Assembly: GCA_026707285.1 (NCBI GenBank)
Contig: JAPOXD010000053.1
Span: 5,344-69,343 of the forward strand
Reading direction: 5' to 3'
Length of the DNA: 64,000 nucleotides
From: Chloroflexota bacterium
GTDB lineage: Bacteria > Chloroflexota > UBA11872
The first letter of the stretch is position 1, and every line of letters begins with the position of its first letter. The position numbers were made by a program, and so were the translations under genes. Shown one piece after another: positions 1 through 64,000 of this stretch. The notes below the pieces were generated by a model. It saw only the letters and a list, made by a program, of their open reading frames with translations, was not told where the DNA came from and did not search any database.

Positions 1-67
1 GCCGGCGCAACCGCGTGTTCCGCTACGGCCCCTACCTTCAGGCTCTGGAAGGCGTCGAGACGCCCGA

Positions 68-1057
68 CTAGCCCGCCCCGGACTCATCCTCCAGCGGCTG
101 TCCAAGGGCGTCGAGCCGGGCGACCTGCTCCAGCAGCCGCATGCTGTGCACCACGTCGTGGATGCTGGTGAGCGGCTCGCGGCCCTCGCGGATGCAGTCG
201 CGGAAGTCGCGGTGCAGCGCCGGCACGCCGTCGTCCAGTTGCCCGTGCGGGTCGCCGGTGAGGCTGGCCGCGTCGAGGATTTCGGGCGTGTCGCCGCCGT
301 CGGCGAAGACTTCGCCGTAGGACGGCGGGCGCAGATAGGCGCTGATGCCATTGCCGTGCAGCTCGACCCGGTAGTAGCGGCTGCCCGCGTGTCCGATGGC
401 CGTGTGCACTGCTAGCGCACCCGAGGTGAAGGCGATGACGGACTGCGTGGCATTCGTCCAATCGGTGTAGGCGTTGTCGACGCGGGCGTGCGCCTCGTCC
501 AACTCGCCGCCGCAGACCCAGCGGATGAAGTCGATCATGTGGATATCACGGTCGTACATCACGTTGATCCGCAGCGACTCGGGCGGCTGGTGCGACGGGT
601 GCTTGTGCATCCCCGCCAGCACGAAGCGGATGGGGCCTCGGGTCTCGATGCGCTCCTTGGCGGCGCGGATCAACGGCGTCCAGCGCCGCTGTAGGGCGAC
701 GCAAACCAGTCGGTCGTTGCGCGAGGCGGCCGCGGCGATGCGGGCGGCTTCGGTGGAGTTGGCGCCGGGCGGCTTCTCGACCATGACGTGCTTCCCGGCG
801 TCCAGTGCGTCCACGGCCACCGGGCACACCTGATAGGGCTGCATGATGGCGTAGACCACGTCGCAGTCGACCTCGTCGAGCATGCGGCGGTGGTCGGTGT
901 AGCGTCGGGGGATGTCGTAGGTGTCCCCGGCGTGCGCCAGGCGCTCCGGGTCGAGATCGCAGACGGCTTCGAGGCTCACGTCGTCGGCGTCGGCCAACGC
1001 GGGATAGTGCGCCCGCGTCGCCCGTCCGCCGGCCCCGATCATGGCGGCCTTGAGCAT
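68..1057 (-). CDS. Gfo/Idh/MocA family oxidoreductase
   Basis: N-terminal Rossmann IGAGG, HVMVEKP motif, DIHMID. Confidence 0.9.
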   Translation of the reverse strand: MLKAAMIGAGGRATRAHYPALADADDVSLEAVCDLDPERLAHAGDTYDIPRRYTDHRRMLDEVDCDVVYAIMQPYQVCPVAVDALDAGKHVMVEKPPGANSTEAARIAAAASRNDRLVCVALQRRWTPLIRAAKERIETRGPIRFVLAGMHKHPSHQPPESLRINVMYDRDIHMIDFIRWVCGGELDEAHARVDNAYTDWTNATQSVIAFTSGALAVHTAIGHAGSRYYRVELHGNGISAYLRPPSYGEVFADGGDTPEILDAASLTGDPHGQLDDGVPALHRDFRDCIREGREPLTSIHDVVHSMRLLEQVARLDALGQPLEDESGAG

Positions 1058-1129
1058 GGTCTGCTCCCGGACGGTGTGGTTCGCGCTCAGAGTCTAGTAT
1101 GAGCGGCCGTCGCCGGCGGAACGTGGCAC

Positions 1130-2308
1130 GTGATGTATCGACAGGTTCTGGATCTGCTCGATGCCGACGCCATGGCACGGGACACGCTGGCCTTTGTCCA
1201 AGTGCCCAGCGAGACGGGCGCGGAGGGTCCCGGTAGCGAGCACTTCGCCGACCTCTGCGAGCGGGCCGGGCTCGAGGTCGAGGTCGATCGCTTCATTCCC
1301 GATCGACCCAACGTCTACGCGCGACTTCCGGGAACCGAGCCGGGGCATCCGCTGCTGTTGAACGGCCACGTGGACACGATCCCGCGCGGCGACAGCGATC
1401 CGCCGGAGTTGCGGGACGGCTGGGTGGTAGGCCGCGGCGCGGAGGATATGAAGGGCGGGCTGGTGGCGATGGTGCACGCGGCGACGGCGCTGCGGCGCGC
1501 CGGGGTGCGGTTGCGCTCGGACCTCTGGCTAACGGGAGTCGTCGGTCACGAAACGCCAGTGGGCAAGAAGGAAGGCCCAAAGCGGCTGGTGGAGCGCATG
1601 CGGGCGGGCGACGTTCCGGCGGCGGCGGTGATCATCGCCGAGGGACCGCACGCCATCTGGACGGCGGGGCTGGGCGCGGCGATGTTCCGCATCACGCTGA
1701 GCAGCGCGCGAGGCATCGTGCACACGCTGCACGTGCCCTACGCCGACAACCCGGCGCGCTGGGCCGGCGCGATGCTGGAGGAGTTTGCCGAGTGGGAAGC
1801 GCGGTTCGAGAGCGAGACACCGCATCCGCTGTGCGGTCGGCAGCGGGTCGACATTGGCCTGGTTGCGGGCGGCGACTATCCCAACCGCCTGCCGACGCCC
1901 CTCACGCTGCGGGGCACGCGACGTTGGCGGCACGGGTTGACGGCGGACGACATCGAGGCAGAGCTGCAGGGCATTTGCCGGCGCATCGAGCAGCGGTCGG
2001 GACTGGAGACGACGTTTTCGTTGGACGCGCCGCACGAACCCTTCGAGACGCCAGGCGATCACCCGCTGGTGCATGCCGTTGAGGCTGCGGCGACGACCGC
2101 CACCGGCGCGGCGCTGTCGCAGATCGGGCTGGGGCTGGTGACCGACGCCAACATCTACGCCAACGACGCGTCGCTGCCGGTGGTCTGCTGCGGTCCCGAG
2201 TACGCCACGGCCCACTCGGACCACGAGCGCGTGTCGGTCGAGCGCCTGCACCGGACCGCCGGGCTGTACGCCCTGGCAGCCATGGAGTTTTGCGGCGTCG
2301 GCGAGTGA
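1130..2308 (+). CDS. M20 family metallopeptidase/deacylase (ArgE/DapE-like)
   Basis: LNGHVDT, GRGAEDMKGG, C-terminal AHSDHE metal-binding motifs. Confidence 0.88.
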   Translation: MMYRQVLDLLDADAMARDTLAFVQVPSETGAEGPGSEHFADLCERAGLEVEVDRFIPDRPNVYARLPGTEPGHPLLLNGHVDTIPRGDSDPPELRDGWVVGRGAEDMKGGLVAMVHAATALRRAGVRLRSDLWLTGVVGHETPVGKKEGPKRLVERMRAGDVPAAAVIIAEGPHAIWTAGLGAAMFRITLSSARGIVHTLHVPYADNPARWAGAMLEEFAEWEARFESETPHPLCGRQRVDIGLVAGGDYPNRLPTPLTLRGTRRWRHGLTADDIEAELQGICRRIEQRSGLETTFSLDAPHEPFETPGDHPLVHAVEAAATTATGAALSQIGLGLVTDANIYANDASLPVVCCGPEYATAHSDHERVSVERLHRTAGLYALAAMEFCGVGE

Positions 2309-2397
2309 CGCCTGCGAACCAGAACAGGTCTGGTGGGCGTTCGGCGGCCGCCGACCCGAGATCGGGCGGCTTGATCTAAGGGAATAAGACATCGGGC

Positions 2398-2466
2398 CAA
2401 GGGAATAATCCCTTGACCAATGATGGTCCTTGCTTTATTCTCCCAGGGCAAGGGAGTAGTCCATTG
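2398..2466. promoter_or_regulatory. Pair of palindromic operator-like boxes CAAGGGA-N4-TCC(C/A)TTG
   Basis: CAAGGGAATAATCCCTTG at 2398-2415 and CAAGGGAGTAGTCCATTG at 2449-2466; a related box lies upstream of the Fic gene at 29333-29350. Confidence 0.45.
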
Positions 2467-2626
2467 GTGAAGCCTATGAGATTCCATTTCACCGTGGATG
2501 CGCGCGGAATTGATTCCATATCACTTTTTCGGCGTCTTTGCGGGTCCCGCACGCGGACCCCTGGCTCCGCCCGCGATTCCTTCGGGGCCGGTCGCATGAT
2601 CCAGCGCGCTGACGAGGGGTACCCGG

Positions 2627-3430
2627 ATGCATAAGCCGCGCTACCAAATGAGTCAACCGCTCTGGCGCAGGCTGCCGGACTCCCCGCATTTCGTGCGAGG
2701 CGTATTCGGCATTGCGTTTTTCCTATGGATCATCCTGCGCTCAGTCGGGGTGCTCGACGTTTGGGATCTGTTGACGATCATGCTGGTTCTCTTCGGTCTT
2801 GCCTCGATCTACGACCTCGGCCGAGCCAACCCGATCGGATGGCTGTCGGTCAGCGCCGGGATCCTGGTGCAAGTGAGCCAACTGGTCGACTACAGCGGCG
2901 GCGTGCAGTTGGGCATCTGGATGGCCTTTGCGATCGTTGCCCTCGGCATCCTGTGGCAAAGTGGGACCATCCGCACGCGTCGAATCGTGCGCTTGCGGGG
3001 GTGGAAAGACAGCCACGTGGATCTCACCGCAGATGGGAGCACGCTGCGCGCCCGGGGCGACGTCCGGCGGGGCGAGATCACCTGCCGGCTATGCAACCTA
3101 GTCGTCGATCTGCGATATGCCGACATCACCCGTCCGCCGGCAATCCTCAATGTGACGTGCGTCGCAGGCCGGCTGGACTTGGTTGTCCCAACGGGGTGGC
3201 GCATCGACCGAAACGTGCGCACCACGTTCTCGCACGGGGTTCACGAAGCGCACCTGGTTGTGGAGAATGTCGGTTTCGCCGAGAAAACCTGGGTTGCGCC
3301 GATGCGGCCGGTCGGAGAGCTCTACAAGAGCTGGCGCGAGGCCCTGGGGCCCGACCCGGACCCCGGGTTCGTGAACCTGGTGGTGCAAGGGTCGTCGCAC
3401 CTGGGCCGCATCCGGATTCTCCACGCCTGA
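2627..3430 (+). CDS. Membrane protein with LiaF/DUF2154-like C-terminal domain (copy 1)
   Basis: About 4 N-terminal TM segments followed by VDLRYADI...LDLVVPTGWRI pattern; paralog of 3848-4651. Confidence 0.65.
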   Translation: MHKPRYQMSQPLWRRLPDSPHFVRGVFGIAFFLWIILRSVGVLDVWDLLTIMLVLFGLASIYDLGRANPIGWLSVSAGILVQVSQLVDYSGGVQLGIWMAFAIVALGILWQSGTIRTRRIVRLRGWKDSHVDLTADGSTLRARGDVRRGEITCRLCNLVVDLRYADITRPPAILNVTCVAGRLDLVVPTGWRIDRNVRTTFSHGVHEAHLVVENVGFAEKTWVAPMRPVGELYKSWREALGPDPDPGFVNLVVQGSSHLGRIRILHA

Positions 3431-3520
3431 CGACCGGCGTTCGCCGTGGCGGCCCGCTCGTCCATCGGGTTCATTGCGAGCGCCGCCGAGGTAGCCGCCG
3501 CCGTCGCGGTAGTTTCCGAG

Positions 3521-3656
3521 ACTGACGGTTGTCCGCTGCGGATCCGAGTGCGCCACCGCTCACTAGGACCACGAGCGCGTGTCGGTCGAGCGCCTGCATC
3601 TGACCGCCGCGCTGTACGACCTTCCGGCGATGGAGTGCCGCGCCGTCGAAGGCTGA
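3521..3656 (+). pseudogene. Degenerate duplicate of the 3' end of the M20 gene
   Basis: 3566-3598 is identical to 2218-2250 (GGACCACGAGCGCGTGTCGGTCGAGCGCCTGCA); similarity continues to a TGA at 3654-3656. Confidence 0.85.
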
Positions 3657-3847
3657 TGTCCACGCCCTAGGTTCGATCGTTCGCGCGGTCTGACGAATTC
3701 GGCGCTTTGCTAGGCTCCGAACCGAGGAGCGCTGCATGCACCACACCGGACGTTTGTCGGGGCACAGGCGCAGGTTGCGGCCTGGCGCGGTGCGCGATTC
3801 CTCGAGGACCGGCCGCGCACTTCCGCTCGCTTCGAGGGGTCGTCGAA

Positions 3848-4651
3848 GTGGCTGACCGGCGCTACATGATGGCCAGGCCGTTCTGGCGCCAGCTGCTGGA
3901 CTCGCCGCGATTCATGCGAGCGGCCTTTGGGATGGTCCTGTTTCTCTGGATCATCCTGCGCATGGTCGGGGTCCTCGATGTCTGGGACCTGCTGACGATG
4001 ATGCTGGTCCTCTTCAGTCTCTCCTGGGCGAATGATCTCGGCCTGCGCAGTCCGGTCCCATGGCTTGTGATCGGTGCCGGAGTGCTAGTGCAGGTGAGCC
4101 ATCTCGGCGAGTTCAGCGGCGCCGTGCAGGCGGGCATCTGGCTGGCCTTCGTGATCGTTGCCGTCGGCGCCCTGTGGCAAAGCGGGGCCATCCGCACGCG
4201 CCGCACTGTGCGCCTGCGGGGGTGGAAGGACAGCCATGTGGATCTGACCTACACCGGGGGCACGCTCCGCGCCAGGGGCGACATCCGGCGGGGCGATATC
4301 ACCTGTCGTCTTTGTGACGTCACCGTCGATCTGCGCTACGTCGACATCACGCGTCCGCCGGCGATCCTCGACGTGACGTGCGTCGCGGGCCGGCTGGACC
4401 TGGTCGTCCCGGTCTGGTGGCGCATCGGTCAAAACGTCAACACCACGTTTTCCCACCTGGCGATAGAGGCGCGCCTCGCCGGGGAACACGGCGGGCCCAG
4501 GCCCGAAACATGGATTGGACGCATGCGGCCGATCGGCAGCCGCCGGCGCGGTGTCAGCGGCGGGGACGAGCCGGAGCCGGACGCGGGTTTTGTGAACCTG
4601 CTGATCCAGGGGTCCTCGCATCTGGGTCGGGTGCGGATTCGCCACGCCTGA
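3848..4651 (+). CDS. Membrane protein with LiaF/DUF2154-like domain (copy 2)
   Basis: Aligns end-to-end with 2627-3430 (VRLRGWKDSHVDLT, QGSSHLGR); GTG start at 3848 chosen by alignment. Confidence 0.65.
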   Translation: MADRRYMMARPFWRQLLDSPRFMRAAFGMVLFLWIILRMVGVLDVWDLLTMMLVLFSLSWANDLGLRSPVPWLVIGAGVLVQVSHLGEFSGAVQAGIWLAFVIVAVGALWQSGAIRTRRTVRLRGWKDSHVDLTYTGGTLRARGDIRRGDITCRLCDVTVDLRYVDITRPPAILDVTCVAGRLDLVVPVWWRIGQNVNTTFSHLAIEARLAGEHGGPRPETWIGRMRPIGSRRRGVSGGDEPEPDAGFVNLLIQGSSHLGRVRIRHA

Positions 4652-4726
4652 CGTCGCGAGTCGTCCTGCGTGGAGCGGGTCGGTTCGCAGCGGCCAGGAA
4701 CGTATGTTCCAGCGTGCGGGAGGTCG

Positions 4727-5947
4727 CTAGCCCACCAACTCGTTCGCGAGCGACAGGCCTTCGTCGAGTCGACACGGCCAGTCGGGCGAGAGATGGCGGA
4801 CCGGATTGGTGCAGACGCGGAAGATGCACACGGCCTCGCGCAGATTGAGCGCCGGCTCGTCCCAGCCAAACCGATCCAGCGCGGCCTCGCGCATGCGCTG
4901 GTGGTAGGCGCCGCTGGCCTTGGCCTCGGCTGCAGGCCCGAAGTTCGCCGACCAACGTGTATGGGCCAGGAAATTGCCGACGTCGAGCAGCGGGTCGCCG
5001 AGCCCGGCTTCCTCGAAGTCCACCAGCGCCAAACGGCCATCCGGGATGCGGATCATCTGGTCGTCGTAGAAGTCGTTGTGGGCCGTGCCTGACGGCCGCC
5101 AGGTTTCAACGAATGGATCCAGTGCGGCGACTGCTTCGCTCAGGGTTCGGCGTGGGCCGTCGTGGTCCCGCAGCACCTGCCGAAACACGCGCCGCGCCCG
5201 CCGGTAGGCGCCGCGGAGGCTGAACGGGCGCCGGTCGTCGGCCGGTTCGGGGGCGTTCCAAAGCTTCGTCAGCGCATCGAGGATCGGCTCGGGGTCGATC
5301 GCGTCGCCTTTGCGGATCAGCCTTCGGACGTTGGTTCCCGGAATCTCGGACAGCCAGACCACGCCGCCCTCGGTCCAGCAGCCCGCCAGGCGCGGCAGCG
5401 CAAACCCGGATGGCGCCACCAACTCCGCCGCGTCGATCAGCCGTGCGACTCGGTCGGGCCGCATGACGCGCACGTAGAAGCGCACGTCGCCGAGGCGATG
5501 GCGCAACACGGCGTGTCCGCCGGGTCGGTAGCGCACGACGCTCACGCGCACGCGCCGCACCGGAATGGTGAAGACATGCCGGTTGAGCAGCGAGCACGCG
5601 GCTTCCGGGGAGGCCGCGTCGCTCAATCCGGGCAGGTGAGGATCTTGCGGATAGCGGAAGAGGCGCGCCGGTTGTCCACGCGCCAGTTCGATGGCAAACG
5701 ACTTCTGTGTGACGAATCTGTCGTGCAGCCACTCCGCGGCGCAGGTCAGCACGGCGCGCCGGCGCGGGTTGTAGCTCAACTGTCGCAATCGAAGGCGATG
5801 CGGTGGATCTTCCGGTTGGCCGAACCAGGCGCAATGGGCGCGCCAGACCCACTCGCCGTCGAAGAGGTCGGAAAACCCGGCGAGCTCAGCGTCCTCCGGA
5901 AGAGTGACCGGCGGAGACAACGGCGGCGTCGCGGAGATGCCCGGCAC
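4727..5947 (-). CDS. Aminoglycoside phosphotransferase/choline kinase-like protein
   Basis: Brenner-like HNDFYDDQM and LVDFEE...GDPLLDVGNF motifs. Confidence 0.75.
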   Translation of the reverse strand: MPGISATPPLSPPVTLPEDAELAGFSDLFDGEWVWRAHCAWFGQPEDPPHRLRLRQLSYNPRRRAVLTCAAEWLHDRFVTQKSFAIELARGQPARLFRYPQDPHLPGLSDAASPEAACSLLNRHVFTIPVRRVRVSVVRYRPGGHAVLRHRLGDVRFYVRVMRPDRVARLIDAAELVAPSGFALPRLAGCWTEGGVVWLSEIPGTNVRRLIRKGDAIDPEPILDALTKLWNAPEPADDRRPFSLRGAYRRARRVFRQVLRDHDGPRRTLSEAVAALDPFVETWRPSGTAHNDFYDDQMIRIPDGRLALVDFEEAGLGDPLLDVGNFLAHTRWSANFGPAAEAKASGAYHQRMREAALDRFGWDEPALNLREAVCIFRVCTNPVRHLSPDWPCRLDEGLSLANELVG

Positions 5948-5989
5948 GTTCCTTCCGATTCACTTCGACCCGACGCCCACGCACCGGTC

Positions 5990-6895
5990 TCAGGAGCTGG
6001 TGTCCGTGGCGGTCAGGGTGGCGGTTGGGGTGAGGTCCGTGTCGTCGGTTGACGTGTTGGTGATCGAGGTCCCGTCGTCGGTGGCGGTCGCGGTGGCGGT
6101 GGCGGTCAGGTCCCCCGTGGCGGTGGCGGTAGCCGTGGCGGTCGCGGTGTTGGTGGCTGTTCCGACGAGATCCGTGGAGTTGGTGGCAGTGCTGGTGATC
6201 GAGGTCCCGTCGTCGGTGGCCGTGGCGGTCGCTGTAGCGGTCTGATCGCCGGTGGCGGTGTCCGTGGCCGTGGCCGTGGCCGTCCCCGTGTTGTCGTCGT
6301 CGTCATCCTCGTCATCGTCGTCGTCGTCCTGCCGCGTCTGGCCGGACATCACCGCTGACTGGCCATCCTGTGTCGCAGGATTCGACGTGGCCGGCGGGAG
6401 TGGCGAGGTTTGGAGATCGTCGACCGAGAATCCGTACTCGGACTCCCAGGCCGACCGGTCAAGGACGAAATCGCCGTAGTTGTCGCTGTTGATGCCGAAC
6501 AGCTCGACGTCCGCGATGGACTGGATGTGGAACAACTGCGGCTCCGCCCAATCGGTCTCCCACTTGGGGAGATAGATCGGGTCTCCGTCCTTCACCAGGC
6601 CTAACGAAAGCCAGGGATCGCCGCGCTCCAGATCCTGCAACTGCTCCACGCTGACCTCGACCCGGTCATCCCAATTGATGGTGCGCCCGGCGAGGGCGCG
6701 CGTATCGCCGCCCCAGTGCAGGACGCCCTCGGCATCGGCGATCCAAAGGTGCGGGGTTCCTTGAAGGCCGACCACCGTGCCATGCGAAATCGTGGCGCTG
6801 GTCCCTGCTGCGAGCGCCGGAGCGAGCATGCCGAAAATCAACACGGCAAAGAGAACCGCGCCAAGGCGCCAGCGAAGTCTCCTCATCCGCTTCAC
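5990..6895 (-). CDS. Secreted protein with poly-Asp tract and Thr-Ala repeat C-terminus
   Basis: Signal peptide (basic N-region, hydrophobic core, ALA-A), globular domain of about 135 aa, acidic tract, repeated TATATATDDGTSIT. Confidence 0.75.
   Translation of the reverse strand: MKRMRRLRWRLGAVLFAVLIFGMLAPALAAGTSATISHGTVVGLQGTPHLWIADAEGVLHWGGDTRALAGRTINWDDRVEVSVEQLQDLERGDPWLSLGLVKDGDPIYLPKWETDWAEPQLFHIQSIADVELFGINSDNYGDFVLDRSAWESEYGFSVDDLQTSPLPPATSNPATQDGQSAVMSGQTRQDDDDDDEDDDDDNTGTATATATDTATGDQTATATATATDDGTSITSTATNSTDLVGTATNTATATATATATGDLTATATATATDDGTSITNTSTDDTDLTPTATLTATDTSS
6059..6285. repeat. Intragenic 135-bp-period tandem repeat built from 6-bp (Thr-Ala) microrepeats
   Basis: GGTGATCGAGGTCCCGTCGTCGGTGGC at 6059 and 6194; runs of GTGGCG/GTGGCC. 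Confidence 0.85.
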
Positions 6896-7001
6896 CAGCC
6901 GTTTGCTCCCGCGCTTGGACTTGACGCTAGTCCAATGCTGCTGATTGGGTCAAGCGCGACGCTTGAGTCCATCCGCCGTGCAAACGCTCAACAAGGATCG
7001 G

Positions 7002-7853
7002 TTAGCCCTCGCGTGCGACGAGAATCTCGTTGTGAACGGTCACGACCAGCGTCTCGTTGTAGAGCGTCGGCGGCCGGCGCGGCAGCGGGGGGTCGGTGGG
7101 CCTCCGGGAGGGGTTGCGCAGGGCGCGGCGGTCGCGGCCCCGCACCTCCCACCACCAGTGCTCGGATGCCATCGGCTCGACCTCGCGCCGCAGGATGAAC
7201 TCGGCGCGGTCCCAGGCGCTGAATGCCGCGTGGGCCAGGAACACCCGCGACACGGCGGCCCCGTCCCACGTCGCGAGATCGGGCAGCGCCATCGGCCCGG
7301 TGTCTACCTGGAACCGGCCCTTGGCACGTTCGATGTTGATCGTGCGAATGGGGTACTCCAGCGTGACGGTCAGCCCCAGAGCGTGGTCGTGGTGCGTGGT
7401 GCGGGCGTTCAAGCGCCGGCCGGCCAAGACCGCGCGCACGACCTCGCCGGCGTCGCGCGTGACCTGCGCGTCCGGAACCTCGTGGGTCGTGAAATGCGTG
7501 CCGGCGTAGCGGCCGGCGTGCGGCGTGGCGGCGGTCGGCTCGCGCTCGGTTGACGGGCGCCTGGCGATGGGGATGCCGTGCGTGCGGCTGAGCGCCACGC
7601 GGAACTCCTGGCTGGGGACCTGGAAGAGGTTGCGGTCGGCGATGGTGTATTCGGCCAGGCAGGGCTGCAGGAGGAAGATCTCCAGCGGGGGTGCGCCCTG
7701 GTCCCCGGTGATCGTGCACACGGCGTCGTAGCCGATGCGCACGTGATAGGCGTCGCCGGGCTCGCCCACGAAGCCGCCCGGATACTTGTAGTCGGGGTCC
7801 GGCTCGTGAGGCCGGTGGTCCCAGGTGAAGTGCGAGTGCGCAAAGTCAATCAT
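7002..7853 (-). CDS. Hypothetical protein, paralog of 7850-8716
   Basis: ATG at 7853 overlaps the upstream stop (ATGA); shares PGGFVGEPG, NLFQVP, ALPDLxTWDG, EFILRR with its neighbour. Confidence 0.75.
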   Translation of the reverse strand: MIDFAHSHFTWDHRPHEPDPDYKYPGGFVGEPGDAYHVRIGYDAVCTITGDQGAPPLEIFLLQPCLAEYTIADRNLFQVPSQEFRVALSRTHGIPIARRPSTEREPTAATPHAGRYAGTHFTTHEVPDAQVTRDAGEVVRAVLAGRRLNARTTHHDHALGLTVTLEYPIRTINIERAKGRFQVDTGPMALPDLATWDGAAVSRVFLAHAAFSAWDRAEFILRREVEPMASEHWWWEVRGRDRRALRNPSRRPTDPPLPRRPPTLYNETLVVTVHNEILVAREG

Positions 7854-8716
7854 CGGCGCGACTCGTCGGAGGTCTGCCAGATGGTGTTGACCGCCGGCAA
7901 CTCCCAGGTCTCGAAGTAGCCGGCGGCACGGGGTGGCGGCCGATCGACCGGCTCCCCCGGGACGCGGCGCTCGTACCTGTCGCGCCCGCGCACGGCCGCC
8001 GCCCAGGCCAGCTCGTGCTTGGCCAGGGCGATGCTGCGACGCAGGATGAACTCGACGTGGTCGTTGGCGGTGAAGGCCGCGTGGGCCACGAAGACCCGGT
8101 CGACGCCAGCGCCGTCCCAGGTCGTCAGGTCGGGCAGCGCCACCGCGCCGGTGCACACCTGATAGCGCCCGCCGCTGGCGTGAAGGTTGATGAGCTTGAT
8201 CGGGTATTCGACGGAGACGGTCACGGCGTGCGTGTCGTCGCGGTAGGTGGATCGGGCGTTGAGGCGCGTCCCCGCCAGCGAAGCCGCCACGACCGCGTCG
8301 TCCGACGCCAGGACCACGGCGTCATGGGCGCGTACGTCGATGGCGAACTCCGCGAAGCGCTCATCGACGTGCTGTCGCCGCGCGCCTTCGTCGTGCCAGC
8401 TGGGCTCGGCGGCGATGGGGATCGTGAACGTGTCGCTGACCGCGGCGCGGAACTCGCCGTTGGGCACCTGGAACAGGTTGTCGTCGGCGATGATGAACTC
8501 GGAGCGGCAGGGCGCGGTGAGATAGATCGTGCAGGCCGTCCCCCGCGCCTGATCGACGATCTCGAAGCAAGCATCGATCTGAACGCGGCTGGTGGTGGCC
8601 TCGCCCGGCTCCCCGACGAACCCGCCCGGAAAGGCATAGACCGGGTCGGGCTCGGCCCACTCGATAGTCCAGGTGACGAACGAACGGTCGAAGTCGATCA
8701 CGTCGAGGTCGGCCAA
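7850..8716 (-). CDS. Hypothetical protein, paralog of 7002-7853
   Basis: Host-like GC3 codon use; extensive similarity to the downstream ORF; start uncertain (TTG 8716 or GTG near 8701). Confidence 0.75.
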   Translation of the reverse strand: MADLDVIDFDRSFVTWTIEWAEPDPVYAFPGGFVGEPGEATTSRVQIDACFEIVDQARGTACTIYLTAPCRSEFIIADDNLFQVPNGEFRAAVSDTFTIPIAAEPSWHDEGARRQHVDERFAEFAIDVRAHDAVVLASDDAVVAASLAGTRLNARSTYRDDTHAVTVSVEYPIKLINLHASGGRYQVCTGAVALPDLTTWDGAGVDRVFVAHAAFTANDHVEFILRRSIALAKHELAWAAAVRGRDRYERRVPGEPVDRPPPRAAGYFETWELPAVNTIWQTSDESRR

Positions 8717-8857
8717 CCCGGGCGCATGTTCGACAAAGTGTCCCGCCGCGCTGCCGCGCCGAGCTTAGCCGAAGGAGCGATTGATATCGGCGATGACCTT
8801 GGCTAGCCTGACCGCTCGAAACGAGGGGGACGCGCTGACCGACGGTTAGCCACAGCT

Positions 8858-10360
8858 ATGTTGGATGCCTGGGTACTTGCGGTCTTCGTCGCCTATTTTG
8901 CGGTGCTCATCGGCATCGCCGTGTTTCGCGCCCGGCGCATGCGCGCAATGTCGGACTATGTGCTCGGGGGACGCAAGCTCAGCAGCTTCACCACGGCCCT
9001 GAGCGCCAGCTCGTCGACGACGAGCGCCTGGACGATCCTGGCGCTGCCGGCGCTGGCCTTTGCCGGGGGCGTGACCCACCTGTGGACCGTCGTCGCCCTC
9101 GTGGCCGGCAGTTGGATCTGCTGGACGGTGGTGGCGAAGCGGTTGCGCCGCTACACCATCGCGGCCGACGACGCCCTGACTCTGCCCGAATTCCTTGAGA
9201 AACGGTTCGGCGACACCTCGCAAGTCCTGCGCACGCTGGCCGCGTTGCTCACCATTCTCTTTGTCATCTTCTACGTGAGCTCGGGATTGGTCGCGGGCGC
9301 CAAGCTGCTGGAATCCGAGTTCGGCGTCGAATACACGCCCGGCATTCTGATCACGTTGATCGCCGTGGCGTCCTACACGTTCATCGGCGGCTTCCTGGCC
9401 GTCTCCCGAACCGACGTCTTTCAGTCGGTGTTGATGCTGGTGGGCTTCATGATCGTGCCGCTGGCGCTGATCGTCGTCGCGGGCGAGTCGTTGCTGCGCG
9501 CGGGCTCCGATACGCCCGGGTTCTGGAATCCGCTGACCGATCCCGACAACAACCCGATCACGCCGGTCATGCTGCTGTCGGCCGTTGGCTGGGGCCTGGG
9601 CTTCTTTGGCTCGCAGCGAATCTTGCAGCGGTTCATGGCGATCGAAGGCGAGTCGAGCATTCCCGCGGGGCGGCGGATCGGCACGATCTGGATCGCGCTG
9701 ATGTACGCCACGGCGGTGGTGCTGGGCGTCATTGCGCTCCCCGCGCTTACCGAACTAGACCTGCTGGAAGCCGTAGCGGACCCGGAGCGGATCTACCTGG
9801 TGGTGGCGGTGGCGTTCTTCCATCCCGTCATCACGGGCCTGCTGATGACCACCTTGATCGCGGCGGTGATGAGCACGGCGGACTCCCAGCTGCTCCTGGC
9901 GTCGGCGGTCGCCGCGGACGACGTGCCGGTGATCCGGCGGCTGACGTACTCCCGCGCGGCCTATGCGCGCGTGTGGATCGGCCGCGGACTGCTGGTCGTG
10001 ATCGGCATCGTGGCCGCGGTGCTGGCGTTGGTGGCCCAGGAGTCGGTGTTGCAGTTGGTCACCTATGCCTGGGGCGGCATGGGCGCCGCCTTCGGGCCGG
10101 TGACGATCCTGGCGCTGTACTGGCGCCGCTTCAACCTCTGGGGCGCGGGCGCGGCGATCGTGACCGGCACCCTGGTGTCCTCGATCTGGTGGGCATCCTC
10201 CGGAGGCCCGGGCGGCGTGATGGACATCCACCCGGCGACCCCTGGGTTCGTGTTCGGGATGATCGCGGCCGTTGCGGTTTCGCTGCTCACGCCACCGCCC
10301 GCGGCGGCGACGGTGCGGACGTTCGATCAGGTGATCGGCGAGCGCGAGGCCGCGGCGTAG
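8858..10360 (+). CDS. putP: Sodium/proline symporter (SSS family)
   Basis: DYVLGGR, TLPEFLEKRFGD, AAVMSTADSQLL, AWGGMGAAFGP; about 13 TM segments. Confidence 0.88.
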   Translation: MLDAWVLAVFVAYFAVLIGIAVFRARRMRAMSDYVLGGRKLSSFTTALSASSSTTSAWTILALPALAFAGGVTHLWTVVALVAGSWICWTVVAKRLRRYTIAADDALTLPEFLEKRFGDTSQVLRTLAALLTILFVIFYVSSGLVAGAKLLESEFGVEYTPGILITLIAVASYTFIGGFLAVSRTDVFQSVLMLVGFMIVPLALIVVAGESLLRAGSDTPGFWNPLTDPDNNPITPVMLLSAVGWGLGFFGSQRILQRFMAIEGESSIPAGRRIGTIWIALMYATAVVLGVIALPALTELDLLEAVADPERIYLVVAVAFFHPVITGLLMTTLIAAVMSTADSQLLLASAVAADDVPVIRRLTYSRAAYARVWIGRGLLVVIGIVAAVLALVAQESVLQLVTYAWGGMGAAFGPVTILALYWRRFNLWGAGAAIVTGTLVSSIWWASSGGPGGVMDIHPATPGFVFGMIAAVAVSLLTPPPAAATVRTFDQVIGEREAAA

Positions 10361-10512
10361 GCGTCGGAAGGTCCCTAGGCCCATGCCGCACCTTCCCCCA
10401 TTCCACCACCAACGAAGGGCAAGCGACGAGCCGATCCGCTCGACCTCGTCAGCGGCGCCTCGTGAACCGTACGAACCCGCGGCATTCCCCAACGCGTCGA
10501 TGCGGCTCGCGC

Positions 10513-11298
10513 TCAGGAGTCCCTTCGCATCGCGACCACGTCCGTGCTGAAATATCCCGGTATCGGAACGCGGGTAGCTTTACGCAACGCAATCCCAAGC
10601 CGGCTGGCGGGAAACTCTCGCGTGAACGAGGTTCGAAACAGCCGATGTAGCCGCCTGAATACGAAATCCGCGACCGGAAAGCGAATCTGATGCTCGAATG
10701 TTCGAATGATTGAGAAGCGCTCAGCCGCGCTCCCAGACACGATAAGCTCATTGAATTCATCCAGTGACCTAAACTCGTAAACATGGCCTCTATCCAAGAC
10801 AATCTCTCCCTGCTCGTTGCGCAGGTAGTACCAGCGAAGATTCGCCCTTCGCACGGATGTGATTACCAGCAGGCCCCCGGGTTTGAGCATCTCGTACAGC
10901 CCGGCTATGAATCCTTGGCGATCTACAATGTGCTCGATGAGTTGCATGCATGCGATGACATCGAAACACTTCGCAGGGAATGGTGCTCTTGCGCCGTCGG
11001 CCTTTACGATTCGTCCGCTACGAATCGTGGTTGCCGCCATCTTTGTTCTGGAAGGCGAGATATCCAGGCCGTATCCCCTCGACGAAGTTCGGTGCTCAAC
11101 ATTCCACAGGAATGTCCCGTTGCCACATCCCACATCGAGAACGCGACCGCCGGCGTCAAGCTGCTCGCGAATAAACTCCCAAGTCGATGGGTGAATTACG
11201 AAGCTTATATCGGTAGCTGGCACGAACTCGTCTTCGTTTGGAATAGTGTCCGGTAGAAAATTCGGCTTCATTTCACGGCTTTGTTCCTTGACGGCCAA
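10513..11298 (-). CDS. Class I SAM-dependent methyltransferase (lower-GC gene)
   Basis: VLDVGCGNG, GLDIS, LKPGGLLVI; start may be ATG at 11271. Confidence 0.85.
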   Translation of the reverse strand: MAVKEQSREMKPNFLPDTIPNEDEFVPATDISFVIHPSTWEFIREQLDAGGRVLDVGCGNGTFLWNVEHRTSSRGYGLDISPSRTKMAATTIRSGRIVKADGARAPFPAKCFDVIACMQLIEHIVDRQGFIAGLYEMLKPGGLLVITSVRRANLRWYYLRNEQGEIVLDRGHVYEFRSLDEFNELIVSGSAAERFSIIRTFEHQIRFPVADFVFRRLHRLFRTSFTREFPASRLGIALRKATRVPIPGYFSTDVVAMRRDS

Positions 11299-11488
11299 GG
11301 TGTCTAGGCGAGAGTGCAGGGGCGTTCGCGGCGGTCAGTTTACTCAAAATGAGAAGCGGTAGCGGTTGAGAGGAAGCAATTGCTGGACATCGCCTTGACG
11401 CATCGGGGACGGGACGGGCGAGATTGGCAGGTCGGCAGGAGCACCGTGCGGGTACCCTACAGTCTGTGTGGCCTCTGAATCCTTCGGC

Positions 11489-13177
11489 ATGAGCAGCCTC
11501 ACCGGCGCCGTGTGGGACATTCGCCGCCGCGCGCCGAAGGAGCTGTTTGCGCGGCTGGAGGACGTGCCGGCGCTCGCGGTGCAGCTGCTGCACAACCGGG
11601 GCTACGCCGACGAGGCGGCGATTCGGGAGTTCTTGGACGGCCCGTTGCCGCCGCACGATCCCTACCTCTTGGACGGCATGGACGCGGCGGTGGCCCGCGT
11701 GACGCAGGCGCTCGCGCAGGGAGAGCGCGTCTACGTGTATGGCGACTACGACGTCGACGGCGTCACCGGCACCGCGCTGCTGCTGGAAACCTTCGAAATG
11801 CTCGGCGCGGCGGCCACGCCCTACATCCCGGAGCGGCTGGCCGAGGGCTACGGCCTCAACCACGACGCGATCGACGCGATCGGCGCGCAGGGTCCCGGAC
11901 TCATGGTGACGGTGGACTGCGGGATCGGCAGCGCCGACGAGATTGCGCGCGCGCGGTCGCACGGGATCGACACCATCGTCACCGACCACCACCCGGGCGA
12001 CGGCGCCGATAACGGCGCGGCGGCGGTGCTGAATCCCAATCAACCAGGCGGCGCGTATCCGTTTCCCGGGCTTTCCGGTGTGGGCGTGGCGTACAAGCTG
12101 GTGCAGGCGCTGGCGGAAGAGATGCCGGAGCGGCTGCCGTATCCCGAAGAGTTTCTCGATCTCGTGGCCCTGGGGACCGTGGCGGACATGGCGCCGCTGC
12201 GGGACGAAAACCGCACGTTCGTGGCCGAGGGTCTCGAAGCGCTGCGACAAACCCGGCGCCGCGGGCTGCACGCGCTCGGCGAGATCGCCCGACGCCCCGT
12301 CTCACGCGTGGGCGCAGCGGACATCGCCTTCGGCTACGCACCGCGGCTCAATGCCGCCGGGCGCCTGGCGCGCGCCGATCTGGCGCTGCAGTTGCTTCGA
12401 GCCGGCCATTCGGTCGAGGCCGAGTCGCTGGCGCACGAGCTCGACAATCTCAACATCGAGCGCCGCCGACTGACCCAACTGGTGATCGACGCGGCGGCGG
12501 CGCAGATCGACTCGGCGGAGCCGCTGGTCTTCGCGATCGGCGACGAGTTTCCGCTGGGCGTCGTCGGGTTGGCCGCCGGCCGCCTGGTGGAACAGACGGG
12601 GCTGCCCGCGTTCGTGGGGGCGCACGTGAACGGAATGGTGCGCGGATCGGCGCGGGCGCCGGACGGCGTGGTGCTCGCCGAGGTCCTGGGAACGCAGGCG
12701 AATCTGCTCGACGCCTGGGGCGGGCATGCTCAGGCGGCGGGGTTCTCCGTGCGGCCCGAGCGCGTGGATGCGCTGCGCGACGGTCTGGTTCAGGAGCTGG
12801 AGCGAGCGGGCGTCCAGGCGCCGGCGGAGCCGCGATTGGACGCTGACTGCCGCGTCTACCCGCGAACCGTGACCTGGGAGACCTATGAGTTGACCCAGCA
12901 GCTGGGACCGTTCGGCGAGGCGCATGCCGAACCGCGCTTCGTGGTGGAAAATGTGGCCATCGACGAAACCCGGGTCGTGGGCTCGACGCATCTCGTGCTG
13001 CGCTTTGCGGAGCTGGGCGCGGATGTGGAGGGCATCTGGTTCGGACAGGCGGATCTGCGCCACGAGATTCCGCCGGGCCGGCGCTGCGACGTGGCGTTCC
13101 GTCTGAACCTGCGAACGTTCAACGACGAGACGCGGCTGCAAATGCTCATCGACGACATCCGCCACTCGGCGGCCTAG
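11489..13177 (+). CDS. recJ: Single-stranded DNA-specific exonuclease RecJ
   Basis: YGDYDVDG, EGYGLN, TVDCG, TDHH, LGTVAD, PRLNAAGR, GGHAQAAG; start ATG 11489 (GTG 11468 alternative). Confidence 0.96.
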   Translation: MSSLTGAVWDIRRRAPKELFARLEDVPALAVQLLHNRGYADEAAIREFLDGPLPPHDPYLLDGMDAAVARVTQALAQGERVYVYGDYDVDGVTGTALLLETFEMLGAAATPYIPERLAEGYGLNHDAIDAIGAQGPGLMVTVDCGIGSADEIARARSHGIDTIVTDHHPGDGADNGAAAVLNPNQPGGAYPFPGLSGVGVAYKLVQALAEEMPERLPYPEEFLDLVALGTVADMAPLRDENRTFVAEGLEALRQTRRRGLHALGEIARRPVSRVGAADIAFGYAPRLNAAGRLARADLALQLLRAGHSVEAESLAHELDNLNIERRRLTQLVIDAAAAQIDSAEPLVFAIGDEFPLGVVGLAAGRLVEQTGLPAFVGAHVNGMVRGSARAPDGVVLAEVLGTQANLLDAWGGHAQAAGFSVRPERVDALRDGLVQELERAGVQAPAEPRLDADCRVYPRTVTWETYELTQQLGPFGEAHAEPRFVVENVAIDETRVVGSTHLVLRFAELGADVEGIWFGQADLRHEIPPGRRCDVAFRLNLRTFNDETRLQMLIDDIRHSAA

Positions 13178-13189
13178 CGGAGGCGTCGG

Positions 13190-15586
13190 ATGCCAGTTTC
13201 AGTGACGGCCACGCTGGCGCCGATGGTGAGCGCGGACACGCCCGCGCTGGCCATCGACGAGCTGCTGGAGCGGGTCGCCGCCTACACGCCCGCCGACGAT
13301 CAGCCCGAGGCCGGCGAGCTCATCCGCCGCGCCTACGCCGCCGCCGAGCGGGCGCACGCGCCGCAGAAACGGCTATCCGGCGAGCCCTACATCCAGCACG
13401 TGCTGGCGGTGGCCATGCTGGTGGCCGATCTTCACCTCGACGCGGACACGGTTGCGGCAGGTCTGCTGCACGACGCGGTCGAGGACACCAGCCTGAGCCT
13501 GGACGTGATCCGGCGGCAGTTCGGGAGCGGGGTGGCCGAACTGGTCGATGGGGTGACCAAGCTGGAGCGCGTCACCGTGGCGAGCCTGGACGAACAGCAG
13601 GCGCAAAACCTGCGCAAGGTGCTGCTGGCCATGGCGCGCGACGTGCGCGTGGTGCTGATCAAGCTCGCCGACCGGCTGCACAACGTGCGCACCGCCTGGG
13701 TGTATTCGGCCGAGAAGCGCGCCCGGTATGGGGAGGAAACACTCGAGATTTTCGCGCCCCTGGCCGGGCGCCTGGGCATCGAGGAATGGCGCTGGCAGTT
13801 GGAGGACTACGCGCTCAAGCTGCTGGACCCCGATCGCTACCGCGACCTGGCCCGCTGGCTGCTGGCCGAGCGGCGCGCGCGCGAGGCCGCCATCGCCGAG
13901 GTTCAGGAGCAACTGCGCCACGGCCTGGACGACGCCGGAATCGACGCCCACATCCAGAGCCGGGTCAAGCACATTTACAGCATCGAGCGAAAGATCCGGC
14001 GCAAGGGCGCCGACCGCGAGTCGATCTACGACATTCTGGCGATCCGCGTGATCGTGAACTCCCAGCAGGACTGCTATGGCGCGCTGGGCGTGGTGCACGG
14101 GGCCTGGCGCCATATCCCGGTCGAGTTCGACGACTACATCTCGGCGCCCAAGGAAAACGGCTACCAGTCGCTGCATACCGCCGTGCTGGGGCCCGACGGC
14201 AAGCCGGTCGAAGTGCAGATCCGCACCCGCGAGATGCACCAAAACGCGGAGTACGGCGTGGCGGCGCACTGGCGCTACAAGGAGGGCGGCCCGCTTGGGC
14301 CCGAGGCCTTCTTGGACAAGCTGGCCTGGATCCGGCAGATCCTGAGCTGGCAGGAGGACGGCGACTCGGCGGGGGCATTCGTGGACGCCGTCAAGACCGA
14401 CTTCTTCAGCGACACCGTGTTCGTGTTCACGCCGAAGGGCGAGGTCAAGGACTTTCCCATCGGCAGCACGCCGCTGGACTTCGCCTATCGCATCCATAGC
14501 GACGTGGGCCACTCCTGCATCGGGGCCAAGGTGAACCGCCGCCTGGTACCGCTGGACCACGAGCTGGAAAACGGCGACGTGGTGGAGATTCTGACCAGCA
14601 CCAGCAGCAAGGGGCCGAGCCGGGCGTGGCTGTCGCAGGTGCGCACGGCGCATGCCCGCGACAAGATTCGCCGCTGGTTCAAGCGGCACGAAAAGGCCGA
14701 GAACGTCGTCTCGGGCCGCGCGCTGCTCGACCGGGAGCTGCGGCGCGTGGGCCAGGGCGGGGTCGCGAACGTGCCGGACGCCGACCTGAAGGCGATCGCC
14801 ACCTCGCTGGGCTACTTGGACGTCGAGAGCCTGCTGGCCGGCGTCGGCTACGGCGCCACCACGGTGCACCAGGTCGTGACACGGCTGCGGCTCACCCCGG
14901 AGGTGGCGGAGCCGGAGCTGCCGGAAACGCTGGAGCCGGACGAGCGGCGCGAGGTGCAGCCGTTGGTCAACGTGCTGGGCGCGGGCAATCTGCTCACGCG
15001 CGTGGCGGCCTGCTGCCATCCGCTGCCGGGGGACGACATCGTGGGCTTCATCACCCGCGGCCACGGGGTCAGCATCCACCGCCGCAACTGCGCCAACGTG
15101 CGCAACGTGTCAGAGCCCGAGCGCCTCGTGCCCGTGTCCTGGGCCGACCGGCTGGTCGAGACGGATACCGACCTGCCCGTCCGACTGGCGAGTTGCTGCA
15201 CGCCGAGGCTCGGCCGACGCATCGAAGGCGTGGCCAAGAACGGCGCGGTGGAGGTGCACCGGCGCACTTGCCGCGAGCTGGCCGGCGAGACCGACCCCCG
15301 CGTGCCGGTGCGCTGGATCGAGGACGACACGCAAAGCCTGCCGGTCAGCATCCGCGTGGTGGCGCACGACCGCGAAGGGCTGACGCACGACATCACCGGC
15401 ATCATCCGGGAAGAGGGACTCAACATTGCCACCATGTCGGTGCGCACCAACCGGCGGCACGAGGCCACCTTCCGGCTCACCGTGGCGCTGCGCAGCGTGG
15501 CCCAGCTGGCCCGGCTGCTGCGGCGCATCGAGACCGTCCGCGGCGTGGTCGCGGTCTCGCGCGAAGGTGCGCGGGCGCGGCAATAG
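13190..15586 (+). CDS. relA: Bifunctional (p)ppGpp synthetase/hydrolase Rel, with duplicated ZFD domain
   Basis: RLSGEPYIQH, LHDAVED (intact HD), KLADRLHN, KENGYQSLHT, EVQIRT, TGS (FTPKGEV), ZFD, C-terminal ACT (DREGLTHDI). Confidence 0.95.
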   Translation: MPVSVTATLAPMVSADTPALAIDELLERVAAYTPADDQPEAGELIRRAYAAAERAHAPQKRLSGEPYIQHVLAVAMLVADLHLDADTVAAGLLHDAVEDTSLSLDVIRRQFGSGVAELVDGVTKLERVTVASLDEQQAQNLRKVLLAMARDVRVVLIKLADRLHNVRTAWVYSAEKRARYGEETLEIFAPLAGRLGIEEWRWQLEDYALKLLDPDRYRDLARWLLAERRAREAAIAEVQEQLRHGLDDAGIDAHIQSRVKHIYSIERKIRRKGADRESIYDILAIRVIVNSQQDCYGALGVVHGAWRHIPVEFDDYISAPKENGYQSLHTAVLGPDGKPVEVQIRTREMHQNAEYGVAAHWRYKEGGPLGPEAFLDKLAWIRQILSWQEDGDSAGAFVDAVKTDFFSDTVFVFTPKGEVKDFPIGSTPLDFAYRIHSDVGHSCIGAKVNRRLVPLDHELENGDVVEILTSTSSKGPSRAWLSQVRTAHARDKIRRWFKRHEKAENVVSGRALLDRELRRVGQGGVANVPDADLKAIATSLGYLDVESLLAGVGYGATTVHQVVTRLRLTPEVAEPELPETLEPDERREVQPLVNVLGAGNLLTRVAACCHPLPGDDIVGFITRGHGVSIHRRNCANVRNVSEPERLVPVSWADRLVETDTDLPVRLASCCTPRLGRRIEGVAKNGAVEVHRRTCRELAGETDPRVPVRWIEDDTQSLPVSIRVVAHDREGLTHDITGIIREEGLNIATMSVRTNRRHEATFRLTVALRSVAQLARLLRRIETVRGVVAVSREGARARQ

Positions 15587-15594
15587 CCACGCCC

Positions 15595-15622
15595 CTGGAC
15601 CCCGGCTTTCGCCGGGGTGACG
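15595..15622. repeat. REP-like palindrome (GTCA...CCA family)
   Basis: CTGGACCCCGGCTTTCGCCGGGGTGACG hairpin just after the rel stop; same architecture as 53421-53448. Confidence 0.7.
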
Positions 15623-15715
15623 AGGTGTGGCCCTGAGCGGTGCGACGGCCGTCATTTCGCGCGGGGTACCGTAAGCGGAGTCCGACGAGCGACGCACCAC
15701 ACCACTGGAGAAGAC

Positions 15716-16618
15716 ATGGCGAATCAACTGGCGACCGCGACGTTGGGGCGAACGGGTCTGGAAGTGACGCGCCTCGGTTATGGCGCGATGGAGATTCGCG
15801 GAGGGCCGCGCGGGCGCGCCACCTCCGACGCCGAGGCGGAGGCCATTCTCAGGGCTGTGCTCGACGCCGGGATTACCTATATCGACACGTCCAACGACTA
15901 CGGGCGGAGCGAGGAGCTGATCGGCCGGTTCATCTCCGACCGGCGGGACGAGTATTTGCTGGCCACCAAGTGTGGCTGCGTGGGACCCGCCGGCGGTCAG
16001 CACGTCTGGACGCGCGAGAACCTGATGCGCGGGCTGGAGCAGAGCTTGGAGCTTCTGCGCACCGACTACGTCGACGTGATGCAGTTGCACGGCGCCTCCG
16101 TCGAGGAGTCCGAGCGCGAGGGCGTGGTGGACACGCTGAACGCCATGCGCGAGCAGGGCAAGGTGCGGCACATCGCGACGTCGACCTCGGTGCCGAACCT
16201 GCCGACGTTCATCGAGTGGGGGTCGTTCGATCTCTTCCAGATCCCTTATTCGGCGCTGAACCGCGAGCACGAGGCGTGGATCAGCAAGTCGGCTGAAGCC
16301 GGGATCGGGACCGTGATCCGCGGGGGCGTGCAAAAGGGTGAGCCCGGCGAAGGCGGCGGCCGGGCCGACGCCTGGGACAAGTTCGAGCGGGCCAATCTGG
16401 ACGAGCTGCGCGCCGAAGGCGAGAGCCGCACGGCCTTCATGCTGCGCTACACGCTGAGCCACCCGGACGTGCACACGATCATCGTGGGCACGAAGAACCC
16501 GGCCCACCTGCAGGAAAACCTGGAGACCGAGCGGCGCGGTCCGTTGGCCCCGGATGTCTACGCCGAGGCGAAGCGCCGGCTGGATGCCATCGGCGAGTCG
16601 CCCCAGAGTGCGGGATAG
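15716..16618 (+). CDS. Aldo/keto reductase
   Basis: LGRTGLEVTRLGYGA, IDTSNDYGRSEE, LATK, LRTDYVDVMQLH; RBS GGAGA before ATG 15716. Confidence 0.92.
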   Translation: MANQLATATLGRTGLEVTRLGYGAMEIRGGPRGRATSDAEAEAILRAVLDAGITYIDTSNDYGRSEELIGRFISDRRDEYLLATKCGCVGPAGGQHVWTRENLMRGLEQSLELLRTDYVDVMQLHGASVEESEREGVVDTLNAMREQGKVRHIATSTSVPNLPTFIEWGSFDLFQIPYSALNREHEAWISKSAEAGIGTVIRGGVQKGEPGEGGGRADAWDKFERANLDELRAEGESRTAFMLRYTLSHPDVHTIIVGTKNPAHLQENLETERRGPLAPDVYAEAKRRLDAIGESPQSAG

Positions 16619-16637
16619 GTAGCGCCGGGGTCGCCGC

Positions 16638-16670
16638 CCGGTGGCCCAGGCTGCGTGCAGCCTGGGGAGC
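16638..16670. repeat. REP-like palindrome CCCRGGCTG-N4-CAGCCYGGG (further copies at about 18202-18225 and 57694-57725)
   Basis: Three intergenic copies; a compensatory A-T versus G-C pair in the stem. Confidence 0.7.
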
Positions 16671-16786
16671 ACGTGGGCTGCAACCGATCGATATGGAACA
16701 GGCGTAGAGACTCCATAGAACGCACGGCGGCTGGGGTCACGGGGCTATGGTGGTCCGTACCAGCCGATCGACAGAGTCGTGAGCGA

Positions 16787-17743
16787 ATGGGCACCGACGA
16801 AGGCTTCGCGGAGGCGCTGCGCGCCGGCGATATCGAGGCTGTCAGGAGCTTCCCGAAGACCGACCTTCACGCGCACGGGTACATCAGCGCCCGCATCGAG
16901 AGCCTCGAGCGACGGCTTGGGCACGCGCTGCTGAGGCCTCCGCGCCGCATGAATGGCCTGGGGGAGTTTCAGGAGTACCTGCGGGTGGCCATTGACCCCT
17001 ACGTCGGCACCATTGAAGGCGCGGAGCTCGCGGCTCAGGTGGCCGTCGCCGACGCCATCGACGACGGCGTGTCTGTGTTCGAGATGAGCTTCGATATCTG
17101 GCCCGCGCCCCTCTACCCGGACGGCCTCGACGGCCATGTCCGCTTCATTCGATCACTGGTGGAGCAATGCCAAGACCGCATTCGGCTGCGGCCGGAGCTC
17201 GGGATCTCGCGACGCTACGCGTCCAATGCCGCACTCATGGGCCATGCCGCCGAGGCCGTCGCGTCCGCGTTCTTTACCTCAATCGATCTCTACAGCACCG
17301 AGGACGCCTGCGCCCCCGAGGATGTGCAGCCGCTCTACGCGCAGGCGCGCGCCCAGGGAATGATGCTCAAGGCGCACGTGGGCGAGTTCGGCAGCGCCGA
17401 AGACGTCCGCCGGACGGTCGAGGTGTTGGACCTCGACGAGGTGCAGCACGGCATCGCCGCCGCCGACAGCCCCGACGTCATGCGGTGGCTCGCCGAGAGG
17501 GGCGTGCGGCTCAATGTCTGTCCCACCAGCAACGTGATGCTGGGCGTGGTGGGAGACCTCGCGGGCCATCCGATCCGCCGGCTCCACGACCACGGCGTCG
17601 CGGTGACGGTGAACTCGGACGACCTCACGGTGTTCGGGCAAAGCGTCTCTGACGAATACCTGAACCTAATCCGGGCTGGAGTGTTCACGGCCGGGGAGCT
17701 GGACGGTATTCGCGTGGCGGCGCTCGCCAGCCGCAGCAGTTAG
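16787..17743 (+). CDS. Adenosine/adenine deaminase family amidohydrolase
   Basis: PKTDLHAH, KAHVGE, QHG, CPTSN, VNSDD. Confidence 0.88.
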   Translation: MGTDEGFAEALRAGDIEAVRSFPKTDLHAHGYISARIESLERRLGHALLRPPRRMNGLGEFQEYLRVAIDPYVGTIEGAELAAQVAVADAIDDGVSVFEMSFDIWPAPLYPDGLDGHVRFIRSLVEQCQDRIRLRPELGISRRYASNAALMGHAAEAVASAFFTSIDLYSTEDACAPEDVQPLYAQARAQGMMLKAHVGEFGSAEDVRRTVEVLDLDEVQHGIAAADSPDVMRWLAERGVRLNVCPTSNVMLGVVGDLAGHPIRRLHDHGVAVTVNSDDLTVFGQSVSDEYLNLIRAGVFTAGELDGIRVAALASRSS

Positions 17744-17792
17744 ACGCGCTGAATTACGACCATCTCCAACGGCAGGCGTGCGCCTCGCCGAA

Positions 17793-18164
17793 CTACGGCT
17801 TGCTCGCAGCGCGGTCGATACGTCGCTGGAGCCGGACCAGGAACCCTTTGAGTTCCGGGTCCTGCGTGAGGCAAAGGGCGTGATGCGCGCTGGTGGTGGC
17901 CTCCGCGTGAGAGCCGGTTTTGAACAGGCTGCTAGCCAGCCAGGCGTACGCCTCAGCCTCTAAACCCGGATCGATGCCGAGTGCGAGCGCTTTCCGGTAG
18001 TGGGGGATCGCCTGGGCTTCTCGACCGTTATTGTCGTGGAAGAGGGCAAGGTCGTAGTGGGCGCGAGCCTTCGCCTTCGTTGTCGTCGCCTGGTCCAGCG
18101 CGGCGGTCAGCGAACCGAGGCTCCGGCGCTTTGGCAACTGCTTCTCCAACGTCGGAGACTCCAC
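17793..18164 (-). CDS. Small tetratricopeptide repeat protein
   Basis: AHYDLALFHDNNGREAQAIPHYRKALALG and AYAWLASSLFKTG TPR consensus. Confidence 0.75.
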   Translation of the reverse strand: MESPTLEKQLPKRRSLGSLTAALDQATTTKAKARAHYDLALFHDNNGREAQAIPHYRKALALGIDPGLEAEAYAWLASSLFKTGSHAEATTSAHHALCLTQDPELKGFLVRLQRRIDRAASKP

Positions 18165-18301
18165 TCCTCGTCACATTATTCGTGAAGCAGGTCCCCGGCA
18201 CCCCGGGCTGCGGGCAGCCCGGGAGACAATCTGCGGCTCACGCCGTCGCGGACGCGCGCTCCGGGCTGCCAATGCTGACGCTCGACGCAAAGACGGTCTC
18301 G

Positions 18302-19234
18302 CTACCCGGCGCCAGGCGACTCTGAAGGGGCGGCCCGGGTCGACTCGTCCTCGCCGTGCAGCCAGCGGAGGCCGCCCGGCCAGCCGCGCATGGACTGCTC
18401 CAGGATCGAGCGGGTGTAGGGGTTGAGTCCGCTGACCGTGAAGTCGTAGCGGTCGGCCTCCCACACGAGGTAGTTCACGATGGCCACGCCCAAGAACTGC
18501 GCCGCCGAGCCGTAGCCGCCGTGGAGCCGCCGGTGGGCGGCGATGAGCGGCGGGTCGTGCTGGAGCTCCCAAGCCGACGCCGGCCTGCCGTCTTGGTGGC
18601 GATAGACGACTCCGTTCACGACGTCGACACAGCCCCACTGTCCCTGGCGCAGCGCCTCAACGATCACATGGCCGCTGTAGGCCGCCTCGGTGTTGAACAG
18701 GCAAACCAGCCTGGCCGGCAATCCGGCGACCTGGCATAGGACGCAGCCAACACGGGACAAATCGGTGCACCAGTCAGTGCCCCGCTCGACGATGGCCTCC
18801 TCGTGGCCGCCCAGCAGGAAGTCGTCGAGACTCAGATCGTCGGCGGCCTCTGCAATGTCGGCGCACCACCGGACTATGCCGTCGACGATTTCCTCCGGGT
18901 CCGTGGCGCCGGCGGTCGCCGCGCGCAGGAACCGCTCCAACTCGGGACGTGATCCGGGACGATAGCGCGACGTGGTAGGCGTGTAGGACCCATAGAGGTA
19001 GTCGGCCGTCGCCGCGTGAAGCCGGATCATGCGTTGCGACAGCACCCGGTCGACCGATCCGGCGGCGTGAGCGTCGCCGGCCAGCATGACCTGGTAGGCC
19101 GGACCGAACTGGTCTTCGCCGACATATTCGGCGATTTCCGGTGGCATGTCGGGCGTGGGCATGAGTCGAGATGTCGCGGCAGCCGTTTGGTGAGCAAGTC
19201 TATGCCGCGCCTGCGCCGAGAGCCTGTCGTCCAA
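18302..19234 (-). CDS. Transglutaminase-like domain protein
   Basis: Cys-His-Asp triad pattern: DWCTDLSR...AGLPARLV...GHVIVE...WGCVD; start may be ATG near 19162. Confidence 0.8.
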   Translation of the reverse strand: MDDRLSAQARHRLAHQTAAATSRLMPTPDMPPEIAEYVGEDQFGPAYQVMLAGDAHAAGSVDRVLSQRMIRLHAATADYLYGSYTPTTSRYRPGSRPELERFLRAATAGATDPEEIVDGIVRWCADIAEAADDLSLDDFLLGGHEEAIVERGTDWCTDLSRVGCVLCQVAGLPARLVCLFNTEAAYSGHVIVEALRQGQWGCVDVVNGVVYRHQDGRPASAWELQHDPPLIAAHRRLHGGYGSAAQFLGVAIVNYLVWEADRYDFTVSGLNPYTRSILEQSMRGWPGGLRWLHGEDESTRAAPSESPGAG

Positions 19235-19243
19235 TTTGGCAGG

Positions 19244-20137
19244 CTAGGCGCTCGCGGTCAGGAACTTCCGCAGCGTGCAACGCGTGGCTTCCGGCCGCTC
19301 GATCCACGGCTCGTGTCCGGCGCGGGCAATGGTGACGTGACAACCCGCCGGCAGCAGCGCGGCAAGCTGGGCCCGCGCCCATTGAGGGCGTGGGTCGCCT
19401 TCGCCGTCCAGGACCAGCGTGGGGACTGCAGTACGACGGACCTGCGCCCGCAGCTCCCCGGTTTCCTCGAGGCGATTCGCCTCGGCGCCGAGGGCGGCGT
19501 TGAGGGCGAAGTTGACGGGGAATCGGTCATGGCGGGGAGTCTGTTTGACCTGAGTCACGTCGAAATATTCGGTCCTGGCCAGCAGCTCGGAGCGCTCGGC
19601 GTTGATGCGCGCGAGGTCTGGTTCGGAAGCGATGGCTCGTCGCTCATCGAGGCGACGGAGACGCTCACGGTCGCTGGGTGACAGCTTGGCCGCTCGGTTC
19701 CGCCGGTACTCGGCGTGCCAGCCAGGGTCGACGCCGGTTCCGGAGATGTAGATGAGACCTGTGGCGCGCTCGGGGTGACGAATGGCATACATGAGGGCGA
19801 GGTCTGCGCCCCACGAGTGGCCCAAGACCGTCCACGCGTCGTAACCCCAGTGCACGCGGAGCGCTTCGAGGTCGGCCACGAAGGTGGCGATGTCGCCGGG
19901 CGGCGCGTCCTGGGACCTTCCGCACCCGCGCTGGTCGTAGCGGTGAACGGTGGCGAGGTCGTCGACCATGGCGGCGACAGGTTCGAGGTAGTCGTAGAGG
20001 CCCGGACCGCCGTGACAAAGCACAACAGGCGGTCCGCTTCCCTGGGTTGCGGTCCACAGGGACACGCCGTTTGCGATGACGTGCCGTTCGGATGCATTCG
20101 GTGGAGTCTCGTCCGTCACATGGTGGTCACTTGGCAA
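19244..20137 (-). CDS. Alpha/beta hydrolase (proline iminopeptidase-like)
   Basis: HGGPG, DQRGCGRS, GHSWG nucleophile elbow, AGHEPW. Confidence 0.88.
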   Translation of the reverse strand: MPSDHHVTDETPPNASERHVIANGVSLWTATQGSGPPVVLCHGGPGLYDYLEPVAAMVDDLATVHRYDQRGCGRSQDAPPGDIATFVADLEALRVHWGYDAWTVLGHSWGADLALMYAIRHPERATGLIYISGTGVDPGWHAEYRRNRAAKLSPSDRERLRRLDERRAIASEPDLARINAERSELLARTEYFDVTQVKQTPRHDRFPVNFALNAALGAEANRLEETGELRAQVRRTAVPTLVLDGEGDPRPQWARAQLAALLPAGCHVTIARAGHEPWIERPEATRCTLRKFLTASA

Positions 20138-20144
20138 GGCCCGA

Positions 20145-20585
20145 TCAGTGTTCTCCGCGCGTCACTGGCTCCAGCCGATCGCCCACGATCCGGCGGTAGT
20201 AGCAGCTGTGCCGCGCCTCCCCGTCCTCCAGGGTGTGACAGACGCCGCCCCGGCGCAGGCGGACGAGATACAGGAGCGAGTTCTGCTCGCAGTTCACGCG
20301 CACGTCGACGATGTCCAGCTGGTTGCCGGACGTTTCGCCCTTGATCCACAGGCGGTCTCGCGAAAGGCTCCAAAACGCCGCCACGCCCTCGCGCAGGGTG
20401 TACTCAAGGGCGGCCTGGTTCACGTGCGCCAGCACCAGCACGTCGTGGGAGTCGACATCCTGGGCCACGACCGGCAGCACCCCGTGGCCGCTGGCGGAGA
20501 AGAACCGCTCGAAATCGAGGGCGATGTCGCAGCCTTCTTCCAGCTCCTCGGCGCTGTCGAGCTCGCGTGGGTGCTTCCAGGCCAT
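20145..20585 (-). CDS. hisI: Phosphoribosyl-AMP cyclohydrolase
   Basis: FWSLSRDRLWIKGETSGN, NCEQNSLL, CHT...SCYYR; ATG 20585 preceded by GGAGGAG. Confidence 0.88.
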   Translation of the reverse strand: MAWKHPRELDSAEELEEGCDIALDFERFFSASGHGVLPVVAQDVDSHDVLVLAHVNQAALEYTLREGVAAFWSLSRDRLWIKGETSGNQLDIVDVRVNCEQNSLLYLVRLRRGGVCHTLEDGEARHSCYYRRIVGDRLEPVTRGEH

Positions 20586-20710
20586 CAGGCTCCTCCGGTG
20601 AATCTGATTGTGCTGAGTCTCCCGTGCGCGGGGCTCACTGCAGCGGGGCGGCAGGCGCCCATGAAACACCGCCAGGGTCCACGGAGATCTGGAGCCTAGC
20701 CGCCCGCTCG

Positions 20711-20786
20711 TAGTATGCTTTGTCACCACCCCTATCGATTCGACGGTAGGGTCGAGACCGTCCTCCGGGGCGGTCTCTGTCTTTGT
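20711..20786 (+). ncRNA. Putative two-hairpin structured leader upstream of the NYN gene
   Basis: TAGTAT -10-like box, ACCACCCC, hairpin CCCTATCG/CGGTAGGG, hairpin GAGACCGTCC/GGGCGGTCTC with T-rich tail; same layout at 49791-49870 (-). Confidence 0.5.
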
Positions 20787-20799
20787 ATGGGGGAAGAGA

Positions 20800-21429
20800 T
20801 TGATAACGAACCTGTACATCGACGGCTTCAATCTCTACTACCGCGCCCTCAAGGACACGCCCTTCAGGTGGCTCGACCTGCGGCAGCTGGCCGAGACGCT
20901 CTTCCCAAGGGATTCGATCAACCGGGTCTGCTACTTCACGGCCCGTCTGGACGTGCGCCCCGGCAACCCTGGACAAGCCCAGCGCCAGCTCATCTACCTG
21001 AGAGCGCTGGCGACGCTGCCGGGCTTCGATGCCTACTACGGAGTCTTCCGGTCCGGAGTCAAACGTCGCCCACTCGTGGAGCCCGTGGTGGGGCTACCGT
21101 CTCATGTCCTGGTCAGAGACTCCGAGGAGAAGGGGTCTGACGTGAATCTCGCTACCCGCCTCCTGGTGGACGGATTCAACGCGGAGTACGAACAGGCTGT
21201 GGTCATCTCAAACGACGCGGATTTCTCCGGGGCCATTCGATACGTGCGTGACGACCTGGGCCTTCGAGTCACGCTCGTCAATCCAGACTCCAAAAGTGCA
21301 AGTCCGAGGGAGTTGGCCAATGCCGCCACATACGTTAGACGCCTCTGGAAGAGCCATCTGCGACGGAGCCAGTTTCCGGACACACTGAGGGATGAGGTCG
21401 GGATAATCACCAAGCCGGCGGGGTGGTGA
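20800..21429 (+). CDS. NYN domain (LabA/DUF88, PIN-like) nuclease
   Basis: LYIDGFNLYY, EEKGSDVNLA, ISNDADF. Confidence 0.9.
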   Translation: MITNLYIDGFNLYYRALKDTPFRWLDLRQLAETLFPRDSINRVCYFTARLDVRPGNPGQAQRQLIYLRALATLPGFDAYYGVFRSGVKRRPLVEPVVGLPSHVLVRDSEEKGSDVNLATRLLVDGFNAEYEQAVVISNDADFSGAIRYVRDDLGLRVTLVNPDSKSASPRELANAATYVRRLWKSHLRRSQFPDTLRDEVGIITKPAGW

Positions 21430-21496
21430 CAGTCGGCGATAGCAAGCAGGAATTCATGCTTGTAGTGAACAATAGGACCGGTTCGAGGGACGCACT

Positions 21497-23455
21497 ATGA
21501 ACGCCGTCGTCACCGACACCCGCCGCACGCCCGGGGTCACGGTCCAGCCGGTGCCGATCGGGGCCGTGTGGATCGGTGACGGATTCTGGCGCGGGTGGCT
21601 CGACCGGCTCTACGACGTCACGCTGCCCGCGCAGCACGCGCAGTGCGAGGCCACCGGACGCCTGGACAACATCCGGCGTGTTTCGGGCCGCGTGGATGCG
21701 CCGTTTCGGGGGCGCTACTACGACGAATCCGACGTTTACAAGTGGCTCGAGGCCGCCAGTTGGGCGCTGGCGGGGCGGGAAGATCGGCGGCTGCGAGCGC
21801 AGGTGGACGCGCTGGTCGACGACATCGCCGCCGCCCAGCAGCCGGACGGCTATCTCCACACGTACTTCGCCCTGGAGCGGGCCGACCAGCGCTATACCGA
21901 TCTCATCAACAAGCACGAGCTCTACTGCGCCGGGCACCTGATCCAGGCGGGCATCGCCCACCACCGCGCGACGGGCGCGGAGACGCTGCTGCACGTGGCC
22001 GTGCGGCTGGCCGATCACATCCGCGCCGAGTTCGGTCCGGATGCCCGTGAAACGGCGGACGGGCATCCCGAGATCGAGCTGGCGCTGGTCGAGCTGGCGC
22101 GCGAGACCGGTCAGCGCGTCTACGCCGAGCAGGCACGGTTCTTTCTTGAGCAGCGCGGTCGGCAGCCGCCGCGGCTGGGCGGATATCGCTATCTCCAAGA
22201 CCACGAGCCGGCGGCCGAGCAGCAGGAGATCGCGGGACACGCCGTGCGAGCGGTCTACCTGGCGTGCGGGCTGGCCGACGCCGGATTGGAGCTCGAGGAC
22301 GGCGCGATGTGGGAGGCGGCGGAGCGGCTCTGGCGCAGCGCCTACGAGACGAAGGTCTACGTCACCGGCGGCCTGGGAGCGCACTGGGCCGGCGAGTCGT
22401 TCGGCGACGCCTTCGACCTGCCCAACCGCAACTCGTATGCGGAGTCGTGCGCCGCCGTGGCCGGCGTGATGTGGAATTGGCGTCTGCTCGCCGGTACGGG
22501 CGAGGCGCGCTACGCGGACTGGATGGAGACGACGCTCTACAACGGCATGTTGGCCGGGCTGTCGCTCGACGGGCAACACTACTTCTATCCCAACCCACTG
22601 AGCGCGTCGGCGGGGCATGCCCGGGTGGAGTGGTTCGAGTGCGCCTGCTGCCCGCCGAATCTGGCGCGCCTGCTCGCCAGCCTGCCGGGCTACCTCTACG
22701 GCGTGTCCGAGCGCGCGCTGTGGGTGCACCAGTTCATGGCGGGCCGGGTGGATGCCGACGTGCCGGGCGCGGGCCGTCTGTCGCTGGAGGTGGATACGGA
22801 CTATCCATGGGCGGGCGAGATCAGGCTCGCCGTGCGCCACGCGCCGGAGGATCCGGTGGAGCTGCGGCTGCGCGTGCCCGGGTGGTGTGACGCCGCGAGC
22901 GTCGAGGCAGTCCCCGCCAACTCGAGTCCGGCTCCCTCTCCCCTCGAGGGAGAGGGTTGGGGTGAGGGGGTCCCGCGGCACGCCCGCGACCTTCCCGCCG
23001 GTGCATACACCGCGCTGCACCGCGTCTGGTCACCGGGCGACCAGATCACGCTGCGGCTGCCCATGCCGCCGCGTCGCCTGGTGAGCGACCCGCGCGTGAC
23101 GGCCAACGTCGGTCGCGTGGCCCTGGCCCGCGGCCCCCTGGTCTATTGCGTCGAATCCCACGACCGCCCGGGACTGGAGCAGGACGCCTTCGCGCTGCCC
23201 GACGACGCGGCGGTCGCCAGCGGGCCGGTCGACGAGCGACTGCCGGGGATGACGCTGCTGGACACTACGGCCGTCCCGCTGCCGGGGACGCCCGAGCGCG
23301 GTGCGCTCTATCAGTCGGTGTCGGGCGATGGCCGGGCGCACGGCGCGGCCACGGATCGGGTGGCCATCCGCGCTATTCCCTACTTCGCCTGGGCCAATCG
23401 GGGGCCGAGCACCATGGACGTGTGGCTGCGCCGGTGGGAGGCCGCATCGGGCTAG
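21497..23455 (+). CDS. Glycoside hydrolase family 127 (beta-L-arabinofuranosidase-like)
   Basis: DVYKWLEA, HELYCAGHL, GHAVRAVYL, YAESCA, CACCPPN, IPYFAWANRG. Confidence 0.93.
   Translation: MNAVVTDTRRTPGVTVQPVPIGAVWIGDGFWRGWLDRLYDVTLPAQHAQCEATGRLDNIRRVSGRVDAPFRGRYYDESDVYKWLEAASWALAGREDRRLRAQVDALVDDIAAAQQPDGYLHTYFALERADQRYTDLINKHELYCAGHLIQAGIAHHRATGAETLLHVAVRLADHIRAEFGPDARETADGHPEIELALVELARETGQRVYAEQARFFLEQRGRQPPRLGGYRYLQDHEPAAEQQEIAGHAVRAVYLACGLADAGLELEDGAMWEAAERLWRSAYETKVYVTGGLGAHWAGESFGDAFDLPNRNSYAESCAAVAGVMWNWRLLAGTGEARYADWMETTLYNGMLAGLSLDGQHYFYPNPLSASAGHARVEWFECACCPPNLARLLASLPGYLYGVSERALWVHQFMAGRVDADVPGAGRLSLEVDTDYPWAGEIRLAVRHAPEDPVELRLRVPGWCDAASVEAVPANSSPAPSPLEGEGWGEGVPRHARDLPAGAYTALHRVWSPGDQITLRLPMPPRRLVSDPRVTANVGRVALARGPLVYCVESHDRPGLEQDAFALPDDAAVASGPVDERLPGMTLLDTTAVPLPGTPERGALYQSVSGDGRAHGAATDRVAIRAIPYFAWANRGPSTMDVWLRRWEAASG
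22926..22968. repeat. Palindromic repeat (CCCTCACCC..AACCCTCTCCC family) inserted in-frame in the GH127 gene
   Basis: Reverse complement matches the intergenic copy at 55666-55708; translates as SPAPSPLEGEGWGEG. Confidence 0.8.
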
Positions 23456-23542
23456 GGATCGGCCCGCGAACCCAATGGTCGAGGCGGAAACTCGGGCCGG
23501 GAGAGACTTGAGGGGTCATGACAGCCGGCGGCGTCCGGTGGC

Positions 23543-24307
23543 ATGCTGCGGCGGATGTCGCCGTCCACCGATTTGCGCGTCTGCTTCGTCATTCCCACCT
23601 ACAACGAGGCAGCCAACATCACGCCGCTGCTCGAGCGGCTGACCGCGTTGCACCCCGACGATGACACCGCAGTGCTGATCGTGGACGACCGCAGCCCGGA
23701 CGGTACCGGTGAACTGGTGCGGGCGTTTGCCGCAGGCGATCCCCGCGTCCATCTCCTGGAGGGTCCGCGGCGCGGATTGGGCCACGCCTACGTGCGGGGC
23801 ATGCGCCACGCGCTGGATGAACTCGGGGCAGAAGCGATCGTGGTCATGGATGCCGATCACTCGCACGATCCCGCCGACGCCCACCGCCTGCTCGATCGTC
23901 TTTCGGCCGGCGTCGACGTGGTGATCGGCAGTCGCTATGTGACCGGAGGAGGCATTGACGAACGCTGGAGCCTGCGCCGTCGGCTGCTGTCGGCATGGGG
24001 CAACCAGTTGACGCGCTGGGTGGCCGGCCTGCGGCACGTGCACGACTGCACGGCGGGCTATCGGGCCATTCGCGCCGCGGCGCTGCGGGCGGCCGATGTC
24101 GGCGGCGTCAGCGCGCGCGGCTACGCCTTCAACGTCGTGCTGCTGCACCGGCTGAGCCGCAGCGGCGCGCGCGTCGTCGAGGAACCGGTCTTTTTCCGCG
24201 AGCGCGATCACGGACGGACCAAGCTGGGCCTGCGGGACATCGCCGAATACCTGCTCGTCATCTGGCGGCTGCGACTGGCCGACGTTTTCCGCCCGCGACA
24301 GGCGTGA
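23543..24307 (+). CDS. GT2 polyprenol-phosphate mannose synthase-like glycosyltransferase
   Basis: IPTYNEAAN, VDDRSPDGT, MDADHSH, IGSRY, DCTAGYR. Confidence 0.9.
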   Translation: MLRRMSPSTDLRVCFVIPTYNEAANITPLLERLTALHPDDDTAVLIVDDRSPDGTGELVRAFAAGDPRVHLLEGPRRGLGHAYVRGMRHALDELGAEAIVVMDADHSHDPADAHRLLDRLSAGVDVVIGSRYVTGGGIDERWSLRRRLLSAWGNQLTRWVAGLRHVHDCTAGYRAIRAAALRAADVGGVSARGYAFNVVLLHRLSRSGARVVEEPVFFRERDHGRTKLGLRDIAEYLLVIWRLRLADVFRPRQA

Positions 24308-24380
24308 GAAACGCGCTCGGCAGCTAGCACCGCGCGTCGCGAGCGTCATTTCCAGATCGCTGCGGGATTACCAAATAGCC

Positions 24381-24410
24381 TTGGAAGTTACTATTGTAAC
24401 GCACTAGGAT
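24381..24410 (+). promoter_or_regulatory. Putative promoter of the packaging module with palindromic operator
   Basis: TTGGAA-18bp-TAGGAT with GTTACTATTGTAAC (24387-24400) in the spacer; AT-rich patch in GC-rich DNA. Confidence 0.65.
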
Positions 24411-24471
24411 AGGGGCTGTAGCACGACGGCGCGCGCTATGCGCACGGCGCCAATGACACCGGGAGGCCCCT

Positions 24472-26154
24472 TTGTCCGAGCTTCGCCCCGACGCGTTGCC
24501 CCCACCGTCCGAGTCTTATGTACAAGAGCTGGAGCAGCACCTGCTGACGGAGTTCGGCGGGCGCAATGCTCGCATCGAGCGGCTGCGGCGGCTGCGGTTC
24601 ATGGAAGAGCCGGTGGATATTCCGGCGGCCTACCGGGCCACCACGCGCGAGGTGCGGACGCCGCTGGCGCGGGAGCAGCTCAAGCGCGTCGTGGGCAGCC
24701 TCACCGCCAACCACCCGACCATCAGCGTGCCGCCGGCCGATCAGACGCCGGAGAGCCGGGCCAACGCCTCGCGCCGCGAGCGCTGGACGGCCGCGGCCCT
24801 GCGGCGCATGAAGAACGACGCCGGACGCGACATCTTCGGCATGTTCGTGGACGCGCTGGTGGCGGACGGCACCGGCGTGATGAAGCTGGTCTACGTGCCC
24901 GAGCGCTGGACGGGCTATCCGCGCCGCGGCGACGGCGGTCCCGAGACCGACTCGAGCTTCAACGAGCGGTCGACCCGGTTCAAGCGATCCGCGCCGTTCC
25001 CGCTGGCCTGGCGCGACGTGGACGTGCTGACCTTCTTCCCCCTGATCGGCGACGACGGCATCGAGGCCTGCCTCGAGATCTCCGAGCGCCCCAAGTGGCT
25101 CATGATGCGGCGCTACGGCCTGGTCGAAGACCGCCGGTCGGGCCGTCTCGCGCCGGCGGGACGCGCGGCGGCGAGCGAAGGTCCCGCGGCCGTCGGCGGC
25201 AGCGTGCGCGTGATCGAATACTGGGACCGCGAGCACTTCGCCTATTTGGTTGACGGCCACCTGGTGCGGCGCGGTCGCCACGCCTACGGCGCGGTGCCCT
25301 ACGTGATGGCGCACGGCAACCAGTCGCCCAGCCGCGACCCGGCCAAGGCCGGCGAGTCGATGCTCGCGTCGGTGGAGTATCTCGTGCCGCTCCTCGACCG
25401 CCTGCTCACCATGAAGCAGAACGCGGTGCACCTCTACGCGTATCCGACGCCCAAGCTCACCGGCTTCGCCGGCAGCGACGGCGCGCTGGGCGAGGACGGC
25501 CGTCCGCCGCCGATCGAGTTCCGGCCGGGCGAGATTCTGCCGCTGTTTCCCGGCGAAGACCTGAGCCTGCTGCAGTGGTCGGGCACGCCGCCCGATCTGG
25601 ACGAGCTGATCGCCCTCACGCGCTCGATGATCGACCAGGCCGGTGTGCCCACGGTGCTGTTCGGCATCGCGCCCGACGGCAACACCAGCGGCTACTACCT
25701 GAACCAGCTGATCAACGCGGCGCGGCTTTCGTTCAACCAGATCACGCGGCACGCCGAGCAGGCGCTGGAGCGCATCGTGCAGCTGGCCTGGCGCCTGGTC
25801 GAGCACCGGGTGCGGGAGACGGTCTACGTCTACGGCGATGAGGACGCCGCGTGGCTGGGCCTGTCGCCGCGCGACGTCAACGGCTACTACGCGGTGCGCG
25901 CCAAGCTGGAGGCCCTGGCCCCGGCGGATGAGATTGCCCAGGGCACCTACGCCGCCAACCTGGTGGCGGCCAAGCTGGCGTCGCGGCGCTGGGCCATGCA
26001 GGAGAAGCTGGGCATCGCCAACGCGGCGGAGATGCAGGCGGAGATCCTGCGCGAGGAGATGCTGGACGACCCGGAGGTCCGGCGCGAGCTGTGGCGTCGC
26101 GATGGCGGCGCGGCGGCGGATATGGACCGTGCGGCAGAGAAGGCGGCATCGTGA
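24472..26154 (+). CDS. Phage-type portal protein (podovirus-like)
   Basis: 560 aa; DALVADGTGVMKL, VIEYWD, HAYGAVPY, TSGYYLNQL patterns recall podoviral portals; adjacent to terminase; GGAGG RBS before TTG. Confidence 0.75.
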   Translation: MSELRPDALPPPSESYVQELEQHLLTEFGGRNARIERLRRLRFMEEPVDIPAAYRATTREVRTPLAREQLKRVVGSLTANHPTISVPPADQTPESRANASRRERWTAAALRRMKNDAGRDIFGMFVDALVADGTGVMKLVYVPERWTGYPRRGDGGPETDSSFNERSTRFKRSAPFPLAWRDVDVLTFFPLIGDDGIEACLEISERPKWLMMRRYGLVEDRRSGRLAPAGRAAASEGPAAVGGSVRVIEYWDREHFAYLVDGHLVRRGRHAYGAVPYVMAHGNQSPSRDPAKAGESMLASVEYLVPLLDRLLTMKQNAVHLYAYPTPKLTGFAGSDGALGEDGRPPPIEFRPGEILPLFPGEDLSLLQWSGTPPDLDELIALTRSMIDQAGVPTVLFGIAPDGNTSGYYLNQLINAARLSFNQITRHAEQALERIVQLAWRLVEHRVRETVYVYGDEDAAWLGLSPRDVNGYYAVRAKLEALAPADEIAQGTYAANLVAAKLASRRWAMQEKLGIANAAEMQAEILREEMLDDPEVRRELWRRDGGAAADMDRAAEKAAS

Positions 26155-26387
26155 CGGCGGCGAGACGGCGGCCGTCGCCGCACGACTTTCCGGCCCGCTT
26201 TCGCACGCTGGCCGAAGAGCACACGGACGAGATCTGTGACGCCGTCATCGCGAAGGCGCGCAAGGGCGAGCGCTGGGCCACCGAGCTGGTGATGCAGTAC
26301 GCCTTCGACCGCTCGGCCGAGGCGTCCGAGGACGCGCTCGTGAACCTGTTGGAGGAGATTCGCGCCCGCCTCGCGCACAGCGCGTGA
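26151..26387 (+). CDS. Putative terminase small subunit-like protein
   Basis: GTG overlaps the portal stop (GTGA); helical VIAKARKGERWATELVMQYAFDR motif; lies directly before terL. Confidence 0.5.
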   Translation: MTAARRRPSPHDFPARFRTLAEEHTDEICDAVIAKARKGERWATELVMQYAFDRSAEASEDALVNLLEEIRARLAHSA

Positions 26388-26391
26388 GGCG

Positions 26392-27663
26392 CTGTGGCGG
26401 CGCGTCGGCTACGCGCCCAGTTCCGAGCAGCGGCAGGCGCACGACTCGCCCGCGCGCATTCGCCTGATCGCCGGCGGTGAGCGCGCCGGCAAGAGCCGCA
26501 GCGCCGCCATGGAGCTATTCGGCCGCTGCCTGGAAGGCCGGCTCTACTGGCTGGTGGGCCCGGACTACGAGCTCTGCCGGCCCGAGTTCCGGTACCTGGC
26601 CGAGGCGTTCGGGGCCATCGGGGCCGTCGACAGCCTGAGCTTTCCCAGCTCGGAGCAGTGCCGGCTGACGCTGCGCACCGGGGCGCGGATCGTGACCAAG
26701 TCGGCCCGCGATCCGGCGCGGCTGGCCGGCGAGGCGCCCGATGGGATCCTGGGCTGCGAGGCGGCCCAGCTGCCGTTTGAGGTCTACTTGCGCCTGCGGG
26801 GCCGCGTGGCGGAGCGCCGGGGCTGGCTCTGGCTGAGCGGCACCTTCGAGGGCTCGCGCGGTTGGTACGCCGACCACTTCAGCGCCTGGCAGGTGGTGAA
26901 CGCCGACGGCGCGGCGTCGTTCTCCATCCCCACCTGGTCCAACCGGACGTTGTTTCCGGGCGGGCGCGCGGACGCCGAGATTGAGGCGCTCGAAGCGACC
27001 TATCCGGCGGCGGTGTTTCGGGAGCGGTTCGGCGGCGTGCCCTGCCCGCCCGCGACGCTGGTGTTTCCCGAGTTCGAGCCGGCGCGGCACGTCGCCGCGG
27101 TCGACCCGGCCACCGTCGAAACTGTCGAGCTTGCCATCGACCCGGGTTACGCCGGCGCGTATGCCGTGCTCGCGGTAACCGAGGCGGCCGGCGTGGCGCG
27201 GGTGATCGACGAGGTCTACCACCGCCGCATGGTTGCCGCCGAAGTCATCGCCGAGTGCCGACGGCGCTGGTGGTGGCCGCGCGTGAGCGGCGGGGTGATC
27301 GACGTCGCCGGACGTCAGCACCACGCCAGCGCCAGCCAGGTCGAGATCTGGCAGGCCCTGGCGGGGTTGCGGCTGCGGTCCCGCCCGGTGCGGATCCAGG
27401 ACGGCATCGATCGGCTGCGCACGTTTCTGCGCGACCCGGCCAGCGGCGAGCCGCGGCTGGTTCTGGCGCCGGCCTGCCGCGCGCTGATGCAGGAATTTGG
27501 CAGCTACCGCTACCACGAAGCGCGGGACGACCGCCCGATTTCGGAGCTGCCGATCGACCGCGACAACCACGCCATCAAGGCGCTGGCCTACTGGCTCTAC
27601 GACCGCTTCGGCCCGGTCGCGCGGCCCCCGCGGTCGTACCGGCCGTTCGCGCTGGTGCGATAG
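26392..27663 (+). CDS. Phage terminase large subunit (no canonical start upstream of Walker A)
   Basis: In-frame Walker A GGERAGKS at 26473-26496 lies upstream of ATG 26509; Walker B-like GILGCEAAQ; RNase H-like LAIDPG, VIDVAG, DRDNHAIKAL. Start given is CTG 26392 (tentative). Confidence 0.85.
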   Translation: MWRRVGYAPSSEQRQAHDSPARIRLIAGGERAGKSRSAAMELFGRCLEGRLYWLVGPDYELCRPEFRYLAEAFGAIGAVDSLSFPSSEQCRLTLRTGARIVTKSARDPARLAGEAPDGILGCEAAQLPFEVYLRLRGRVAERRGWLWLSGTFEGSRGWYADHFSAWQVVNADGAASFSIPTWSNRTLFPGGRADAEIEALEATYPAAVFRERFGGVPCPPATLVFPEFEPARHVAAVDPATVETVELAIDPGYAGAYAVLAVTEAAGVARVIDEVYHRRMVAAEVIAECRRRWWWPRVSGGVIDVAGRQHHASASQVEIWQALAGLRLRSRPVRIQDGIDRLRTFLRDPASGEPRLVLAPACRALMQEFGSYRYHEARDDRPISELPIDRDNHAIKALAYWLYDRFGPVARPPRSYRPFALVR

Positions 27664-27745
27664 CGGCGCCGGCGCAGGGAATCCTGTTTCAGCGCTGTCC
27701 GCTGCTACGATTCGACGCCAGCGCGCGCCGCGGCGAGGGGTCGGG

Positions 27746-28102
27746 ATGGCGAATAACCCGCGTGAGACGAACGAGCTCTCGCTCAAGCTCGACTGGTCGG
27801 GCTTCGAGGAGCTGTCGGTCCACTTTGTGAACCGGTTTGCCGTGCAGCACGACGCGCAGGCCAACGAGTTCTATCTCAACGTCGGCGCGGTGTCGCCGCC
27901 GCTGCTCATGGGGTCCGACGCGGACGTCATGGCCGCCGCCGCCAAGCTGCGGGAACGCGGCACGGTTCCGGTGCATCCGGTGGCCCGCCTGGCCCTGACC
28001 CCGGAGCGCGTGCTCGAGCTGATCCGCGCGTTGCAGACGAACTACCGCAACTATCAGGAGACCCAGGCGCGGCGCCAGGCCGACGCCGACGCTACCGAGT
28101 GA
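27746..28102 (+). CDS. DUF3467-like small protein
   Basis: FVNRFAV...EFYLNVG...VARLALTPERVLELIRAL pattern; ATG 27746 after GAGGGG. Confidence 0.55.
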   Translation: MANNPRETNELSLKLDWSGFEELSVHFVNRFAVQHDAQANEFYLNVGAVSPPLLMGSDADVMAAAAKLRERGTVPVHPVARLALTPERVLELIRALQTNYRNYQETQARRQADADATE

Positions 28103-28122
28103 GCGCCCTCGGGCGGCCGGCC

Positions 28123-29274
28123 CTAGCCGTCGCTTCCGCCTGAGTCGCGTCGGCGGCCTCTGCTCCTCTGAGCCTCCGCCCAACCCGACCGCTCGACGGC
28201 GGCGATCAGTTGGGCCAAAAGGTCCGGATTCACCGCGTAGCGCGTATTCCGACCTTTGCCCGATCGCACGGCGGCGCCACAGGACACCATGTGCGTCAGG
28301 TCCGCGTAGGCGGTGGATGGGGACGCGCCGATCAGGCGCGCGTACATGGAACTGGAGACGGAGCCCGTGTCGATGATGTACGTCAGGCCCAGCGTCTGCC
28401 GCTCGTTCAGACGTGTGCCGAACTCTTCCCGCCAGGCGTCCTGACGCCCGTTGAAGACCACGATGAAGTGTTCAAGCATCGTCGCGGCCGTGCTCAGAGC
28501 GTCGGTGTGAAATGCGGCGAATGGTGTCCCATCGACCTCCGACTGGAAGTCCAGGCCGTGCGTGTCGCGGAGTGCCTGGTAGTAGCTGTCGCGGTCGCGC
28601 CAGATCACCACATTCGGCACCAACATGCCCTCCGCCGACCAACCCGCCTGGTGCAGGATCATGTCGGCCAGGAGACGGGCCGTCCGACCGTTTCCCTCCT
28701 CGAACGGGTGGATCGAGACCAGTCCGGCGTGCGCCAGCGCCGCGATGATCGGCGGGGGATAGCTTTCCTCGGCCACCCATCGCTGGATGTGGGCTACGAG
28801 CTGGTCCATCAGGTCTGGGACCCAAGCCGGCGGGGGCGGGCGGTAGCGGATCTCGCGCGACTCCGCGTCCTCGATCAGGCTCGGTCCCGTGCGGTACTGC
28901 CCACGGCCCCCTGACATCTCCTCCGGCAAGCCCTCGAGGATCAGCGAGTTCATGGCGCGCAGCAGTCCCTGGTCGATCCGTGCCGTCGGGTCCGCCGCCA
29001 GCTGCTCCATCAGCGCATAGGCGCCCCACAGGTTCGTCAGCTCGCGCTCCTCGGGTCGGACCGGATCGCCCTCGCCCGCGAACAGGACGCGGGCCTCTTC
29101 ATAGCCGAGGGGGTTGCCCTCCACCTTCGCCGAGGCGAGCGTGCTCAGATAGCGCGCGCGCTCGCGGAAATAGGGCTCGTAGCCGCCAGGGACCAACGTG
29201 CGGACCTCGTAGAGTCGCCGAAACAGAGAATCCGTGTCGATATCGCCGACATCCGCGGCTAGTGAAAGTTCCAT
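28123..29274 (-). CDS. Fic family protein with C-terminal HTH
   Basis: HPFEEGNGRTARLL Fic motif, SAKVEGN, C-terminal winged-helix (STAYADL...GKGRNTRY). Confidence 0.9.
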   Translation of the reverse strand: MELSLAADVGDIDTDSLFRRLYEVRTLVPGGYEPYFRERARYLSTLASAKVEGNPLGYEEARVLFAGEGDPVRPEERELTNLWGAYALMEQLAADPTARIDQGLLRAMNSLILEGLPEEMSGGRGQYRTGPSLIEDAESREIRYRPPPPAWVPDLMDQLVAHIQRWVAEESYPPPIIAALAHAGLVSIHPFEEGNGRTARLLADMILHQAGWSAEGMLVPNVVIWRDRDSYYQALRDTHGLDFQSEVDGTPFAAFHTDALSTAATMLEHFIVVFNGRQDAWREEFGTRLNERQTLGLTYIIDTGSVSSSMYARLIGASPSTAYADLTHMVSCGAAVRSGKGRNTRYAVNPDLLAQLIAAVERSGWAEAQRSRGRRRDSGGSDG

Positions 29275-29678
29275 ACATGCACCAATACACCACTCCCTTC
29301 CGGCCAATGATGATTCGATAGCCACGGTCTGTCAAGGGAATAATCCATTGGTCCAATGCGATATTCCATTAGCGGAGTGCCCGATCTCGGACCGTCGGTA
29401 GCGGGGCGCCTACCGAATCCGCTGGCGCGCGTGGGTGAAGCCGGTCCGCGGGCTGGAGTCCGCGGGATTGGCGCACGCCTCGGCCACATGCTGGCGAGTG
29501 CGCACCGGGCGCGGCCATACTCAGTCGCACCGTCGGTTGCGGCGACAATCCGATTCGACTCCCGTTTGCGCGAGCGATTCCGCGCGGCATGCTGGTCTCC
29601 GGGCGCACTGGCACCCTGGCGGCGCGATGGCGGAGCTTGAATCGGTCGCCCGTTGACGCAAGCCCTGGCGGTGGCGCC

Positions 29679-31136
29679 ATGGAGCAGCGCTCGCCGCGAC
29701 TCGATCTAGCTCGCGCGGCGGTGCTGGCGCTGCTGGCGGGCTTGATCTATGTCCTCTCCTCGGGGGGCCACGCCTACAGCGTGGACGAGATCACCAACTA
29801 CGCTTCGGCCCGGGCGCTGGTTGAAACGGGCAGTCCCGACCTGTCCGGCGAGCAGCCGTTTCCCCGCGAGCAGCTGCTGACGCTGCGGCACCCGTCGACG
29901 GAGCGGACCACCGGCCGGTATGGCCTGCTGTCGTGGGCGGGAATGTCGCCCGCCTATCTCCTTGCGAGCTGGACCAACTCGCTGCCGCCGGCCCCGTCGC
30001 CGACGTTTCCCCAGCCGAGCGCGGTGCGGCCGGTGGCCGCGCTGCTCTACGGGCCGCCGATCGCCGCCCTGCTCGTGGGTGCAACGTTTCTGCTGGGGCG
30101 CAATCTCGGCTTGCGACCCCGCTATGCCGCCGTGGCGGCAATGCTGCTGGCGTTTGCCAGCCCCCTCTGGGTGTACGCCCAGGGACTCGCCAACATCCCG
30201 CTCGCCGCGCTGTTCAGCGTGTTGGCGTTTGTGGCGGTCACCGGCTCGCGCTCAGGAGCCGGAGTCTGGGCCGTTGCCGGCGGCCTCACCGGACTTGCCG
30301 CGCTGACGCGGCCGGAGTTCGTGGTTCTCGCGCCGGCGGTCGGTGTCTTGGGCCTGTTGAGCGAGGGGCGCCTGTCGCGGGTCGGTCTGACCCGCGGGCT
30401 GGCGTTTGCCGCGGCGTGGGCCGTCGTGGCCATCCCGGGCATCGGCCTCTGGAACCTCTACCGAACCGGCGACTTCTTTGATGTCGGCTATCGGACGGCG
30501 TCGATCCTCTGGCAAACGGACCGCGCGTATATCGGCATGTTCGGCGTGCTGGCCAGTCCCAGCTTTGGGCTGCTCGTTTTCATGCCCGTCGCCGCCGTGG
30601 GGCTGTGGGGGATCCTCGGCGCGACGTCACGCCGGCCGGTCTGGCTGGTTATGTTGGCGCTGACCCTGCTGGCGGTCGTCGGCTATGGGTCATTCGACGA
30701 CTGGTTCGGCGGCGTCTCCTGGGGACCTCGATACCTCACCACCGTCACGCCATTCCTGGCGCTCGGCGTGGGACTGGCGATGCAGTCGGCGTCGGCGACC
30801 CTGGGCATGCGCCTGGCGACGCTTGGCCTCGCGGCGTGGTCGACCGGCCTGTCGGTGCTGGGCGTGCTGTTCGACTACCAGTCGGGCTGGCGCAATCTCT
30901 GGGACCACGGGGCGCGCCCGGAGCAGATCGAGTGGAATCCGCACTTCTCACTCATCGGCGCCCACCTGCGGCTGGCCCGCCAGTGGGTCGATGGTCTGAT
31001 CGGGCCGGATCTCTTCGTGGTGCACCGGCTGGGGCCGTGGACAATGGCGGTGCTGGCGGCGGGATTGCTGGTGGTTCTCGGCCTCGCCTGGGCGATCGAG
31101 ACCCGCGGCGCCGGCTGGCGCCGCCGCAGCGGCTGA
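29679..31136 (+). CDS. Polytopic membrane protein, GT-C/PMT-like glycosyltransferase
   Basis: SVDE acidic motif in the first external loop, many TM helices, WFGGVSWGPRYL. Confidence 0.65.
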   Translation: MEQRSPRLDLARAAVLALLAGLIYVLSSGGHAYSVDEITNYASARALVETGSPDLSGEQPFPREQLLTLRHPSTERTTGRYGLLSWAGMSPAYLLASWTNSLPPAPSPTFPQPSAVRPVAALLYGPPIAALLVGATFLLGRNLGLRPRYAAVAAMLLAFASPLWVYAQGLANIPLAALFSVLAFVAVTGSRSGAGVWAVAGGLTGLAALTRPEFVVLAPAVGVLGLLSEGRLSRVGLTRGLAFAAAWAVVAIPGIGLWNLYRTGDFFDVGYRTASILWQTDRAYIGMFGVLASPSFGLLVFMPVAAVGLWGILGATSRRPVWLVMLALTLLAVVGYGSFDDWFGGVSWGPRYLTTVTPFLALGVGLAMQSASATLGMRLATLGLAAWSTGLSVLGVLFDYQSGWRNLWDHGARPEQIEWNPHFSLIGAHLRLARQWVDGLIGPDLFVVHRLGPWTMAVLAAGLLVVLGLAWAIETRGAGWRRRSG

Positions 31137-31170
31137 ACGACGTGGAGTTCGGGCCGCGCCACGGGGTTGT

Positions 31171-32601
31171 TCACTCCGGCGGCTGGCGCCCCATTCGGCG
31201 TGCCGCGAACAGCCCGAAACCAGGCGGCCCTGGTCGGACGCTCTCCACGAGGACGAGTGGGATCAGCGCGATCGCCGTCAGCGCGACGGCCGCGTCCGCC
31301 ACCAGCAGCCACCAGCGTGGATCGGTGGTGAGGAGCCGCCCGATCGCGGCCAGCTTGCTGAGCGTGGCCTCGGGCGTGCTGTAGGCAACAAACTCCAGGT
31401 TTTGATCCGGCCAGGCCAACTCGCCGTTGATCCAGAGCCGACCGTCCTCGTAGCGGTTGCCATTGGTCAGGCCAACGCCAAGCTCCGCGCCGGGCGCGAC
31501 ATCGGCCGCGACTTGGGCGGCCAGCGGCTGGCCCTCAGCGGCGGTGAGCGGCGGTTGGAGCTCAATCATCTTCCAGCGCGGACAGTCGCCCACCGGGACC
31601 TCGATCGACCCTTCGGCCAGCGTCCGGTCGAGCGTGTCAAGGGGTGCGACGCGCACCGTGATCGCTCCCCCGTGACCGTCCCACTCGCAATTGAAGAGGA
31701 GGAGCTCGAGGCTCTGCACGGGCGTGGCCGGCATGCGGAACTCCTGGACCAGGGCTTCCTGGCGGCCGAGGGTCACCTCGAAGGCGCCGGAACGCGTATA
31801 GGGGGCCGGCGCCTCGATCAGCGGCGCACGGAAGAGGAACGCGAGCGCAAGGCTTCCGAGAATGGCCAGCGCCGCGATCGATCCGACGAGCGACCGACGC
31901 CAGCGGCCGCCGAAGAGGGGATACGGCGGCGGGCGACCATTGCGCAGCACGCCGACCGCGCTGAGTCCGATCAGCAGGGTCCCGCTGAACTCCGCAGTTT
32001 CTTCGAGCACGTATCCCAGCGCCACCGCGCCACCGGTGGGCATCCAGCGCCCGATCGCCTCCTGCACCAGCACAAACACCCAGCAGGCGATGCCAAGCGT
32101 CAGCGGCGCGCGGGCCGCCCGCACGCTCAGACCCTTGCGGACAAAGAACCACATCGCCAGCACGAACACGGCGACCAGCGGACTCACCAGCACGGGCCAC
32201 GGCAGGCCGGTGCGTCCGGCCTGATCGAAGAGGGAGATTGGTCCACGGTCCTTGAACTCGGCCAACTCCTCGAAGGTCAAGGCCGCGGCCGTCAGGGTCA
32301 GTGCGGCCCATCCGGCGACCGCAATCCAGCCGGCCGAGCGGCGGAAGCTGACGGCAGCGGCGGCGAGCGCAAGCGCCGTCACGCAAGCCAATCCGGCGGC
32401 CGACACGGAGTTGGCAATCGTGCCTTCGTTGTCGGCGTCCAGCCGGCCCAGGGTGGGGTCCCAGGGCGGAAGCAGCTCCGGGAATGCCAGGCTGAAGAGA
32501 TGCGTGGCGGCATATCCGCCCCACCAGAAGGCCACCACGCCCAACAGCAGCACACGTGCCGTCCACTCCAACACGCGCCGGACGGCGATTCCCGTCATCA
32601 A
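31171..32601 (-). CDS. Multi-pass membrane protein with extracellular beta domain (paralog of 45138-46589)
   Basis: EGTIANS, FEELAE, EETAEF; QEALVQEFRMP and GRLWINGxLAWPDQ shared with 45138-46589. Confidence 0.7.
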   Translation of the reverse strand: MMTGIAVRRVLEWTARVLLLGVVAFWWGGYAATHLFSLAFPELLPPWDPTLGRLDADNEGTIANSVSAAGLACVTALALAAAAVSFRRSAGWIAVAGWAALTLTAAALTFEELAEFKDRGPISLFDQAGRTGLPWPVLVSPLVAVFVLAMWFFVRKGLSVRAARAPLTLGIACWVFVLVQEAIGRWMPTGGAVALGYVLEETAEFSGTLLIGLSAVGVLRNGRPPPYPLFGGRWRRSLVGSIAALAILGSLALAFLFRAPLIEAPAPYTRSGAFEVTLGRQEALVQEFRMPATPVQSLELLLFNCEWDGHGGAITVRVAPLDTLDRTLAEGSIEVPVGDCPRWKMIELQPPLTAAEGQPLAAQVAADVAPGAELGVGLTNGNRYEDGRLWINGELAWPDQNLEFVAYSTPEATLSKLAAIGRLLTTDPRWWLLVADAAVALTAIALIPLVLVESVRPGPPGFGLFAARRMGRQPPE

Positions 32602-32783
32602 GCGATGGGGCGGAGCGTGTCAGGGCGCATGGGCGAGGGCTGAGTGCTCAAGCGAATGCAGTGGACCTTTGAGGCTACAGCGGCCGGCCGCACGTCGCAT
32701 CGAAACCGGCGCTCCCGTCGCCGGTACGCGTTTTCGACACCGGCAAGCATCGAGCCCGGTGCCCGGTCCAGCGGGTGTCTCGC

Positions 32784-34238
32784 CTACTGGAACCGGTCCG
32801 GCGCGCGCGTGAAGTTGATCTGGGGTCCGGCGGCGCGGACGGCGGCCTCGCCGCCGCTGCGCTCCACCAGTCGGCGCTGGTCCGCCTTGGCCTCGGCCTC
32901 GACTGCCTCGGGATCGACGATCGTGCGCAGTTGCGCCTCGAAGCGCTGCAGCTCGGCGGCGAATGAGGGATCGCCCGCCAGGTCCTGACGCTCCTCCGGG
33001 TCGTTCGCCAGGTCGAAGAGTTGCGGCGGAAAGCCGTGGTAGTGCACGTATTTCCAGCGCTCGTCGCGCAGCATGAACGCGCCCGACACCGAGCCGCTGG
33101 CGTGGTATTCGGCGAACGTCGTGCGCGACGCCGGTCCCTCGCCCCGCGCGAGCGGCCACAGCGACATGCCGGGCAGGTCCGCGTCGGCGGCCTCGAGCGG
33201 CACGCCCACCCCCTCGCAAATGGTCGGAAAGGCGTCCACCAGCGAGACGCTCACGTCGCGCACCGCGCCAATCGGCACGTCGGGTCCGGCCAGGATCAGC
33301 GGCGCGGCCACGGCGCTGTCGTACATCACGCTCTTGCCCCAGAGCCCGTAGTCGCCCAGCGTCTCGCCGTGGTCGCTGGTGTAGATCACGCGGGTGCTGT
33401 CGGCCAGGCCGCACGCCTCCAGCGCGTCCAGCACACGCCCGATCTGCCGGTCCAGATAGGTGCACATGCCCAGGTAGGCGGCGATGGCGCGGCGCGTGGG
33501 CTCCTCGCCCGGGAAGTCGTCGGGCGTGAATATCCGCGCCTCGCGGAACGCCGACACGTGCGGATGATCCGGCCACTCGTCGGGCTGCCACTGGATCGGC
33601 AGCGGCACGTCGTGCAGCGGGTAGCGCGCGAAGTCGGACGGCGGCGCGATCAGCGGAAAGTGCGGCAGCGTGAAGGAGACGAAGAGGCACCAGGGCTCCA
33701 GGTGCCGTCCAGACTCGTCCCGGAGCCAGGCGCAGGCCTCGTCGGCGATGGCGGCGTCGAAGCGCAGGTATTCCGAATCGCCCGGCCCCGCCGCGTGAAC
33801 GTTCTCGAGCTGGCGGCGCGCGCGCGGCATGTTCCAGCGAATCGAGCCGAACGCGTCGCCGCGCTCGAACATCACGTGCATGGGAAGGCGCTGGTCCGGC
33901 AGTCCGATGTCGTCGCGCGTGTTGCGGTAGTGCAGCTTGCCGATCGAGGTGACCTGGCGGCCGTGGGCGCCCAGCCGGTGGCCCCAGCTTGGCGCCGCCT
34001 CGCCGGTGTAGGGCATGGCGTTGTCCCAGGCGCCGATCTCGTGGCCGTAGCGCCCGGTGAGGAAGCTCGCCCGCGAGGGCACGCAGATGGGGATGTTGCA
34101 CGCGGCGTTGGTGAAGCGCGTACCGCGGGCCGCCAGCACGTCGAGGTGCGGCGTCTGGACCAGCGGATGCCCGGCGCAGCCGAGCACGCGGGCGTTGTGC
34201 TCGTCCGACATGATGACGAGCAGGTTTTGGGGTTGCAT
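32784..34238 (-). CDS. Sulfatase (choline-sulfatase-like)
   Basis: SDEH, CVPSRAS formylglycine motif, GKLH, SDHGE, LFDLANDPEE. Confidence 0.92.
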   Translation of the reverse strand: MQPQNLLVIMSDEHNARVLGCAGHPLVQTPHLDVLAARGTRFTNAACNIPICVPSRASFLTGRYGHEIGAWDNAMPYTGEAAPSWGHRLGAHGRQVTSIGKLHYRNTRDDIGLPDQRLPMHVMFERGDAFGSIRWNMPRARRQLENVHAAGPGDSEYLRFDAAIADEACAWLRDESGRHLEPWCLFVSFTLPHFPLIAPPSDFARYPLHDVPLPIQWQPDEWPDHPHVSAFREARIFTPDDFPGEEPTRRAIAAYLGMCTYLDRQIGRVLDALEACGLADSTRVIYTSDHGETLGDYGLWGKSVMYDSAVAAPLILAGPDVPIGAVRDVSVSLVDAFPTICEGVGVPLEAADADLPGMSLWPLARGEGPASRTTFAEYHASGSVSGAFMLRDERWKYVHYHGFPPQLFDLANDPEERQDLAGDPSFAAELQRFEAQLRTIVDPEAVEAEAKADQRRLVERSGGEAAVRAAGPQINFTRAPDRFQ

Positions 34239-34261
34239 TGTTGATCTCCGGCGCGGCATCG

Positions 34262-34660
34262 CTACGACAGGTCGACCAGCGAGACCGCAACGTCCGTCGC
34301 GGAACGCAGGATCTCTCGGTCAGCGGTCACCAGAGGCACATCTAGTTGGCGTGCCAAGACCACGAATTCGGCGTCATAGGCGCTCAGTCCACAGGCCAGC
34401 GCGGTGTCCAAGACGTCAGTGCTCGGAACCGTGAACACACGATCCCCCAGCACCTCCACCGCGTCCGCGCACATCACCTCAGCATGCTCCGGCGACAGCG
34501 CGTCCCGTCGCACGAAGCCCACCAGCGCGTTGCGCAGCTCGCTGAGCAGGATTCCGGGTGCCGCCCACAGGGGATCCCGCTCCAGGAGCTGCGTTGCGTC
34601 AGGCCCGCTCGGGCCGCCGATGAGCAGGTAGACCATGATGTTCGTGTCGACCACGATCAC
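34262..34660 (-). CDS. vapC: VapC/PIN-domain toxin
   Basis: IVVDTN, LSAYDAEFVVLA, LVTAD. Confidence 0.9.
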   Translation of the reverse strand: MIVVDTNIMVYLLIGGPSGPDATQLLERDPLWAAPGILLSELRNALVGFVRRDALSPEHAEVMCADAVEVLGDRVFTVPSTDVLDTALACGLSAYDAEFVVLARQLDVPLVTADREILRSATDVAVSLVDLS

Positions 34661-34899
34661 AGGCGACCGGCGTTTCGCAACTCCCGCAGTGTCGCCTCGC
34701 TGAGGTCGATCGGGCCCAGAGTCTCGCGGCGCTGTCGAATCCGCGCCAGCAGTGCCGTGACGTCTGCGGTACCGGGTCGAACGGAAGCCGTAAGGCGCGC
34801 CAGGATCTCGCCGTTCAGGCTGCGATGGTTGCGCGCTGCCGCCGCCTTCAGTTCGCGGTGCAGGTCGTCAGGAATTCCTCGCAGCGCAATCTGCCGCAT
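34657..34899 (-). CDS. Ribbon-helix-helix (Arc/FitA-like) antitoxin
   Basis: IALRGIPDDLHRELKAAAARNHRSLNGEI; overlaps the toxin start. Confidence 0.85.
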   Translation of the reverse strand: MRQIALRGIPDDLHRELKAAAARNHRSLNGEILARLTASVRPGTADVTALLARIRQRRETLGPIDLSEATLRELRNAGRL

Positions 34900-34914
34900 G
34901 GTGTCTCTCCAATA

Positions 34915-34935
34915 GTGATATCAAGACGATAGCAC
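34915..34935. promoter_or_regulatory. Putative TA autoregulatory operator
   Basis: GTGATATC-N5-GATAGCAC imperfect inverted repeat just upstream of the antitoxin. Confidence 0.5.
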
Positions 34936-35053
34936 ACCAACATCCACGAGGTCCTTGCCAAGATTCCCATGAGAATCCCCACGCTGCACGCAGACCGGGC
35001 CACCGAACTCCGTCTGATGCCGCCGCGCAATGCCTTGTCGCTTTGTACTCGAC

Positions 35054-35082
35054 TTGCATACGTTACTAAAGTTACGTAGAGT
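35054..35082 (+). promoter_or_regulatory. Putative promoter of the capsid-tail-lysis module with the same operator as the portal promoter
   Basis: TTGCAT-17bp-TAGAGT with GTTACTAAAGTTAC (35062-35075) in the spacer. Confidence 0.65.
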
Positions 35083-35453
35083 TCCCTATGTAAGCACGCA
35101 CGCGGATGCGCCCGGCGCTCCGGACCCGGAGCCGCGCGAGTGGGTCCCGTGGGTGTGCGCCGCGGTCGGCGCCCGGTGTGGCCGGGCCGGCCCGCAGGCG
35201 GCGGACGCGCCTCGCAAGGCGGATGGACGCCCGTGTGGACCGGCGCCGGCGCTCCGGCGTCCCGATCGACGGGCGCCGCACGCTTCCGCGCGGCTGGAAG
35301 GCGGCGGTCCGGCGGCATCACCGGCAGGAGTCCGGCCCGGTGTCCCGGCCGCCGCCTTTGGGACGCCCTTTACCCAGGGGGTCGTCTCCCGGATCCGCGC
35401 GGCGAGCCTTCATTGCTCCCCCGACGCCCGTTTGGGGCGTGAAAGGAGAGTCC

Positions 35454-36308
35454 ATGGCGATTACGACGGGCGCCTCGATCGGAGACGTCGTCGACACGGT
35501 GATCGCTGAAGCGCGCCGGACCCAGTTGCACCGCACGGTCATGGAGCCGCTGGTGCGCACCTACCGCGTGAGTCGCGGTGCCGGCGACACGCTGGAGATT
35601 CCCAAGTTCGGCACGGTCACGGCCGGCGCCCTCACCGAGGGCGTGGATATGACTAACCCGCAGACGCTGGCGACCACCAAGGTCACGATCACGCCGGCCG
35701 AGGTTGGCGCGCAGATCGTGATCACGGACCGGGCGCTGCGCACCGCCCGCGAGGACATGGCGCGCGCCGCCGGCCGCGTGCTCGGCGACGCGGTGGCCAA
35801 GAAGCTGGACGCCGACTTGCTGGGGCTGCTCGACGGCTTCGGCACCTCGCTGGGCGCGGCCGGAGAGTCCATCTCCATGGGTCACTTGCGCGCGGCGGTG
35901 TCGCGGCTGCACGCGGCCGCCGAGCCGGCGCCCATGCCCTACTCCGCGGTGCTGCATCCCTACCAGGCGCATGACCTGGCGGCGGACCTTGCGCCCGTCG
36001 GCACCTATCCGGTGCCCAGCGGCATCTCGCAGACGGTGCTCGAGAACCACTGGGTCGGTCGCGCCTTCGGGGTCGACCTCTTCCAGGCCGGCAACCTGCC
36101 GGTGGATGGCGAAGACGATGCCAAGGGCGGTGTGTTTTCGCGCGAGGCGCTGGTCCTGGTGATCTTCAAGGACTGGGCCGTGGAGCGCGAGCGCGACGCC
36201 TCGCTGCGGGCCTGGGAGCTCAACGTCGTGGCCGACTACGGCTACGCCGAGTACCAGGACGCCTGGGGCGTGGAGATGTACTTCGACGCCGCGGCGCCCA
36301 GCAGCTAG
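35454..36308 (+). CDS. Major capsid protein (HK97-fold, P22/N4-gp56-like family)
   Basis: GDTLEIPKFG, LTEGVD, VTITPAEVG, AKKLDADLL, AVLHPYQAHDL, VERERDASLRAWE; AAAGGAG RBS before ATG 35454. Confidence 0.88.
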   Translation: MAITTGASIGDVVDTVIAEARRTQLHRTVMEPLVRTYRVSRGAGDTLEIPKFGTVTAGALTEGVDMTNPQTLATTKVTITPAEVGAQIVITDRALRTAREDMARAAGRVLGDAVAKKLDADLLGLLDGFGTSLGAAGESISMGHLRAAVSRLHAAAEPAPMPYSAVLHPYQAHDLAADLAPVGTYPVPSGISQTVLENHWVGRAFGVDLFQAGNLPVDGEDDAKGGVFSREALVLVIFKDWAVERERDASLRAWELNVVADYGYAEYQDAWGVEMYFDAAAPSS

Positions 36309-36360
36309 GCCGCGGGAGCCCCGGCCGAGATCGCATGCAACGACTTCGGCGCGGCGCGGC

Positions 36361-36468
36361 GCAGGGGCGGTTCACGAACCGCCCCTGCCTCCTGGTAGGG
36401 CCGCCCCTCGTGGGCGCCCGTGGCTGGGGCACGGGGCACACGCGGGCGGCCACAAGGTCCGCCCCTAC
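36361..36468. repeat. GTAG-family REP elements after the capsid gene (possible mRNA stabiliser/attenuator)
   Basis: Hairpin GCAGGGGCGGTTC-AC-GAACCGCCCCTGC plus inverted pair GTAGGG...CCCCTAC. Confidence 0.75.
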
Positions 36469-36517
36469 GGGAGTGACGACCGGCGCTGCCTGGCGCCGGC
36501 GAAGAAGGGACGTGTGA

Positions 36518-36745
36518 ATGTCTGGTCCGATCATCTGGATTCCGCGGGAGCGCCGGGCGCGGCTGGTGCACCGGTTTCGCGGCGCGACGCCGCATTCGCC
36601 GGTGGTGGTGGTGACCCCCGACGCGAGCGAGGCTGCCGACGCGGCGGCGGCGGCGCTCGAACGCCAGCGCCGGCGTTTGGCCGACCGCGGCAGCGCCTTC
36701 AGCGAGCGCCTCGACGCCCAGCGGCCCCAATGGCGCGACGCTTGA
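36518..36745 (+). CDS. Small hypothetical protein in the virion module
   Basis: ATG after GAAGGGA; fills the gap between capsid and adaptor genes. Confidence 0.45.
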   Translation: MSGPIIWIPRERRARLVHRFRGATPHSPVVVVTPDASEAADAAAAALERQRRRLADRGSAFSERLDAQRPQWRDA

Positions 36746-36752
36746 TGGGTGG

Positions 36753-37565
36753 GTGGTCGTGAGCGTCACGCGAGCGGCGCTGCGGCAGGCCGTGGCCGCG
36801 CGGATGATGCGCACGGTGGTCGGCGTGGCCAGCGGCGGGTCCACCGTGGCGCTGGCCGACCCGGACCGGCTCCAAGACGCCGGCGCGTCGGACGACGCGT
36901 GGACCGGCGCCTGGCTGCACATCACCGCGGGGGCCAATGCGGGCGAGGTCCGGCGCGTGACGGTCTACGACCCGGCGTCGGGGTCGGTCACGGTCAATCG
37001 GCCCTTTGCACAGCCCATCGACGGGACGTCGGCCTACGAGCTGCTGCGCCTGCTCTCGCCGGCGGAGCTGCATCAGGCCATTGACGACACGCTGACGCGC
37101 TGCTGGCGCCGAACGCTGGCCGACCTGACGTCGGTCGCCGACGCTCAGCGGCAGTTCCCGCTGCCGGCCTGGGTCACTCGACGCCAGCAGGTCGTCGAGG
37201 TTTGGGAGCGTCGCGGCGAGCACCTGCGCGCGGTGGATTGGTGGCGGCTCAGGCGACGTCCGGTTGCCAGCCCTTCGCCGTTCTGGTTGGAGGTTGGGCA
37301 CGCGCCGGGCGGGGCGTTGGTGGTCGAGGCGCTGCGTCCCTACGAGGCTCTGGCCAACGACCAGGGCATCACCGACGCCCCGGCTGACTGGGTAGTGGCG
37401 GGGGCGCTGGCGCACGCCTATCGGCGCCTGCGCCGGGACGCGCCGGCGGCGGATGTGGACCGATATGCCGCGCTGCAGTGGGAAGCCGCGCACGAGTTTC
37501 AGCGGCTCTCCCGGCTCTACCAGCCCCGAGCCGTGCGGCGGGTGCAGCTCGGGGAGCGGCTGTAG
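36753..37565 (+). CDS. Putative head-tail adaptor protein
   Basis: TRAALRQAVA N-terminal helix, ELHQAIDDTL, position after the capsid gene. Confidence 0.6.
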   Translation: MVVSVTRAALRQAVAARMMRTVVGVASGGSTVALADPDRLQDAGASDDAWTGAWLHITAGANAGEVRRVTVYDPASGSVTVNRPFAQPIDGTSAYELLRLLSPAELHQAIDDTLTRCWRRTLADLTSVADAQRQFPLPAWVTRRQQVVEVWERRGEHLRAVDWWRLRRRPVASPSPFWLEVGHAPGGALVVEALRPYEALANDQGITDAPADWVVAGALAHAYRRLRRDAPAADVDRYAALQWEAAHEFQRLSRLYQPRAVRRVQLGERL

Positions 37566-39896
37566 ATGTCCACGTCGCGGCGATCCCCCTTCCCCTATGA
37601 CTGCGTGCTGCATGGGACGGGCCTGATGCTGGACGACGACGGCGGCCTGGCCTGGCGCGAGCGACGCCTCGAGTCGCTGCCGCCGCCGATCTCGGGGCCG
37701 GCCCGGGCCTACGCCCAGTTTCCCTCCGAGCATGAGGCCGCCTGGACCACCGGCGACCTGACGGGCGGCTACGGCGCGAGCACGTCAACGGCGGAGGGCG
37801 GACGGCAGTACGCCCACGGCTTCGTGGACGCGCGCTTTCCCAATCAGATCATGTTGCCACCGGCCCTCACCGAGAGCCGCGTCGGCGGGGACGGCACGGT
37901 GCGCGGCCACTTCGAGTTGGGCGGCGTGCTGTACGCGCTGATCGGCTCGGCCGTCTACCAATCAACCGACGGCGCCCGCTGGACGCTGGCGCACCAGTTT
38001 GGCGACGGCGACACGCCGGTTTCGGCGGCTGTCTTCCAGGGCGCGGCGGCGGCGCCTCACGCGTTCGTCGCGGTCGGCGGCGGGCCCGGTGACGGTCCCT
38101 ATTGGACGTTCGACGGCAAGGCGTGGACGCCCCATCCGGGAGTGCAGGCGAAGCCGACCGCCGTGCTTGCGACGACCGACGGCGGCGTGACCTACACCGA
38201 TCAGACGGAGTCGGCCGAGGTTCGCCTGAGCGGCTCGGCCGCGGGCGGCGCCTGGCTGCTCCTGGGATCCGACGCACCGTTCGACAGCGTGCGACTGGAC
38301 CCGCGCGAGCGAATCAACCGGGGCGCCGCAACGCTCACGGCCGAGTTTTGGACGGGCGCTGCGTGGGAGCCTGTCAGTGACTGGGTCGACCGGACGATCG
38401 TCGAGTCCGCCACGCTGGGGCGCGCCGGCGCGGGTGAGTTCACGGAGCCCGTCACGTGGCGTCCTTCACTCATCGAGGACATCCAAGCCTTCTGGCTGCG
38501 CCTGTCGGCGACCGCGCCACTGGACTCCAGGGTCCGGCTGCACGGCATTGCCGTGCACCAGCCCCGCAAGGCCGACCGGTTCCTCGTGGTCGGAGATGAA
38601 CTGTTGCGCTCGTCGTCGGAATCAGGCGTCCCCCGGATTTCGCGCTCGGTGGACGGCGGCGACGACGCGGCGTGGACGTCTGGCGAGCCGGTCGGCGGCC
38701 CGGGTCACGCCGTGACGGCGCTGGTGTCACTGGGCGACATGCCTTACGCGGTCACGACCGACGGGCTGTATCGCATTCGACCATCCGGTGAGGCGGCGTT
38801 CGAGGCGTCGTGGCCACGTCCGGCGGCACTGCGCGATCGGAGTGACGGCCGGGGAGGCGCGGTGTGGCGCGGGGCGTGGTGGCTGCCATCGAAGGAGGGG
38901 CTCTATCGCTTCGCGCCGGGCGCGTTCGAGCTGGTGGGGCCCGAGACGCTGCCGGACAACGACTCGGCGGTTCGCGGCCGCATCACCGCCTGCGCGGGCG
39001 ACGCCTTTTTCTTGTACGCCGCCCTCCGCAGCGACCAGGGCGTCACCTATCTGCTGTGCTACGACGCGGAGCGCGGCGCCTGGCATCCCCTGGCCGACCT
39101 TGGCCGACGCGAATGCCGCCATATGTGGGTCTCGGACGTTCCTGGGCCAAACCCGCGGCTGTACCTCGGGCTGGACGACGACATTGGCGCGATCATCCTG
39201 CCGCGGCACACCGCCAATCCCTTGCACGACCCGCGGTGCCGCTTTGCCCCGTCGGGCGAGCTGCGGCTGTCGCGCTTCCACGGCAGCCCCGCCGCCCGAC
39301 GCACCGCGTTTCTCGGGCTGAACATCGACGGCGCACGGCTGGGGCCAGACGCCTTTGTCGACGCCGCCTACCGGCTGGATGGGCACGGGGCTTATGCGCC
39401 GCTCGGTCGCTTCGCCACCGCCTCGGGCCAGCGGGTCGACTTCGGTTCGGCGGTGGCCGGCACTTCGATCGATCTGCGCCTGCGGCTCACGACACACAGC
39501 GACCGCGCCACGCCGGTGATCCGGGCCGTCACGCTGGCCTACGCGGCGCGCACCGGCTTCCGGCGCGTCTTTGACTTCCGCGTGCGGCTTGCCGACCGGC
39601 TCTCGCTGCGAGACGGAGGCCGGGACCGGCGGGCGGCGCGCGACATCAAGCGGGCGCTCATGGCGGCGGCGGCCTCGGAGCTGCCTGTGGTGCTCACCAC
39701 CCCGGACGGCGAGGCGCTGGAAGTGCTGGTGCGCGAGGCCGAGGTCCGCGCGACGGGCCGGCCGCTCGCATGGGCCATGCACATCTCCGCCACGGAGTAC
39801 CGGCCGACCGCTGCCCATGGCCGGCATCGCCGCCTCGCGACCTATCGCCATGACCACCTGGCGGCCTATACGCACCGCCAGATCAGCCAGCTCTAA
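37566..39896 (+). CDS. Putative short-tail nozzle/tail structural protein (beta-propeller-like)
   Basis: 776 aa rich in beta-strand and W/G motifs (STDG..W); translationally adjacent to the adaptor; C-terminal 8-aa His repeats. Confidence 0.6.
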   Translation: MSTSRRSPFPYDCVLHGTGLMLDDDGGLAWRERRLESLPPPISGPARAYAQFPSEHEAAWTTGDLTGGYGASTSTAEGGRQYAHGFVDARFPNQIMLPPALTESRVGGDGTVRGHFELGGVLYALIGSAVYQSTDGARWTLAHQFGDGDTPVSAAVFQGAAAAPHAFVAVGGGPGDGPYWTFDGKAWTPHPGVQAKPTAVLATTDGGVTYTDQTESAEVRLSGSAAGGAWLLLGSDAPFDSVRLDPRERINRGAATLTAEFWTGAAWEPVSDWVDRTIVESATLGRAGAGEFTEPVTWRPSLIEDIQAFWLRLSATAPLDSRVRLHGIAVHQPRKADRFLVVGDELLRSSSESGVPRISRSVDGGDDAAWTSGEPVGGPGHAVTALVSLGDMPYAVTTDGLYRIRPSGEAAFEASWPRPAALRDRSDGRGGAVWRGAWWLPSKEGLYRFAPGAFELVGPETLPDNDSAVRGRITACAGDAFFLYAALRSDQGVTYLLCYDAERGAWHPLADLGRRECRHMWVSDVPGPNPRLYLGLDDDIGAIILPRHTANPLHDPRCRFAPSGELRLSRFHGSPAARRTAFLGLNIDGARLGPDAFVDAAYRLDGHGAYAPLGRFATASGQRVDFGSAVAGTSIDLRLRLTTHSDRATPVIRAVTLAYAARTGFRRVFDFRVRLADRLSLRDGGRDRRAARDIKRALMAAAASELPVVLTTPDGEALEVLVREAEVRATGRPLAWAMHISATEYRPTAAHGRHRRLATYRHDHLAAYTHRQISQL

Positions 39897-39906
39897 AGGA
39901 GGACCG

Positions 39907-40587
39907 ATGCCAACGACGACGCTGAATCTCAACCTCACCAAGCCGCTCCCCCCGGAGCGGTATGACGTGGGGGGCGTTAACGCCAACGCAGACGCAGTCG
40001 ACGCGGCCTTCGATGCCGCCTCCGGGCATCGGCATGACGGCACGGCAGGGCAAGGACCACCCCTGGACAGCGACGCGCTCGCCGATGGGGCGGTCACGGA
40101 CCCGAAATTGGCGCCCGGCGCGGTGGTCACCGACGCCTTGGCGGACGCAGCGGTGACCGCGGACAAGCTGGCCGACGCCGCCGTGACGGCGGCGAAGCTG
40201 GCGCCCAATGTCGGCGGCATCGCACTGGCCAGCGTCCAGGACGGCGCCGGGCGGAACGACACGCGCGTTTCCGCCCTCCGCGCGGAAGCCGGTTGGGGTT
40301 TCATTTCGCTCGCCGCGCTGCAGAGCGACGAGAGGGCTATCACCTTCGAATCGGCCTTCGGCTCGGCGCCCATCGTGTTCGTGTCGCCCCTTGGGGCGCA
40401 TGTCGGCGCCAGCCCCCCTGAGTCCATTGACGACTTTGGCGATTACCACGCGAACCACCAGCGCTTTTCGAGCGTGTTTGCCAAGGACATCACGGCCAGT
40501 GGCTTCACCGCCGAAGCCATCCGCGCGACCGCGGCGAATGGACAGTGGGCAGGCTTTGCCTGGATGGCGCTTGGGGTGAGCGCCTAG
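39907..40587 (+). CDS. Tail fibre-like protein
   Basis: N-terminal NLNLTKP...NADAVD, GHRHDG, 10-aa LADxAVTxxK repeats, C-terminal ITFESAFGSAP...ITASGF...WMALG (gp53/H-lectin-like); AAAGGAGG RBS. Confidence 0.78.
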   Translation: MPTTTLNLNLTKPLPPERYDVGGVNANADAVDAAFDAASGHRHDGTAGQGPPLDSDALADGAVTDPKLAPGAVVTDALADAAVTADKLADAAVTAAKLAPNVGGIALASVQDGAGRNDTRVSALRAEAGWGFISLAALQSDERAITFESAFGSAPIVFVSPLGAHVGASPPESIDDFGDYHANHQRFSSVFAKDITASGFTAEAIRATAANGQWAGFAWMALGVSA

Positions 40588-41600
40588 TGCCGCGCCAGGC
40601 CCCCGACCCCACGCCCCTCCTGGGCGTGCACTTCTGGAATCCGGCGCGGACGCCGGGCTATCCCGTGCCGACCCTCTTTGTCGAGCACGTGTATACGCAT
40701 CCTGGGGGCGACCGGCAGCCCCATTGGCGGGAAATGGCGAGCCGCTGCCGCGTGCTGCGCGACGCCGGGCATCGGGTCCTGCTCAAGGTCAAGTACCGAG
40801 CCGGCGTCGATCAGCCACGGACCGGGGCAGAGCTGGACACGTATCTCCACGGGCTGGAGGCGCTGGCGCCGAAATTTGGCGGCATCGACGTGACCTTCGG
40901 CAACGAGCCCAACTGGCGGCGCTCCGAGGCCGACGACTCCAGCGTGAGCCCCGCCTGGATGGCGCGGGTGTTCAACGGTGCCGGCAACGAGCCGAGCGAT
41001 CCGTGGAACGCCCTCCAGGTGTGGCGGACGCACGCCGCATCCCGCTGCCGCTTCTTCGTCACGCCCACGGGGCCGTTTGCCCCGCGCGGCGGACGGCCCA
41101 AGGCCGCGGTGGAGCAATCGCCGTGGGCGCGCTACACGGCGGAGTTTTGGGAGCGGTGCCGGGACGCGGCGCAAACGGCCTGGTCGCGGCGCTTCCAGGG
41201 CGTGGTCCTGCACGCCTACGCACGCACCGGGCCCAACGGCGACGACCACGGGGGACGGCACGAGCCGTGGCGCGACCCGCGCGACCGCCTGGAGCGGCGG
41301 TGGGGATCCAACGTCTTGCAGACGTGGGACGAGACCCTGCGCACCGTCGGGCTGGCGCGCAAGCCGGTCATCATCGCGGAATACAACGCGCGCACCGACG
41401 CGCCCTCCGCCGCGGCCTATCCGCCGGGCCTGCTGCCGAACGCATTTGCCTACGCCTGCGCCGTGTTCGGGCGACGCCTCGAGGGTCTGGCCTGGTTCGT
41501 GGATGCCAACGGCGACGGCCATTGGCGCGATGAAGCCTTGACCGATGGCGTGGGGCGGATGGCGGAGGCCGACGCCGACTTTCGACGGATCTGGGCGTGA
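40587..41600 (+). CDS. Clan GH-A-like glycoside hydrolase
   Basis: FGNEPN acid/base motif, LHAY, VIIAEYN nucleophile motif, LAWF; GTG overlaps the previous stop. Confidence 0.65.
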   Translation: MPRQAPDPTPLLGVHFWNPARTPGYPVPTLFVEHVYTHPGGDRQPHWREMASRCRVLRDAGHRVLLKVKYRAGVDQPRTGAELDTYLHGLEALAPKFGGIDVTFGNEPNWRRSEADDSSVSPAWMARVFNGAGNEPSDPWNALQVWRTHAASRCRFFVTPTGPFAPRGGRPKAAVEQSPWARYTAEFWERCRDAAQTAWSRRFQGVVLHAYARTGPNGDDHGGRHEPWRDPRDRLERRWGSNVLQTWDETLRTVGLARKPVIIAEYNARTDAPSAAAYPPGLLPNAFAYACAVFGRRLEGLAWFVDANGDGHWRDEALTDGVGRMAEADADFRRIWA

Positions 41601-41845
41601 CAAGCGGCGCACGCCCGACGCCCGACGGCAACGGCCGCCTCCTGGCGCGCATCGACGAGCGCACGGCGTCGATCCTGCGCGAGGTGGCGCAGTTGCGGGC
41701 GGACCTGGCGGCGCACAAGACCGAGTCGCGCGCGACCTACGTGACGCGGGTGGAGTTTCGGCCCATCCGCGGTCTGATCTACGGCCTGGTGGGTCTGACC
41801 CTGACGAGCGTGGGCGGCGGCGTGCTGGCCCTGGTGCTGCGATGA
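41597..41845 (+). CDS. Small membrane protein (XhlA/holin-like)
   Basis: Coiled N-terminus LARIDERT, YVTRVEF, single C-terminal TM helix; precedes the endolysin. Confidence 0.65.
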   Translation: MTSGARPTPDGNGRLLARIDERTASILREVAQLRADLAAHKTESRATYVTRVEFRPIRGLIYGLVGLTLTSVGGGVLALVLR

Positions 41846-41861
41846 CCGCCGAGGCGGGCTG

Positions 41862-42869
41862 ATGGCCTATCTGCCGCCGCTCGACGGTGTCATTCGCGTG
41901 ACGTCGGCGTTCGGCCTCGACCGTGGCAGCTACCGCCACGGCGGACTGGACCTGGCGCTGCAACGGGAGTCGGTGTACCGCCGCCCGGTGAAGGCGCCGG
42001 CGGCGGGGACGATTCTGGCGGTCTGGACGACGGACCGGCCCAGCACGCGGGACGCGACGCTGCGGGACGGGTTTCCCTACGGCAACGCCGTGGCGCTGCG
42101 CGACGCCGGGGGCGTGCTGTGGCGCCTGCTGCACTTCGACGAGCCCCCGACGGTTCGCGTCGGCGAGCGCGTCGCGGCCGGCCAGACGCTCGGCCTCTGC
42201 GACTCCACCGGCAACAGCACCGGGCACCACGTGCACCTGGACGCCTCACTGCTGGACGATATCGACCCGGCGACCTTCCGCGTACGGGGCCCGCGGGTCG
42301 ACCCGCTGCGCCTCTACGCGGTCGCCCTGGCCCGTGACGTGGGCTACGACCCGGCGGTGTTTCGGCGGCAAATCAGGGCGGAAAGCAACTGGAACCCGCT
42401 GGCCGTGAGTCGCGCGGGGGCCGAGGGCCTGGCGCAGATCATCCCCCGCTGGCACCCGGCCATGCGCGGGCGCACGTTCGACCCGTTCGCGTCGCTGGAC
42501 TATGCCGCGCGGCTGATGGCGGCGCACGTGGATCACCGGAACGGCGACTACCGCGAGGCGCTGGCGGACTACAACACGGGCCGTGGGTCAAGCGGCGCGT
42601 TCCGTGCGCAGGGCTACCGCTACGCCGACACGATTTTGAAGGGCTTGGACATGGCGCGAATGGCGGAGATCGAGGCGCTGCGGCAGGACCGCGACGCCAA
42701 CCACAGCCGCAAGCTCGCGGCGCTGGCGCACCTCGGCGAGGTGATCCAGGCGGCGCGCAGGGCGGGTGAAACCGCGTTCCGCCCGGAGGACTGGCGACGG
42801 GTCATGACCGCCGAGCGGTTCTATCACGACCCCATGGCGCGTCCCGATCAGGCGACCGGCGCGGGGTAA
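41862..42869 (+). CDS. Two-domain endolysin: M23 peptidase plus SLT lytic transglycosylase
   Basis: TSAFG, HGGLD, TGNSTGHHVHLD (M23); AESNWNPLAVSRAGAEGLAQ, ALADYNTG (SLT). Confidence 0.9.
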   Translation: MAYLPPLDGVIRVTSAFGLDRGSYRHGGLDLALQRESVYRRPVKAPAAGTILAVWTTDRPSTRDATLRDGFPYGNAVALRDAGGVLWRLLHFDEPPTVRVGERVAAGQTLGLCDSTGNSTGHHVHLDASLLDDIDPATFRVRGPRVDPLRLYAVALARDVGYDPAVFRRQIRAESNWNPLAVSRAGAEGLAQIIPRWHPAMRGRTFDPFASLDYAARLMAAHVDHRNGDYREALADYNTGRGSSGAFRAQGYRYADTILKGLDMARMAEIEALRQDRDANHSRKLAALAHLGEVIQAARRAGETAFRPEDWRRVMTAERFYHDPMARPDQATGAG

Positions 42870-42983
42870 TGGAAATCAAGGACGCCCGCCCGCTGCGGAG
42901 TTTCGGCGGTCGGGCTTGGCGAGATGTGACCCCGTACCTGATACGGGGCAAGCGATGGAGGCAGTTGGATGAAGGGACAGCCG

Positions 42984-43229
42984 ATGACGACGACTTACAG
43001 CCTGAAGCTGGGTGTGCTGCGGCGCTTCGCGCGCATCGTGAGCGCGGCATTCGTGGCCGGTGGCGTACCCGGCGCGGTGGCCGCCGTGCAGAGCCCCGAA
43101 ATCTACCAGCTTGGGACGCAGCTGCTGGGTGCGGCGGGAGTGGCCGTGGTCGCCGGGACGCTCGCGGCGCTGGACAAGGCCGTGCGCGGCCGACACGGCT
43201 CGTGGCTGGGGATGCTGCGACTGAGTTAG
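42984..43229 (+). CDS. Putative holin
   Basis: 81 aa with two hydrophobic segments and basic ends; follows the endolysin. Confidence 0.6.
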   Translation: MTTTYSLKLGVLRRFARIVSAAFVAGGVPGAVAAVQSPEIYQLGTQLLGAAGVAVVAGTLAALDKAVRGRHGSWLGMLRLS

Positions 43230-43258
43230 CGGTCAAGCGAGACGCGGCGACTACGCAT

Positions 43259-43470
43259 TCACTCCCACGACCCCTGGCTGGGTGACGGTTCCGTGGCGAT
43301 CCGACATCGGAAACGGACACCGCCACTCTGAAAGCAGGGAGTGGTCGAGGAGTTGATAGCTGGTCGCCGCGTCTCGCAAACGGCGGCGCACCCGCTCCAG
43401 CGGATCGATGACGTGGACGGGGAAGTTGAAATCCCGGCGCACCATGCGGATGACATCGACAATGATGGCG
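43259..43470 (-). pseudogene. C-terminal remnant of an NYN-domain gene
   Basis: IRMVRRDFNFPVHVIDP...LRDAAT...SDRHGTVTQP resembles the C-terminus of 20800-21429 (IRYVRDDLGLRVTLVNP...LANAAT...RDEVGIITKP). Confidence 0.55.
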
Positions 43471-43631
43471 GCTCAGCTGCCCAGCCCGGAGCCCTGGTGG
43501 GGCGTCCTCGGCGCGGCGGACCTCTGGGCTTGGCGGAACGTCGGGCCGGAGCGGGAGAGTGAGTGACGAACGTGGGGAAGCGCCGGACCACGCAGATCTG
43601 CGGCTGGCCCACTCAGCGTAAGCGGCTGGTG

Positions 43632-44626
43632 CTAGGGGATTTCGGAGAGATCGACTGGGCGGCGTTCGCGCAGGGACAGGTTGCAGGCGACGGCGACGCG
43701 CAGAGCCTCGAGTGCGTCGTCAACGGTGCTGGGCGACGACATGCGGCCGCGGGCGACGTCGAGGAATGTCGCGATTTCGGCGGCGTAGGCGTCAGCAAAG
43801 CGGTCGTGGAACATTGCATGGGGCGCGGGGTGAAGCGGCGGGCCATTGGGTTCGAGGGAGCGGAGGGGCGCTTGGTCGTCCCAGCCGACCACCACGCTGT
43901 CGCGCGAGCCAAACAGTTCCATGCGGACGTCATAGCCCAAGGGGTTGTGCCGGGTGTAGCTGGCCAACCCGAGCGCACCGTCCGCAAGGGTGAGCGTGGC
44001 GACGGCCGTGTCAGCGTCGTCGTAGCGGTCGTAAACCGAGAAGGCGCGCACGGTGGCGTCGGCGTAGACGCGCGCGATCTCCTGGTTGGTGACAAAGCGA
44101 AGGGCGTCAAAATCATGGACGGCAAAGTCGCGAAACATGCCGCCGGAGCCGGCGATGTAGGACTCGCTGGCGGGTTCGGGATCGTGGCCAGCGGTGCGGA
44201 AGGTGTAGAGCGTTCCAAGGCCACCGGATGCGACCAGTCGCGCGCGGCCTGATAGCCGGCGTCGAAGCGGCGCTGGAAGCCCATGAGGACGGGAACGCTG
44301 AGGGCATGCACGCGGGACACGATTTCGCGGGCGCGCTCGAGGTCGTGCGAGATGGGCTTTTCGCACATGACCGGCACACGGGCCTCGACGGCCGCGCTGA
44401 GCAGGTCGGCATGGGCGGTGGTGATGGCGGCGATCACCAGCGCATCGACGGACGACAGGAGCGCGTCAAGATCCGCGACAGCCTGCATATCCAGATCGGC
44501 GGCTACTGCGGAAGCAAGCGTCGCGTTGATGTCGTGCAGCACAACGGCGGAAACGTCGGGGTTGGCCGCCAGCCGTTCGGCGTGCGGTCGACCAATGCGG
44601 CCGACCCCGGTAACGCCCACGCGCAT
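43632..44626 (-). pseudogene. Inositol 2-dehydrogenase-like Gfo/Idh/MocA gene with a frameshift
   Basis: N-half (GVGRIG, CEKP, GFQRRFD) and C-half (SGGMFRDFAVHDFD) are in different frames, switching near 44237. Confidence 0.8.
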
Positions 44627-44754
44627 ATCAGCGAGTCCGTTCCGAAAGAGGCGACCTGTCGAGGCGCCCAGGTTGATTGGGTGGACGGTACGCAGGGAAT
44701 CGGCGGCATGGCAAGACCCGGCTCGCCGGCACGCAGGAATCCCGCGACGAGGAG

Positions 44755-45140
44755 TGTGCGGCGCGGCTGATGGCGGCGCACCTGGATCACTGGGACAGCG
44801 GCTACCGCGAGGCGCTGGCGGACTACAACACGGGTTGCGGGTCGGACTACGCGTTCCGTGCGTTGGGCCACCGATGCGCCGACACGATTCCGAAGGGTTT
44901 GGACATGGCACGAACGACGGAGCTCGCGGCGCTGCGGCAGAACTGCAACGCCAATCACAGCCGCAAGCTCGCGGCGCTGGGGCACCTCGGCGAGGTGATC
45001 CAGGCGGTGCAAAGGGCCGGCGAAGCCGCGTTTCGCACGGAGGACCGGCGGCGGGTCATGACCGCGGGCGCGCTGGCCGCCGTGGAATAGACCGTGCGCA
45101 GCCGATACGGGTCCTGGCTCGAGCTGATCCGGCTGGGCTA
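44755..45140 (+). pseudogene. Degenerate second copy of the endolysin 3' end fused to the holin 3' end
   Basis: AARLMAAH..YREALADYNTG..NHSRKLAAL..RRVMTA matches 42503-42810; continues as AGALAAVE*TVRSRYGSWLELIRLG*, matching the holin tail. Confidence 0.88.
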
Positions 45141-46589
45141 GCCGAGGCTCGGAGCGTCCAATGAATCACCGGTGGTGGGGCTGTCCCTGTTTCCACGCCC
45201 CCTGTCACGCTTTGGCAGCACACTCGCGGCCACCACGGCCGGAATCAGCGTGGTGAGAGTTAGCGCGGCCGCAAGGCCAGCTAGCAGCGCAGGCCAGCGC
45301 CAATCGGACGTGAGCAGACGCCAGATTGCCATCAGTTTGCTTCGCGTGGGCTCCGGTGCCCCGTAGGCGACGAATGCAAGGTCTTGATCCGGCCACGCTA
45401 GGGCGCCATTGATCCAGAGTCGCCCGTCTGCGTATTGGTGCGCTCGCGTTGCGCTGACTCGGACTTCCGCGGCAGGCTCAATGTCGGCTATCAACTCGAG
45501 GGTCAGCGGCTGGCCCTCCGCCTCGGCGACCGGCGGTGTGAGTTCAATGCTCTGCCGCTGAGGGCGGCCGCCCCGGAGATTTTTCACCGAGGTCTGGGAC
45601 AAGACCCGTGCTGTCCCTGCCTCGTGCTTGATGAAGCGAATGCCCACGGCGCCGACCGTGCCGTGGGGATCGCGATTGGCGAGCCGGACATCCAACTGCC
45701 GGATCGGCGCGAATGGCATCCGAAACTCTTGGACAAGCGCCTCTTGGCGGTACAAGCTGAGTTCAAAGCCATCGATGTGCGTCGGCGGGCGCGTGTCGAT
45801 GAGCGGCACTCGAAAAACGAGCCCGACGACCAGCGCGCCGAGCGCCGCAACGGTGATCACGGCTCCGGCCACTGTAGGGCGCCAGCGAATGCCACCCGCG
45901 CTGCAATCGCGATTCCGGGTTGTCCCCAGAGAGATCGCCGCGCTCAAACCGATGAGCAATGCTCCGCCAAACTCCAGGGTTTCTTCGGCAATGATCGCCA
46001 GGTCGCCGATCCTGTGAGCGGCAAGCAGGGCAAGGTTCATGGCATCGAAGATGGCGCCAAGCAGCCAAGTGCCAAGTCCGAGGGCCCACAGGGTACGGGC
46101 TGATGAAGTGGGCAAAGCCTTCCGGGTAAACACCCACAGTGCGAGGCCGAACGCAACAGCCAGCGGGCTCAGCAGAGCCGGCTTTGTCCAGGGATCGCGA
46201 TCGCGGTCTGCACCGAACACCAGTCGCACTGCATCGGCCACGGAGGAGTTGTGCGCGTCGGAGATTTCCGCCCAGGCGACAAGTGCAGTCACGACGGCGA
46301 GTGCGGCCCAACTGCCGGCGGCAACCCAACCTGCCGCCCGACGCCTGCTGACGAATGCGTTGCCTAGTGCGAGCAACGCGACAACCACGAATGCCCCGGA
46401 TGACATGGCGTTTGCGACGCTTCCCTCTTGCTCAGGATCCAAATGCCAGGGAATGGCGCCTTCCGGGAGAATCGCGGGGAGTGCCAGGCTGATGAGGCGA
46501 GGCGCCGCGATGCCACCCCACCAGAAGACCAGCACCCCCAGAATCAGAAGGCGGCCGATCCACAACGCCGGGACTGAGCGGTTACTCAA
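45138..46589 (-). CDS. Multi-pass membrane protein (paralog of 31171-32601)
   Basis: Collinear similarity to 31171-32601 over the whole length. Confidence 0.7.
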   Translation of the reverse strand: MSNRSVPALWIGRLLILGVLVFWWGGIAAPRLISLALPAILPEGAIPWHLDPEQEGSVANAMSSGAFVVVALLALGNAFVSRRRAAGWVAAGSWAALAVVTALVAWAEISDAHNSSVADAVRLVFGADRDRDPWTKPALLSPLAVAFGLALWVFTRKALPTSSARTLWALGLGTWLLGAIFDAMNLALLAAHRIGDLAIIAEETLEFGGALLIGLSAAISLGTTRNRDCSAGGIRWRPTVAGAVITVAALGALVVGLVFRVPLIDTRPPTHIDGFELSLYRQEALVQEFRMPFAPIRQLDVRLANRDPHGTVGAVGIRFIKHEAGTARVLSQTSVKNLRGGRPQRQSIELTPPVAEAEGQPLTLELIADIEPAAEVRVSATRAHQYADGRLWINGALAWPDQDLAFVAYGAPEPTRSKLMAIWRLLTSDWRWPALLAGLAAALTLTTLIPAVVAASVLPKRDRGRGNRDSPTTGDSLDAPSLG

Positions 46590-46803
46590 CGGTCGCGACC
46601 ACTGTCAGCCAAAACACGAGGGACAGCTCATGGTTGCCAGCAATGCGGCCGATGCCAGATCAGCGGAATTTCGTGTCGCGCCACCGGCCCTGCCGGTCGC
46701 GGCGGTCTCGCGTTGTAGCGATGGTCGTCTAAGGATAGCCTTGGACCACCGGCCTCAAGGTCGGCACATTACGGCTCGCGGATAGGTGTCCTGAAAGGGC
46801 CGA

Positions 46804-46941
46804 TCAGGGCGGCTGCCCCGGCGCGTCGACGATGTTGGGCGCGATGCGGCGCAGGTCGTCCCAGGAGACCGCGCCGGCGCGGCGGATGCGCGGGCGGTCG
46901 CCGGTAAGGTCGACGATGGTGGAGGCGGTGCCGCCGACCGG
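46804..46941 (-). pseudogene. Duplicate of the 3' end of tsaC
   Basis: Encodes PVGGTASTIVDLTGDRPRIRRAGAVSWDDLRRIAPNIVDA, nearly the same as 48935-49069. Confidence 0.92.
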
Positions 46942-47376
46942 TCACCGTCGGGCGATGGCATTGCCGCCAACCCGCCATCGCGCGCCCCGCCATGACATGG
47001 CAATGTGTTGGGAGACACCCGTCGGGGAAACCACCACGAGCTGAACCCACCGACGAGTCGAGCCGCTGACTGCGGTCATCCGAGCTAGGTCGCCGGCCGC
47101 GGGGCGAGTGACGTCAGGGTGACGCCGAGGATGCCAGCCGCGACCATCGCCCTGGACAAGGCCGTGCGCGCTCGGCATCGCCCAGTGTTTGGTGAATCGG
47201 GACCCTCCCCATGACACCTCGGCGGTCTGTTAGGGTGAATACAGGCGCCACCATCGGCGCACCTGGGATTCACCCGGCGGCGGATTACCCCCTCGTACAA
47301 CTCCTGTCCGTTTGTCTCCTCGCCCCGCGCTGAATCGCCGTTTTCACCCCGCATCTTCCATGGAGTTCATGTCTGT

Positions 47377-48852
47377 ATGTCTTTTGAGTCTCGACCGACC
47401 CGGTCACGTCGTCCCCGCCGTTCCGGCGGCCATCCGGCCGTCTGCGCTGACTGCGAGACGTCAACCACCGTCCCATTCCGACCACGGCCGGACCGTCCCG
47501 TGTACTGTCCACCGTGCTTCACGGCCCGGCGCAACGGTTCTTCCGCCGCGCCAAGGGCGCGTGACTCGGAGCCGCGCCCAACGAGCGATCGAGCAATTGC
47601 CGACGCTCCCGATGTCTCGGCAGCCTTTCCCGAGATCGACCTGAGTGCGGCCAGCCGAGCTGCCCTCTCGCGCATGGGCATCTCGGCGCCCACACCCATT
47701 CAGGAAAAAACCATCCCGCAGTTCCTCGCGGGGCATGACTTGATCGGGCAGGCCCGCACCGGGTCCGGGAAAACCCTGGCGTTCGCGGTGCCTCTTGCCG
47801 AACGCTGCGACCCGTCGGACCGCCGCGTCCAAGCCCTCGTGCTCGTGCCCACGCGCGAGCTGGCCATCCAGGTGGCCGGCGTCGTTGATTCCCTGGCCTC
47901 GCCACAGGGGCTGCGCGTCACATTGCTTTACGGCGGCCGGTCGTTCCGGCCGGAATCCACGGCATTGAAACGCGGCGCCCAGATCATCATTGGCACGCCA
48001 GGCCGCACGCTTGACCACCTCCGGCAGGGCACGCTCGATCTGCGTGGCGTGCGCGTCATGGTCTTGGACGAGGCGGATGAAATGCTGGATATGGGGTTCG
48101 CCCGTGACGTCGAGGCCATCCTCAGCCGGACGCCCGCCAGCCGCCAGACCGTGCTCTTTTCGGCGACGATGCCAGGGTGGGTGGCGAAGACTGCCGCCAA
48201 GCACCTGCGCAACCCGGTGACGGTGCAGGTGGACGCAAACGTGAATGCGCCGCCCACCGTCGAGCACCTGATCTACTCCATAAAACGACACGACAAGCTC
48301 GGCGCGCTCCGGACCCTGCTCGATGATCGAAAAGATGCGCCGGTCATCGTTTTCGGACGGACCAAGCACGGTGTGAAAAAGCTGGCCAAACAGCTCGCGG
48401 CGTTGGGCTATCCCGCCGGCGCGCTGCAAGGCAATCTCAGCCAACGCGCACGCGAGCGCATGATGGCGGAGTTCCGGTCTGGGACCACGCCGGTGCTGGT
48501 GGCGACCAACGTTGCTGCCCGAGGGTTGGACATCCAGGGTATCGAGCAGGTCATCAACTATGACTTGCCCGACTCCGACAAGCTCTTCACCCACAGGGTC
48601 GGCCGAACCGGTCGCATGGGCAGTTCCGGCGAGGCCGTGACCTTCGTCACACCAGATGAGGAAAAGAAGTGGCGGGAGATTGTGCGCGGACTCGGCCGCC
48701 GCTTTATCCGAAAGCCGTGGAAGGGGGGCCAAGCAAACGCGCAAGGCCCGGATCAGTCGCCTCGGCAGCCGCAGCGGACCTCCCGCCGCCGCGGAATGCC
48801 ACGCCACCGCCCGGAATTTTCCGCCCCCAACGCTTCAGCCATCTCCAGCTAG
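47377..48852 (+). CDS. DEAD-box RNA helicase with N-terminal CxxC-x17-CxxC zinc ribbon
   Basis: PTPIQ, TGSGKT, PTRELA, DEAD, SAT, ARGLD, HRVGRTGR; CADC..VPFRP..PVYCPPC. Confidence 0.94.
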   Translation: MSFESRPTRSRRPRRSGGHPAVCADCETSTTVPFRPRPDRPVYCPPCFTARRNGSSAAPRARDSEPRPTSDRAIADAPDVSAAFPEIDLSAASRAALSRMGISAPTPIQEKTIPQFLAGHDLIGQARTGSGKTLAFAVPLAERCDPSDRRVQALVLVPTRELAIQVAGVVDSLASPQGLRVTLLYGGRSFRPESTALKRGAQIIIGTPGRTLDHLRQGTLDLRGVRVMVLDEADEMLDMGFARDVEAILSRTPASRQTVLFSATMPGWVAKTAAKHLRNPVTVQVDANVNAPPTVEHLIYSIKRHDKLGALRTLLDDRKDAPVIVFGRTKHGVKKLAKQLAALGYPAGALQGNLSQRARERMMAEFRSGTTPVLVATNVAARGLDIQGIEQVINYDLPDSDKLFTHRVGRTGRMGSSGEAVTFVTPDEEKKWREIVRGLGRRFIRKPWKGGQANAQGPDQSPRQPQRTSRRRGMPRHRPEFSAPNASAISS

Positions 48853-48934
48853 GCGCCGCACCCGACCGACCGCGGTCAAATTCCTGGCCGGCGACTCAAT
48901 CCACGGCGGGGAGGCCTCGTGTGGGGCGGTGCGA

Positions 48935-49573
48935 TCAGGGACCGCTGGCGGCGTCCACGATGGTCGGCGCGATGCGGCGCAGATCGTCCCACGAAACCGC
49001 GCCGGCGCGGAGGATGCGCGGGCGGTCGCCGGTGAGGTCGACGATGGTGGAGGCGGTGCCGCCGACCGGCCCGCCGTCCAACAGCGCGTCCACCGCGTCG
49101 CCTAGCGCGGCGCGGGCCTCGGCGGCGGAGGTGGGCGGCGGGTCGCCGTGGCGGTTGGCGCTGGTGCCGGTGATCGGAGCGCCCGCGCGTCGACAGATCT
49201 CGCGTGTAACCGCCATACCCGGCACGCGCACGGCCACGGTGCGGCGCGTGTCGGTGATGCGCGGGTCGATTGCGGGCCGGGCGGGGATCACCAGGGTCAC
49301 GCCACCCGGCCAGAAGGCGGCGCCAAGCTCTTCGAGATAGGGCGCGGAGACGCCGACGCTCGCGACCTGCTCGGACGAGGCCAGCAGCACCGGCATGCCG
49401 GTTCCGAGCGCGCGGCCCTTGATGGCGGCCACCCGCGCCACGGCTTCAGCGTTGGAGATGCCGGCCGCCAGGCCGTAGAGCGTATCGGTGGGAACCACCG
49501 CGACCCCGCCGGCGGCGATGACTTGGGCGCAACGCTCGATGGCCGCCTCGGTGGGCGGCGTGGAGCAGCTCAG
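48935..49573 (-). CDS. tsaC: L-threonylcarbamoyladenylate synthase (TsaC/Sua5 family)
   Basis: PTDTLYGL, KGR, FWPGGVTL, VAVRVP, TSAN, STIVD; start uncertain (CTG 49573 after AGGA is the nearest plausible). Confidence 0.88.
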   Translation of the reverse strand: MSCSTPPTEAAIERCAQVIAAGGVAVVPTDTLYGLAAGISNAEAVARVAAIKGRALGTGMPVLLASSEQVASVGVSAPYLEELGAAFWPGGVTLVIPARPAIDPRITDTRRTVAVRVPGMAVTREICRRAGAPITGTSANRHGDPPPTSAAEARAALGDAVDALLDGGPVGGTASTIVDLTGDRPRILRAGAVSWDDLRRIAPTIVDAASGP

Positions 49574-49598
49574 TGGCCGCTGTCCTGGGGTGGTCGAC

Positions 49599-49790
49599 TC
49601 ACCGCTCGTCGGAGGTCTGCCACGCTGACGGCCGCGTGATCGTGCCGTGAGAATCCAAGAGCGTGATGGGAAGCTGACACTGAGGAAGCAGGGAGTGGCT
49701 AAGAGCTTGCAGGTCAAGCCAGCGCCAAGGCGTGTGTCGCAGCGCCCGATAGAAGAGGTTGAATCCGTCCACGTAGAGGTTGGCGTCCAT
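49599..49790 (-). pseudogene. Internally deleted NYN-domain gene
   Basis: N-terminus LYVDGFNLFYRALRHTPWRWLDL joined directly to C-terminus QLPITLLDSHGTITRPSAW; compare 20800-21429. Confidence 0.85.
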
Positions 49791-49870
49791 ACGCGGAACG
49801 TAGCAGAGGCCGCCCGCAGGCGGCCTCTATCCCAGCCGCCGAAGAAGCTGGGGTGGTTAGCCTTAGTTTA
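49791..49870 (-). ncRNA. Second copy of the putative NYN two-hairpin leader
   Basis: TAAACT, ACCACCCC, hairpin CCCAGC/GCTGGG with TTCG in the loop, hairpin AGAGGCCGCC/GGCGGCCTCT. Confidence 0.5.
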
Positions 49871-49927
49871 CCACCAGAGAGCGCATGACACGCTGGATTT
49901 AAGGCCTGCCTGGCTCTCGTTGCCACC

Positions 49928-50746
49928 TTACGGCGCCCCGTCCTCGCCCAGCACGAACCGTTCGATGGCTAGCGCCGCCCCGTCGTCCTCGTAGGTCCCG
50001 GTGACCCAATCGGCGGCGGCGCGCACGCGCGGATCGCCGTCACCCATGGCCACGCCGATACCCGCCGCCGTGACGAGATCGAGGTCGTTGAGGTTGTCGC
50101 CGATCGCCATGGTCGCCTCGGGTGAAATACCGAGTGCCCGCGCGAGCAAATGGAGCGCCTCGCCCTTGCTCACGTCCTGCCCAATCGCCTCCGCGAAGCG
50201 CGGATGGGAGCGGGTGATGTCCAGCACGGATCGGAAGCGCTCGTCGAGTTCGCTCACGATCGCCGGCACGTCGGCCTCGTCGGCCACGACGACCAGCTTG
50301 GTCGTGCCGCGGTGCACGGCGGCCGCGAGATCGGGGATCAGGCGGATCGGCACGTCGGAGGTCTCGGCGTAAAAGCGGCCCTCGGGCGTGGCCGCCTCCA
50401 TGTAGAGCTCGTCATTCACGTAGGCGTTGATGTGCCAGCGGCGCGCCTTGGCGTACGCCACGACGTCCAGTCCGGGTTGGACCGGCAGCACGCTCGAGTG
50501 CAGGGTCTCGCCGCTCACGGGGTCGCGCACCAGCGCGCCCTGGTAGCAGATGATCGGCGCGGTGACGTGCAAGTCGCGGGCGAACCGCCGCGCCGAGCGA
50601 AACATGCGCCCGGTGGCGATGGTGACGGCCACGTCCTGCGCCTGGGCGCGCCGAATGGCCGTCCGCACCCGCGGCGTGACGCCCTGCTCGCCGCTGACGA
50701 TGGTGCCGTCGAGATCTAGGGCCAGCAGCCGGATCGCGGAGTTCAT
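49928..50746 (-). CDS. Cof-type HAD-IIB hydrolase
   Basis: DLDGT, IATGR, VSKG, GDNLND. Confidence 0.92.
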   Translation of the reverse strand: MNSAIRLLALDLDGTIVSGEQGVTPRVRTAIRRAQAQDVAVTIATGRMFRSARRFARDLHVTAPIICYQGALVRDPVSGETLHSSVLPVQPGLDVVAYAKARRWHINAYVNDELYMEAATPEGRFYAETSDVPIRLIPDLAAAVHRGTTKLVVVADEADVPAIVSELDERFRSVLDITRSHPRFAEAIGQDVSKGEALHLLARALGISPEATMAIGDNLNDLDLVTAAGIGVAMGDGDPRVRAAADWVTGTYEDDGAALAIERFVLGEDGAP

Positions 50747-50963
50747 CGGGTTGTCGGAATTGGACGCGCGCATGCCATGCAGCCTACCCCCAGGTCGCTG
50801 TCGATCGGCGCCACATCGCCGGCTCAGCTGTCGCCGCGGATTTGATAACCGCGCCACAGGCGCTGCGTATAATTGGTCTCTGGGTCACCCGGTACTCCGC
50901 GCCGCCGAGTCCCAGCGTCGCGACGACGGCGGGCTCGTTCGTTGGCAGGAGGCTCGACCGCGC

Positions 50964-52283
50964 ATGCGCTCACGACGTTGGTTAACCCTCGGCATAGGCG
51001 TCAAGCGCTACATCCTCCTCATCTTCGCGGGCACGGTCATCCTGGCGCTGGCGCTGGCCATGTTTCTGGCCTACGTCTACCGCACCATCGACGTGCCGGG
51101 GCCGGCCGGCTCGGTGGTCTACTACATGACCCTGCAGTTCATCGAGCATCCCTTCCGCTCGCTGGTGGTCGGCGGGCTGGGGCTGGCGGGGGTCGTCGCC
51201 GGCGGATTCCTGCTGGGGCGCACGGTGCTTTCGGTGGTCGTGAGCCCCGACGACAACATTGCCGAGACGCTCTACCAGAGCCGTCGGCTGCAGCGCGGTC
51301 CGCGCGTCGTGGCCATCGGCGGCGGCACCGGGCTCGGCATCCTGCTGCGAGGGCTCAAGGAGCACACCAACAACATCACCGCCGTGGTGACGGTGGCCGA
51401 CGACGGCGGCAGCTCGGGGCGGCTGCGCGAGGAGTTTGGCCTGGCGCCGCCGGGCGATGTGCGCCAGTGCCTGGCCGCGCTGGCCGATTCCGAGTCGCTG
51501 ATGAACGAGGTGATGAACTATCGCTTCAGCCGCGGCGGCGGACTCCAGGGGCACAGCCTGGGCAATCTGCTCATCGCCGCGACCACCGAGCTCAAGGACG
51601 GCAATTTCGAGCAGGGCGTGCGCGCGCTCAGTGACGTGCTGCGGGTGCGCGGGCGCATCCTGCCCTCCACGCACTCCGACATCCGGCTGGTGGGCGAGCT
51701 GGCCGACGGGCGAATCGTCCGCGGCGAGTCCAAGCTGCGGTCGTCGGGCCAGCCCATCTCGCGCGTATTCATTGAGCCGCGGCACGTGGCGGCCAATTCG
51801 GCGGCCATTCAGGAGATTCTGGCGGCGGACATGGTAGTGCTGGGTCCGGGAAGCGTCTTCACCAGCGTGATTCCCAACCTGCTGGTGGGCCGGCTGACCA
51901 CCGCGATCCGCGCCTCGCGCGCCGTCAAGGTCTATGTGTGCAACGTGGCCACCGAGCTTGGGGAGACGGACGACTTTGGACCCGCCGAGCACGTCTACTG
52001 CTGCACGCGGCACGTCGGGCCCGATCTCTTCCAATACATGCTGGGCAACAGCAACACCCAGGTTGAGCTGCCCGAGGGCAGCGGCACCCGGCTGGTCACC
52101 TGCGATCCGGCCACGCAGGTGGAGCTGCTGGACGCGGGCGTGCAGGCGGTGCTGGCCGACGTGGTGGACCCGGCGGCGCCGCATCACCACGAGCCGCACG
52201 CGCTGGCGGCGGCGCTGATTGACCTCTACGAGCAGGCCTCGCAGAACAAGGCCACGCTGGTCGCGCTGGCGGAGACGCGCTAG
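50964..52283 (+). CDS. yvcK: YvcK/GlmR (UPF0052) family protein with N-terminal TM extension
   Basis: IGGGTG, TVADDGGSSGRLR, PPGDVR, GHSLGNL, GPGSVFTSVIPNL. Confidence 0.9.
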   Translation: MRSRRWLTLGIGVKRYILLIFAGTVILALALAMFLAYVYRTIDVPGPAGSVVYYMTLQFIEHPFRSLVVGGLGLAGVVAGGFLLGRTVLSVVVSPDDNIAETLYQSRRLQRGPRVVAIGGGTGLGILLRGLKEHTNNITAVVTVADDGGSSGRLREEFGLAPPGDVRQCLAALADSESLMNEVMNYRFSRGGGLQGHSLGNLLIAATTELKDGNFEQGVRALSDVLRVRGRILPSTHSDIRLVGELADGRIVRGESKLRSSGQPISRVFIEPRHVAANSAAIQEILAADMVVLGPGSVFTSVIPNLLVGRLTTAIRASRAVKVYVCNVATELGETDDFGPAEHVYCCTRHVGPDLFQYMLGNSNTQVELPEGSGTRLVTCDPATQVELLDAGVQAVLADVVDPAAPHHHEPHALAAALIDLYEQASQNKATLVALAETR

Positions 52284-53314
52284 ACCGTTCGCCGCGCGGT
52301 GAAGGCCGCCAGGGCGCCCAGGGCTTCGCCGCCCCAGGCGTTGAGCGGTACGTCGGAGAGCAGATCGCGGGTCACGGCGTGATACTCCTCGGCCAGCGAC
52401 TCCGCATAGGCGCGTGAGCCGGACCGCTCGAGCAGCGCCACGATCTCCGCGGTGTCCGGCGGAACCTCCAGGTCGGCGAGCGCGGTTCGGAGGCGGTCGC
52501 GGTCGGCCGGGGCGCCCTCGGTCATCGCGTGCACGATGGGCAGCGTCTTCTTGCGCTTCTGAATGTCGCTCTCGACGGATTTGCCGGTGGCGTCAGGATC
52601 GCCCCAAATGCCCAGGAAGTCGTCGCGAATCTGAAAGGCGGCGCCCAGCGCCCTGCCGGCCTCGCGCACGCCCTCGCGCACCGTCGCATCGTTGCCGGCG
52701 AAGACGGCGCCCAACTCCATGGACGTGCCAATCAGCGCCGCGGTCTTGAGGTCGATCATGCGGAGATAGTCCTCGACCGTCACCGCATCCTTGTCCTCGT
52801 AGGCCATGTCCAGGTATTGCCCCTCGGTCATGCGCCGGCAGCCCAGGGTCAGCACTTCCACGGCGTCGCGCGCGGCGTGGGCGTCGTGAGGCGCGCCCGC
52901 CCGCAGCACGCTGAGCGTGGCGAGCACGTGCATGAAGTCGCCCGCGTCAATGGCCTTGGCCTGGCCCCACACCGCCCACACGGTGGGCCGGTGGCGCCGC
53001 AGGAGATCGTTGTCCATCACGTCGTCGTGCACCAGCGAGAAGTTGTGCAGCAGCTCCACGCCCGCCGCCGCGGGCAGCGCCGCCTCGACGTCGCCGCCAA
53101 GGGCCTCGCAGGTCAGCAGGCAGAGGGTCGGACGCAGCGCCTTGCCGCGATTGGCCTGCACCGGGTTGCCGTCGGCGTCGACCCAGCCAAGCTGATAGCG
53201 GGCCATGGTGGCCAGCGGCGAGTCCAAGCCCTCGAAAACCGCGCGCAGGGCGGCGTCGACCTCGTCCCGGTAACGCTCGAACAGCTCGGCCGGCGCCGCG
53301 GCGCTGGTGGTCAT
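52280..53314 (-). CDS. Polyprenyl diphosphate synthase (GGPP synthase-like)
   Basis: GKALRP, HDDVMDNDLLRR, GQYLD, KTA, FQIRDD. Confidence 0.93.
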   Translation of the reverse strand: MTTSAAAPAELFERYRDEVDAALRAVFEGLDSPLATMARYQLGWVDADGNPVQANRGKALRPTLCLLTCEALGGDVEAALPAAAGVELLHNFSLVHDDVMDNDLLRRHRPTVWAVWGQAKAIDAGDFMHVLATLSVLRAGAPHDAHAARDAVEVLTLGCRRMTEGQYLDMAYEDKDAVTVEDYLRMIDLKTAALIGTSMELGAVFAGNDATVREGVREAGRALGAAFQIRDDFLGIWGDPDATGKSVESDIQKRKKTLPIVHAMTEGAPADRDRLRTALADLEVPPDTAEIVALLERSGSRAYAESLAEEYHAVTRDLLSDVPLNAWGGEALGALAAFTARRTV

Positions 53315-53420
53315 GGCAGGCCCACGTGCAGGGGTGGCGGGTGCTCGATCGTGCCGTGCAAGGCCGGGAGAGGCAAACGGTTCCTGACCAGCTCGTTCGT
53401 CAAGTTGCGCAACTCCAGTC

Positions 53421-53579
53421 CGTCATTCCCGCGCAGGCGGGAATCCACCCTCACTGAACCTGCGAGCGGAAGGGATGCGCCCGGTAATCCCCAAGCCCGC
53501 GTGGATTTTGCAAGGGTCTCCGAAGGCGGGAATTCAGACTCCAGTCCGCCACGTGGTTCGACAAGCTCACCACGAACGG
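53421..53579. repeat. Cluster of REP-like elements
   Basis: CGTCATTCCCGCGCAGGCGGGAATCCAC (53421-53448; related copy at 62881-62930) and GTGGTTCGACAAGCTCACCACGAACGG (53553-53579). Confidence 0.7.
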
Positions 53580-53643
53580 GCAGGCGGCAGCGCGATACGC
53601 TCCAGCAGGCGGCAACGGATGTGAAGAGACCAATCTGACGGCG

Positions 53644-54396
53644 ATGAACATTCTTGGATCGACGGCCCTAGTGACGGGAGCCACGGCAGGCATCGGCCGC
53701 GGGACCGCCATTGCCCTGGCGCAGGCGGGAGCGCGCGTAATCGCCGCTGGACGCGATCCCCAGGCGCTCGCCGCGATCCGCGATGCCACCGGCGGCACGG
53801 CCGTCGCCGCGGACCTGGCGGACCCGGCGGACGTCGAGCGGCTGGCCGCGGCGGCGCTCGACGGACCCGAGCCAGTGGACATCCTGGTCAACAACGCCGG
53901 CATCGGCTGGGAAGGACCGTTCGCCGCGATGCCGCCCGAAAAGATCGAGGACCTGGCGGCGGTGAACCTGCTCGGCCCGGCGCGGCTCACCCGGGCGCTG
54001 CTGCCGTCCATGCTGGAGCGTGGCCGCGGCCACATCGTCAACGTGGCCTCGATCGCGGGGCACGTGGGTGTCCGCGACGAGGCGCTCTACGCCGCCACCA
54101 AGGCCGCCCTGCTCACCTTCAGCGAGGGCCTGCGCTACGAGGTCCAGGCCTCCGGCGTGCGGGTGTCAACGGTTTCGCCCGGCGTGGTGAACACGGAGTT
54201 CTTCGCGCGGCGCGGCAGCCCGTTTCGCCGCCGGCGTCCTCAGCCGATCCCGCCGGAGCGCGTGGCCCAGGCCATAGTGCGCGCCATCGAGCGCAACCAC
54301 GACGAGGTCGTCGTGCCCGGCTGGCTGCGTCTCCCCATCTGGCTCCACGGGGTGTGGCCAGGGCTCTATCGGGCGCTGGCGAGGCGGTTTGGGTAG
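53644..54396 (+). CDS. Short-chain dehydrogenase/reductase
   Basis: TGATAGIG, NNAG, YAATK, PG. Confidence 0.93.
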   Translation: MNILGSTALVTGATAGIGRGTAIALAQAGARVIAAGRDPQALAAIRDATGGTAVAADLADPADVERLAAAALDGPEPVDILVNNAGIGWEGPFAAMPPEKIEDLAAVNLLGPARLTRALLPSMLERGRGHIVNVASIAGHVGVRDEALYAATKAALLTFSEGLRYEVQASGVRVSTVSPGVVNTEFFARRGSPFRRRRPQPIPPERVAQAIVRAIERNHDEVVVPGWLRLPIWLHGVWPGLYRALARRFG

Positions 54397-54470
54397 AGGG
54401 GGATCGGCGCTCGATCCCCACTTGGCGTACTACAGTTTCCAGATTCTCCTTGCAAAGAGATGTATGGCCT

Positions 54471-54509
54471 TACTAGACTACTAGAAGTAATGCGTTTATC
54501 GGTCTAGTA
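54471..54509. promoter_or_regulatory. Putative TA operator/promoter
   Basis: TACTAGAC...GTCTAGTA inverted repeat in AT-rich DNA upstream of the antitoxin. Confidence 0.45.
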
Positions 54510-54527
54510 GGGAAAGGGCGGCTACGC

Positions 54528-54761
54528 GTGCTGGAATCTGGAATCACGGCCAAGGGTCAGACCACTCTGCCCAAAGCGGTGCGGGAAGCCCTGGGAACAG
54601 GTCCCGGGGACCGTGTGCGCTACACCATTCTCGACGGCGAGGTGCGCATCCGTGCGGTGCGCCCCATTCAACGCCTATTCGGCATGCTCACCTACGATGG
54701 CCCACCGGTGACTCTCGATGACATGCAGCGGGCCATTGTCGAGGGAGCGACGACTGATTGA
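54528..54761 (+). CDS. AbrB/MazE/SpoVT-type antitoxin
   Basis: ITAKGQTTLPKAVREALG..PGD.V. Confidence 0.9.
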   Translation: MLESGITAKGQTTLPKAVREALGTGPGDRVRYTILDGEVRIRAVRPIQRLFGMLTYDGPPVTLDDMQRAIVEGATTD

Positions 54762-55156
54762 TCGCCATTGATACAAACGTGTTGGTGCGCTATGTCGTGC
54801 GCGATGACGCCGCGCAAGCGGAAGCCGCCCGCGAACTGCTGGATGATCTGACCCTTGAGCGACCTGGATTCATTTGCCGCGAGGTGCTGGTTGAGATTGT
54901 GTGGGTCTTGGAACGTGCCTACGGGTTTGCGCGGGGTGAGACTGCGGCTGTGGTCGAGGGTCTGGTCTCCACGGCGAGCCTTGTGGTCGAGGATGCCGAC
55001 GCGGTGGCTCGAGCGGCTGCGCGCTACGGCGCTGGCGGCCCCGATTTCGCCGATCGGTTGATTCTCGCCGCCGCGGAGCGAAACGGGGCGCGCCGGCTCT
55101 ACACCTTCGACCGGCGGCTGGCGCGGCTGGAAGGGGCTGCCCTGCTACAGGCCTGA
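54758..55156 (+). CDS. vapC: VapC/PIN-domain toxin
   Basis: IDTNVLVR, EIVWVL, DFADRLI, LYTFD. Confidence 0.9.
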   Translation: MIAIDTNVLVRYVVRDDAAQAEAARELLDDLTLERPGFICREVLVEIVWVLERAYGFARGETAAVVEGLVSTASLVVEDADAVARAAARYGAGGPDFADRLILAAAERNGARRLYTFDRRLARLEGAALLQA

Positions 55157-55211
55157 CCTGGCCTCCGCCGCCTACACTCCCGGCACCTTATTGAACGAGG
55201 AGACCACCCCC

Positions 55212-55652
55212 ATGGACCTCACCCGTGACGTGCCGCGCAGCCCTTATGCCTCGCTGGGCGGCATCGTGTTCTTGCCGCGCGCCATCGACAAGGCTCGGGC
55301 CGAAGCGGCCGGCGCCCTGGGCGAATACGTCTCGCGGCGCGGGTTTTCCACCGAAATGCTCGAGTTCCTCGGTCTCGACGTCGACGCCTTTCACGCGGCG
55401 GTGGCCGCGAACTCCACCGACGCCGACGTGCTGGCGTGGGTCCGGGCCAACATGACCGCGCGGTCGGACGACGAGATCGCCGCCTGGAACGCCATGATGA
55501 TGACGCTGACGCCGGCGACCCCGGAGCGGGAGGCGTGGTATCGCGCGTTCCTGGAGGACAGCGGCCAGGGTCACCGCACGGACCTCAGCCGGCAGTTCGA
55601 CCGGCTGGACCTGGACGAGGGCCGAGACGTGCCGCTCGGAGGCCGCCGCTAA
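55212..55652 (+). CDS. DUF5069-like protein
   Basis: DLTRDVPRSP...LPRAIDKARA...G.LGEY...LDLDEGR. Confidence 0.7.
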   Translation: MDLTRDVPRSPYASLGGIVFLPRAIDKARAEAAGALGEYVSRRGFSTEMLEFLGLDVDAFHAAVAANSTDADVLAWVRANMTARSDDEIAAWNAMMMTLTPATPEREAWYRAFLEDSGQGHRTDLSRQFDRLDLDEGRDVPLGGRR

Positions 55653-55665
55653 GCGGTGCTCCTGA

Positions 55666-55708
55666 CCCTCACCCTAACCCTCTCCCTGGAAGGGAGATGG
55701 AACCGGAC
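55666..55708. repeat. Intergenic copy of the CCCTCACCC..AACCCTCTCCC palindromic repeat
   Basis: Between convergent genes; matches the reverse complement of 22926-22968. Confidence 0.8.
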
Positions 55709-55717
55709 GGTCACTGC

Positions 55718-56863
55718 TTACTGATCCACCACCGAGCCGTCCACGTGCAGCCGCGTGTGCACCTCGCGCGGTACGTAGGGCGCCTTCTCGCGCGCGTCGG
55801 GCTTCAGCTCCACGCCGATGCCCGGCCGGTCCGGAATCAGCAGATAGCCCTGGCCGTCGTGCTCGGCGATGCCGGTCACCATGTCCCGCTTGGGAAACTC
55901 GTCCTCGCCGCTGGGATATTCCACCAGGGCCAGGTTGGGAATGCAGGCCGCAACCTGCAATGACGCCGCTGTGCACACGGGGCTGAGCGGGTTGTGCGGC
56001 ACCACGCCCACGTGCTGCGCCTCCGCCAGCGCGGCGATCTTCTTCATGGCCGTGATCCCGCCCACCACGCACACGTCCGGCCGCACATAGCGGGCCGCGT
56101 TGCGGCGCAGCAGCATGTCGAACTCCCAGAGCGACGTGAGCCGCTCGCCGGTGGCGATGGGCACGGCGGTGTTGGCCGCCACGTAGGCCATCTCGTCCAG
56201 GTTGTCGGGCATCACCGGGTCTTCGAAGAAGAAGGGGTGGAACGGCTCGATGCCGCGCCCGAGCTGCACCGCCTCCGCCGGCGTCATGCGGCGGTGGATC
56301 TCGATGCACAGGTCCACCTCGTCGCCGACTAGCTCCCGGTACTGCCGCACGGCGTCGATGGCGTCGCCAATCTTGCGCGCGTGGGTTTGGAAAAAGGGCC
56401 GCTCGTATGGCTCGTCAAGGAACGGCGTGAGGTGCCCGACGGCCGTAAATCCCGCGTCGCGGGCCTCGGTGATGCCGCGCAGCAGCTTCTCGCGCGTGTC
56501 GCCGAAGACGTGCGCATACACACGGGCCCGATCACGCACCTGTCCGCCGAGGAGTTGATGAACGGGCGCGTCGAAGTGCTTGCCCGCGATATCCCAGAGG
56601 GCGATGTCGATGGCGCTGATGGCCGCCATAACCGCCGAGCCGCGGAAGGCGCTCCAGCGATAGAGGTATTGCCAGTGGTGCTCGATCCGCAGCGGGTCCT
56701 TGCCGACGAGGTAGCGGGCGAACTTCTCGATGGCGGCTTCCGAGGCCTCCAGGAATCCCCAGGCGCCGGCCTCGCCCAGACCCGTGAGACCGCTGTCGGT
56801 CTCGATCTCGACCAGCAAGTACTGGTCGAGCCGGATGGATTCGACGCGGCGGATGCGCATCAC
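55718..56863 (-). CDS. Mandelate racemase/galactonate dehydratase family enzyme
   Basis: AIDIALWDIAGK, LLGG, FFEDP, IATGERL, GGIT, PHNP, PGIGVE. Confidence 0.9.
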   Translation of the reverse strand: MMRIRRVESIRLDQYLLVEIETDSGLTGLGEAGAWGFLEASEAAIEKFARYLVGKDPLRIEHHWQYLYRWSAFRGSAVMAAISAIDIALWDIAGKHFDAPVHQLLGGQVRDRARVYAHVFGDTREKLLRGITEARDAGFTAVGHLTPFLDEPYERPFFQTHARKIGDAIDAVRQYRELVGDEVDLCIEIHRRMTPAEAVQLGRGIEPFHPFFFEDPVMPDNLDEMAYVAANTAVPIATGERLTSLWEFDMLLRRNAARYVRPDVCVVGGITAMKKIAALAEAQHVGVVPHNPLSPVCTAASLQVAACIPNLALVEYPSGEDEFPKRDMVTGIAEHDGQGYLLIPDRPGIGVELKPDAREKAPYVPREVHTRLHVDGSVVDQ

Positions 56864-56883
56864 CGGGATCGGGCCGTTTCGGC

Positions 56884-57576
56884 CTAGTCTCCGCCGGCGC
56901 GCGGCTTGGGCAGGAAGCGCATGATGGCACCCGCGAGGTTGGAGAGCGGCATGCGCTGCAGCCAGACCTTGCCCGGACCGGTGACGGTGGCCAGGAACAG
57001 TCCCTCGCCGCCGAAGAGCATGTTGGTCACGCCCTTCACCCGCGTGATGTCATAGGTGACGCTGGGCTCGAACATGGCCAGGTGGCCGGTGTCGACCTTG
57101 AGCGTCTGCCCGGAGGCCAGGTCGTATTCCTGCACCTCGCCGCCGATGGCCGCGAACATGGTTCCCGGACCGGTGAACTTCTGCATGATGAAGCCCTCGC
57201 CGCCGAAGAGGCCGGCGCCGAGCTTGCGGTTGAACGTGACCTCGAAGGTGACAGACTCCTCCGCGACCAGAAAGGCGTCCTTTTGGGCAATGATCGACTC
57301 GCCGGCGCCCAACTCGATCGGGATGACGGTCCCCGGCGCTTCGGGCGTGAAGGCCACCATGCCGCCGCCCGATGGGCTGTTGAACTTGGTCACGAACAGG
57401 CCTTCGCCGGAGATCATGCGGCCGAACATCCCGCCAAGGCCCCCGGAGCCGCCGGTGTTCATCTCGATGCTCTCGTCCATCCAGGCCATGACGCCGGACT
57501 CGGTGAAGACGGTCTCCCCCGGTCCGAGTTGAACTTCGAGGTGCGGTGTGATCGTGCCCTTGACCTGATATTCCAT
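56884..57576 (-). CDS. TIGR00266/AIM24 family protein
   Basis: ESGVMAWM, SGEGLF, FGGEGF, VDTGH, GPGKVWLQ. Confidence 0.88.
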   Translation of the reverse strand: MEYQVKGTITPHLEVQLGPGETVFTESGVMAWMDESIEMNTGGSGGLGGMFGRMISGEGLFVTKFNSPSGGGMVAFTPEAPGTVIPIELGAGESIIAQKDAFLVAEESVTFEVTFNRKLGAGLFGGEGFIMQKFTGPGTMFAAIGGEVQEYDLASGQTLKVDTGHLAMFEPSVTYDITRVKGVTNMLFGGEGLFLATVTGPGKVWLQRMPLSNLAGAIMRFLPKPRAGGD

Positions 57577-57863
57577 GGCGCTCTCCGTGAGCCGACGGGA
57601 CGTAGTCGCATTGTATGGGGCGCACGCAGTCGCTTTGTCGCGTGAAGCACATTTGGCGTCGCCAATTCCGGGGGTGTTGGAAGGTCGCTTGGTCCGGTGG
57701 CCCGGGCTGTGCGCAGCCCGGGAGCCTCACCCAGCGGATCCTACGCTGCCCGCAGCGTGGGCCACCGCCACGCGACCGTTCGGCGCGGTGCGATACTGCC
57801 CCGCATGAGCCTTCGCTCTGCGCCGGGCGGTGTTCGCCGGGCGCTTCTGACTGTGGATGTGCG

Positions 57864-58535
57864 ATGAAGCGGACCGGCGACGGCAACGCCAGCGACCCGG
57901 CGAGCCCCAGGCCCCCGGAGCCGGATACGCGCGATCTCGGTCCGCCCGACGACGGCCCGCCCGACGACGAGTTGCCGCGCCAGCCGCCGCCCCGCCCGGT
58001 GCTGTTCGGGGGCGACATGCGGCTCATCCTGCGCCGCGTCGGCGCCTGGTTGATTGATTTCACCATCGCCTACTTCGTGGTGTACGTGGCCGTGTCCATC
58101 GCCGGCGTGGCCCCGACCGCGGAGGCTACCCCCGAGTCCGATATCACGGGTCTGGTGGTCTGGCTGCTGGCCGTGCCGTTCGTCTACCGCTGGGCCATGC
58201 AGTCCGCGCTTGGATACACGCTAGGCAAGCTGGGCATGGGCCTGCGACTGGTGGACCGCGACGGCCAGCCGCCGGGTCCCATCGCCGTGCTCAATCGCGA
58301 GGCGGTGCAGCTGGTGCTGCTCTTTGCCTGGCAGGTCGTGCCCCAGTCCGCGACGGAGCAAGTGCCGTTCTTGACCACCCTGCTCATCCTCGGTCCCCTC
58401 GGTGACGTCTACGCGATGTTCCGCCGCCGCGACACCCGCGCCCTGCACGACCTGCCGGCCGGCACCCAGGTCATCCGCGTGGCGCGGGTGGACGCCTACG
58501 GCACATCGCGCGACGGCCCGCGACGCTATTCGTGA
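57864..58535 (+). CDS. RDD family membrane protein
   Basis: RRVGAWLID, TLGKLGMGLR, RALHDLPAGTQV. Confidence 0.88.
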   Translation: MKRTGDGNASDPASPRPPEPDTRDLGPPDDGPPDDELPRQPPPRPVLFGGDMRLILRRVGAWLIDFTIAYFVVYVAVSIAGVAPTAEATPESDITGLVVWLLAVPFVYRWAMQSALGYTLGKLGMGLRLVDRDGQPPGPIAVLNREAVQLVLLFAWQVVPQSATEQVPFLTTLLILGPLGDVYAMFRRRDTRALHDLPAGTQVIRVARVDAYGTSRDGPRRYS

Positions 58536-58575
58536 AGCGCACGCCGATCCGCGAGGGTCGCGGCGGGAGCCTCAC

Positions 58576-59457
58576 ATGGCGCGACTGATCGTCCTCAGTT
58601 GCGGCGTTCCCACGCCCATGCCGGGCCGGTGGGGCACGGCCTTCGCCCTGCAGGTCGGCCAGGAAACGCTGCTTGTCGATTGCGGCCCGGCGGCCACCCT
58701 CAAGCTCTATCAGGCCGGGCTGCGGGCCACCGATGTCAGCCGGGTGTTCTTCACCCACCTGCACTCGGACCACATGGCCGACTTTCCCTGCTTTCTCATG
58801 ACCCGATTCGACATGTCGATCGGGGGTGAGACACCGTTGCAGGTCTACGGCCCTCCGCCGACCGCGGAGTTTGCGCGCAGGCTCATGGGTCCGGATGAGG
58901 GCGTGCTCTGGCTGGACGTGGTCGCGCGCACCAATCACCCCATGAGCATCGGGGCCTACCACAGCCGGGGAGGCGCGGGCGATCGGCCGCCGCCGGAGAT
59001 GCAGGCCCACGACATCGAGCCGGGCCCAGTCGCCGGCGGCCCGGGGTGGTCGGTGTCGGCGGCGGAGGTGCGGCACGCGCAGCCCTATCTCACCTGCCTG
59101 GGATTCCGGTTCGAGACGGACGACGGCGTGATCGTGTTCAGCGGCGACACGCGCCCCTGCGACGAGGTGATCGAGCTGGCTCGCGGCGCCGATCTGCTGG
59201 TGATGGAAGCCGTGGCCCTGGCGGGACGGCAGTGGGAAGGGTCGCTCTTGGCCGAGTCCGACACCGCCGGCTGCGCCACGATTGCCGCCGCCGCCGGGGT
59301 CAAGCGCCTGCTCGTGAACCATCAGCCGCCCTGGCTGGACGAGCCGCAGGCCCGCAGCCAGGCAATCAAGGAGATCTGCCAGATCTACGACGGCCCGGTG
59401 CTATGGGGCGAGGAGTTGTTGGAGGTCCAAATCGGACCTGACGGACCCGGAGGTTGA
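58576..59457 (+). CDS. MBL-fold metallo-hydrolase (RNase Z/arylsulfatase-like)
   Basis: LVDCG, THLHSDH, SGDT, ADLLVME. Confidence 0.85.
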   Translation: MARLIVLSCGVPTPMPGRWGTAFALQVGQETLLVDCGPAATLKLYQAGLRATDVSRVFFTHLHSDHMADFPCFLMTRFDMSIGGETPLQVYGPPPTAEFARRLMGPDEGVLWLDVVARTNHPMSIGAYHSRGGAGDRPPPEMQAHDIEPGPVAGGPGWSVSAAEVRHAQPYLTCLGFRFETDDGVIVFSGDTRPCDEVIELARGADLLVMEAVALAGRQWEGSLLAESDTAGCATIAAAAGVKRLLVNHQPPWLDEPQARSQAIKEICQIYDGPVLWGEELLEVQIGPDGPGG

Positions 59458-59458
59458 C

Positions 59459-61138
59459 ATGAACGACAACTGGCATTCGCTGTCGCCGGTCTCAGGCGAG
59501 CCCTGGACCTTCACCACCGGGCCGTGGATCGAAGAGGAACCCGGCGTGGTGACCAGTCCGCCGCAGCCGGCGGACGACAGCCTGGCAATTTCAACCGCCG
59601 CGGCCTACCGCGACTTCGAGGCCGAGTTCGACTTCCGCTGGGAGATTCAGGGCTCGGACAGCGGCTTCGTCTTCCGCGGGCGTCACGCGCGGCACTACTA
59701 CCTGGTGCACTTTCCCTGCACCGGACAGCAGTTCCGCGGCGCCCACTTCTGGGCCGCCATATCCAAGGTGGACGCCTCGGGTTGGGCGCGCGTGCTGCGG
59801 ACCGAGGTCGTGCCGGGCATCCCCAGCGAGATCGGCCTGTGGCACACCGCCAGGCTGCGGGTGCAAGGCCCCGAGATCCGCCTCTGGGTGGACGGCCGCG
59901 CCTTCCCCGTCGTCACCGACGACACCTACGACGAGCCGGGCTACGTCGGTCTCGAGACCTACAACGGTCGGGACCCGGACGAGGTCAAGGAGTACTTCGG
60001 CGACGCTCGAGCGCGCGTGGGCTCGGGCAATAGCTTCCGCAACGTCCGCATTCGCGGTGAGACGGCCGCCGCGCCGCCGTGGGACTCGTCCGTCGCGCCG
60101 GGTCCGGGATGGCGGCATCCGCTCCCCGACACCACCCATGGCGCCTATCAGTACGTGGGCGGCCTGGTGCGCCTGGACTCGGGCGAGGTGCTCCTCAAGC
60201 TGGCGGCCTTGGACGCGCACACCACCGGCACTCGCACCACTCTGCTGCTGCGCTCGCACGACGCCGGGCGCACCTGGTCAGAACCCGAGGTGCTGCCCGA
60301 CACGCTGCACGGCGCCACGCTGCACCCAGTCGACGGCGACCACGTCGTCGCATACCTGATGCAGCACGACCCGCCCTTCGACCTGTCGATGGTTGAATCG
60401 ACAGACGCCGGCCGCACCTGGAGCGAGCCTTCGGGCATCGGGCGCGTGACGTTCGACGCCGATCTCGACATCGAGCACGCCTACTTGTCGAAGGTTGTTC
60501 CGCTGCGCGACGGCACCCTGCTGCGCTTCGGCTACAGCGTGGCCGTTGGGCCCAGCATGCACGGCGGCGTGACCCGCGACGGCTGGCGCTATGTCGGCGC
60601 TCCCGCGCCCGGATCATTCAGCTTTTGCGTGCGGTCCACCGATGGGGGACGCAGCTGGTCGCCGCCGATTCGCGTGGACGGTCCCAACCCGCGCCCCGGC
60701 ATGCTGATGAACGCCCGCGAAACGGCCTCCGAAACCTCCGCCTGCGAGGTGGCGCCCAACCGCATCGTGGCGCTGATTCGCCCGGAGTCCTCCCCGTGGA
60801 TGTGGGAGATGTGGTCGCACGACGGCGGCCGCACCTGGAGCCCGGCGACGCGCGGGCACTTCCCCATGTATGCCTGCACCGATGCCATGACCGCCACGGC
60901 GAATGGCGCGATGGTCATCGCGGGGCGGCACCCCGGCATCGGCGCGCAGCTGAGCCTGGACGGCGGCATGAGCTGGCAGGCCACCCGCATCGACACGCCC
61001 TTCTACGCCAACGGCGCAACGGTCGAGGTCGAGCCGGACGTGGTGCTCTACGTCTACGACGGCAAGTACTCCGACGCCCGCGTGCGCGCGCAGCGTCTGC
61101 GCGTCACGCCCGAGGGGCTGGAGCCGGCGGACGCCTAA
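59459..61138 (+). CDS. Sialidase-like BNR/Asp-box protein with N-terminal DUF1080-like domain
   Basis: Five S.D.G..W Asp-boxes; N-terminal SDSGFVFR...WH...GYVGLE...FRNVRI. Confidence 0.78.
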   Translation: MNDNWHSLSPVSGEPWTFTTGPWIEEEPGVVTSPPQPADDSLAISTAAAYRDFEAEFDFRWEIQGSDSGFVFRGRHARHYYLVHFPCTGQQFRGAHFWAAISKVDASGWARVLRTEVVPGIPSEIGLWHTARLRVQGPEIRLWVDGRAFPVVTDDTYDEPGYVGLETYNGRDPDEVKEYFGDARARVGSGNSFRNVRIRGETAAAPPWDSSVAPGPGWRHPLPDTTHGAYQYVGGLVRLDSGEVLLKLAALDAHTTGTRTTLLLRSHDAGRTWSEPEVLPDTLHGATLHPVDGDHVVAYLMQHDPPFDLSMVESTDAGRTWSEPSGIGRVTFDADLDIEHAYLSKVVPLRDGTLLRFGYSVAVGPSMHGGVTRDGWRYVGAPAPGSFSFCVRSTDGGRSWSPPIRVDGPNPRPGMLMNARETASETSACEVAPNRIVALIRPESSPWMWEMWSHDGGRTWSPATRGHFPMYACTDAMTATANGAMVIAGRHPGIGAQLSLDGGMSWQATRIDTPFYANGATVEVEPDVVLYVYDGKYSDARVRAQRLRVTPEGLEPADA

Positions 61139-62130
61139 AGCCGAACGACGACCCCATCCGCCGCCGAGCGATACGCCGCGTCGATCACCCGCTGGACTTC
61201 CAGTCCCACCTCGCCGGTCAGCACCTGGCTGTCCGGGTGAGCGACTCCTGAGGTGAAATCCTCGATCAGCGGCAGGTCGTGCAACTCCGGCGTCGGATAG
61301 CTCTCCCGTCGCCGCCGGCCGTTCTGCGTCACGAAGCACTCGTCGCCGCGCGCGTAGGGCACGTTGATATAGCCCTTGGCGCACCACACCTCGTAGTCCC
61401 CCCGCGCCGGATCGATGCCCCAGATCGACGACAGGGTGGCCTGCACGCCGGACTCGTAATTCACGATTAGCGAGAGCACGTCTTCCACGTCGCCGGCGAC
61501 GCGCCGCCGGTCGCTGAAGGCCGCCACCTGCCGCGCCGGCCCCGCCAGCGACGAGAATGTCTGCAAACGGTGGCTGCCCAGGTCCATCAGCGGTCCGCCG
61601 CCCCCCACCGCGCGGATGAGCCGCCAGGCCTTGGGATCGTCCAGCGGCGGGTTGTACGAGGACGACGCGTTGCCGTGCAGCGCTGTCAGCTCGCCCAATT
61701 CGCCCGAGGCCACCAGGTCGCGCACAAAGGCGTTGACTGGAATGAACTGGTGGTAGTAGGCCACGCCCAGCCGCACGCCGCGTTGCTCGGCACGTTCCAC
61801 CATGGCCTCGGCCTCGGCGGCAGTGGCTGCCATGGGTTTCTCGACCAAGACGTGCAGGCTGCGGTCCAGCGCCGCCAGCGTTTGCGCGGCGTGCAGATGC
61901 ACCGGCGTCGCCACGTAGACCGCATCGAGCGGCGACTGCCGCAGCATCGCGCCGTAGTCGGTGAACGCCTGCGGCACGTCGAACGCCTGCCGGTGGAATT
62001 CCAGCGCAACCGGATCGCGGCGGCAGATCGCCACCAGCTCGCTGGCGGCGTGGGCGCGAATGGCCGGGGCCACCGCCTTCGCCGCAATGTCGCCGAAACC
62101 AACGATGCCCCAGCGCAGCATCAGTCGCAC
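61135..62130 (-). CDS. Gfo/Idh/MocA family oxidoreductase
   Basis: GFGDIA, HVLVEKPMA, GGGPLMDLGSH, VEDV. Confidence 0.9.
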   Translation of the reverse strand: MRLMLRWGIVGFGDIAAKAVAPAIRAHAASELVAICRRDPVALEFHRQAFDVPQAFTDYGAMLRQSPLDAVYVATPVHLHAAQTLAALDRSLHVLVEKPMAATAAEAEAMVERAEQRGVRLGVAYYHQFIPVNAFVRDLVASGELGELTALHGNASSSYNPPLDDPKAWRLIRAVGGGGPLMDLGSHRLQTFSSLAGPARQVAAFSDRRRVAGDVEDVLSLIVNYESGVQATLSSIWGIDPARGDYEVWCAKGYINVPYARGDECFVTQNGRRRRESYPTPELHDLPLIEDFTSGVAHPDSQVLTGEVGLEVQRVIDAAYRSAADGVVVRL

Positions 62131-62182
62131 CGACCCGGGATGTGCCCCGTGCCCGATCTTGTCACTCCGGGCGCCCTGCCTC

Positions 62183-62267
62183 TGTCATTCCGGGCGCAGC
62201 AAGGAATCTAAGGGGCACCGGAGAAGGCGCAGCGTCCTTAGATTCCTCACATTCGTTCGGAATGACA
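62183..62267. repeat. REP-like inverted repeat TGTCATTCCG..GGAATCT / AGATTCC..CGGAATGACA
   Basis: Long imperfect inverted repeat in intergenic DNA. Confidence 0.7.
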
Positions 62268-62317
62268 GGAAGGTCGTTCCGAGGTTTCGGATGACTCCAC
62301 GGCTCCGCCCAGCCCGG

Positions 62318-62731
62318 CTATCCCCCGATCGCGCGCCACATCCGCAGGCCGGCGGGGCCGACCACCAGCACGAACAGGGGGTCGATGAACGCCCACAGCG
62401 TGCCGTTGCCCTGGTCGGTGAGCGCACCGAACCAGTTCCAGAAGAACCACAGGAACAATCCCAGCGCGGCGTAGAAGACGATGTTCACTTCCAGCGAGGT
62501 TCGCGCGTCCGCCTCTTCGGCATCCATGCGCCGCTTCCGCGCGAAGCTCCCGAGCAGGACGATCACCACGCTCACGGCCATGAACCAGTTCATGACGAGC
62601 CACGCGGTGAACGGCTCGTCGCCGCCGGGGTGATAGAGCGGCGTGATGATGAAGTGCACGCCCACGGCCAGGGCCATCAACACTTGATAGGCCGCGACGA
62701 TCCGAAGTGCGATTTGTCTGGGCACCGCCAT
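62318..62731 (-). CDS. Small 4-TM membrane protein
   Basis: Four hydrophobic segments, GGGGAGG RBS, host-like codons. Confidence 0.7.
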   Translation of the reverse strand: MAVPRQIALRIVAAYQVLMALAVGVHFIITPLYHPGGDEPFTAWLVMNWFMAVSVVIVLLGSFARKRRMDAEEADARTSLEVNIVFYAALGLFLWFFWNWFGALTDQGNGTLWAFIDPLFVLVVGPAGLRMWRAIGG

Positions 62732-62965
62732 CCTCCCCGCTATGAACGACTGCCACGCTTCCCGCCGCTACCGGATGCGGGCCGACACCGTGGCCTGCTG
62801 CAACGCCGCCCAATGTAGTGGATGGCCTTGGGCCTGTCGCGCCACGCGAAGCGGGCCGCCTGCACTCTGGTTCCCGGGTCCGTCATTCCCGCGGAGCCCT
62901 GGCCCCGCGAATGTGGGGGCGGGAATCCACCTCCTACCACCCCGAGAACGAACTGATCGCGCGAC

Positions 62966-63568
62966 CTACCGCAGCCCCCTGAACAACGCCGCCAGCTGCT
63001 CCGCTCCGATGGCACCCCCGATGCGGAGGGCCACCGCGCCGTCGGCGTTGATGAACACCCAGGTTGGAAACGCGGTCAGGCCAAAGGCGCGCAGCACGGT
63101 GTCGTTGGTATCCACCAGCACTGGCGACGTCCATCCCTCGCGCTCGAGCCACGCGTCCGGCGGATAATTCGATCCGTCCTCCTCGATCGCGGTGGCGACG
63201 CCGTAGAGGTCGACGTTGTCCGGCTTGCCACCGCCGTCGATCCACGCTTGAACCTCGGGAACCTCGTCCTGGCAGTGCGAGCACCAGTGCGCCAGGAAGA
63301 GGACCACCTTCATCCGCCCGTCGTTGACGATGGTGACGCTGCGGCCGTCGAAATCCGTGCCGCGGACCTCGGGAGCGGGAAGCCCGAGCGCGCTGTCGGG
63401 CGCCGTGGGCGTAAAGCCCGGCAATGGTTCGCCCGTGATCTCCGGGTCCTGCACGACGCCGGTGCCGGAGTCGTCGCCCACCTCCCCGCAGGCGGCGATC
63501 GCGGCCATGAGACCAACCGCAAACGCGAGGCCGGCCAGCCCAGTTGATCTAGCCACCCAGCGATTCAT
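62966..63568 (-). CDS. TlpA/ResA-like thioredoxin-fold lipoprotein
   Basis: Lipobox IAAC, AHWCSHC, AFPTWVFI. Confidence 0.85.
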   Translation of the reverse strand: MNRWVARSTGLAGLAFAVGLMAAIAACGEVGDDSGTGVVQDPEITGEPLPGFTPTAPDSALGLPAPEVRGTDFDGRSVTIVNDGRMKVVLFLAHWCSHCQDEVPEVQAWIDGGGKPDNVDLYGVATAIEEDGSNYPPDAWLEREGWTSPVLVDTNDTVLRAFGLTAFPTWVFINADGAVALRIGGAIGAEQLAALFRGLR

Positions 63569-63852
63569 GGCGGCGTCCCCCCAGCCCCAAGCCCAGCAGC
63601 CCTCATGGTAGGCCAAGGGCGCCGACAACCGTTTCCGAACCCGGTCACCCTCTGCGCGGGGACGACACGCGCCCTGTTGAATTTGCGCGGCCCGGTGGAC
63701 CGTCCACCATGTTCCTCGTTGGTGCGACGGTAGTCTAAGGCGCCCCGGGACCCATGGTGGCACGCCCCAAGGTTTGAGATCGTCGAAGTGAGCACGATGG
63801 TGAAAGCCAAGTGGGTGGATGCTGGGATGCACCGGTTGCCTCGGTGCCGCTA

Positions 63853-64000
63853 ATGGCTCCCTACCGATCGGCGGCGCGAAACCTCAGGTCGGCAATCTGG
63901 TCCTGGCTGCGCCGCCCGCAATCTCGGGCGCGGTTGCTCGCGGCGTTCTTGGCAGTGCATATGGCGCTCACCGTGCCGCTGGCCGTTCTGGTGGCTGATT
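63853..64000 (+). CDS. 5' part of a probable membrane protein, truncated by the window edge
   Basis: Open from ATG 63853 to the end; hydrophobic LLAAFLAVHMALTVPLAVLV. Confidence 0.35.
   Translation, partial: MAPYRSAARNLRSAIWSWLRRPQSRARLLAAFLAVHMALTVPLAVLVAD

What the first reader, a model, noticed from the sequence alone, without database searches (positions are those of the whole stretch)
24381..43229. Split, replication-less podovirus-like virion gene set: candidate new gene transfer agent
Seen: portal, terS-like and terL in one module, then 7 kb later capsid, adaptor, tail, fibre, GH-A hydrolase, membrane protein, M23+SLT endolysin and holin. All are on the + strand and largely translationally coupled, with host-like GC-rich codons. 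No integrase, repressor, replication gene or tape measure is visible in the window. Unrelated host-type genes (Fic, GT-C, sulfatase, VapBC) separate the modules, and host REP elements sit inside module 2. Established: GTAs such as RcGTA and Bartonella BaGTA are structural/packaging-only clusters under host control, often spread over several loci. Inference: a domesticated short-tailed particle system in a lineage (probably Chloroflexota) where I know of no characterised GTA.
Basis: partly seen in the sequence, partly recalled or inferred. Interest (0 to 1): 0.9.

Follow-up and report, generated by a model that had tools for sequence, protein, structure and literature searches.

The report
Domesticated short-tailed phage particle genes
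A family of uncultured sponge-associated Chloroflexota has kept a phage-derived head, DNA-packaging, short-tail and lysis gene set in its chromosome under strong selection, which makes it a good candidate for a new gene transfer agent.

Summary
Portal, a small terS-like gene, terL, HK97 capsid, a nozzle-like 776-aa tail protein, a fibre, an M23+SLT lysin and a holin-like gene lie on the + strand in two modules, split by about 7 kb of host genes. Some calls were wrong: "GH-A hydrolase" and "GT-C" have no support, ORF 25838-26239 is a wrong-frame artefact, and the small membrane gene is in another frame.

The capsid gene is in 34 of 37 species genomes of one Chloroflexota family, 1 of 19 of the sister family and 0 of 41 of the rest of the class. 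It is single copy, with GH127 on the left in all four genera. A sulfatase lies between terL and capsid in three genera. In several genomes the modules are inverted, 28-37 kb apart, or the lysin is over 0.6 Mb away.

dN/dS for portal, terL and capsid (0.05-0.11) equals that of relA and recJ. No integrase, replication gene, tRNA or att repeat was found. No phage relative exceeds 39% identity.

DNA transfer itself is untested. A podovirus-like split GTA-like element (FpGTA) is already in print, so this is a new variant of a known kind.

The parts
24386..24420 (+). Promoter-like site upstream of portal: TTGGAA, an 18-nt spacer holding the dyad GTTAC-N4-GTAAC, then TAGGAT
   Evidence: Read from the sequence. 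The same layout is present upstream of portal in other genera. The dyad regex hits only this site and the capsid promoter in the whole 3.2-Mb genome.
24472..26154 (+). Portal protein (560 aa)
   Evidence: phrog_156 E 0.01. The profile family has 1197 representatives. 9 of 48 aligned members carry portal Pfams and none carries any other family. ESM Atlas: viral 'portal' clusters at 0.97-0.98. dN/dS 0.06-0.10.
26151..26387 (+). Small terS-like protein (78 aa). Its start overlaps the portal stop and its end overlaps terL.
   Evidence: Conserved before terL in all four genera and in the g3 paralogue pair. dN/dS 0.03-0.35. Complex prediction with TerL: weak support, score 0.39 against a best control of 0.00. 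No family hit.
26362..27663 (+). Large terminase. The ancestral GTG start is GCG in genus g1, so the real start is unresolved.
   Evidence: phrog_5653 1e-8. 27% identity to phage terminases over 91-94%. ATPase and nuclease motifs invariant. dN/dS 0.05-0.11. Start codon problem.
27664..34899 (.). Host-gene island between the modules: Fic (28123-29325 -), unknown 515 aa (29589-31136 +), unknown 476 aa (31171-32601 -), sulfatase (32784-34259 -), VapC/VapB-like pair (34262-34899 -)
   Evidence: Pfam for Fic and sulfatase. The sulfatase holds this position in g1, g3 and g4 at 60-67% identity. The 476-aa gene has paralogues next to another sulfatase. The island's content differs between genomes.
35050..35083 (+). 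Promoter-like site upstream of capsid: TTGCAT, a 17-nt spacer holding GTTAC-N4-GTTAC, then TAGAGT
35270..35387 (+). Conserved structured RNA inside the roughly 365-nt capsid leader: nested helices capped by a loop with an invariant GGA
   Evidence: RNAalifold finds 28 pairs, 12 of them with compensatory changes, in 21 sequences. 96.2% of cells are paired, against 42-49% when the partners are slid, and 0 of 500 shuffles reach the observed values. One hit per genome, always upstream of capsid, in 5 of 5 genomes. No Rfam family.
35454..36308 (+). HK97-fold major capsid protein (284 aa)
   Evidence: PF25209, PF05065, phrog_267. 83-98% identical across the family. dN/dS 0.06-0.11.
36363..36384 (.). 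Host REP-like palindromic hairpin directly after the capsid gene
   Evidence: 19 forward and 18 reverse genome hits at up to 3 mismatches, against 0 and 0 for the control.
36518..36745 (+). Small conserved ORF (75 aa) of unknown role
   Evidence: tblastn gives 47-99% identity in all four genera. dN/dS mostly 0.02-0.10.
36753..37565 (+). Virion protein placed between capsid and nozzle (adaptor candidate, 270 aa). The window lacks a central domain of about 135 aa through an in-frame deletion.
   Evidence: Alignment of 12 orthologues: 406-408 aa in 8, about 270 aa in 4 (3 of 7 other g1 loci and the window). The N-terminus is 33% identical to a protein of viral contig L069. dN/dS 0.14-0.28. No family hit.
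37566..39896 (+). Nozzle / tail hub candidate (776 aa) with a central beta-propeller
   Evidence: dN/dS 0.23-0.34. 49-54% identical between genera.
39904..40587 (+). Tail fibre (227 aa) with a C-terminal H-type lectin domain
   Evidence: phrog_892 and phrog_28766. H_lectin. Frame fixed by substitution periodicity. N-terminal half dN/dS 0.14-0.24; the C-terminal half is highly diverged.
40545..41600 (+). Orphan protein (about 333-351 aa), found at this place only in genus g1
   Evidence: No family hit. 10 homologues in 5.8 billion proteins. dN/dS 0.15-0.23.
41597..41845 (+). Small protein with a C-terminal hydrophobic helix. The gene call is uncertain.
   Evidence: GC3 frame and translation. 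Constraint is weak: dN/dS 0.44-1.31.
41862..42869 (+). M23 peptidase + SLT transglycosylase, either a lysin or an internal virion lytic protein
   Evidence: Pfam and 23 PHROGs. In 4 of the 5 complete g3 genomes checked it lies 0.69-1.77 Mb from the capsid gene.
42969..43229 (+). Holin-like protein (86 aa, two hydrophobic segments)
   Evidence: Translation. Conserved next to M23+SLT in g1, g4 and G013. dN/dS 0-0.17. No family hit.
44752..45135 (+). Decayed partial second copy of the lysin C-terminus plus the holin C-terminus, with an in-frame stop
   Evidence: blastn 86% over 315 nt. tblastn. Repeat family D1.

Best explanation
This is a phage-derived gene set that entered the common ancestor of one Chloroflexota family and has since been inherited as ordinary chromosomal DNA. 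It has lost the phage's replication and integration functions. It has been split by host genes and rearrangements into two to four loci, yet it is kept under strong purifying selection.

Most likely mechanism:
1. Shown: two near-consensus sigma-70-type promoter-like sites stand before the packaging module and the head-tail-lysis module. In g1, g2 and g4 each carries a GTTAC-N4/5-GT(A/T)AC dyad in its spacer (a true inverted repeat at the window's portal site, a direct repeat at its capsid site), and in the window's genome this motif occurs nowhere else.
2. Inferred: a host regulator fires both promoters in a subpopulation.
3. Inferred: capsid output is further set by a conserved structured leader of about 365 nt and by a REP hairpin behind the gene.
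4. Inferred: portal, capsid, an adaptor-like protein, a gp10/gp12-like nozzle and a lectin-tipped fibre assemble into a short-tailed particle.
5. Shown: the TerL ATPase and nuclease motifs are intact.
6. Inferred: the small terS-like protein and TerL fill heads with DNA. Because the locus cannot excise or replicate, that DNA is mainly host DNA.
7. Inferred: the M23+SLT lysin and the holin-like protein release the particles.

That is a gene transfer agent in the wide sense.
For: DISTRIBUTION
- Capsid is in 34 of 37 family genomes, 1 of 19 sister-family genomes and 0 of 41 in the rest of the class.
- Portal and terL are each in 22 of 24 family genomes, and the nozzle in 21 of 24. The one extra miss, G007, has its capsid gene 690 bases from a contig end.
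- Portal, capsid, nozzle and the other cluster genes have no paralogue in the own genome.

FIXED LOCUS, THEN EROSION
- GH127 lies left of portal in all four genera.
- The sulfatase between terL and capsid is present in g1, g3 and g4. An enolase-superfamily gene follows terL in g2 and g3.
- The modules are inverted and 37 kb apart in G010 and 28 kb apart in G014.
- The lysin lies 0.69-1.77 Mb from the capsid gene in 4 of the 5 complete g3 genomes checked.
- Contigs of another sponge metagenome bridge terL into the host island (X8 record 18).

SELECTION
- NG86 dN/dS within the genus: portal 0.06-0.10, terL 0.05-0.11, capsid 0.06-0.11, adaptor-like 0.14-0.28, nozzle 0.23-0.34, lysin 0.17-0.24, holin-like 0-0.17.
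- Comparators: relA 0.04-0.12, recJ 0.06-0.20, GH127 0.17-0.22, sulfatase 0.15-0.26.
- Between genera the capsid is 83-86% identical, while RelA is 65-70%.

VERTICAL DESCENT
- The capsid+nozzle tree and the RelA tree of 28 genomes share the genus-level topology and, as far as both are resolved, the same within-g1 topology.
- Pairwise distances correlate at r 0.98.

NO MOBILITY GENES
- No mobility or replication genes, no tRNA, no att repeats.

NO CLOSE FREE PHAGE
-.

CO-REGULATION HINT
-.
Against: - No particle, packaged DNA or transcript has been seen.
- No scaffold or maturation protease gene was found. The compact relative in G056 has a 196-aa gene between portal and capsid, and its only own-genome match is a weak 56-residue hit on another contig (C55).
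- In genus g1 the ancestral GTG start of terL is GCG, and no canonical in-frame start precedes codon 56.
- A few genomes carry breaks. Portal is split with a TGA in G006 (1 of 23). Capsid is frameshifted in G005 (1 of 23). The lysin has in-frame stops in G001, G017 and G019, and in a second G045 copy. MAG errors are possible.
- The lysin was not found in the complete genome G012.
- Three small-genome members lack the set.
- Within genus g3 the capsid+nozzle tree conflicts with RelA. G018 and G020 are RelA sisters at 100 but are separated in the element tree. This points to exchange of alleles and rests on one host marker only.
- The nozzle call rests on a low-confidence model.
- The terS-TerL complex support is only weak.
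Confidence: 0.6

Rival explanations
1. The set makes particles, but not for gene transfer. One option is a PBSX-like defective-phage killer particle that packages DNA and cannot deliver it. Another is a lysis and DNA-release device used in competition or in the sponge matrix.
For: The genomic evidence is the same as for a GTA and cannot tell delivery from killing. The fibre's receptor-binding half diverges fast. Nozzle alleles seem to move within g3. Both fit an arms race over targets. PBSX is cited as a GTA-like packager of 13.4-kb fragments in PMC12946183 (passage read).
Against: Nothing here argues against it. A full DNA-packaging motor kept at housekeeping-level constraint is costly if the DNA has no role.
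Confidence: 0.2
2. It is an old defective prophage whose genes are kept singly for unrelated host uses. Examples would be the lysin for wall remodelling or the capsid as a compartment. No complete particle is made.
For: No scaffold or protease was found. The terL start codon is lost in g1. The lysin is relocated in g3 and missing in G012. The small membrane ORF is weakly constrained. A few copies are broken.
Against: Eight or more interacting virion and packaging genes are co-retained across four genera. Their dN/dS is as low as that of relA. The terminase catalytic motifs are invariant. The adaptor-like gene lost a domain in frame and was not broken. Co-option of single genes does not predict joint retention of portal, terminase, capsid, nozzle and fibre.
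Confidence: 0.15
3. It is a live temperate phage, or a set of related prophages that integrate at one site.
For: A compact, uninterrupted relative sits on a 14-kb contig of one sister-family MAG, G056 (portal 51%, capsid 65%). It is present in only 1 of 19 genomes of that family, which is a phage-like pattern. A viral contig, L069, shares four genes at 22-39% identity.
Against: There is no integrase, replication gene, repressor, tRNA or att repeat. Host metabolic genes sit inside the set and are conserved in place across genera. The modules are inverted or far apart in several genomes. Presence is near-universal and single copy. The trees agree at genus level.
Confidence: 0.03

Closest known systems
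FpGTA of Faecalibacterium (PMC12946183; passages read, not the whole text; supplements not seen)
   Same: A GTA-like element outside Alphaproteobacteria. It is split into two operons, one for head and packaging and one for further structural and lysis genes. The authors judge it 'most likely podovirus-like'. It is conserved across species of a genus.
   Different: The phylum and habitat differ. FpGTA has particle-DNA evidence (short random host fragments), and this one has none. Sequence relatedness was not tested because no FpGTA sequence was at hand. Here host metabolic genes lie inside the set, and in one genus the lysin is over 0.6 Mb away.
RcGTA-type agents (Rhodogtaviriformidae) and BaGTA (PMC9662315; abstract and passages read)
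   Same: Caudoviricete-derived. Inherited vertically with the cell genome. No self-replication. Structural, packaging and lysis genes only. Multi-locus. TerL and capsid evolve slowly.
   Different: As I recall, and not from any call, those have long non-contractile tails with a tape measure. Here no tape measure or tail tube was found, and a nozzle-type protein is present. This would be an independent domestication in another phylum. The regulators are unknown.
P22-, SU10- and T7-like podovirus virion modules
   Same: The portal family has members that match P22_portal and SU10_portal. The 776-aa protein resembles gp10 / tail tubular protein B. A lytic M23+SLT protein matches 'internal virion protein with endolysin domain' (phrog_342).
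   Different: No scaffold gene. No recognisable ejection proteins. The order is portal-terS-terL rather than terS-terL-portal. Sequence identity to any listed phage is at most 39%.
Pelagibacter phages HTVC111P/112P/026P/202P and phage DSL-LC06 (capsid only)
   Same: These are the nearest capsids in the phage collection, at 34-37% identity over 93-98% of the protein.
   Different: They are genomes of about 30 kb with tape-measure genes and replication genes. Apart from the capsid, no other of the 23 window proteins queried matched HTVC111P or DSL-LC06.

Membership tests
Gene transfer agent / viriform (features as in PMC9662315, abstract) | Encodes caudoviricete-type head, packaging and tail proteins | tested here: met
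   Capsid, terL, portal, nozzle-like protein and fibre.
Gene transfer agent / viriform | Transmitted vertically as part of the cell genome | tested here: met
   34 of 37 family genomes, single copy, GH127 flank shared by four genera. The trees agree at genus level and in g1 and conflict in part within g3.
Gene transfer agent / viriform | Cannot propagate itself: no replication or integration module, and the locus is too dispersed to be packaged whole | tested here: met
   No such domains in about 55 window ORFs. The modules are 28-37 kb apart and inverted in G014 and G010. The lysin is 0.69-1.77 Mb from the capsid gene in 4 of 5 complete g3 genomes. Head capacity is unknown.
Gene transfer agent / viriform | Packages host DNA more or less at random and delivers it to other cells | not testable with these tools
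   Needs particle DNA sequencing and transfer assays.
Gene transfer agent / viriform | Production is controlled by the host | tested here: inconclusive
   Two promoter-like sites share a dyad that is unique in the genome. The capsid leader holds a conserved structured RNA. No regulator was identified.
Gene transfer agent / viriform | TerL and capsid evolve slowly and are distinct from viral homologues | tested here: met
   dN/dS 0.05-0.11, as for relA. The capsid is more conserved than RelA between genera. The nearest viral homologues are at or below 39% identity.
RcGTA-like head-tail cluster | Long tail with tape measure and tail tube genes (this feature is recalled, not taken from a call) | tested here: not met
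   No tape-measure or tail-tube family among the cluster genes. The only TMP PHROG hits fall on the M23 domain of the lysin.
Podovirus virion module (P22 / T7 type) | Nozzle / tail hub protein of gp10 / gp12 type | tested here: inconclusive
   BFVD matches at E to 3.7e-16, but on a model with pLDDT 51 and TM 0.15-0.34. ESM Atlas gives PF11134 at only 0.81.
Podovirus virion module (P22 / T7 type) | Scaffolding protein gene beside the capsid gene | tested here: not met
   No gene lies between the host island and the capsid promoter. The 196-aa gene of the G056 relative has only a weak 56-residue match on another contig of the own genome. Other scaffold families were not searched across the genome.
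Portal protein | Match to a portal family model | tested here: met
   The match is transitive. 9 of 48 aligned members match portal Pfams and the window protein itself does not. Direct PHROG E 0.01.
Integrated temperate prophage | Integrase, attachment-site repeats and a lysogeny or replication module | tested here: not met

The most novel reading that the evidence does not exclude
An independent origin of gene transfer agents. It would be a podovirus-derived, multi-locus particle system fixed in a whole family of sponge-symbiont Chloroflexota. It would be switched on through a private operator pair and a riboswitch-like capsid leader. In one genus it would carry a second conserved terS-terL pair that could change what DNA is packaged. 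If so, it would be a main route of gene exchange among uncultured sponge symbionts.
Probability: 0.4. Interest if true: 0.85.

Novelty: new variant of a known kind. Interest (0 to 1): 0.74.

Why it matters
Only a handful of GTAs have a known genetic basis, and most are alphaproteobacterial (PMC9662315, PMC12946183). My searches for 'gene transfer agent' with 'Chloroflexi' returned 36 papers, of which 15 were listed, and none of those titles or abstract starts describes one. My search for sponge, Chloroflexota, prophage and symbiont returned 5 papers, none on this.

This locus gives a precise, family-wide gene list, two promoters and a leader RNA to test. Sponge symbionts cannot be grown, so a built-in DNA-shuttling particle would help explain how their genomes share adaptive genes such as sulfatases. 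It would also show that GTA domestication recurs from short-tailed phages.

Tried and rejected
STRUCTURE AND PROFILE SEARCHES THAT GAVE NOTHING
- The AF2 model of portal from 11 orthologues was unusable (pLDDT 36.7). The nozzle model was poor.
- Profile searches of nozzle, portal, the adaptor-like protein and the deep portal alignment against PDB sequences gave nothing significant. The best portal row was E 0.39.
- hhalign of the portal profile against the HTVC111P portal: probability 0.1.
- PHROG scan of ten proteins of viral contig L069: 0 hits.
- PHROG and Pfam scans of downstream genes of other genera: only a fibre C-terminal domain and the MR/MLE enzymes.
- Rfam at E<=1 over 24000-44000: 0 hits.

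PUBLIC READS
- No RNA holder was listed for 34900-43300, and all 20 runs are kept as contigs. Expression therefore could not be examined.
- The joints in the laid contigs had sides of only about 21-29 letters. I treat them as metagenome noise, not as excision.

MY OWN ERRORS
- In one search the fibre and '41545' rows used wrong frames (apparent dN/dS above 1).
- In one search the 'terL' row used a wrong frame.
- These rows are discarded. The terL values quoted are those, in the frame of 26377.

OTHER POINTS
- I first took the g3 motif GTGTACA(A/C)T for an operator. It reads equally well as an extended -10, so I claim a dyad only for g1, g2 and g4.
- The long open frame upstream of the capsid start (35106) is not coding. 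Open frames are only 287 aa in G012 and G014.
- Rows dropped: the trees used 28 of the 33 genomes that had element sequences, namely those that also had a RelA locus.
Supplementary files of papers were not requested. Those of PMC12946183 may hold FpGTA sequences that bear on relatedness.

Full report
WHAT IS THERE

The window is contig C15 of a 3.2-Mb, roughly 69% G+C MAG. All 32 relatives found in the species-genome collection are titled Chloroflexota or Chloroflexi MAGs. Of the 20 public runs that hold the stretch, 13 are labelled sponge metagenomes.

Because of the G+C content most listed ORFs are spurious, so I called genes by third-position G+C.

On the + strand lie:
- portal, 24472-26154;
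- a 78-aa terS-like gene, 26151-26387;
- terL, ending at 27663.

A host island follows, mostly on the - strand:
- Fic;
- two unknown genes;
- a sulfatase;
- a VapBC-like pair.

Then come:
- a promoter-like site and a leader of about 365 nt;
- capsid, 35454-36308;
- a REP-like hairpin;
- a conserved 75-aa ORF;
- an adaptor-like gene;
- a 776-aa nozzle-like gene;
- a fibre;
- an orphan gene;
- a small membrane ORF;
- M23+SLT;
- a holin-like gene ending at 43229.

A decayed partial second copy of the lysin and holin ends lies at 44752-45135.

IDENTITIES

Capsid, terL, fibre and M23+SLT match Pfam or PHROG families directly. TerL is 27% identical to actinophage terminases over 91-94% of its length. 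It keeps an invariant Walker A and invariant nuclease acidic residues.

Portal needed a detour. A profile of 11 orthologues finds 1197 representatives. In an alignment of the window's protein with 47 sampled hits, 9 of the 48 members match P22, SPP1 or SU10 portal models, and none matches any other family. The ESM Atlas agrees.

The 776-aa protein folded poorly (pLDDT 50.9). Its centre is a beta-propeller. Ten of the eleven named rows among the best 50 viral-structure matches are P22 gp10, 'stabilisation protein' or tail tubular protein B. Together with the P22/SU10-type portal relatives and the lack of any tape-measure or tail-tube hit, this supports a short tail, though not strongly.

The 'GH-A hydrolase', 'GT-C' and 'adaptor' labels have no tool support.

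1. Presence.
   - Capsid is in 34 of 37 species genomes of the family, 1 of 19 of the sister family and 0 of 41 of the other four families of the class.
   - Portal and terL are each in 22 of 24 family genomes, and the nozzle in 21 of 24. The extra miss sits at a contig end.
   - The three family members without the set have genomes of 2.0-2.1 Mb and the most divergent RelA, at 59-63% identity.
2. Site.
   - GH127 lies left of portal in all four genera.
   - The sulfatase sits between terL and capsid in g1, g3 and g4 at 60-67% identity.
   - An enolase-superfamily gene follows terL in g2 and g3.
   - The split by host genes is therefore ancestral and not a recent accident.
   - Later rearrangements differ by lineage. 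The gap between terL and capsid is 1.7-10 kb. The modules are inverted and 37 kb apart in G010 and 28 kb apart in G014. Portal lies 7.4 kb from terL in G016. The lysin lies 0.69-1.77 Mb from the capsid gene in 4 of the 5 complete g3 genomes checked, and it was not found in the complete genome G012.
3. Selection. Within the genus, Nei-Gojobori dN/dS values are as follows:
   - portal 0.06-0.10;
   - terL 0.05-0.11;
   - capsid 0.06-0.11;
   - the 75-aa ORF mostly at or below 0.10;
   - the other structural and lysis genes 0.14-0.34;
   - relA 0.04-0.12 and recJ 0.06-0.20;
   - neighbouring metabolic genes 0.13-0.26.
   Between genera the capsid (83-86%) is more conserved than RelA (65-70%).
4. 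Free phages.
   - The best capsid matches among 50,697 phage records are 28-37% identical.
   - Portal and nozzle have no match there.
   - Among 2.9 million viral contigs, two capsid relatives at 36-37% came up.
   - One of them, L069, also has terL at 39%, portal at 22% and the adaptor-like N-terminus at 33%.
5. Trees.
   - For 28 genomes the capsid+nozzle tree and the RelA tree share the genus-level topology. Within g1 the topology is the same as far as both trees are resolved (G006 and G011 pair in RelA but are unresolved in the element tree).
   - Pairwise distances correlate at r 0.98.
   - Within g3 they conflict: G018 and G020 are sisters for RelA and apart for the element. I read this as allele exchange between close species. 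Only one host marker was used.

MOBILITY

None of about 55 window ORFs has an integrase, recombinase, repressor or replication domain. There is no tRNA and no flanking repeat beyond chance. Portal, capsid, nozzle and the other cluster genes have no paralogue in the own genome. The flanks are housekeeping and metabolic genes, including RecJ, RelA/SpoT, HisI, GH127, GT2, a DEAD helicase, TsaC and CofD.

HOW IT MAY WORK

Both modules start with near-consensus promoter-like sites set in A+T-rich islands. In g1, g2 and g4 the spacer holds GTTAC-N4/5-GT(A/T)AC. In the whole genome of the window a regex for this dyad hits only these two sites. The pattern was derived from those sites, so the count shows privacy and not significance.

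The capsid gene has a long leader with a conserved nested stem-loop:
- 12 of 28 pairs carry compensatory changes in 21 sequences;
- 96% of cells are paired, against 42-49% when the partners are slid;
- 0 of 500 shuffles reach the observed values;
- many of the changes are one g1-versus-rest event.

A covariance model finds the element once per genome, always before capsid, in 5 of 5 genomes. One of these, G012, was not in the model, and its hit is weak at E 0.09. Rfam has nothing like it.

The terS-like protein precedes terL everywhere. It gets weak support for binding TerL: ipSAE 0.39 against a best control of 0.00, and a pass at 0.60 or below is more often wrong than right unless it was likely beforehand.

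Genus g3 also keeps a second, solitary terS-like+terL pair with its own promoter. Its TerL is 82-97% alike between species.

WEAK POINTS

- No scaffold or protease gene was found. The compact relative on a 14-kb contig of sister-family MAG G056 has a 196-aa gene between portal and capsid, and its only own-genome match is a weak 56-residue hit on another contig (C55).
- In all seven g1 genomes looked at, the ancestral GTG start of terL is GCG, and the true start is unresolved.
- A few copies are broken, and MAG errors are possible.
- No particle, transcript or packaged DNA has been seen.

COMPARISON AND NOVELTY

The features that define GTAs as viriforms are vertical descent, no self-propagation, phage-like particle genes and slow evolution (PMC9662315, abstract and passages). 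These are met at the genomic level. Packaging and transfer cannot be tested here.

The set is not RcGTA-like in tail type.

A two-operon, 'most likely podovirus-like' GTA-like element, FpGTA, was published for Faecalibacterium in 2026. It was called the first of that morphology (PMC12946183, passages read). The kind is therefore known. I could not compare sequences with it.

I found no report of such an element in Chloroflexota (listings only). I rate this as a new variant of a known kind. My confidence is about 0.9 that it is a domesticated, vertically inherited element and about 0.6 that it still makes DNA-filled particles of GTA type.

Noticed in passing
window 35270-35387 (leader 35090-35453): A conserved structured RNA lies in the capsid 5' leader. 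It has nested helices and a loop with an invariant GGA that resembles the capsid ribosome-binding site AGGAG. It occurs once per genome and has no Rfam family. It could be a riboswitch, or a protein-binding or translation-control element.
   Followed up: yes
window 24386-24420 and 35050-35083: The two module promoters share a GTTAC-N4/5-GT(A/T)AC dyad in the spacer. It is found nowhere else in the 3.2-Mb genome. The regulator is unknown.
   Followed up: partly
window 26344-26509: terL of genus g1 has GCG where other genera have the GTG start, and there is no canonical in-frame start for 55 codons. The gene overlaps the terS-like ORF in the +1 frame, so a frameshift fusion or a CTG start is possible.
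   Followed up: partly
L063:9705-11244, L064:9034-10573, L065:9029-10568, L066:9401-10955: Genus g3 keeps a second, solitary pair of a small terS-like gene and terL at another locus, with its own promoter. Its TerL is 82-97% alike between species and 64-67% identical to the window's terL. Short terL fragments also occur.
   Followed up: partly
window 36753-37565 compared with L013:11294-12514: The adaptor-like protein lost a central domain of about 135 aa by a clean in-frame deletion in part of genus g1. This affects 4 of the 12 aligned orthologues, including the window.
   Followed up: partly
L068 (G056:C35:1-14190): One sister-family MAG has a compact, uninterrupted relative of the head-tail-lysis module: portal, a 196-aa gene, capsid, small genes, an adaptor-like gene, a 648-aa nozzle, a fibre and a lysin. 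No terL lies between portal and capsid. It may show the ancestral phage layout.
   Followed up: partly
window 44752-45135: A decayed duplicate of the lysin C-terminus and the holin C-terminus. In relative L014 two extra ORFs sit between lysin and holin, so the right end of the cluster is rearranging.
   Followed up: partly
window 40261-40587: The H-lectin half of the fibre is far more diverged between species of one genus (dN 0.45-0.71) than its N-terminal half (dN 0.06-0.10). This is as expected for a receptor-binding tip.
   Followed up: partly
window 31171-32601 and 45138-46589; own genome C56:102521-105531: An unknown 476-aa protein family with no Pfam hit has three copies in the genome at 43% identity. 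Two of them lie beside sulfatase genes.
   Followed up: no
window 36363-36384 and about 19 other places in the genome: A palindromic REP-like element, GGGGCGGTTCGCGAACCGCCCC, is scattered over the genome. One copy sits just after the capsid stop, where it could end or stabilise the capsid message.
   Followed up: partly
trees: Within genus g3 the capsid+nozzle tree disagrees with RelA. This hints that element alleles recombine between species.
   Followed up: partly

Follow-up and report, generated by a model that had tools for sequence, protein, structure and literature searches.

The window, the whole 64,000-nucleotide stretch analysed here, comes from the 3.21-Mb genome of an uncultured sponge-dwelling Chloroflexota bacterium and carries virus-derived particle genes split into two separated groups, a portal module and a capsid module, to which an unlinked small-terminase gene, terS, must be added (Table 1). 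The particle set is podovirus-derived and gene-transfer-agent-like and, to judge by its distribution, is passed on vertically throughout the family. The portal gene was present in 35 of 38 family genomes, and the major capsid protein was found at 83–98% identity in 22 of the 24 other family genomes. Both modules are kept family-wide, dN/dS values of 0.08–0.18 indicate purifying selection on both, and the host genes that separate them differ from genus to genus (in genus g2, the gap holds a different gene that, read by eye, looks like a member of the enolase superfamily). On these grounds the split appears to be maintained rather than a product of accidental decay, as the original prediction held.

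Table 1. Features of the portal and capsid modules (positions in the window) and the unlinked terS gene
Feature	Position	Strand	Basis or remark
Conserved block GGATTACCAAATAGCC upstream of portal -35	24365–24380	+	alignment of 12 genus sequences
Portal-operon -35-like hexamer TTGGAA	24381–24386	+	TTG-containing hexamer at same place across genus
Portal box GTTACTATTGTAAC (GTTAC-TATT-GTAAC), palindrome in promoter spacer	24387–24400	+	sequence, 12-genome alignment
Portal-operon -10-like hexamer TAGGAT	24405–24410	+	TAGGAT 10/12, TATCCT 2/12 genus genomes
TGTAGCAC, conserved start-of-transcript motif, inferred +1 region	24417–24424	+	genus alignment; counterpart TGTAAGCAC at 35089–35097
GC-rich hairpin in 55-nt portal leader, outer stem GGCGC/GCGCC	24428–24451	+	RNAalifold, 12 genus leaders
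Portal-like protein, 560 aa, TTG start	24472–26154	+	phrog_156 portal, E 0.0099
ORF79, small conserved helical protein, GTG start overlapping portal stop	26151–26388	+	39–99% identity in 8 relatives' loci
Terminase large subunit (TerL), start uncertain	26392–27663	+	phrog_2, 7.5e-23
Inter-module cargo: Fic/DOC protein (-), two unknowns (+ and -), sulfatase (-)	28123–34259		content differs between genera
Capsid-operon -35-like hexamer TTGCAT	35054–35059	+	unchanged in 12/12 genus genomes
Capsid box GTTACTAAAGTTAC (GTTAC-TAAA-GTTAC) in promoter spacer	35062–35075	+	sequence, genus alignment
Capsid-operon -10-like hexamer TAGAGT	35077–35082	+	unchanged in 12/12 genus genomes
Long GC-rich 5' leader of capsid mRNA, ~365 nt	35089–35453	+	begins TGTAAGCAC, ends with Shine–Dalgarno at 35443–35450
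Structured RNA core of leader, three-tier stem-loop, apical loop with AGGA	35274–35360	+	covariation
Major capsid protein, HK97 fold, 284 aa	35454–36308	+	Pfam Phage_capsid_4, PHROG major head protein
Remaining capsid module	36753–43229	+	structural unknowns of 270 and 776 aa, fibre with H-type lectin domain, two unknowns
terS	genome G000, contig C14:257800–258162	-	unlinked to portal and capsid modules

Three of 18 portal homologues matched SPP1_portal (best 4.7e-6), and two each matched the P22 and lambda portals. TerL was 25–28% identical to actinophage TerL, and no ATG, GTG, or TTG was found upstream of its Walker A motif, GGERAGKS. The nearest isolated phages of the major capsid protein were Pelagibacter podophages (~35% identity), and the remainder of the capsid module also encodes a lysin (M23+SLT) together with a small, hydrophobic, holin-like protein. 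No regulator gene was identified within or near the two modules, and the earlier statement that neither contains one was not contradicted, yet ORF79 stands between portal and TerL; it may be an accessory protein of the DUF5681 or TerS type, its Atlas DUF5681 match being a lead only.

The predicted promoter elements and boxes were confirmed, exact to the base, in both modules. The -35/-10 spacing is 18 nt at the portal promoter, where the box directly adjoins the -35 (0 nt) and 4 nt separate it from TAGGAT, and 17 nt at the capsid promoter, where the box begins 2 nt past the -35. Because the hexamers match the Escherichia coli sigma-70 consensus at only 8/12 and 7/12 positions, neither promoter was listed by a consensus scan with a threshold of 9/12; together with that of terS, they would be promoters of the housekeeping-sigma type. 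Phylogenetic footprinting, proposed with the original prediction, located the box between conserved hexamers at both promoters in 12 of 12 genus genomes, with conserved arms and a varying 4-nt spacer. In the portal box, the right arm was GTAAC throughout and the left arm GTTAC in 11 genomes and ATTAC in one, around six different spacers. In the capsid box, with five spacer variants, the arms were GTTAC..GTAAC in 7/12 genomes and GTTAC..GTAAT or ATTAC..GTAAT in 4/12. The window's own capsid site is a direct GTTAC/GTTAC repeat, imperfect as an inverted repeat; in the relatives, the box is part of a 20-bp palindrome, TACGTTAC-N4-GTAACGTA, equivalent to positions 35059–35078. Conservation sets in abruptly about 10 nt upstream of the capsid -35, and AAATAGCC, the part of the portal upstream block that adjoins the -35, resembles the terS promoter sequence AAATTGCC..TTGGGA in an alignment of 10 terS upstream regions.

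A genome-wide scan for GTWAC-N4-GTWAC returned only two sites in 3.21 Mb, those of the portal and capsid promoters. The GTWAC pentamer itself is scarce (687 copies observed, 3092 expected from base composition), and its observed frequency predicts 0.15 double sites. When one mismatch was allowed, the genome contained eight sites, and five of the six outside the promoter pair lay inside ORFs. Perfect GTTACNNNNGTAAC sites numbered 19 in the other 11 genomes of the genus, every one at a portal, capsid, or terS promoter, and among all 12 genomes these promoters accounted for 27 of the 51 TTACNNNNGTAA sites. Per genome, perfect sites were no more numerous than those of a reversed control pattern; the argument therefore rests on where the sites lie, not on how many there are.

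The relatives also revealed a third box-bearing promoter, in front of the unlinked terS, in line with the expectation that further regulon members exist. TerS has an N-terminal HTH and matches phrog_4102 (1.2e-11), and its top five fold matches were all the Sf6 terminase small subunit (best E 0.014, probability 0.99). The box precedes its start codon by 2–3 nt and is degenerate in the present genome (CTTACAATGGTATC, 2/10 positions off), and its apparent conservation may partly reflect just the -10 hexamer TACAAT. TerS was found in 10 of the 12 genus genomes; the two genomes without a match are incomplete assemblies that keep the boxes. It was not found in genera g2 or g4, and only one weak match was found among 24 genomes of the sister genus g3.

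Genera g2 and g4 retain a GTTAC-type box in both promoters, although in g2 the portal box is shifted by ~6 nt. In g3, a different palindrome, GTAYNC-N5-GNGTAY, occupies the same place in both promoters; with up to one mismatch, it was present in 16/16 portal and 20/21 distinct capsid promoters and in only 14 of 20,000 random 40-nt windows. Both g3 promoters have thus switched to another palindrome, so that the element co-varies between them, as it should if one factor acts on both in trans. The proposal that a single such factor controls both halves is supported by the conserved box, its near-confinement to particle promoters, and this joint change of type in another genus, and we consider it probable (at roughly 0.85) that the promoters share the box as the cis-element of a single trans factor. 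The core of the palindrome, TTAC-N4-GTAA, which lengthens at the capsid promoter to CGTTAC-N4-GTAACG, would lie inside the RNA-polymerase footprint and would be bound by a single dedicated regulator, a dimeric DNA-binding protein whose gene lies elsewhere in the genome and which couples the dispersed loci.

Downstream of the promoters, the similarity noted earlier between the leaders held in part: TGTA(A)GC near +1 is conserved in the relatives, whereas the ATGCGCNCGGCGC part is variable in portal leaders. The outer stem of the portal-leader hairpin is preserved (AGCGC/GCGCU in two genomes), and the hairpin is followed by a Shine–Dalgarno sequence, GGGAGG, at 24461–24466. In the capsid operon, coding signal is absent before 35454; the ATG at 35106 was rejected as the capsid start because coding signal and conservation begin at the ATG at 35454, after a GGAG Shine–Dalgarno. 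On this sequence evidence, what was taken as the capsid start inside the originally described interval is really the start of a conserved, structured leader RNA. This leader is kept at 362–447 nt in four genera and had no Rfam match. In its core, 94.6% of cells were paired (36–52% in slid controls), compensatory change affected 10 of 21 pairs, the covariation score was reached by 0 of 500 shuffles, and the covariance model had a single match in the whole genome (E 9.6e-11).

As to the sign of regulation, repression is our tentative choice, held a little short of an even bet. A repressor would occlude the promoter and silence the lethal particle and lysis genes until a signal removed it. The variable register of the box fits a blocker and would be poorly tolerated by a factor that docks on the polymerase; the spacers are of the optimal 17–18 nt and not the 19–20 nt of promoters under MerR-type activation; and leaky expression would be costly with a lysin and a holin-like protein downstream. 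Short dyad-symmetric operators that overlap promoters in variable register are known from the Xre protein of PBSX and from LexA boxes, in defective prophages and SOS genes, where sites inside the polymerase footprint likewise silence lethal particle and lysis genes. The Chloroflexi LexA motif is GAAC-N4-GTTC, which the present box does not fit; the box also occurs nowhere else in the genome, which argues against an SOS regulon, and neither module has an Xre-type or CI-type gene beside it. Counted against repression is that, to our knowledge, phage late operons and known gene transfer agents are under positive control at the structural promoter.

The position of the site, from which the original prediction argued for a repressor, does not establish one, since the antiterminator GafZ binds a palindrome in the same position in the Caulobacter crescentus GTA (CcGTA) promoter, according to Tran and Le (2024, PMC11150451). 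The less likely alternative is positive control by a factor like lambda Q, GafZ, or BrrG: a processive antiterminator, or an activator, would load at the spacer, join RNA polymerase, and permit read-through of attenuating structures in leaders and long operons. The GafZ binding element (PMC11150451) has the same anatomy, a near-perfect palindrome lying between the -35 and -10 hexamers of a domesticated phage-particle promoter, bound by a dedicated regulator, required for GTA synthesis, and accompanied by accessory loci elsewhere in the genome, like the dispersed loci here; its sequence (GCGCCCG-CTGGCGC), phylum, and ancestral phage are different, and GafZ has one target there, whereas two to three promoters bear the box here. 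The BaGTA of Bartonella, according to Korotaev et al. (bioRxiv 10.1101/2024.11.20.624540), is similar in that its sigma-70-like promoter lies well upstream of the capsid operon, a long leader precedes the first structural gene, and separate loci are coordinated by one factor; there BrrG, a Q21-like antiterminator, binds the constitutive bgtA-K promoter, which a long attenuating leader follows. The conserved, highly structured 365-nt capsid leader, the conserved GC hairpin of the portal leader, and the start-of-transcript motif TGTA(A)GC common to both promoters would suit such a factor. Against it, the register of the box with respect to the -35, -10, and start varies, unlike in the GafZ system, and the boxes at terS and in g3 overlap the -10 and start; a -10-like pause element (TAnnnT) was not evident in the first transcribed bases of either promoter, and neither leader yielded an intrinsic-terminator call in the scan. 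A search made without dedicated models identified no Q-like, GafZ-like, or GafYZ-like gene, and the covarying core of the capsid leader, which has no known family, is a further difference from BaGTA.

It is very unlikely that there is no dedicated factor and that the palindrome, without any regulatory function, arose incidentally from conserved AT-rich promoter sequence or from the common ancestry of the promoters. Entire promoter regions are strongly conserved in the genus, the right arm overlaps the -10 at several promoters, and site counts per genome equal those of the control pattern, all of which would fit a by-product, as would the modest overall similarity of the two regions (the score of a local alignment of their 136 nt was equalled by 18 of 2000 shuffles and 138 of 12,000 genomic windows). 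Normally, however, promoter spacers are unconserved; in this case the arms stay fixed and the 4–5 nt between them drift, g3 retains dyad symmetry in another sequence at both promoters, and the box recurs at another register in a third, otherwise different promoter. Nor was the suggested duplication of one promoter from the other borne out, the likeness being confined to functional elements; one relative does have a duplicated portal-type promoter, upstream of a displaced TerL. Very unlikely, too, is a pac-like site bound by TerS, at which packaging would start at the particle's own loci and whose placement in promoters would be secondary, for although the genus encodes an unlinked, HTH-bearing, Sf6-like TerS, the box lies just before its start codon, and P22-like and Sf6-like phages have pac in or near terS, the box is kept in g2, g4, and the two genus genomes that lack a TerS match, TerS gave a single weak hit in g3, and the box invariably lies between the -35 and +1 of a promoter, which packaging does not need.

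The particle set, with its probable co-regulation, resembles RcGTA, the agent of Rhodobacter capsulatus, whose particle genes, according to Hynes et al. (2016, PMC5026251), are likewise dispersed over several chromosomal loci, co-regulated, vertically inherited, and under selection; that agent, of which GafA was reportedly described by Fogg in 2019 as a direct activator, is siphovirus-like and alphaproteobacterial, whereas the present set is podovirus-like, belongs to Chloroflexota, and has a different cis-element. The structured leader RNA of ~365 nt probably adds a second layer of control on the capsid operon, independent of the box. Because the palindrome is conserved and has changed in step in the relatives, one dedicated regulator very probably switches these scattered genes together.

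The promoter sequences that the original prediction reported for the portal and capsid modules occur base for base in the window, which corresponds to C15:5344-69343 of a 3.21-Mb draft genome (67.7% G+C; hereafter G000). Both promoters have a sigma-70/SigA-type layout (TTGnnn and TAnnnT, separated by 17 +/- 1 nt), and neither was called by a consensus scan because only 8 of 12 (portal) and 7 of 12 (capsid) positions match the Escherichia coli consensus. The degenerate palindrome GTWAC-N4-GTWAC occurs in G000 only in these two promoters. The GTWAC pentamer itself is 4.5-fold under-represented (687 observed vs 3092 expected from base composition), and therefore only 0.15 such double sites would be expected in the genome. 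This scarcity may be attributable to codon usage or to avoidance of the motif; GTSAC, unlike GTWAC, occurs at its expected frequency. When one mismatch to GTTAC-N4-GTAAC was allowed, eight sites were found in G000, and five of the six outside the particle loci lay within ORFs; the core TTAC-N4-GTAA was present as a single copy, at the portal promoter. Beyond the particle loci, no one-mismatch box in G000 stood in a promoter context, save the only intergenic one, at C10:49969 (GTTACATTCGTCAC), approximately 25 nt 5' of a 385-codon ORF. The motif was not found genome-wide upstream of SOS genes in G000, and an SOS/LexA regulon was rejected, the genome holding just the two particle-promoter sites and the one TTAC-N4-GTAA site.

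Promoters and particle-associated genes discussed in the text (window positions, except for terS)
Feature	Position	Strand	Description
Portal promoter	TTGGAA 24381-24386; box GTTACTATTGTAAC 24387-24400; 4 nt; TAGGAT 24405-24410	+	18-nt spacer
Portal-like protein	24472-26154	+	560 aa; weak PHROG portal match
ORF79	26151-26388	+	78-aa helical protein; GTG start overlaps portal stop codon
TerL (large terminase)	about 26392-27663	+	identified by profile
Fic/DOC-domain protein	28123-29325	-	weak DIP2311-like C-terminal regulator domain; this genus only
Capsid promoter	TTGCAT 35054-35059; 2 nt; box GTTACTAAAGTTAC 35062-35075; 1 nt; TAGAGT 35077-35082	+	17-nt spacer
Capsid leader	35089-35453	+	roughly 365 nt, GC-rich
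Capsid leader core	35274-35360		three-tier stem-loop with AGGA in the apical loop
Capsid protein, HK97-fold	start ATG 35454	+	GGAG Shine-Dalgarno
Remainder of capsid module	to 43229	+	unknown structural proteins, lectin-tipped fibre, M23+SLT lysin, holin-like protein
terS (homologue of the HTH protein gene in G000)	contig C14:257800-258162; locus L071:5801-6163	-	among housekeeping genes

Phylogenetic footprinting across the 12 genomes of the genus (including G000) revealed conserved arms and variable centres in the boxes of both promoters. In the portal box, the left arm was GTTAC in 11 genomes and ATTAC in one, the right arm was GTAAC in all 12, and six different 4-nt centres were observed; the -10 hexamer was retained in 12/12 genomes, and the -35 was variable yet always contained TTG. 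In the capsid promoter, TTGCAT and TAGAGT were invariant (12/12). Its box had the left arm GTTAC in 11 genomes and ATTAC in one, five different centres, and a right arm of GTAAC in seven genomes, GTAAT in four, and GTTAC in one (the window's copy). In most genomes of the genus, the capsid palindrome was longer (TACGTTAC-N4-GTAACGTA) and touched the -10. Conservation of the capsid promoter began approximately 10 nt 5' of the -35, and the sequences upstream of about -45 were unrelated between genomes. The retention of the hexamers in orthologous upstream regions with diverged flanks is consistent with sigma-70/SigA-type promoters. In a coordinate comparison covering the other 11 genomes of the genus, all 19 perfect copies of GTTACNNNNGTAAC mapped to particle-gene promoters, and a reversed control pattern was about as frequent (18 sites in the 12 genomes); perfect boxes are therefore not numerous but exclusively placed. 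Extra perfect boxes in the relatives' genomes G012 and G013 had no link to particle genes or a TerS-like ORF, nor had the AT-rich TTAC-N4-GTAA sites of G004 and G007; both sets were dismissed as chance or unrelated occurrences.

The original prediction also raised the possibility that the promoter had been duplicated. Strict and soft local alignments of the two upstream regions gave only modest scores. When the regions, 136 nt each, were locally aligned, the score was only mildly out of the ordinary, being reached in 18 of 2000 dinucleotide shuffles and in 138 of 12000 genomic windows. No claim is therefore made that the two promoters are homologous overall, and the case for a shared element rests on where it lies and how well it is conserved rather than on overall similarity.

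The genome scan proposed for finding further members of the regulon led to terS, an unlinked packaging gene that is missing from both modules. In the genus genomes G006 and G001, perfect boxes away from both modules were located 2-3 nt 5' of the start codon of a gene for a 121-aa HTH protein. The product matched the small-terminase PHROGs (phrog_4102 at 1.2e-11), and the five best fold matches of its predicted structure (pLDDT 75) were all to the Sf6 small terminase, being weak but coherent (best E 0.014, probability 0.99); a sequence search of the PDB gave no match. By profile and predicted fold, this protein is TerS. It was found in 10 of the 12 genus genomes; of the other genera searched (g2, g3, and g4), g3 yielded one weak match among 24 genomes, and none was found in g2 or g4. 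The terS promoter has the form TTGGRA-18-TACAAT, its box (nTTAC-AATR-GTrrC) lying across the -10, and the stretch adjoining its -35 resembles the portal promoter. The ATG follows 8-9 nt 3' of the -10, which suggests a leaderless transcript. The terS box is degenerate in G000 (CTTACAATGGTATC). TerS itself was considered as the regulator that binds the box and was set aside as the main reading, in view of its restriction to the genus (bar the one weak g3 match) and its likeness to Sf6 TerS.

Outside the genus, the element varied in both promoters together. In g2 and g4, GTTAC-N4-GTAAG or GTAAT was kept in both promoters, although the box of the g2 portal promoter was displaced by approximately 6 nt. 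In g3, both promoters carried GTAYNC-N5-GNGTAY instead, starting 3 nt after the -35 and with its right arm extending into the -10 (TAYAAT). With one mismatch or fewer, this motif was present in 16/16 portal and 20/21 distinct capsid promoters of g3 and in 14 of 20000 windows of 40 nt drawn at random, in a count that excluded one portal locus without the anchor sequence and was made on the same sequences from which the motif was derived. This joint change of dyad type between genera agrees with the prediction of one trans-acting regulator for both halves, and is regarded as the strongest evidence for such a single partner. In one g3 genome (locus L096, G016:C1, about 4700-5320 on the minus strand), the TerL gene lies approximately 7 kb away from the portal gene and has an N-terminal HTH extension; in front of this displaced gene stands another copy of the portal-type promoter, box included, with six or seven iteron-like TGAACACAT repeats, spaced at approximately 21-22 nt, coming next. 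In the complete genus genome G006, the portal gene appears to be in two pieces with an in-frame TGA (C1:2234228-2235804), and all three boxes are retained.

The similarity that the original prediction saw between the leaders held only in part: TGTA(A)GC at the inferred transcription start was common to both and conserved, whereas the remainder was not conserved in the portal leaders, which kept only a GC hairpin before the Shine-Dalgarno sequence. The capsid gene itself begins at the ATG behind the GGAG Shine-Dalgarno sequence rather than at ATG 35106. The capsid leader measures 362-447 nt in four genera, and its core is a covarying stem-loop in which 94.6% of the cells are paired, vs 36-52% in slid controls. 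Compensatory changes occurred at 10 of its 21 pairs, and none of 500 shuffles attained its covariation score. The core was the sole match to its own covariance model in the genome, and a search of Rfam at a permissive threshold across 23500-44000, capsid leader included, gave no match. The capsid leader may be a new regulatory RNA, acting as an attenuator, a protein-binding site, or a riboswitch-like element.

The box has dyad symmetry, conserved arms, and an unconstrained centre, as expected of the operator of a dimeric repressor, and would be bound by a protein. It overlaps the interval from -35 to +1 in all three promoter types of the genus and in both promoters of g2, g3, and g4. The factor is tentatively read as a repressor (probability about 0.45) because the box always lies within this interval, in registers that vary (right after the -35, 2-3 nt or 6-7 nt behind it, or over the -10 and start), because the promoter spacers are of the optimal 17-18 nt, and because the products include lysis genes. 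As the original prediction noted, no regulator gene was recognized among the ORFs of either module; in addition, no regulator family was found in or beside the modules that could supply a cognate repressor, nor any regulator among the ORFs of the window and the neighbours of terS. The strong main rival, somewhat less probable than repression, is positive control of the Q/GafZ kind through an element in the promoter spacer. In Caulobacter, the antiterminator GafZ binds a near-perfect palindrome that separates the -35 from the -10 in the GTA promoter, and GTAs are not made without this element (PMC11150451); in Bartonella, a Q-like antiterminator binds at a constitutive promoter with a long attenuating leader behind it (bioRxiv 10.1101/2024.11.20.624540). 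The portal and capsid promoters likewise carry their element between -35 and -10. Neither promoter has a -10-like pause element (TAnnnT) in its first transcribed bases, and a scan called no intrinsic terminator in either leader, although both leaders are strongly structured. No antiterminator gene was recognized in the general family searches. It is very improbable that the box has no dedicated factor, and slightly more so that it is a packaging site.

Among 18 portal homologues, three matched the SPP1-type, two the P22-type, and two the lambda-type portal family; the portal had no match in a sequence search of the PDB, and its AlphaFold model had a mean pLDDT of 50. ORF79 was kept throughout the family (39-99% identity, with the motif GERWAxEL) and matched no family, a language model giving a lead to DUF5681 only. 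Upstream of the Walker A motif of TerL (26344-26510 region), no ATG, GTG, or TTG was present in G000 or in two of eight relatives' loci, and the frame overlaps the end of ORF79 with an offset of +1, which points to a non-canonical start or a frameshift fusion; in the remaining relatives, GTG or TTG stands at various places. The stretch between the modules encodes the Fic/DOC protein, a sulfatase, and two proteins without assigned function, and host metabolic genes flank the whole on either side. Past the holin-like gene (43250-47300), the codon signal is weaker and the ORFs have no family matches; a second SLT-like ORF there (44677-45090) resembles part of the M23+SLT lysin. The nearest isolated phages of the capsid are Pelagibacter podophages, at approximately 35% identity.

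The capsid was found in 23 of the 41 relatives searched, with 83-98% identity, including 22 of 24 further genomes from its own family and none of the 16 of the sister family. Counting G000, 23 of 25 family genomes have the capsid, and the portal was present in 35 of 38, the element being absent from G015, G021, and G041. The distance between portal and capsid ranged from 5 to approximately 41 kb, and they lay on opposite strands in two genomes. The host neighbours were common to the genera, with GH127 ahead of the portal and a divergent sulfatase ahead of the capsid, whereas the filling between the modules differed, being an unrelated enzyme gene in g2. The dN/dS ratio was 0.08-0.18 for the capsid and portal vs 0.21-0.26 for three flanking host genes. 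No integrase or replication gene was found in or around the modules, so that head, packaging, tail, and lysis genes occur without those for replication, integration, or lysogeny, as in GTAs, together with vertical inheritance, a fixed chromosomal context across the clade, and purifying selection. With this distribution, its common host neighbours, and its low dN/dS, the element bears the marks of a particle system that has been domesticated and passed on vertically, rather than those of a decaying prophage. The view that the split is maintained and is not accidental decay is supported by the family-wide presence of both modules, their low dN/dS, and the different genes that separate them in different genera.

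A wider reading, which we consider rather doubtful, is that the palindrome is the target of a host-encoded master regulator that switches a three-locus, podovirus-derived, GTA-like system in sponge-symbiont Chloroflexota. Regulator and site would have co-evolved, three genera using GTTAC-N4-GTAAC where the fourth uses GTAYNC-N5-GNGTAY, and the capsid mRNA would add a second checkpoint in the form of a new class of structured leader RNA. If true, no earlier circuit of the kind has been described for the Chloroflexota, as far as our literature search shows; the full-text search yielded no publication that connects gene transfer agents to symbionts from the Chloroflexi or Chloroflexota. Domesticated particles that are spread over several loci and co-regulated are already known from RcGTA (PMC5026251), and CcGTA offers a precedent for a palindrome within the spacer of a GTA promoter (PMC11150451). 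New here are the phylum, the podovirus ancestry, the motif with its co-evolving variant, the leader RNA, and the fact that a single element serves two to three dispersed promoters.

Comparative genomics alone thus defines a compact and specific cis-element, with two co-evolving versions and two to three targets per genome, and the analysis also corrects the start of the capsid gene and exposes an unclassified structured leader RNA. The element offers a concrete handle on the regulator and the inducing signal, as a 14-20 bp bait, in reporter design, and as a phylogenetic-profile filter. To our knowledge, detailed descriptions of GTA control circuits come mainly from a handful of Alphaproteobacteria. 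Because a cell dies when it produces domesticated phage particles, the control circuit decides when the population exchanges DNA. Here, the particle system is kept by a whole family of uncultured sponge symbionts, and its element provides a handle for asking whether it is the operator kept on every fragment that leaves scattered particle genes functional. If the wider reading is true, the splitting of the element was accompanied by the re-use, and sometimes the copying, of one promoter-operator cassette.
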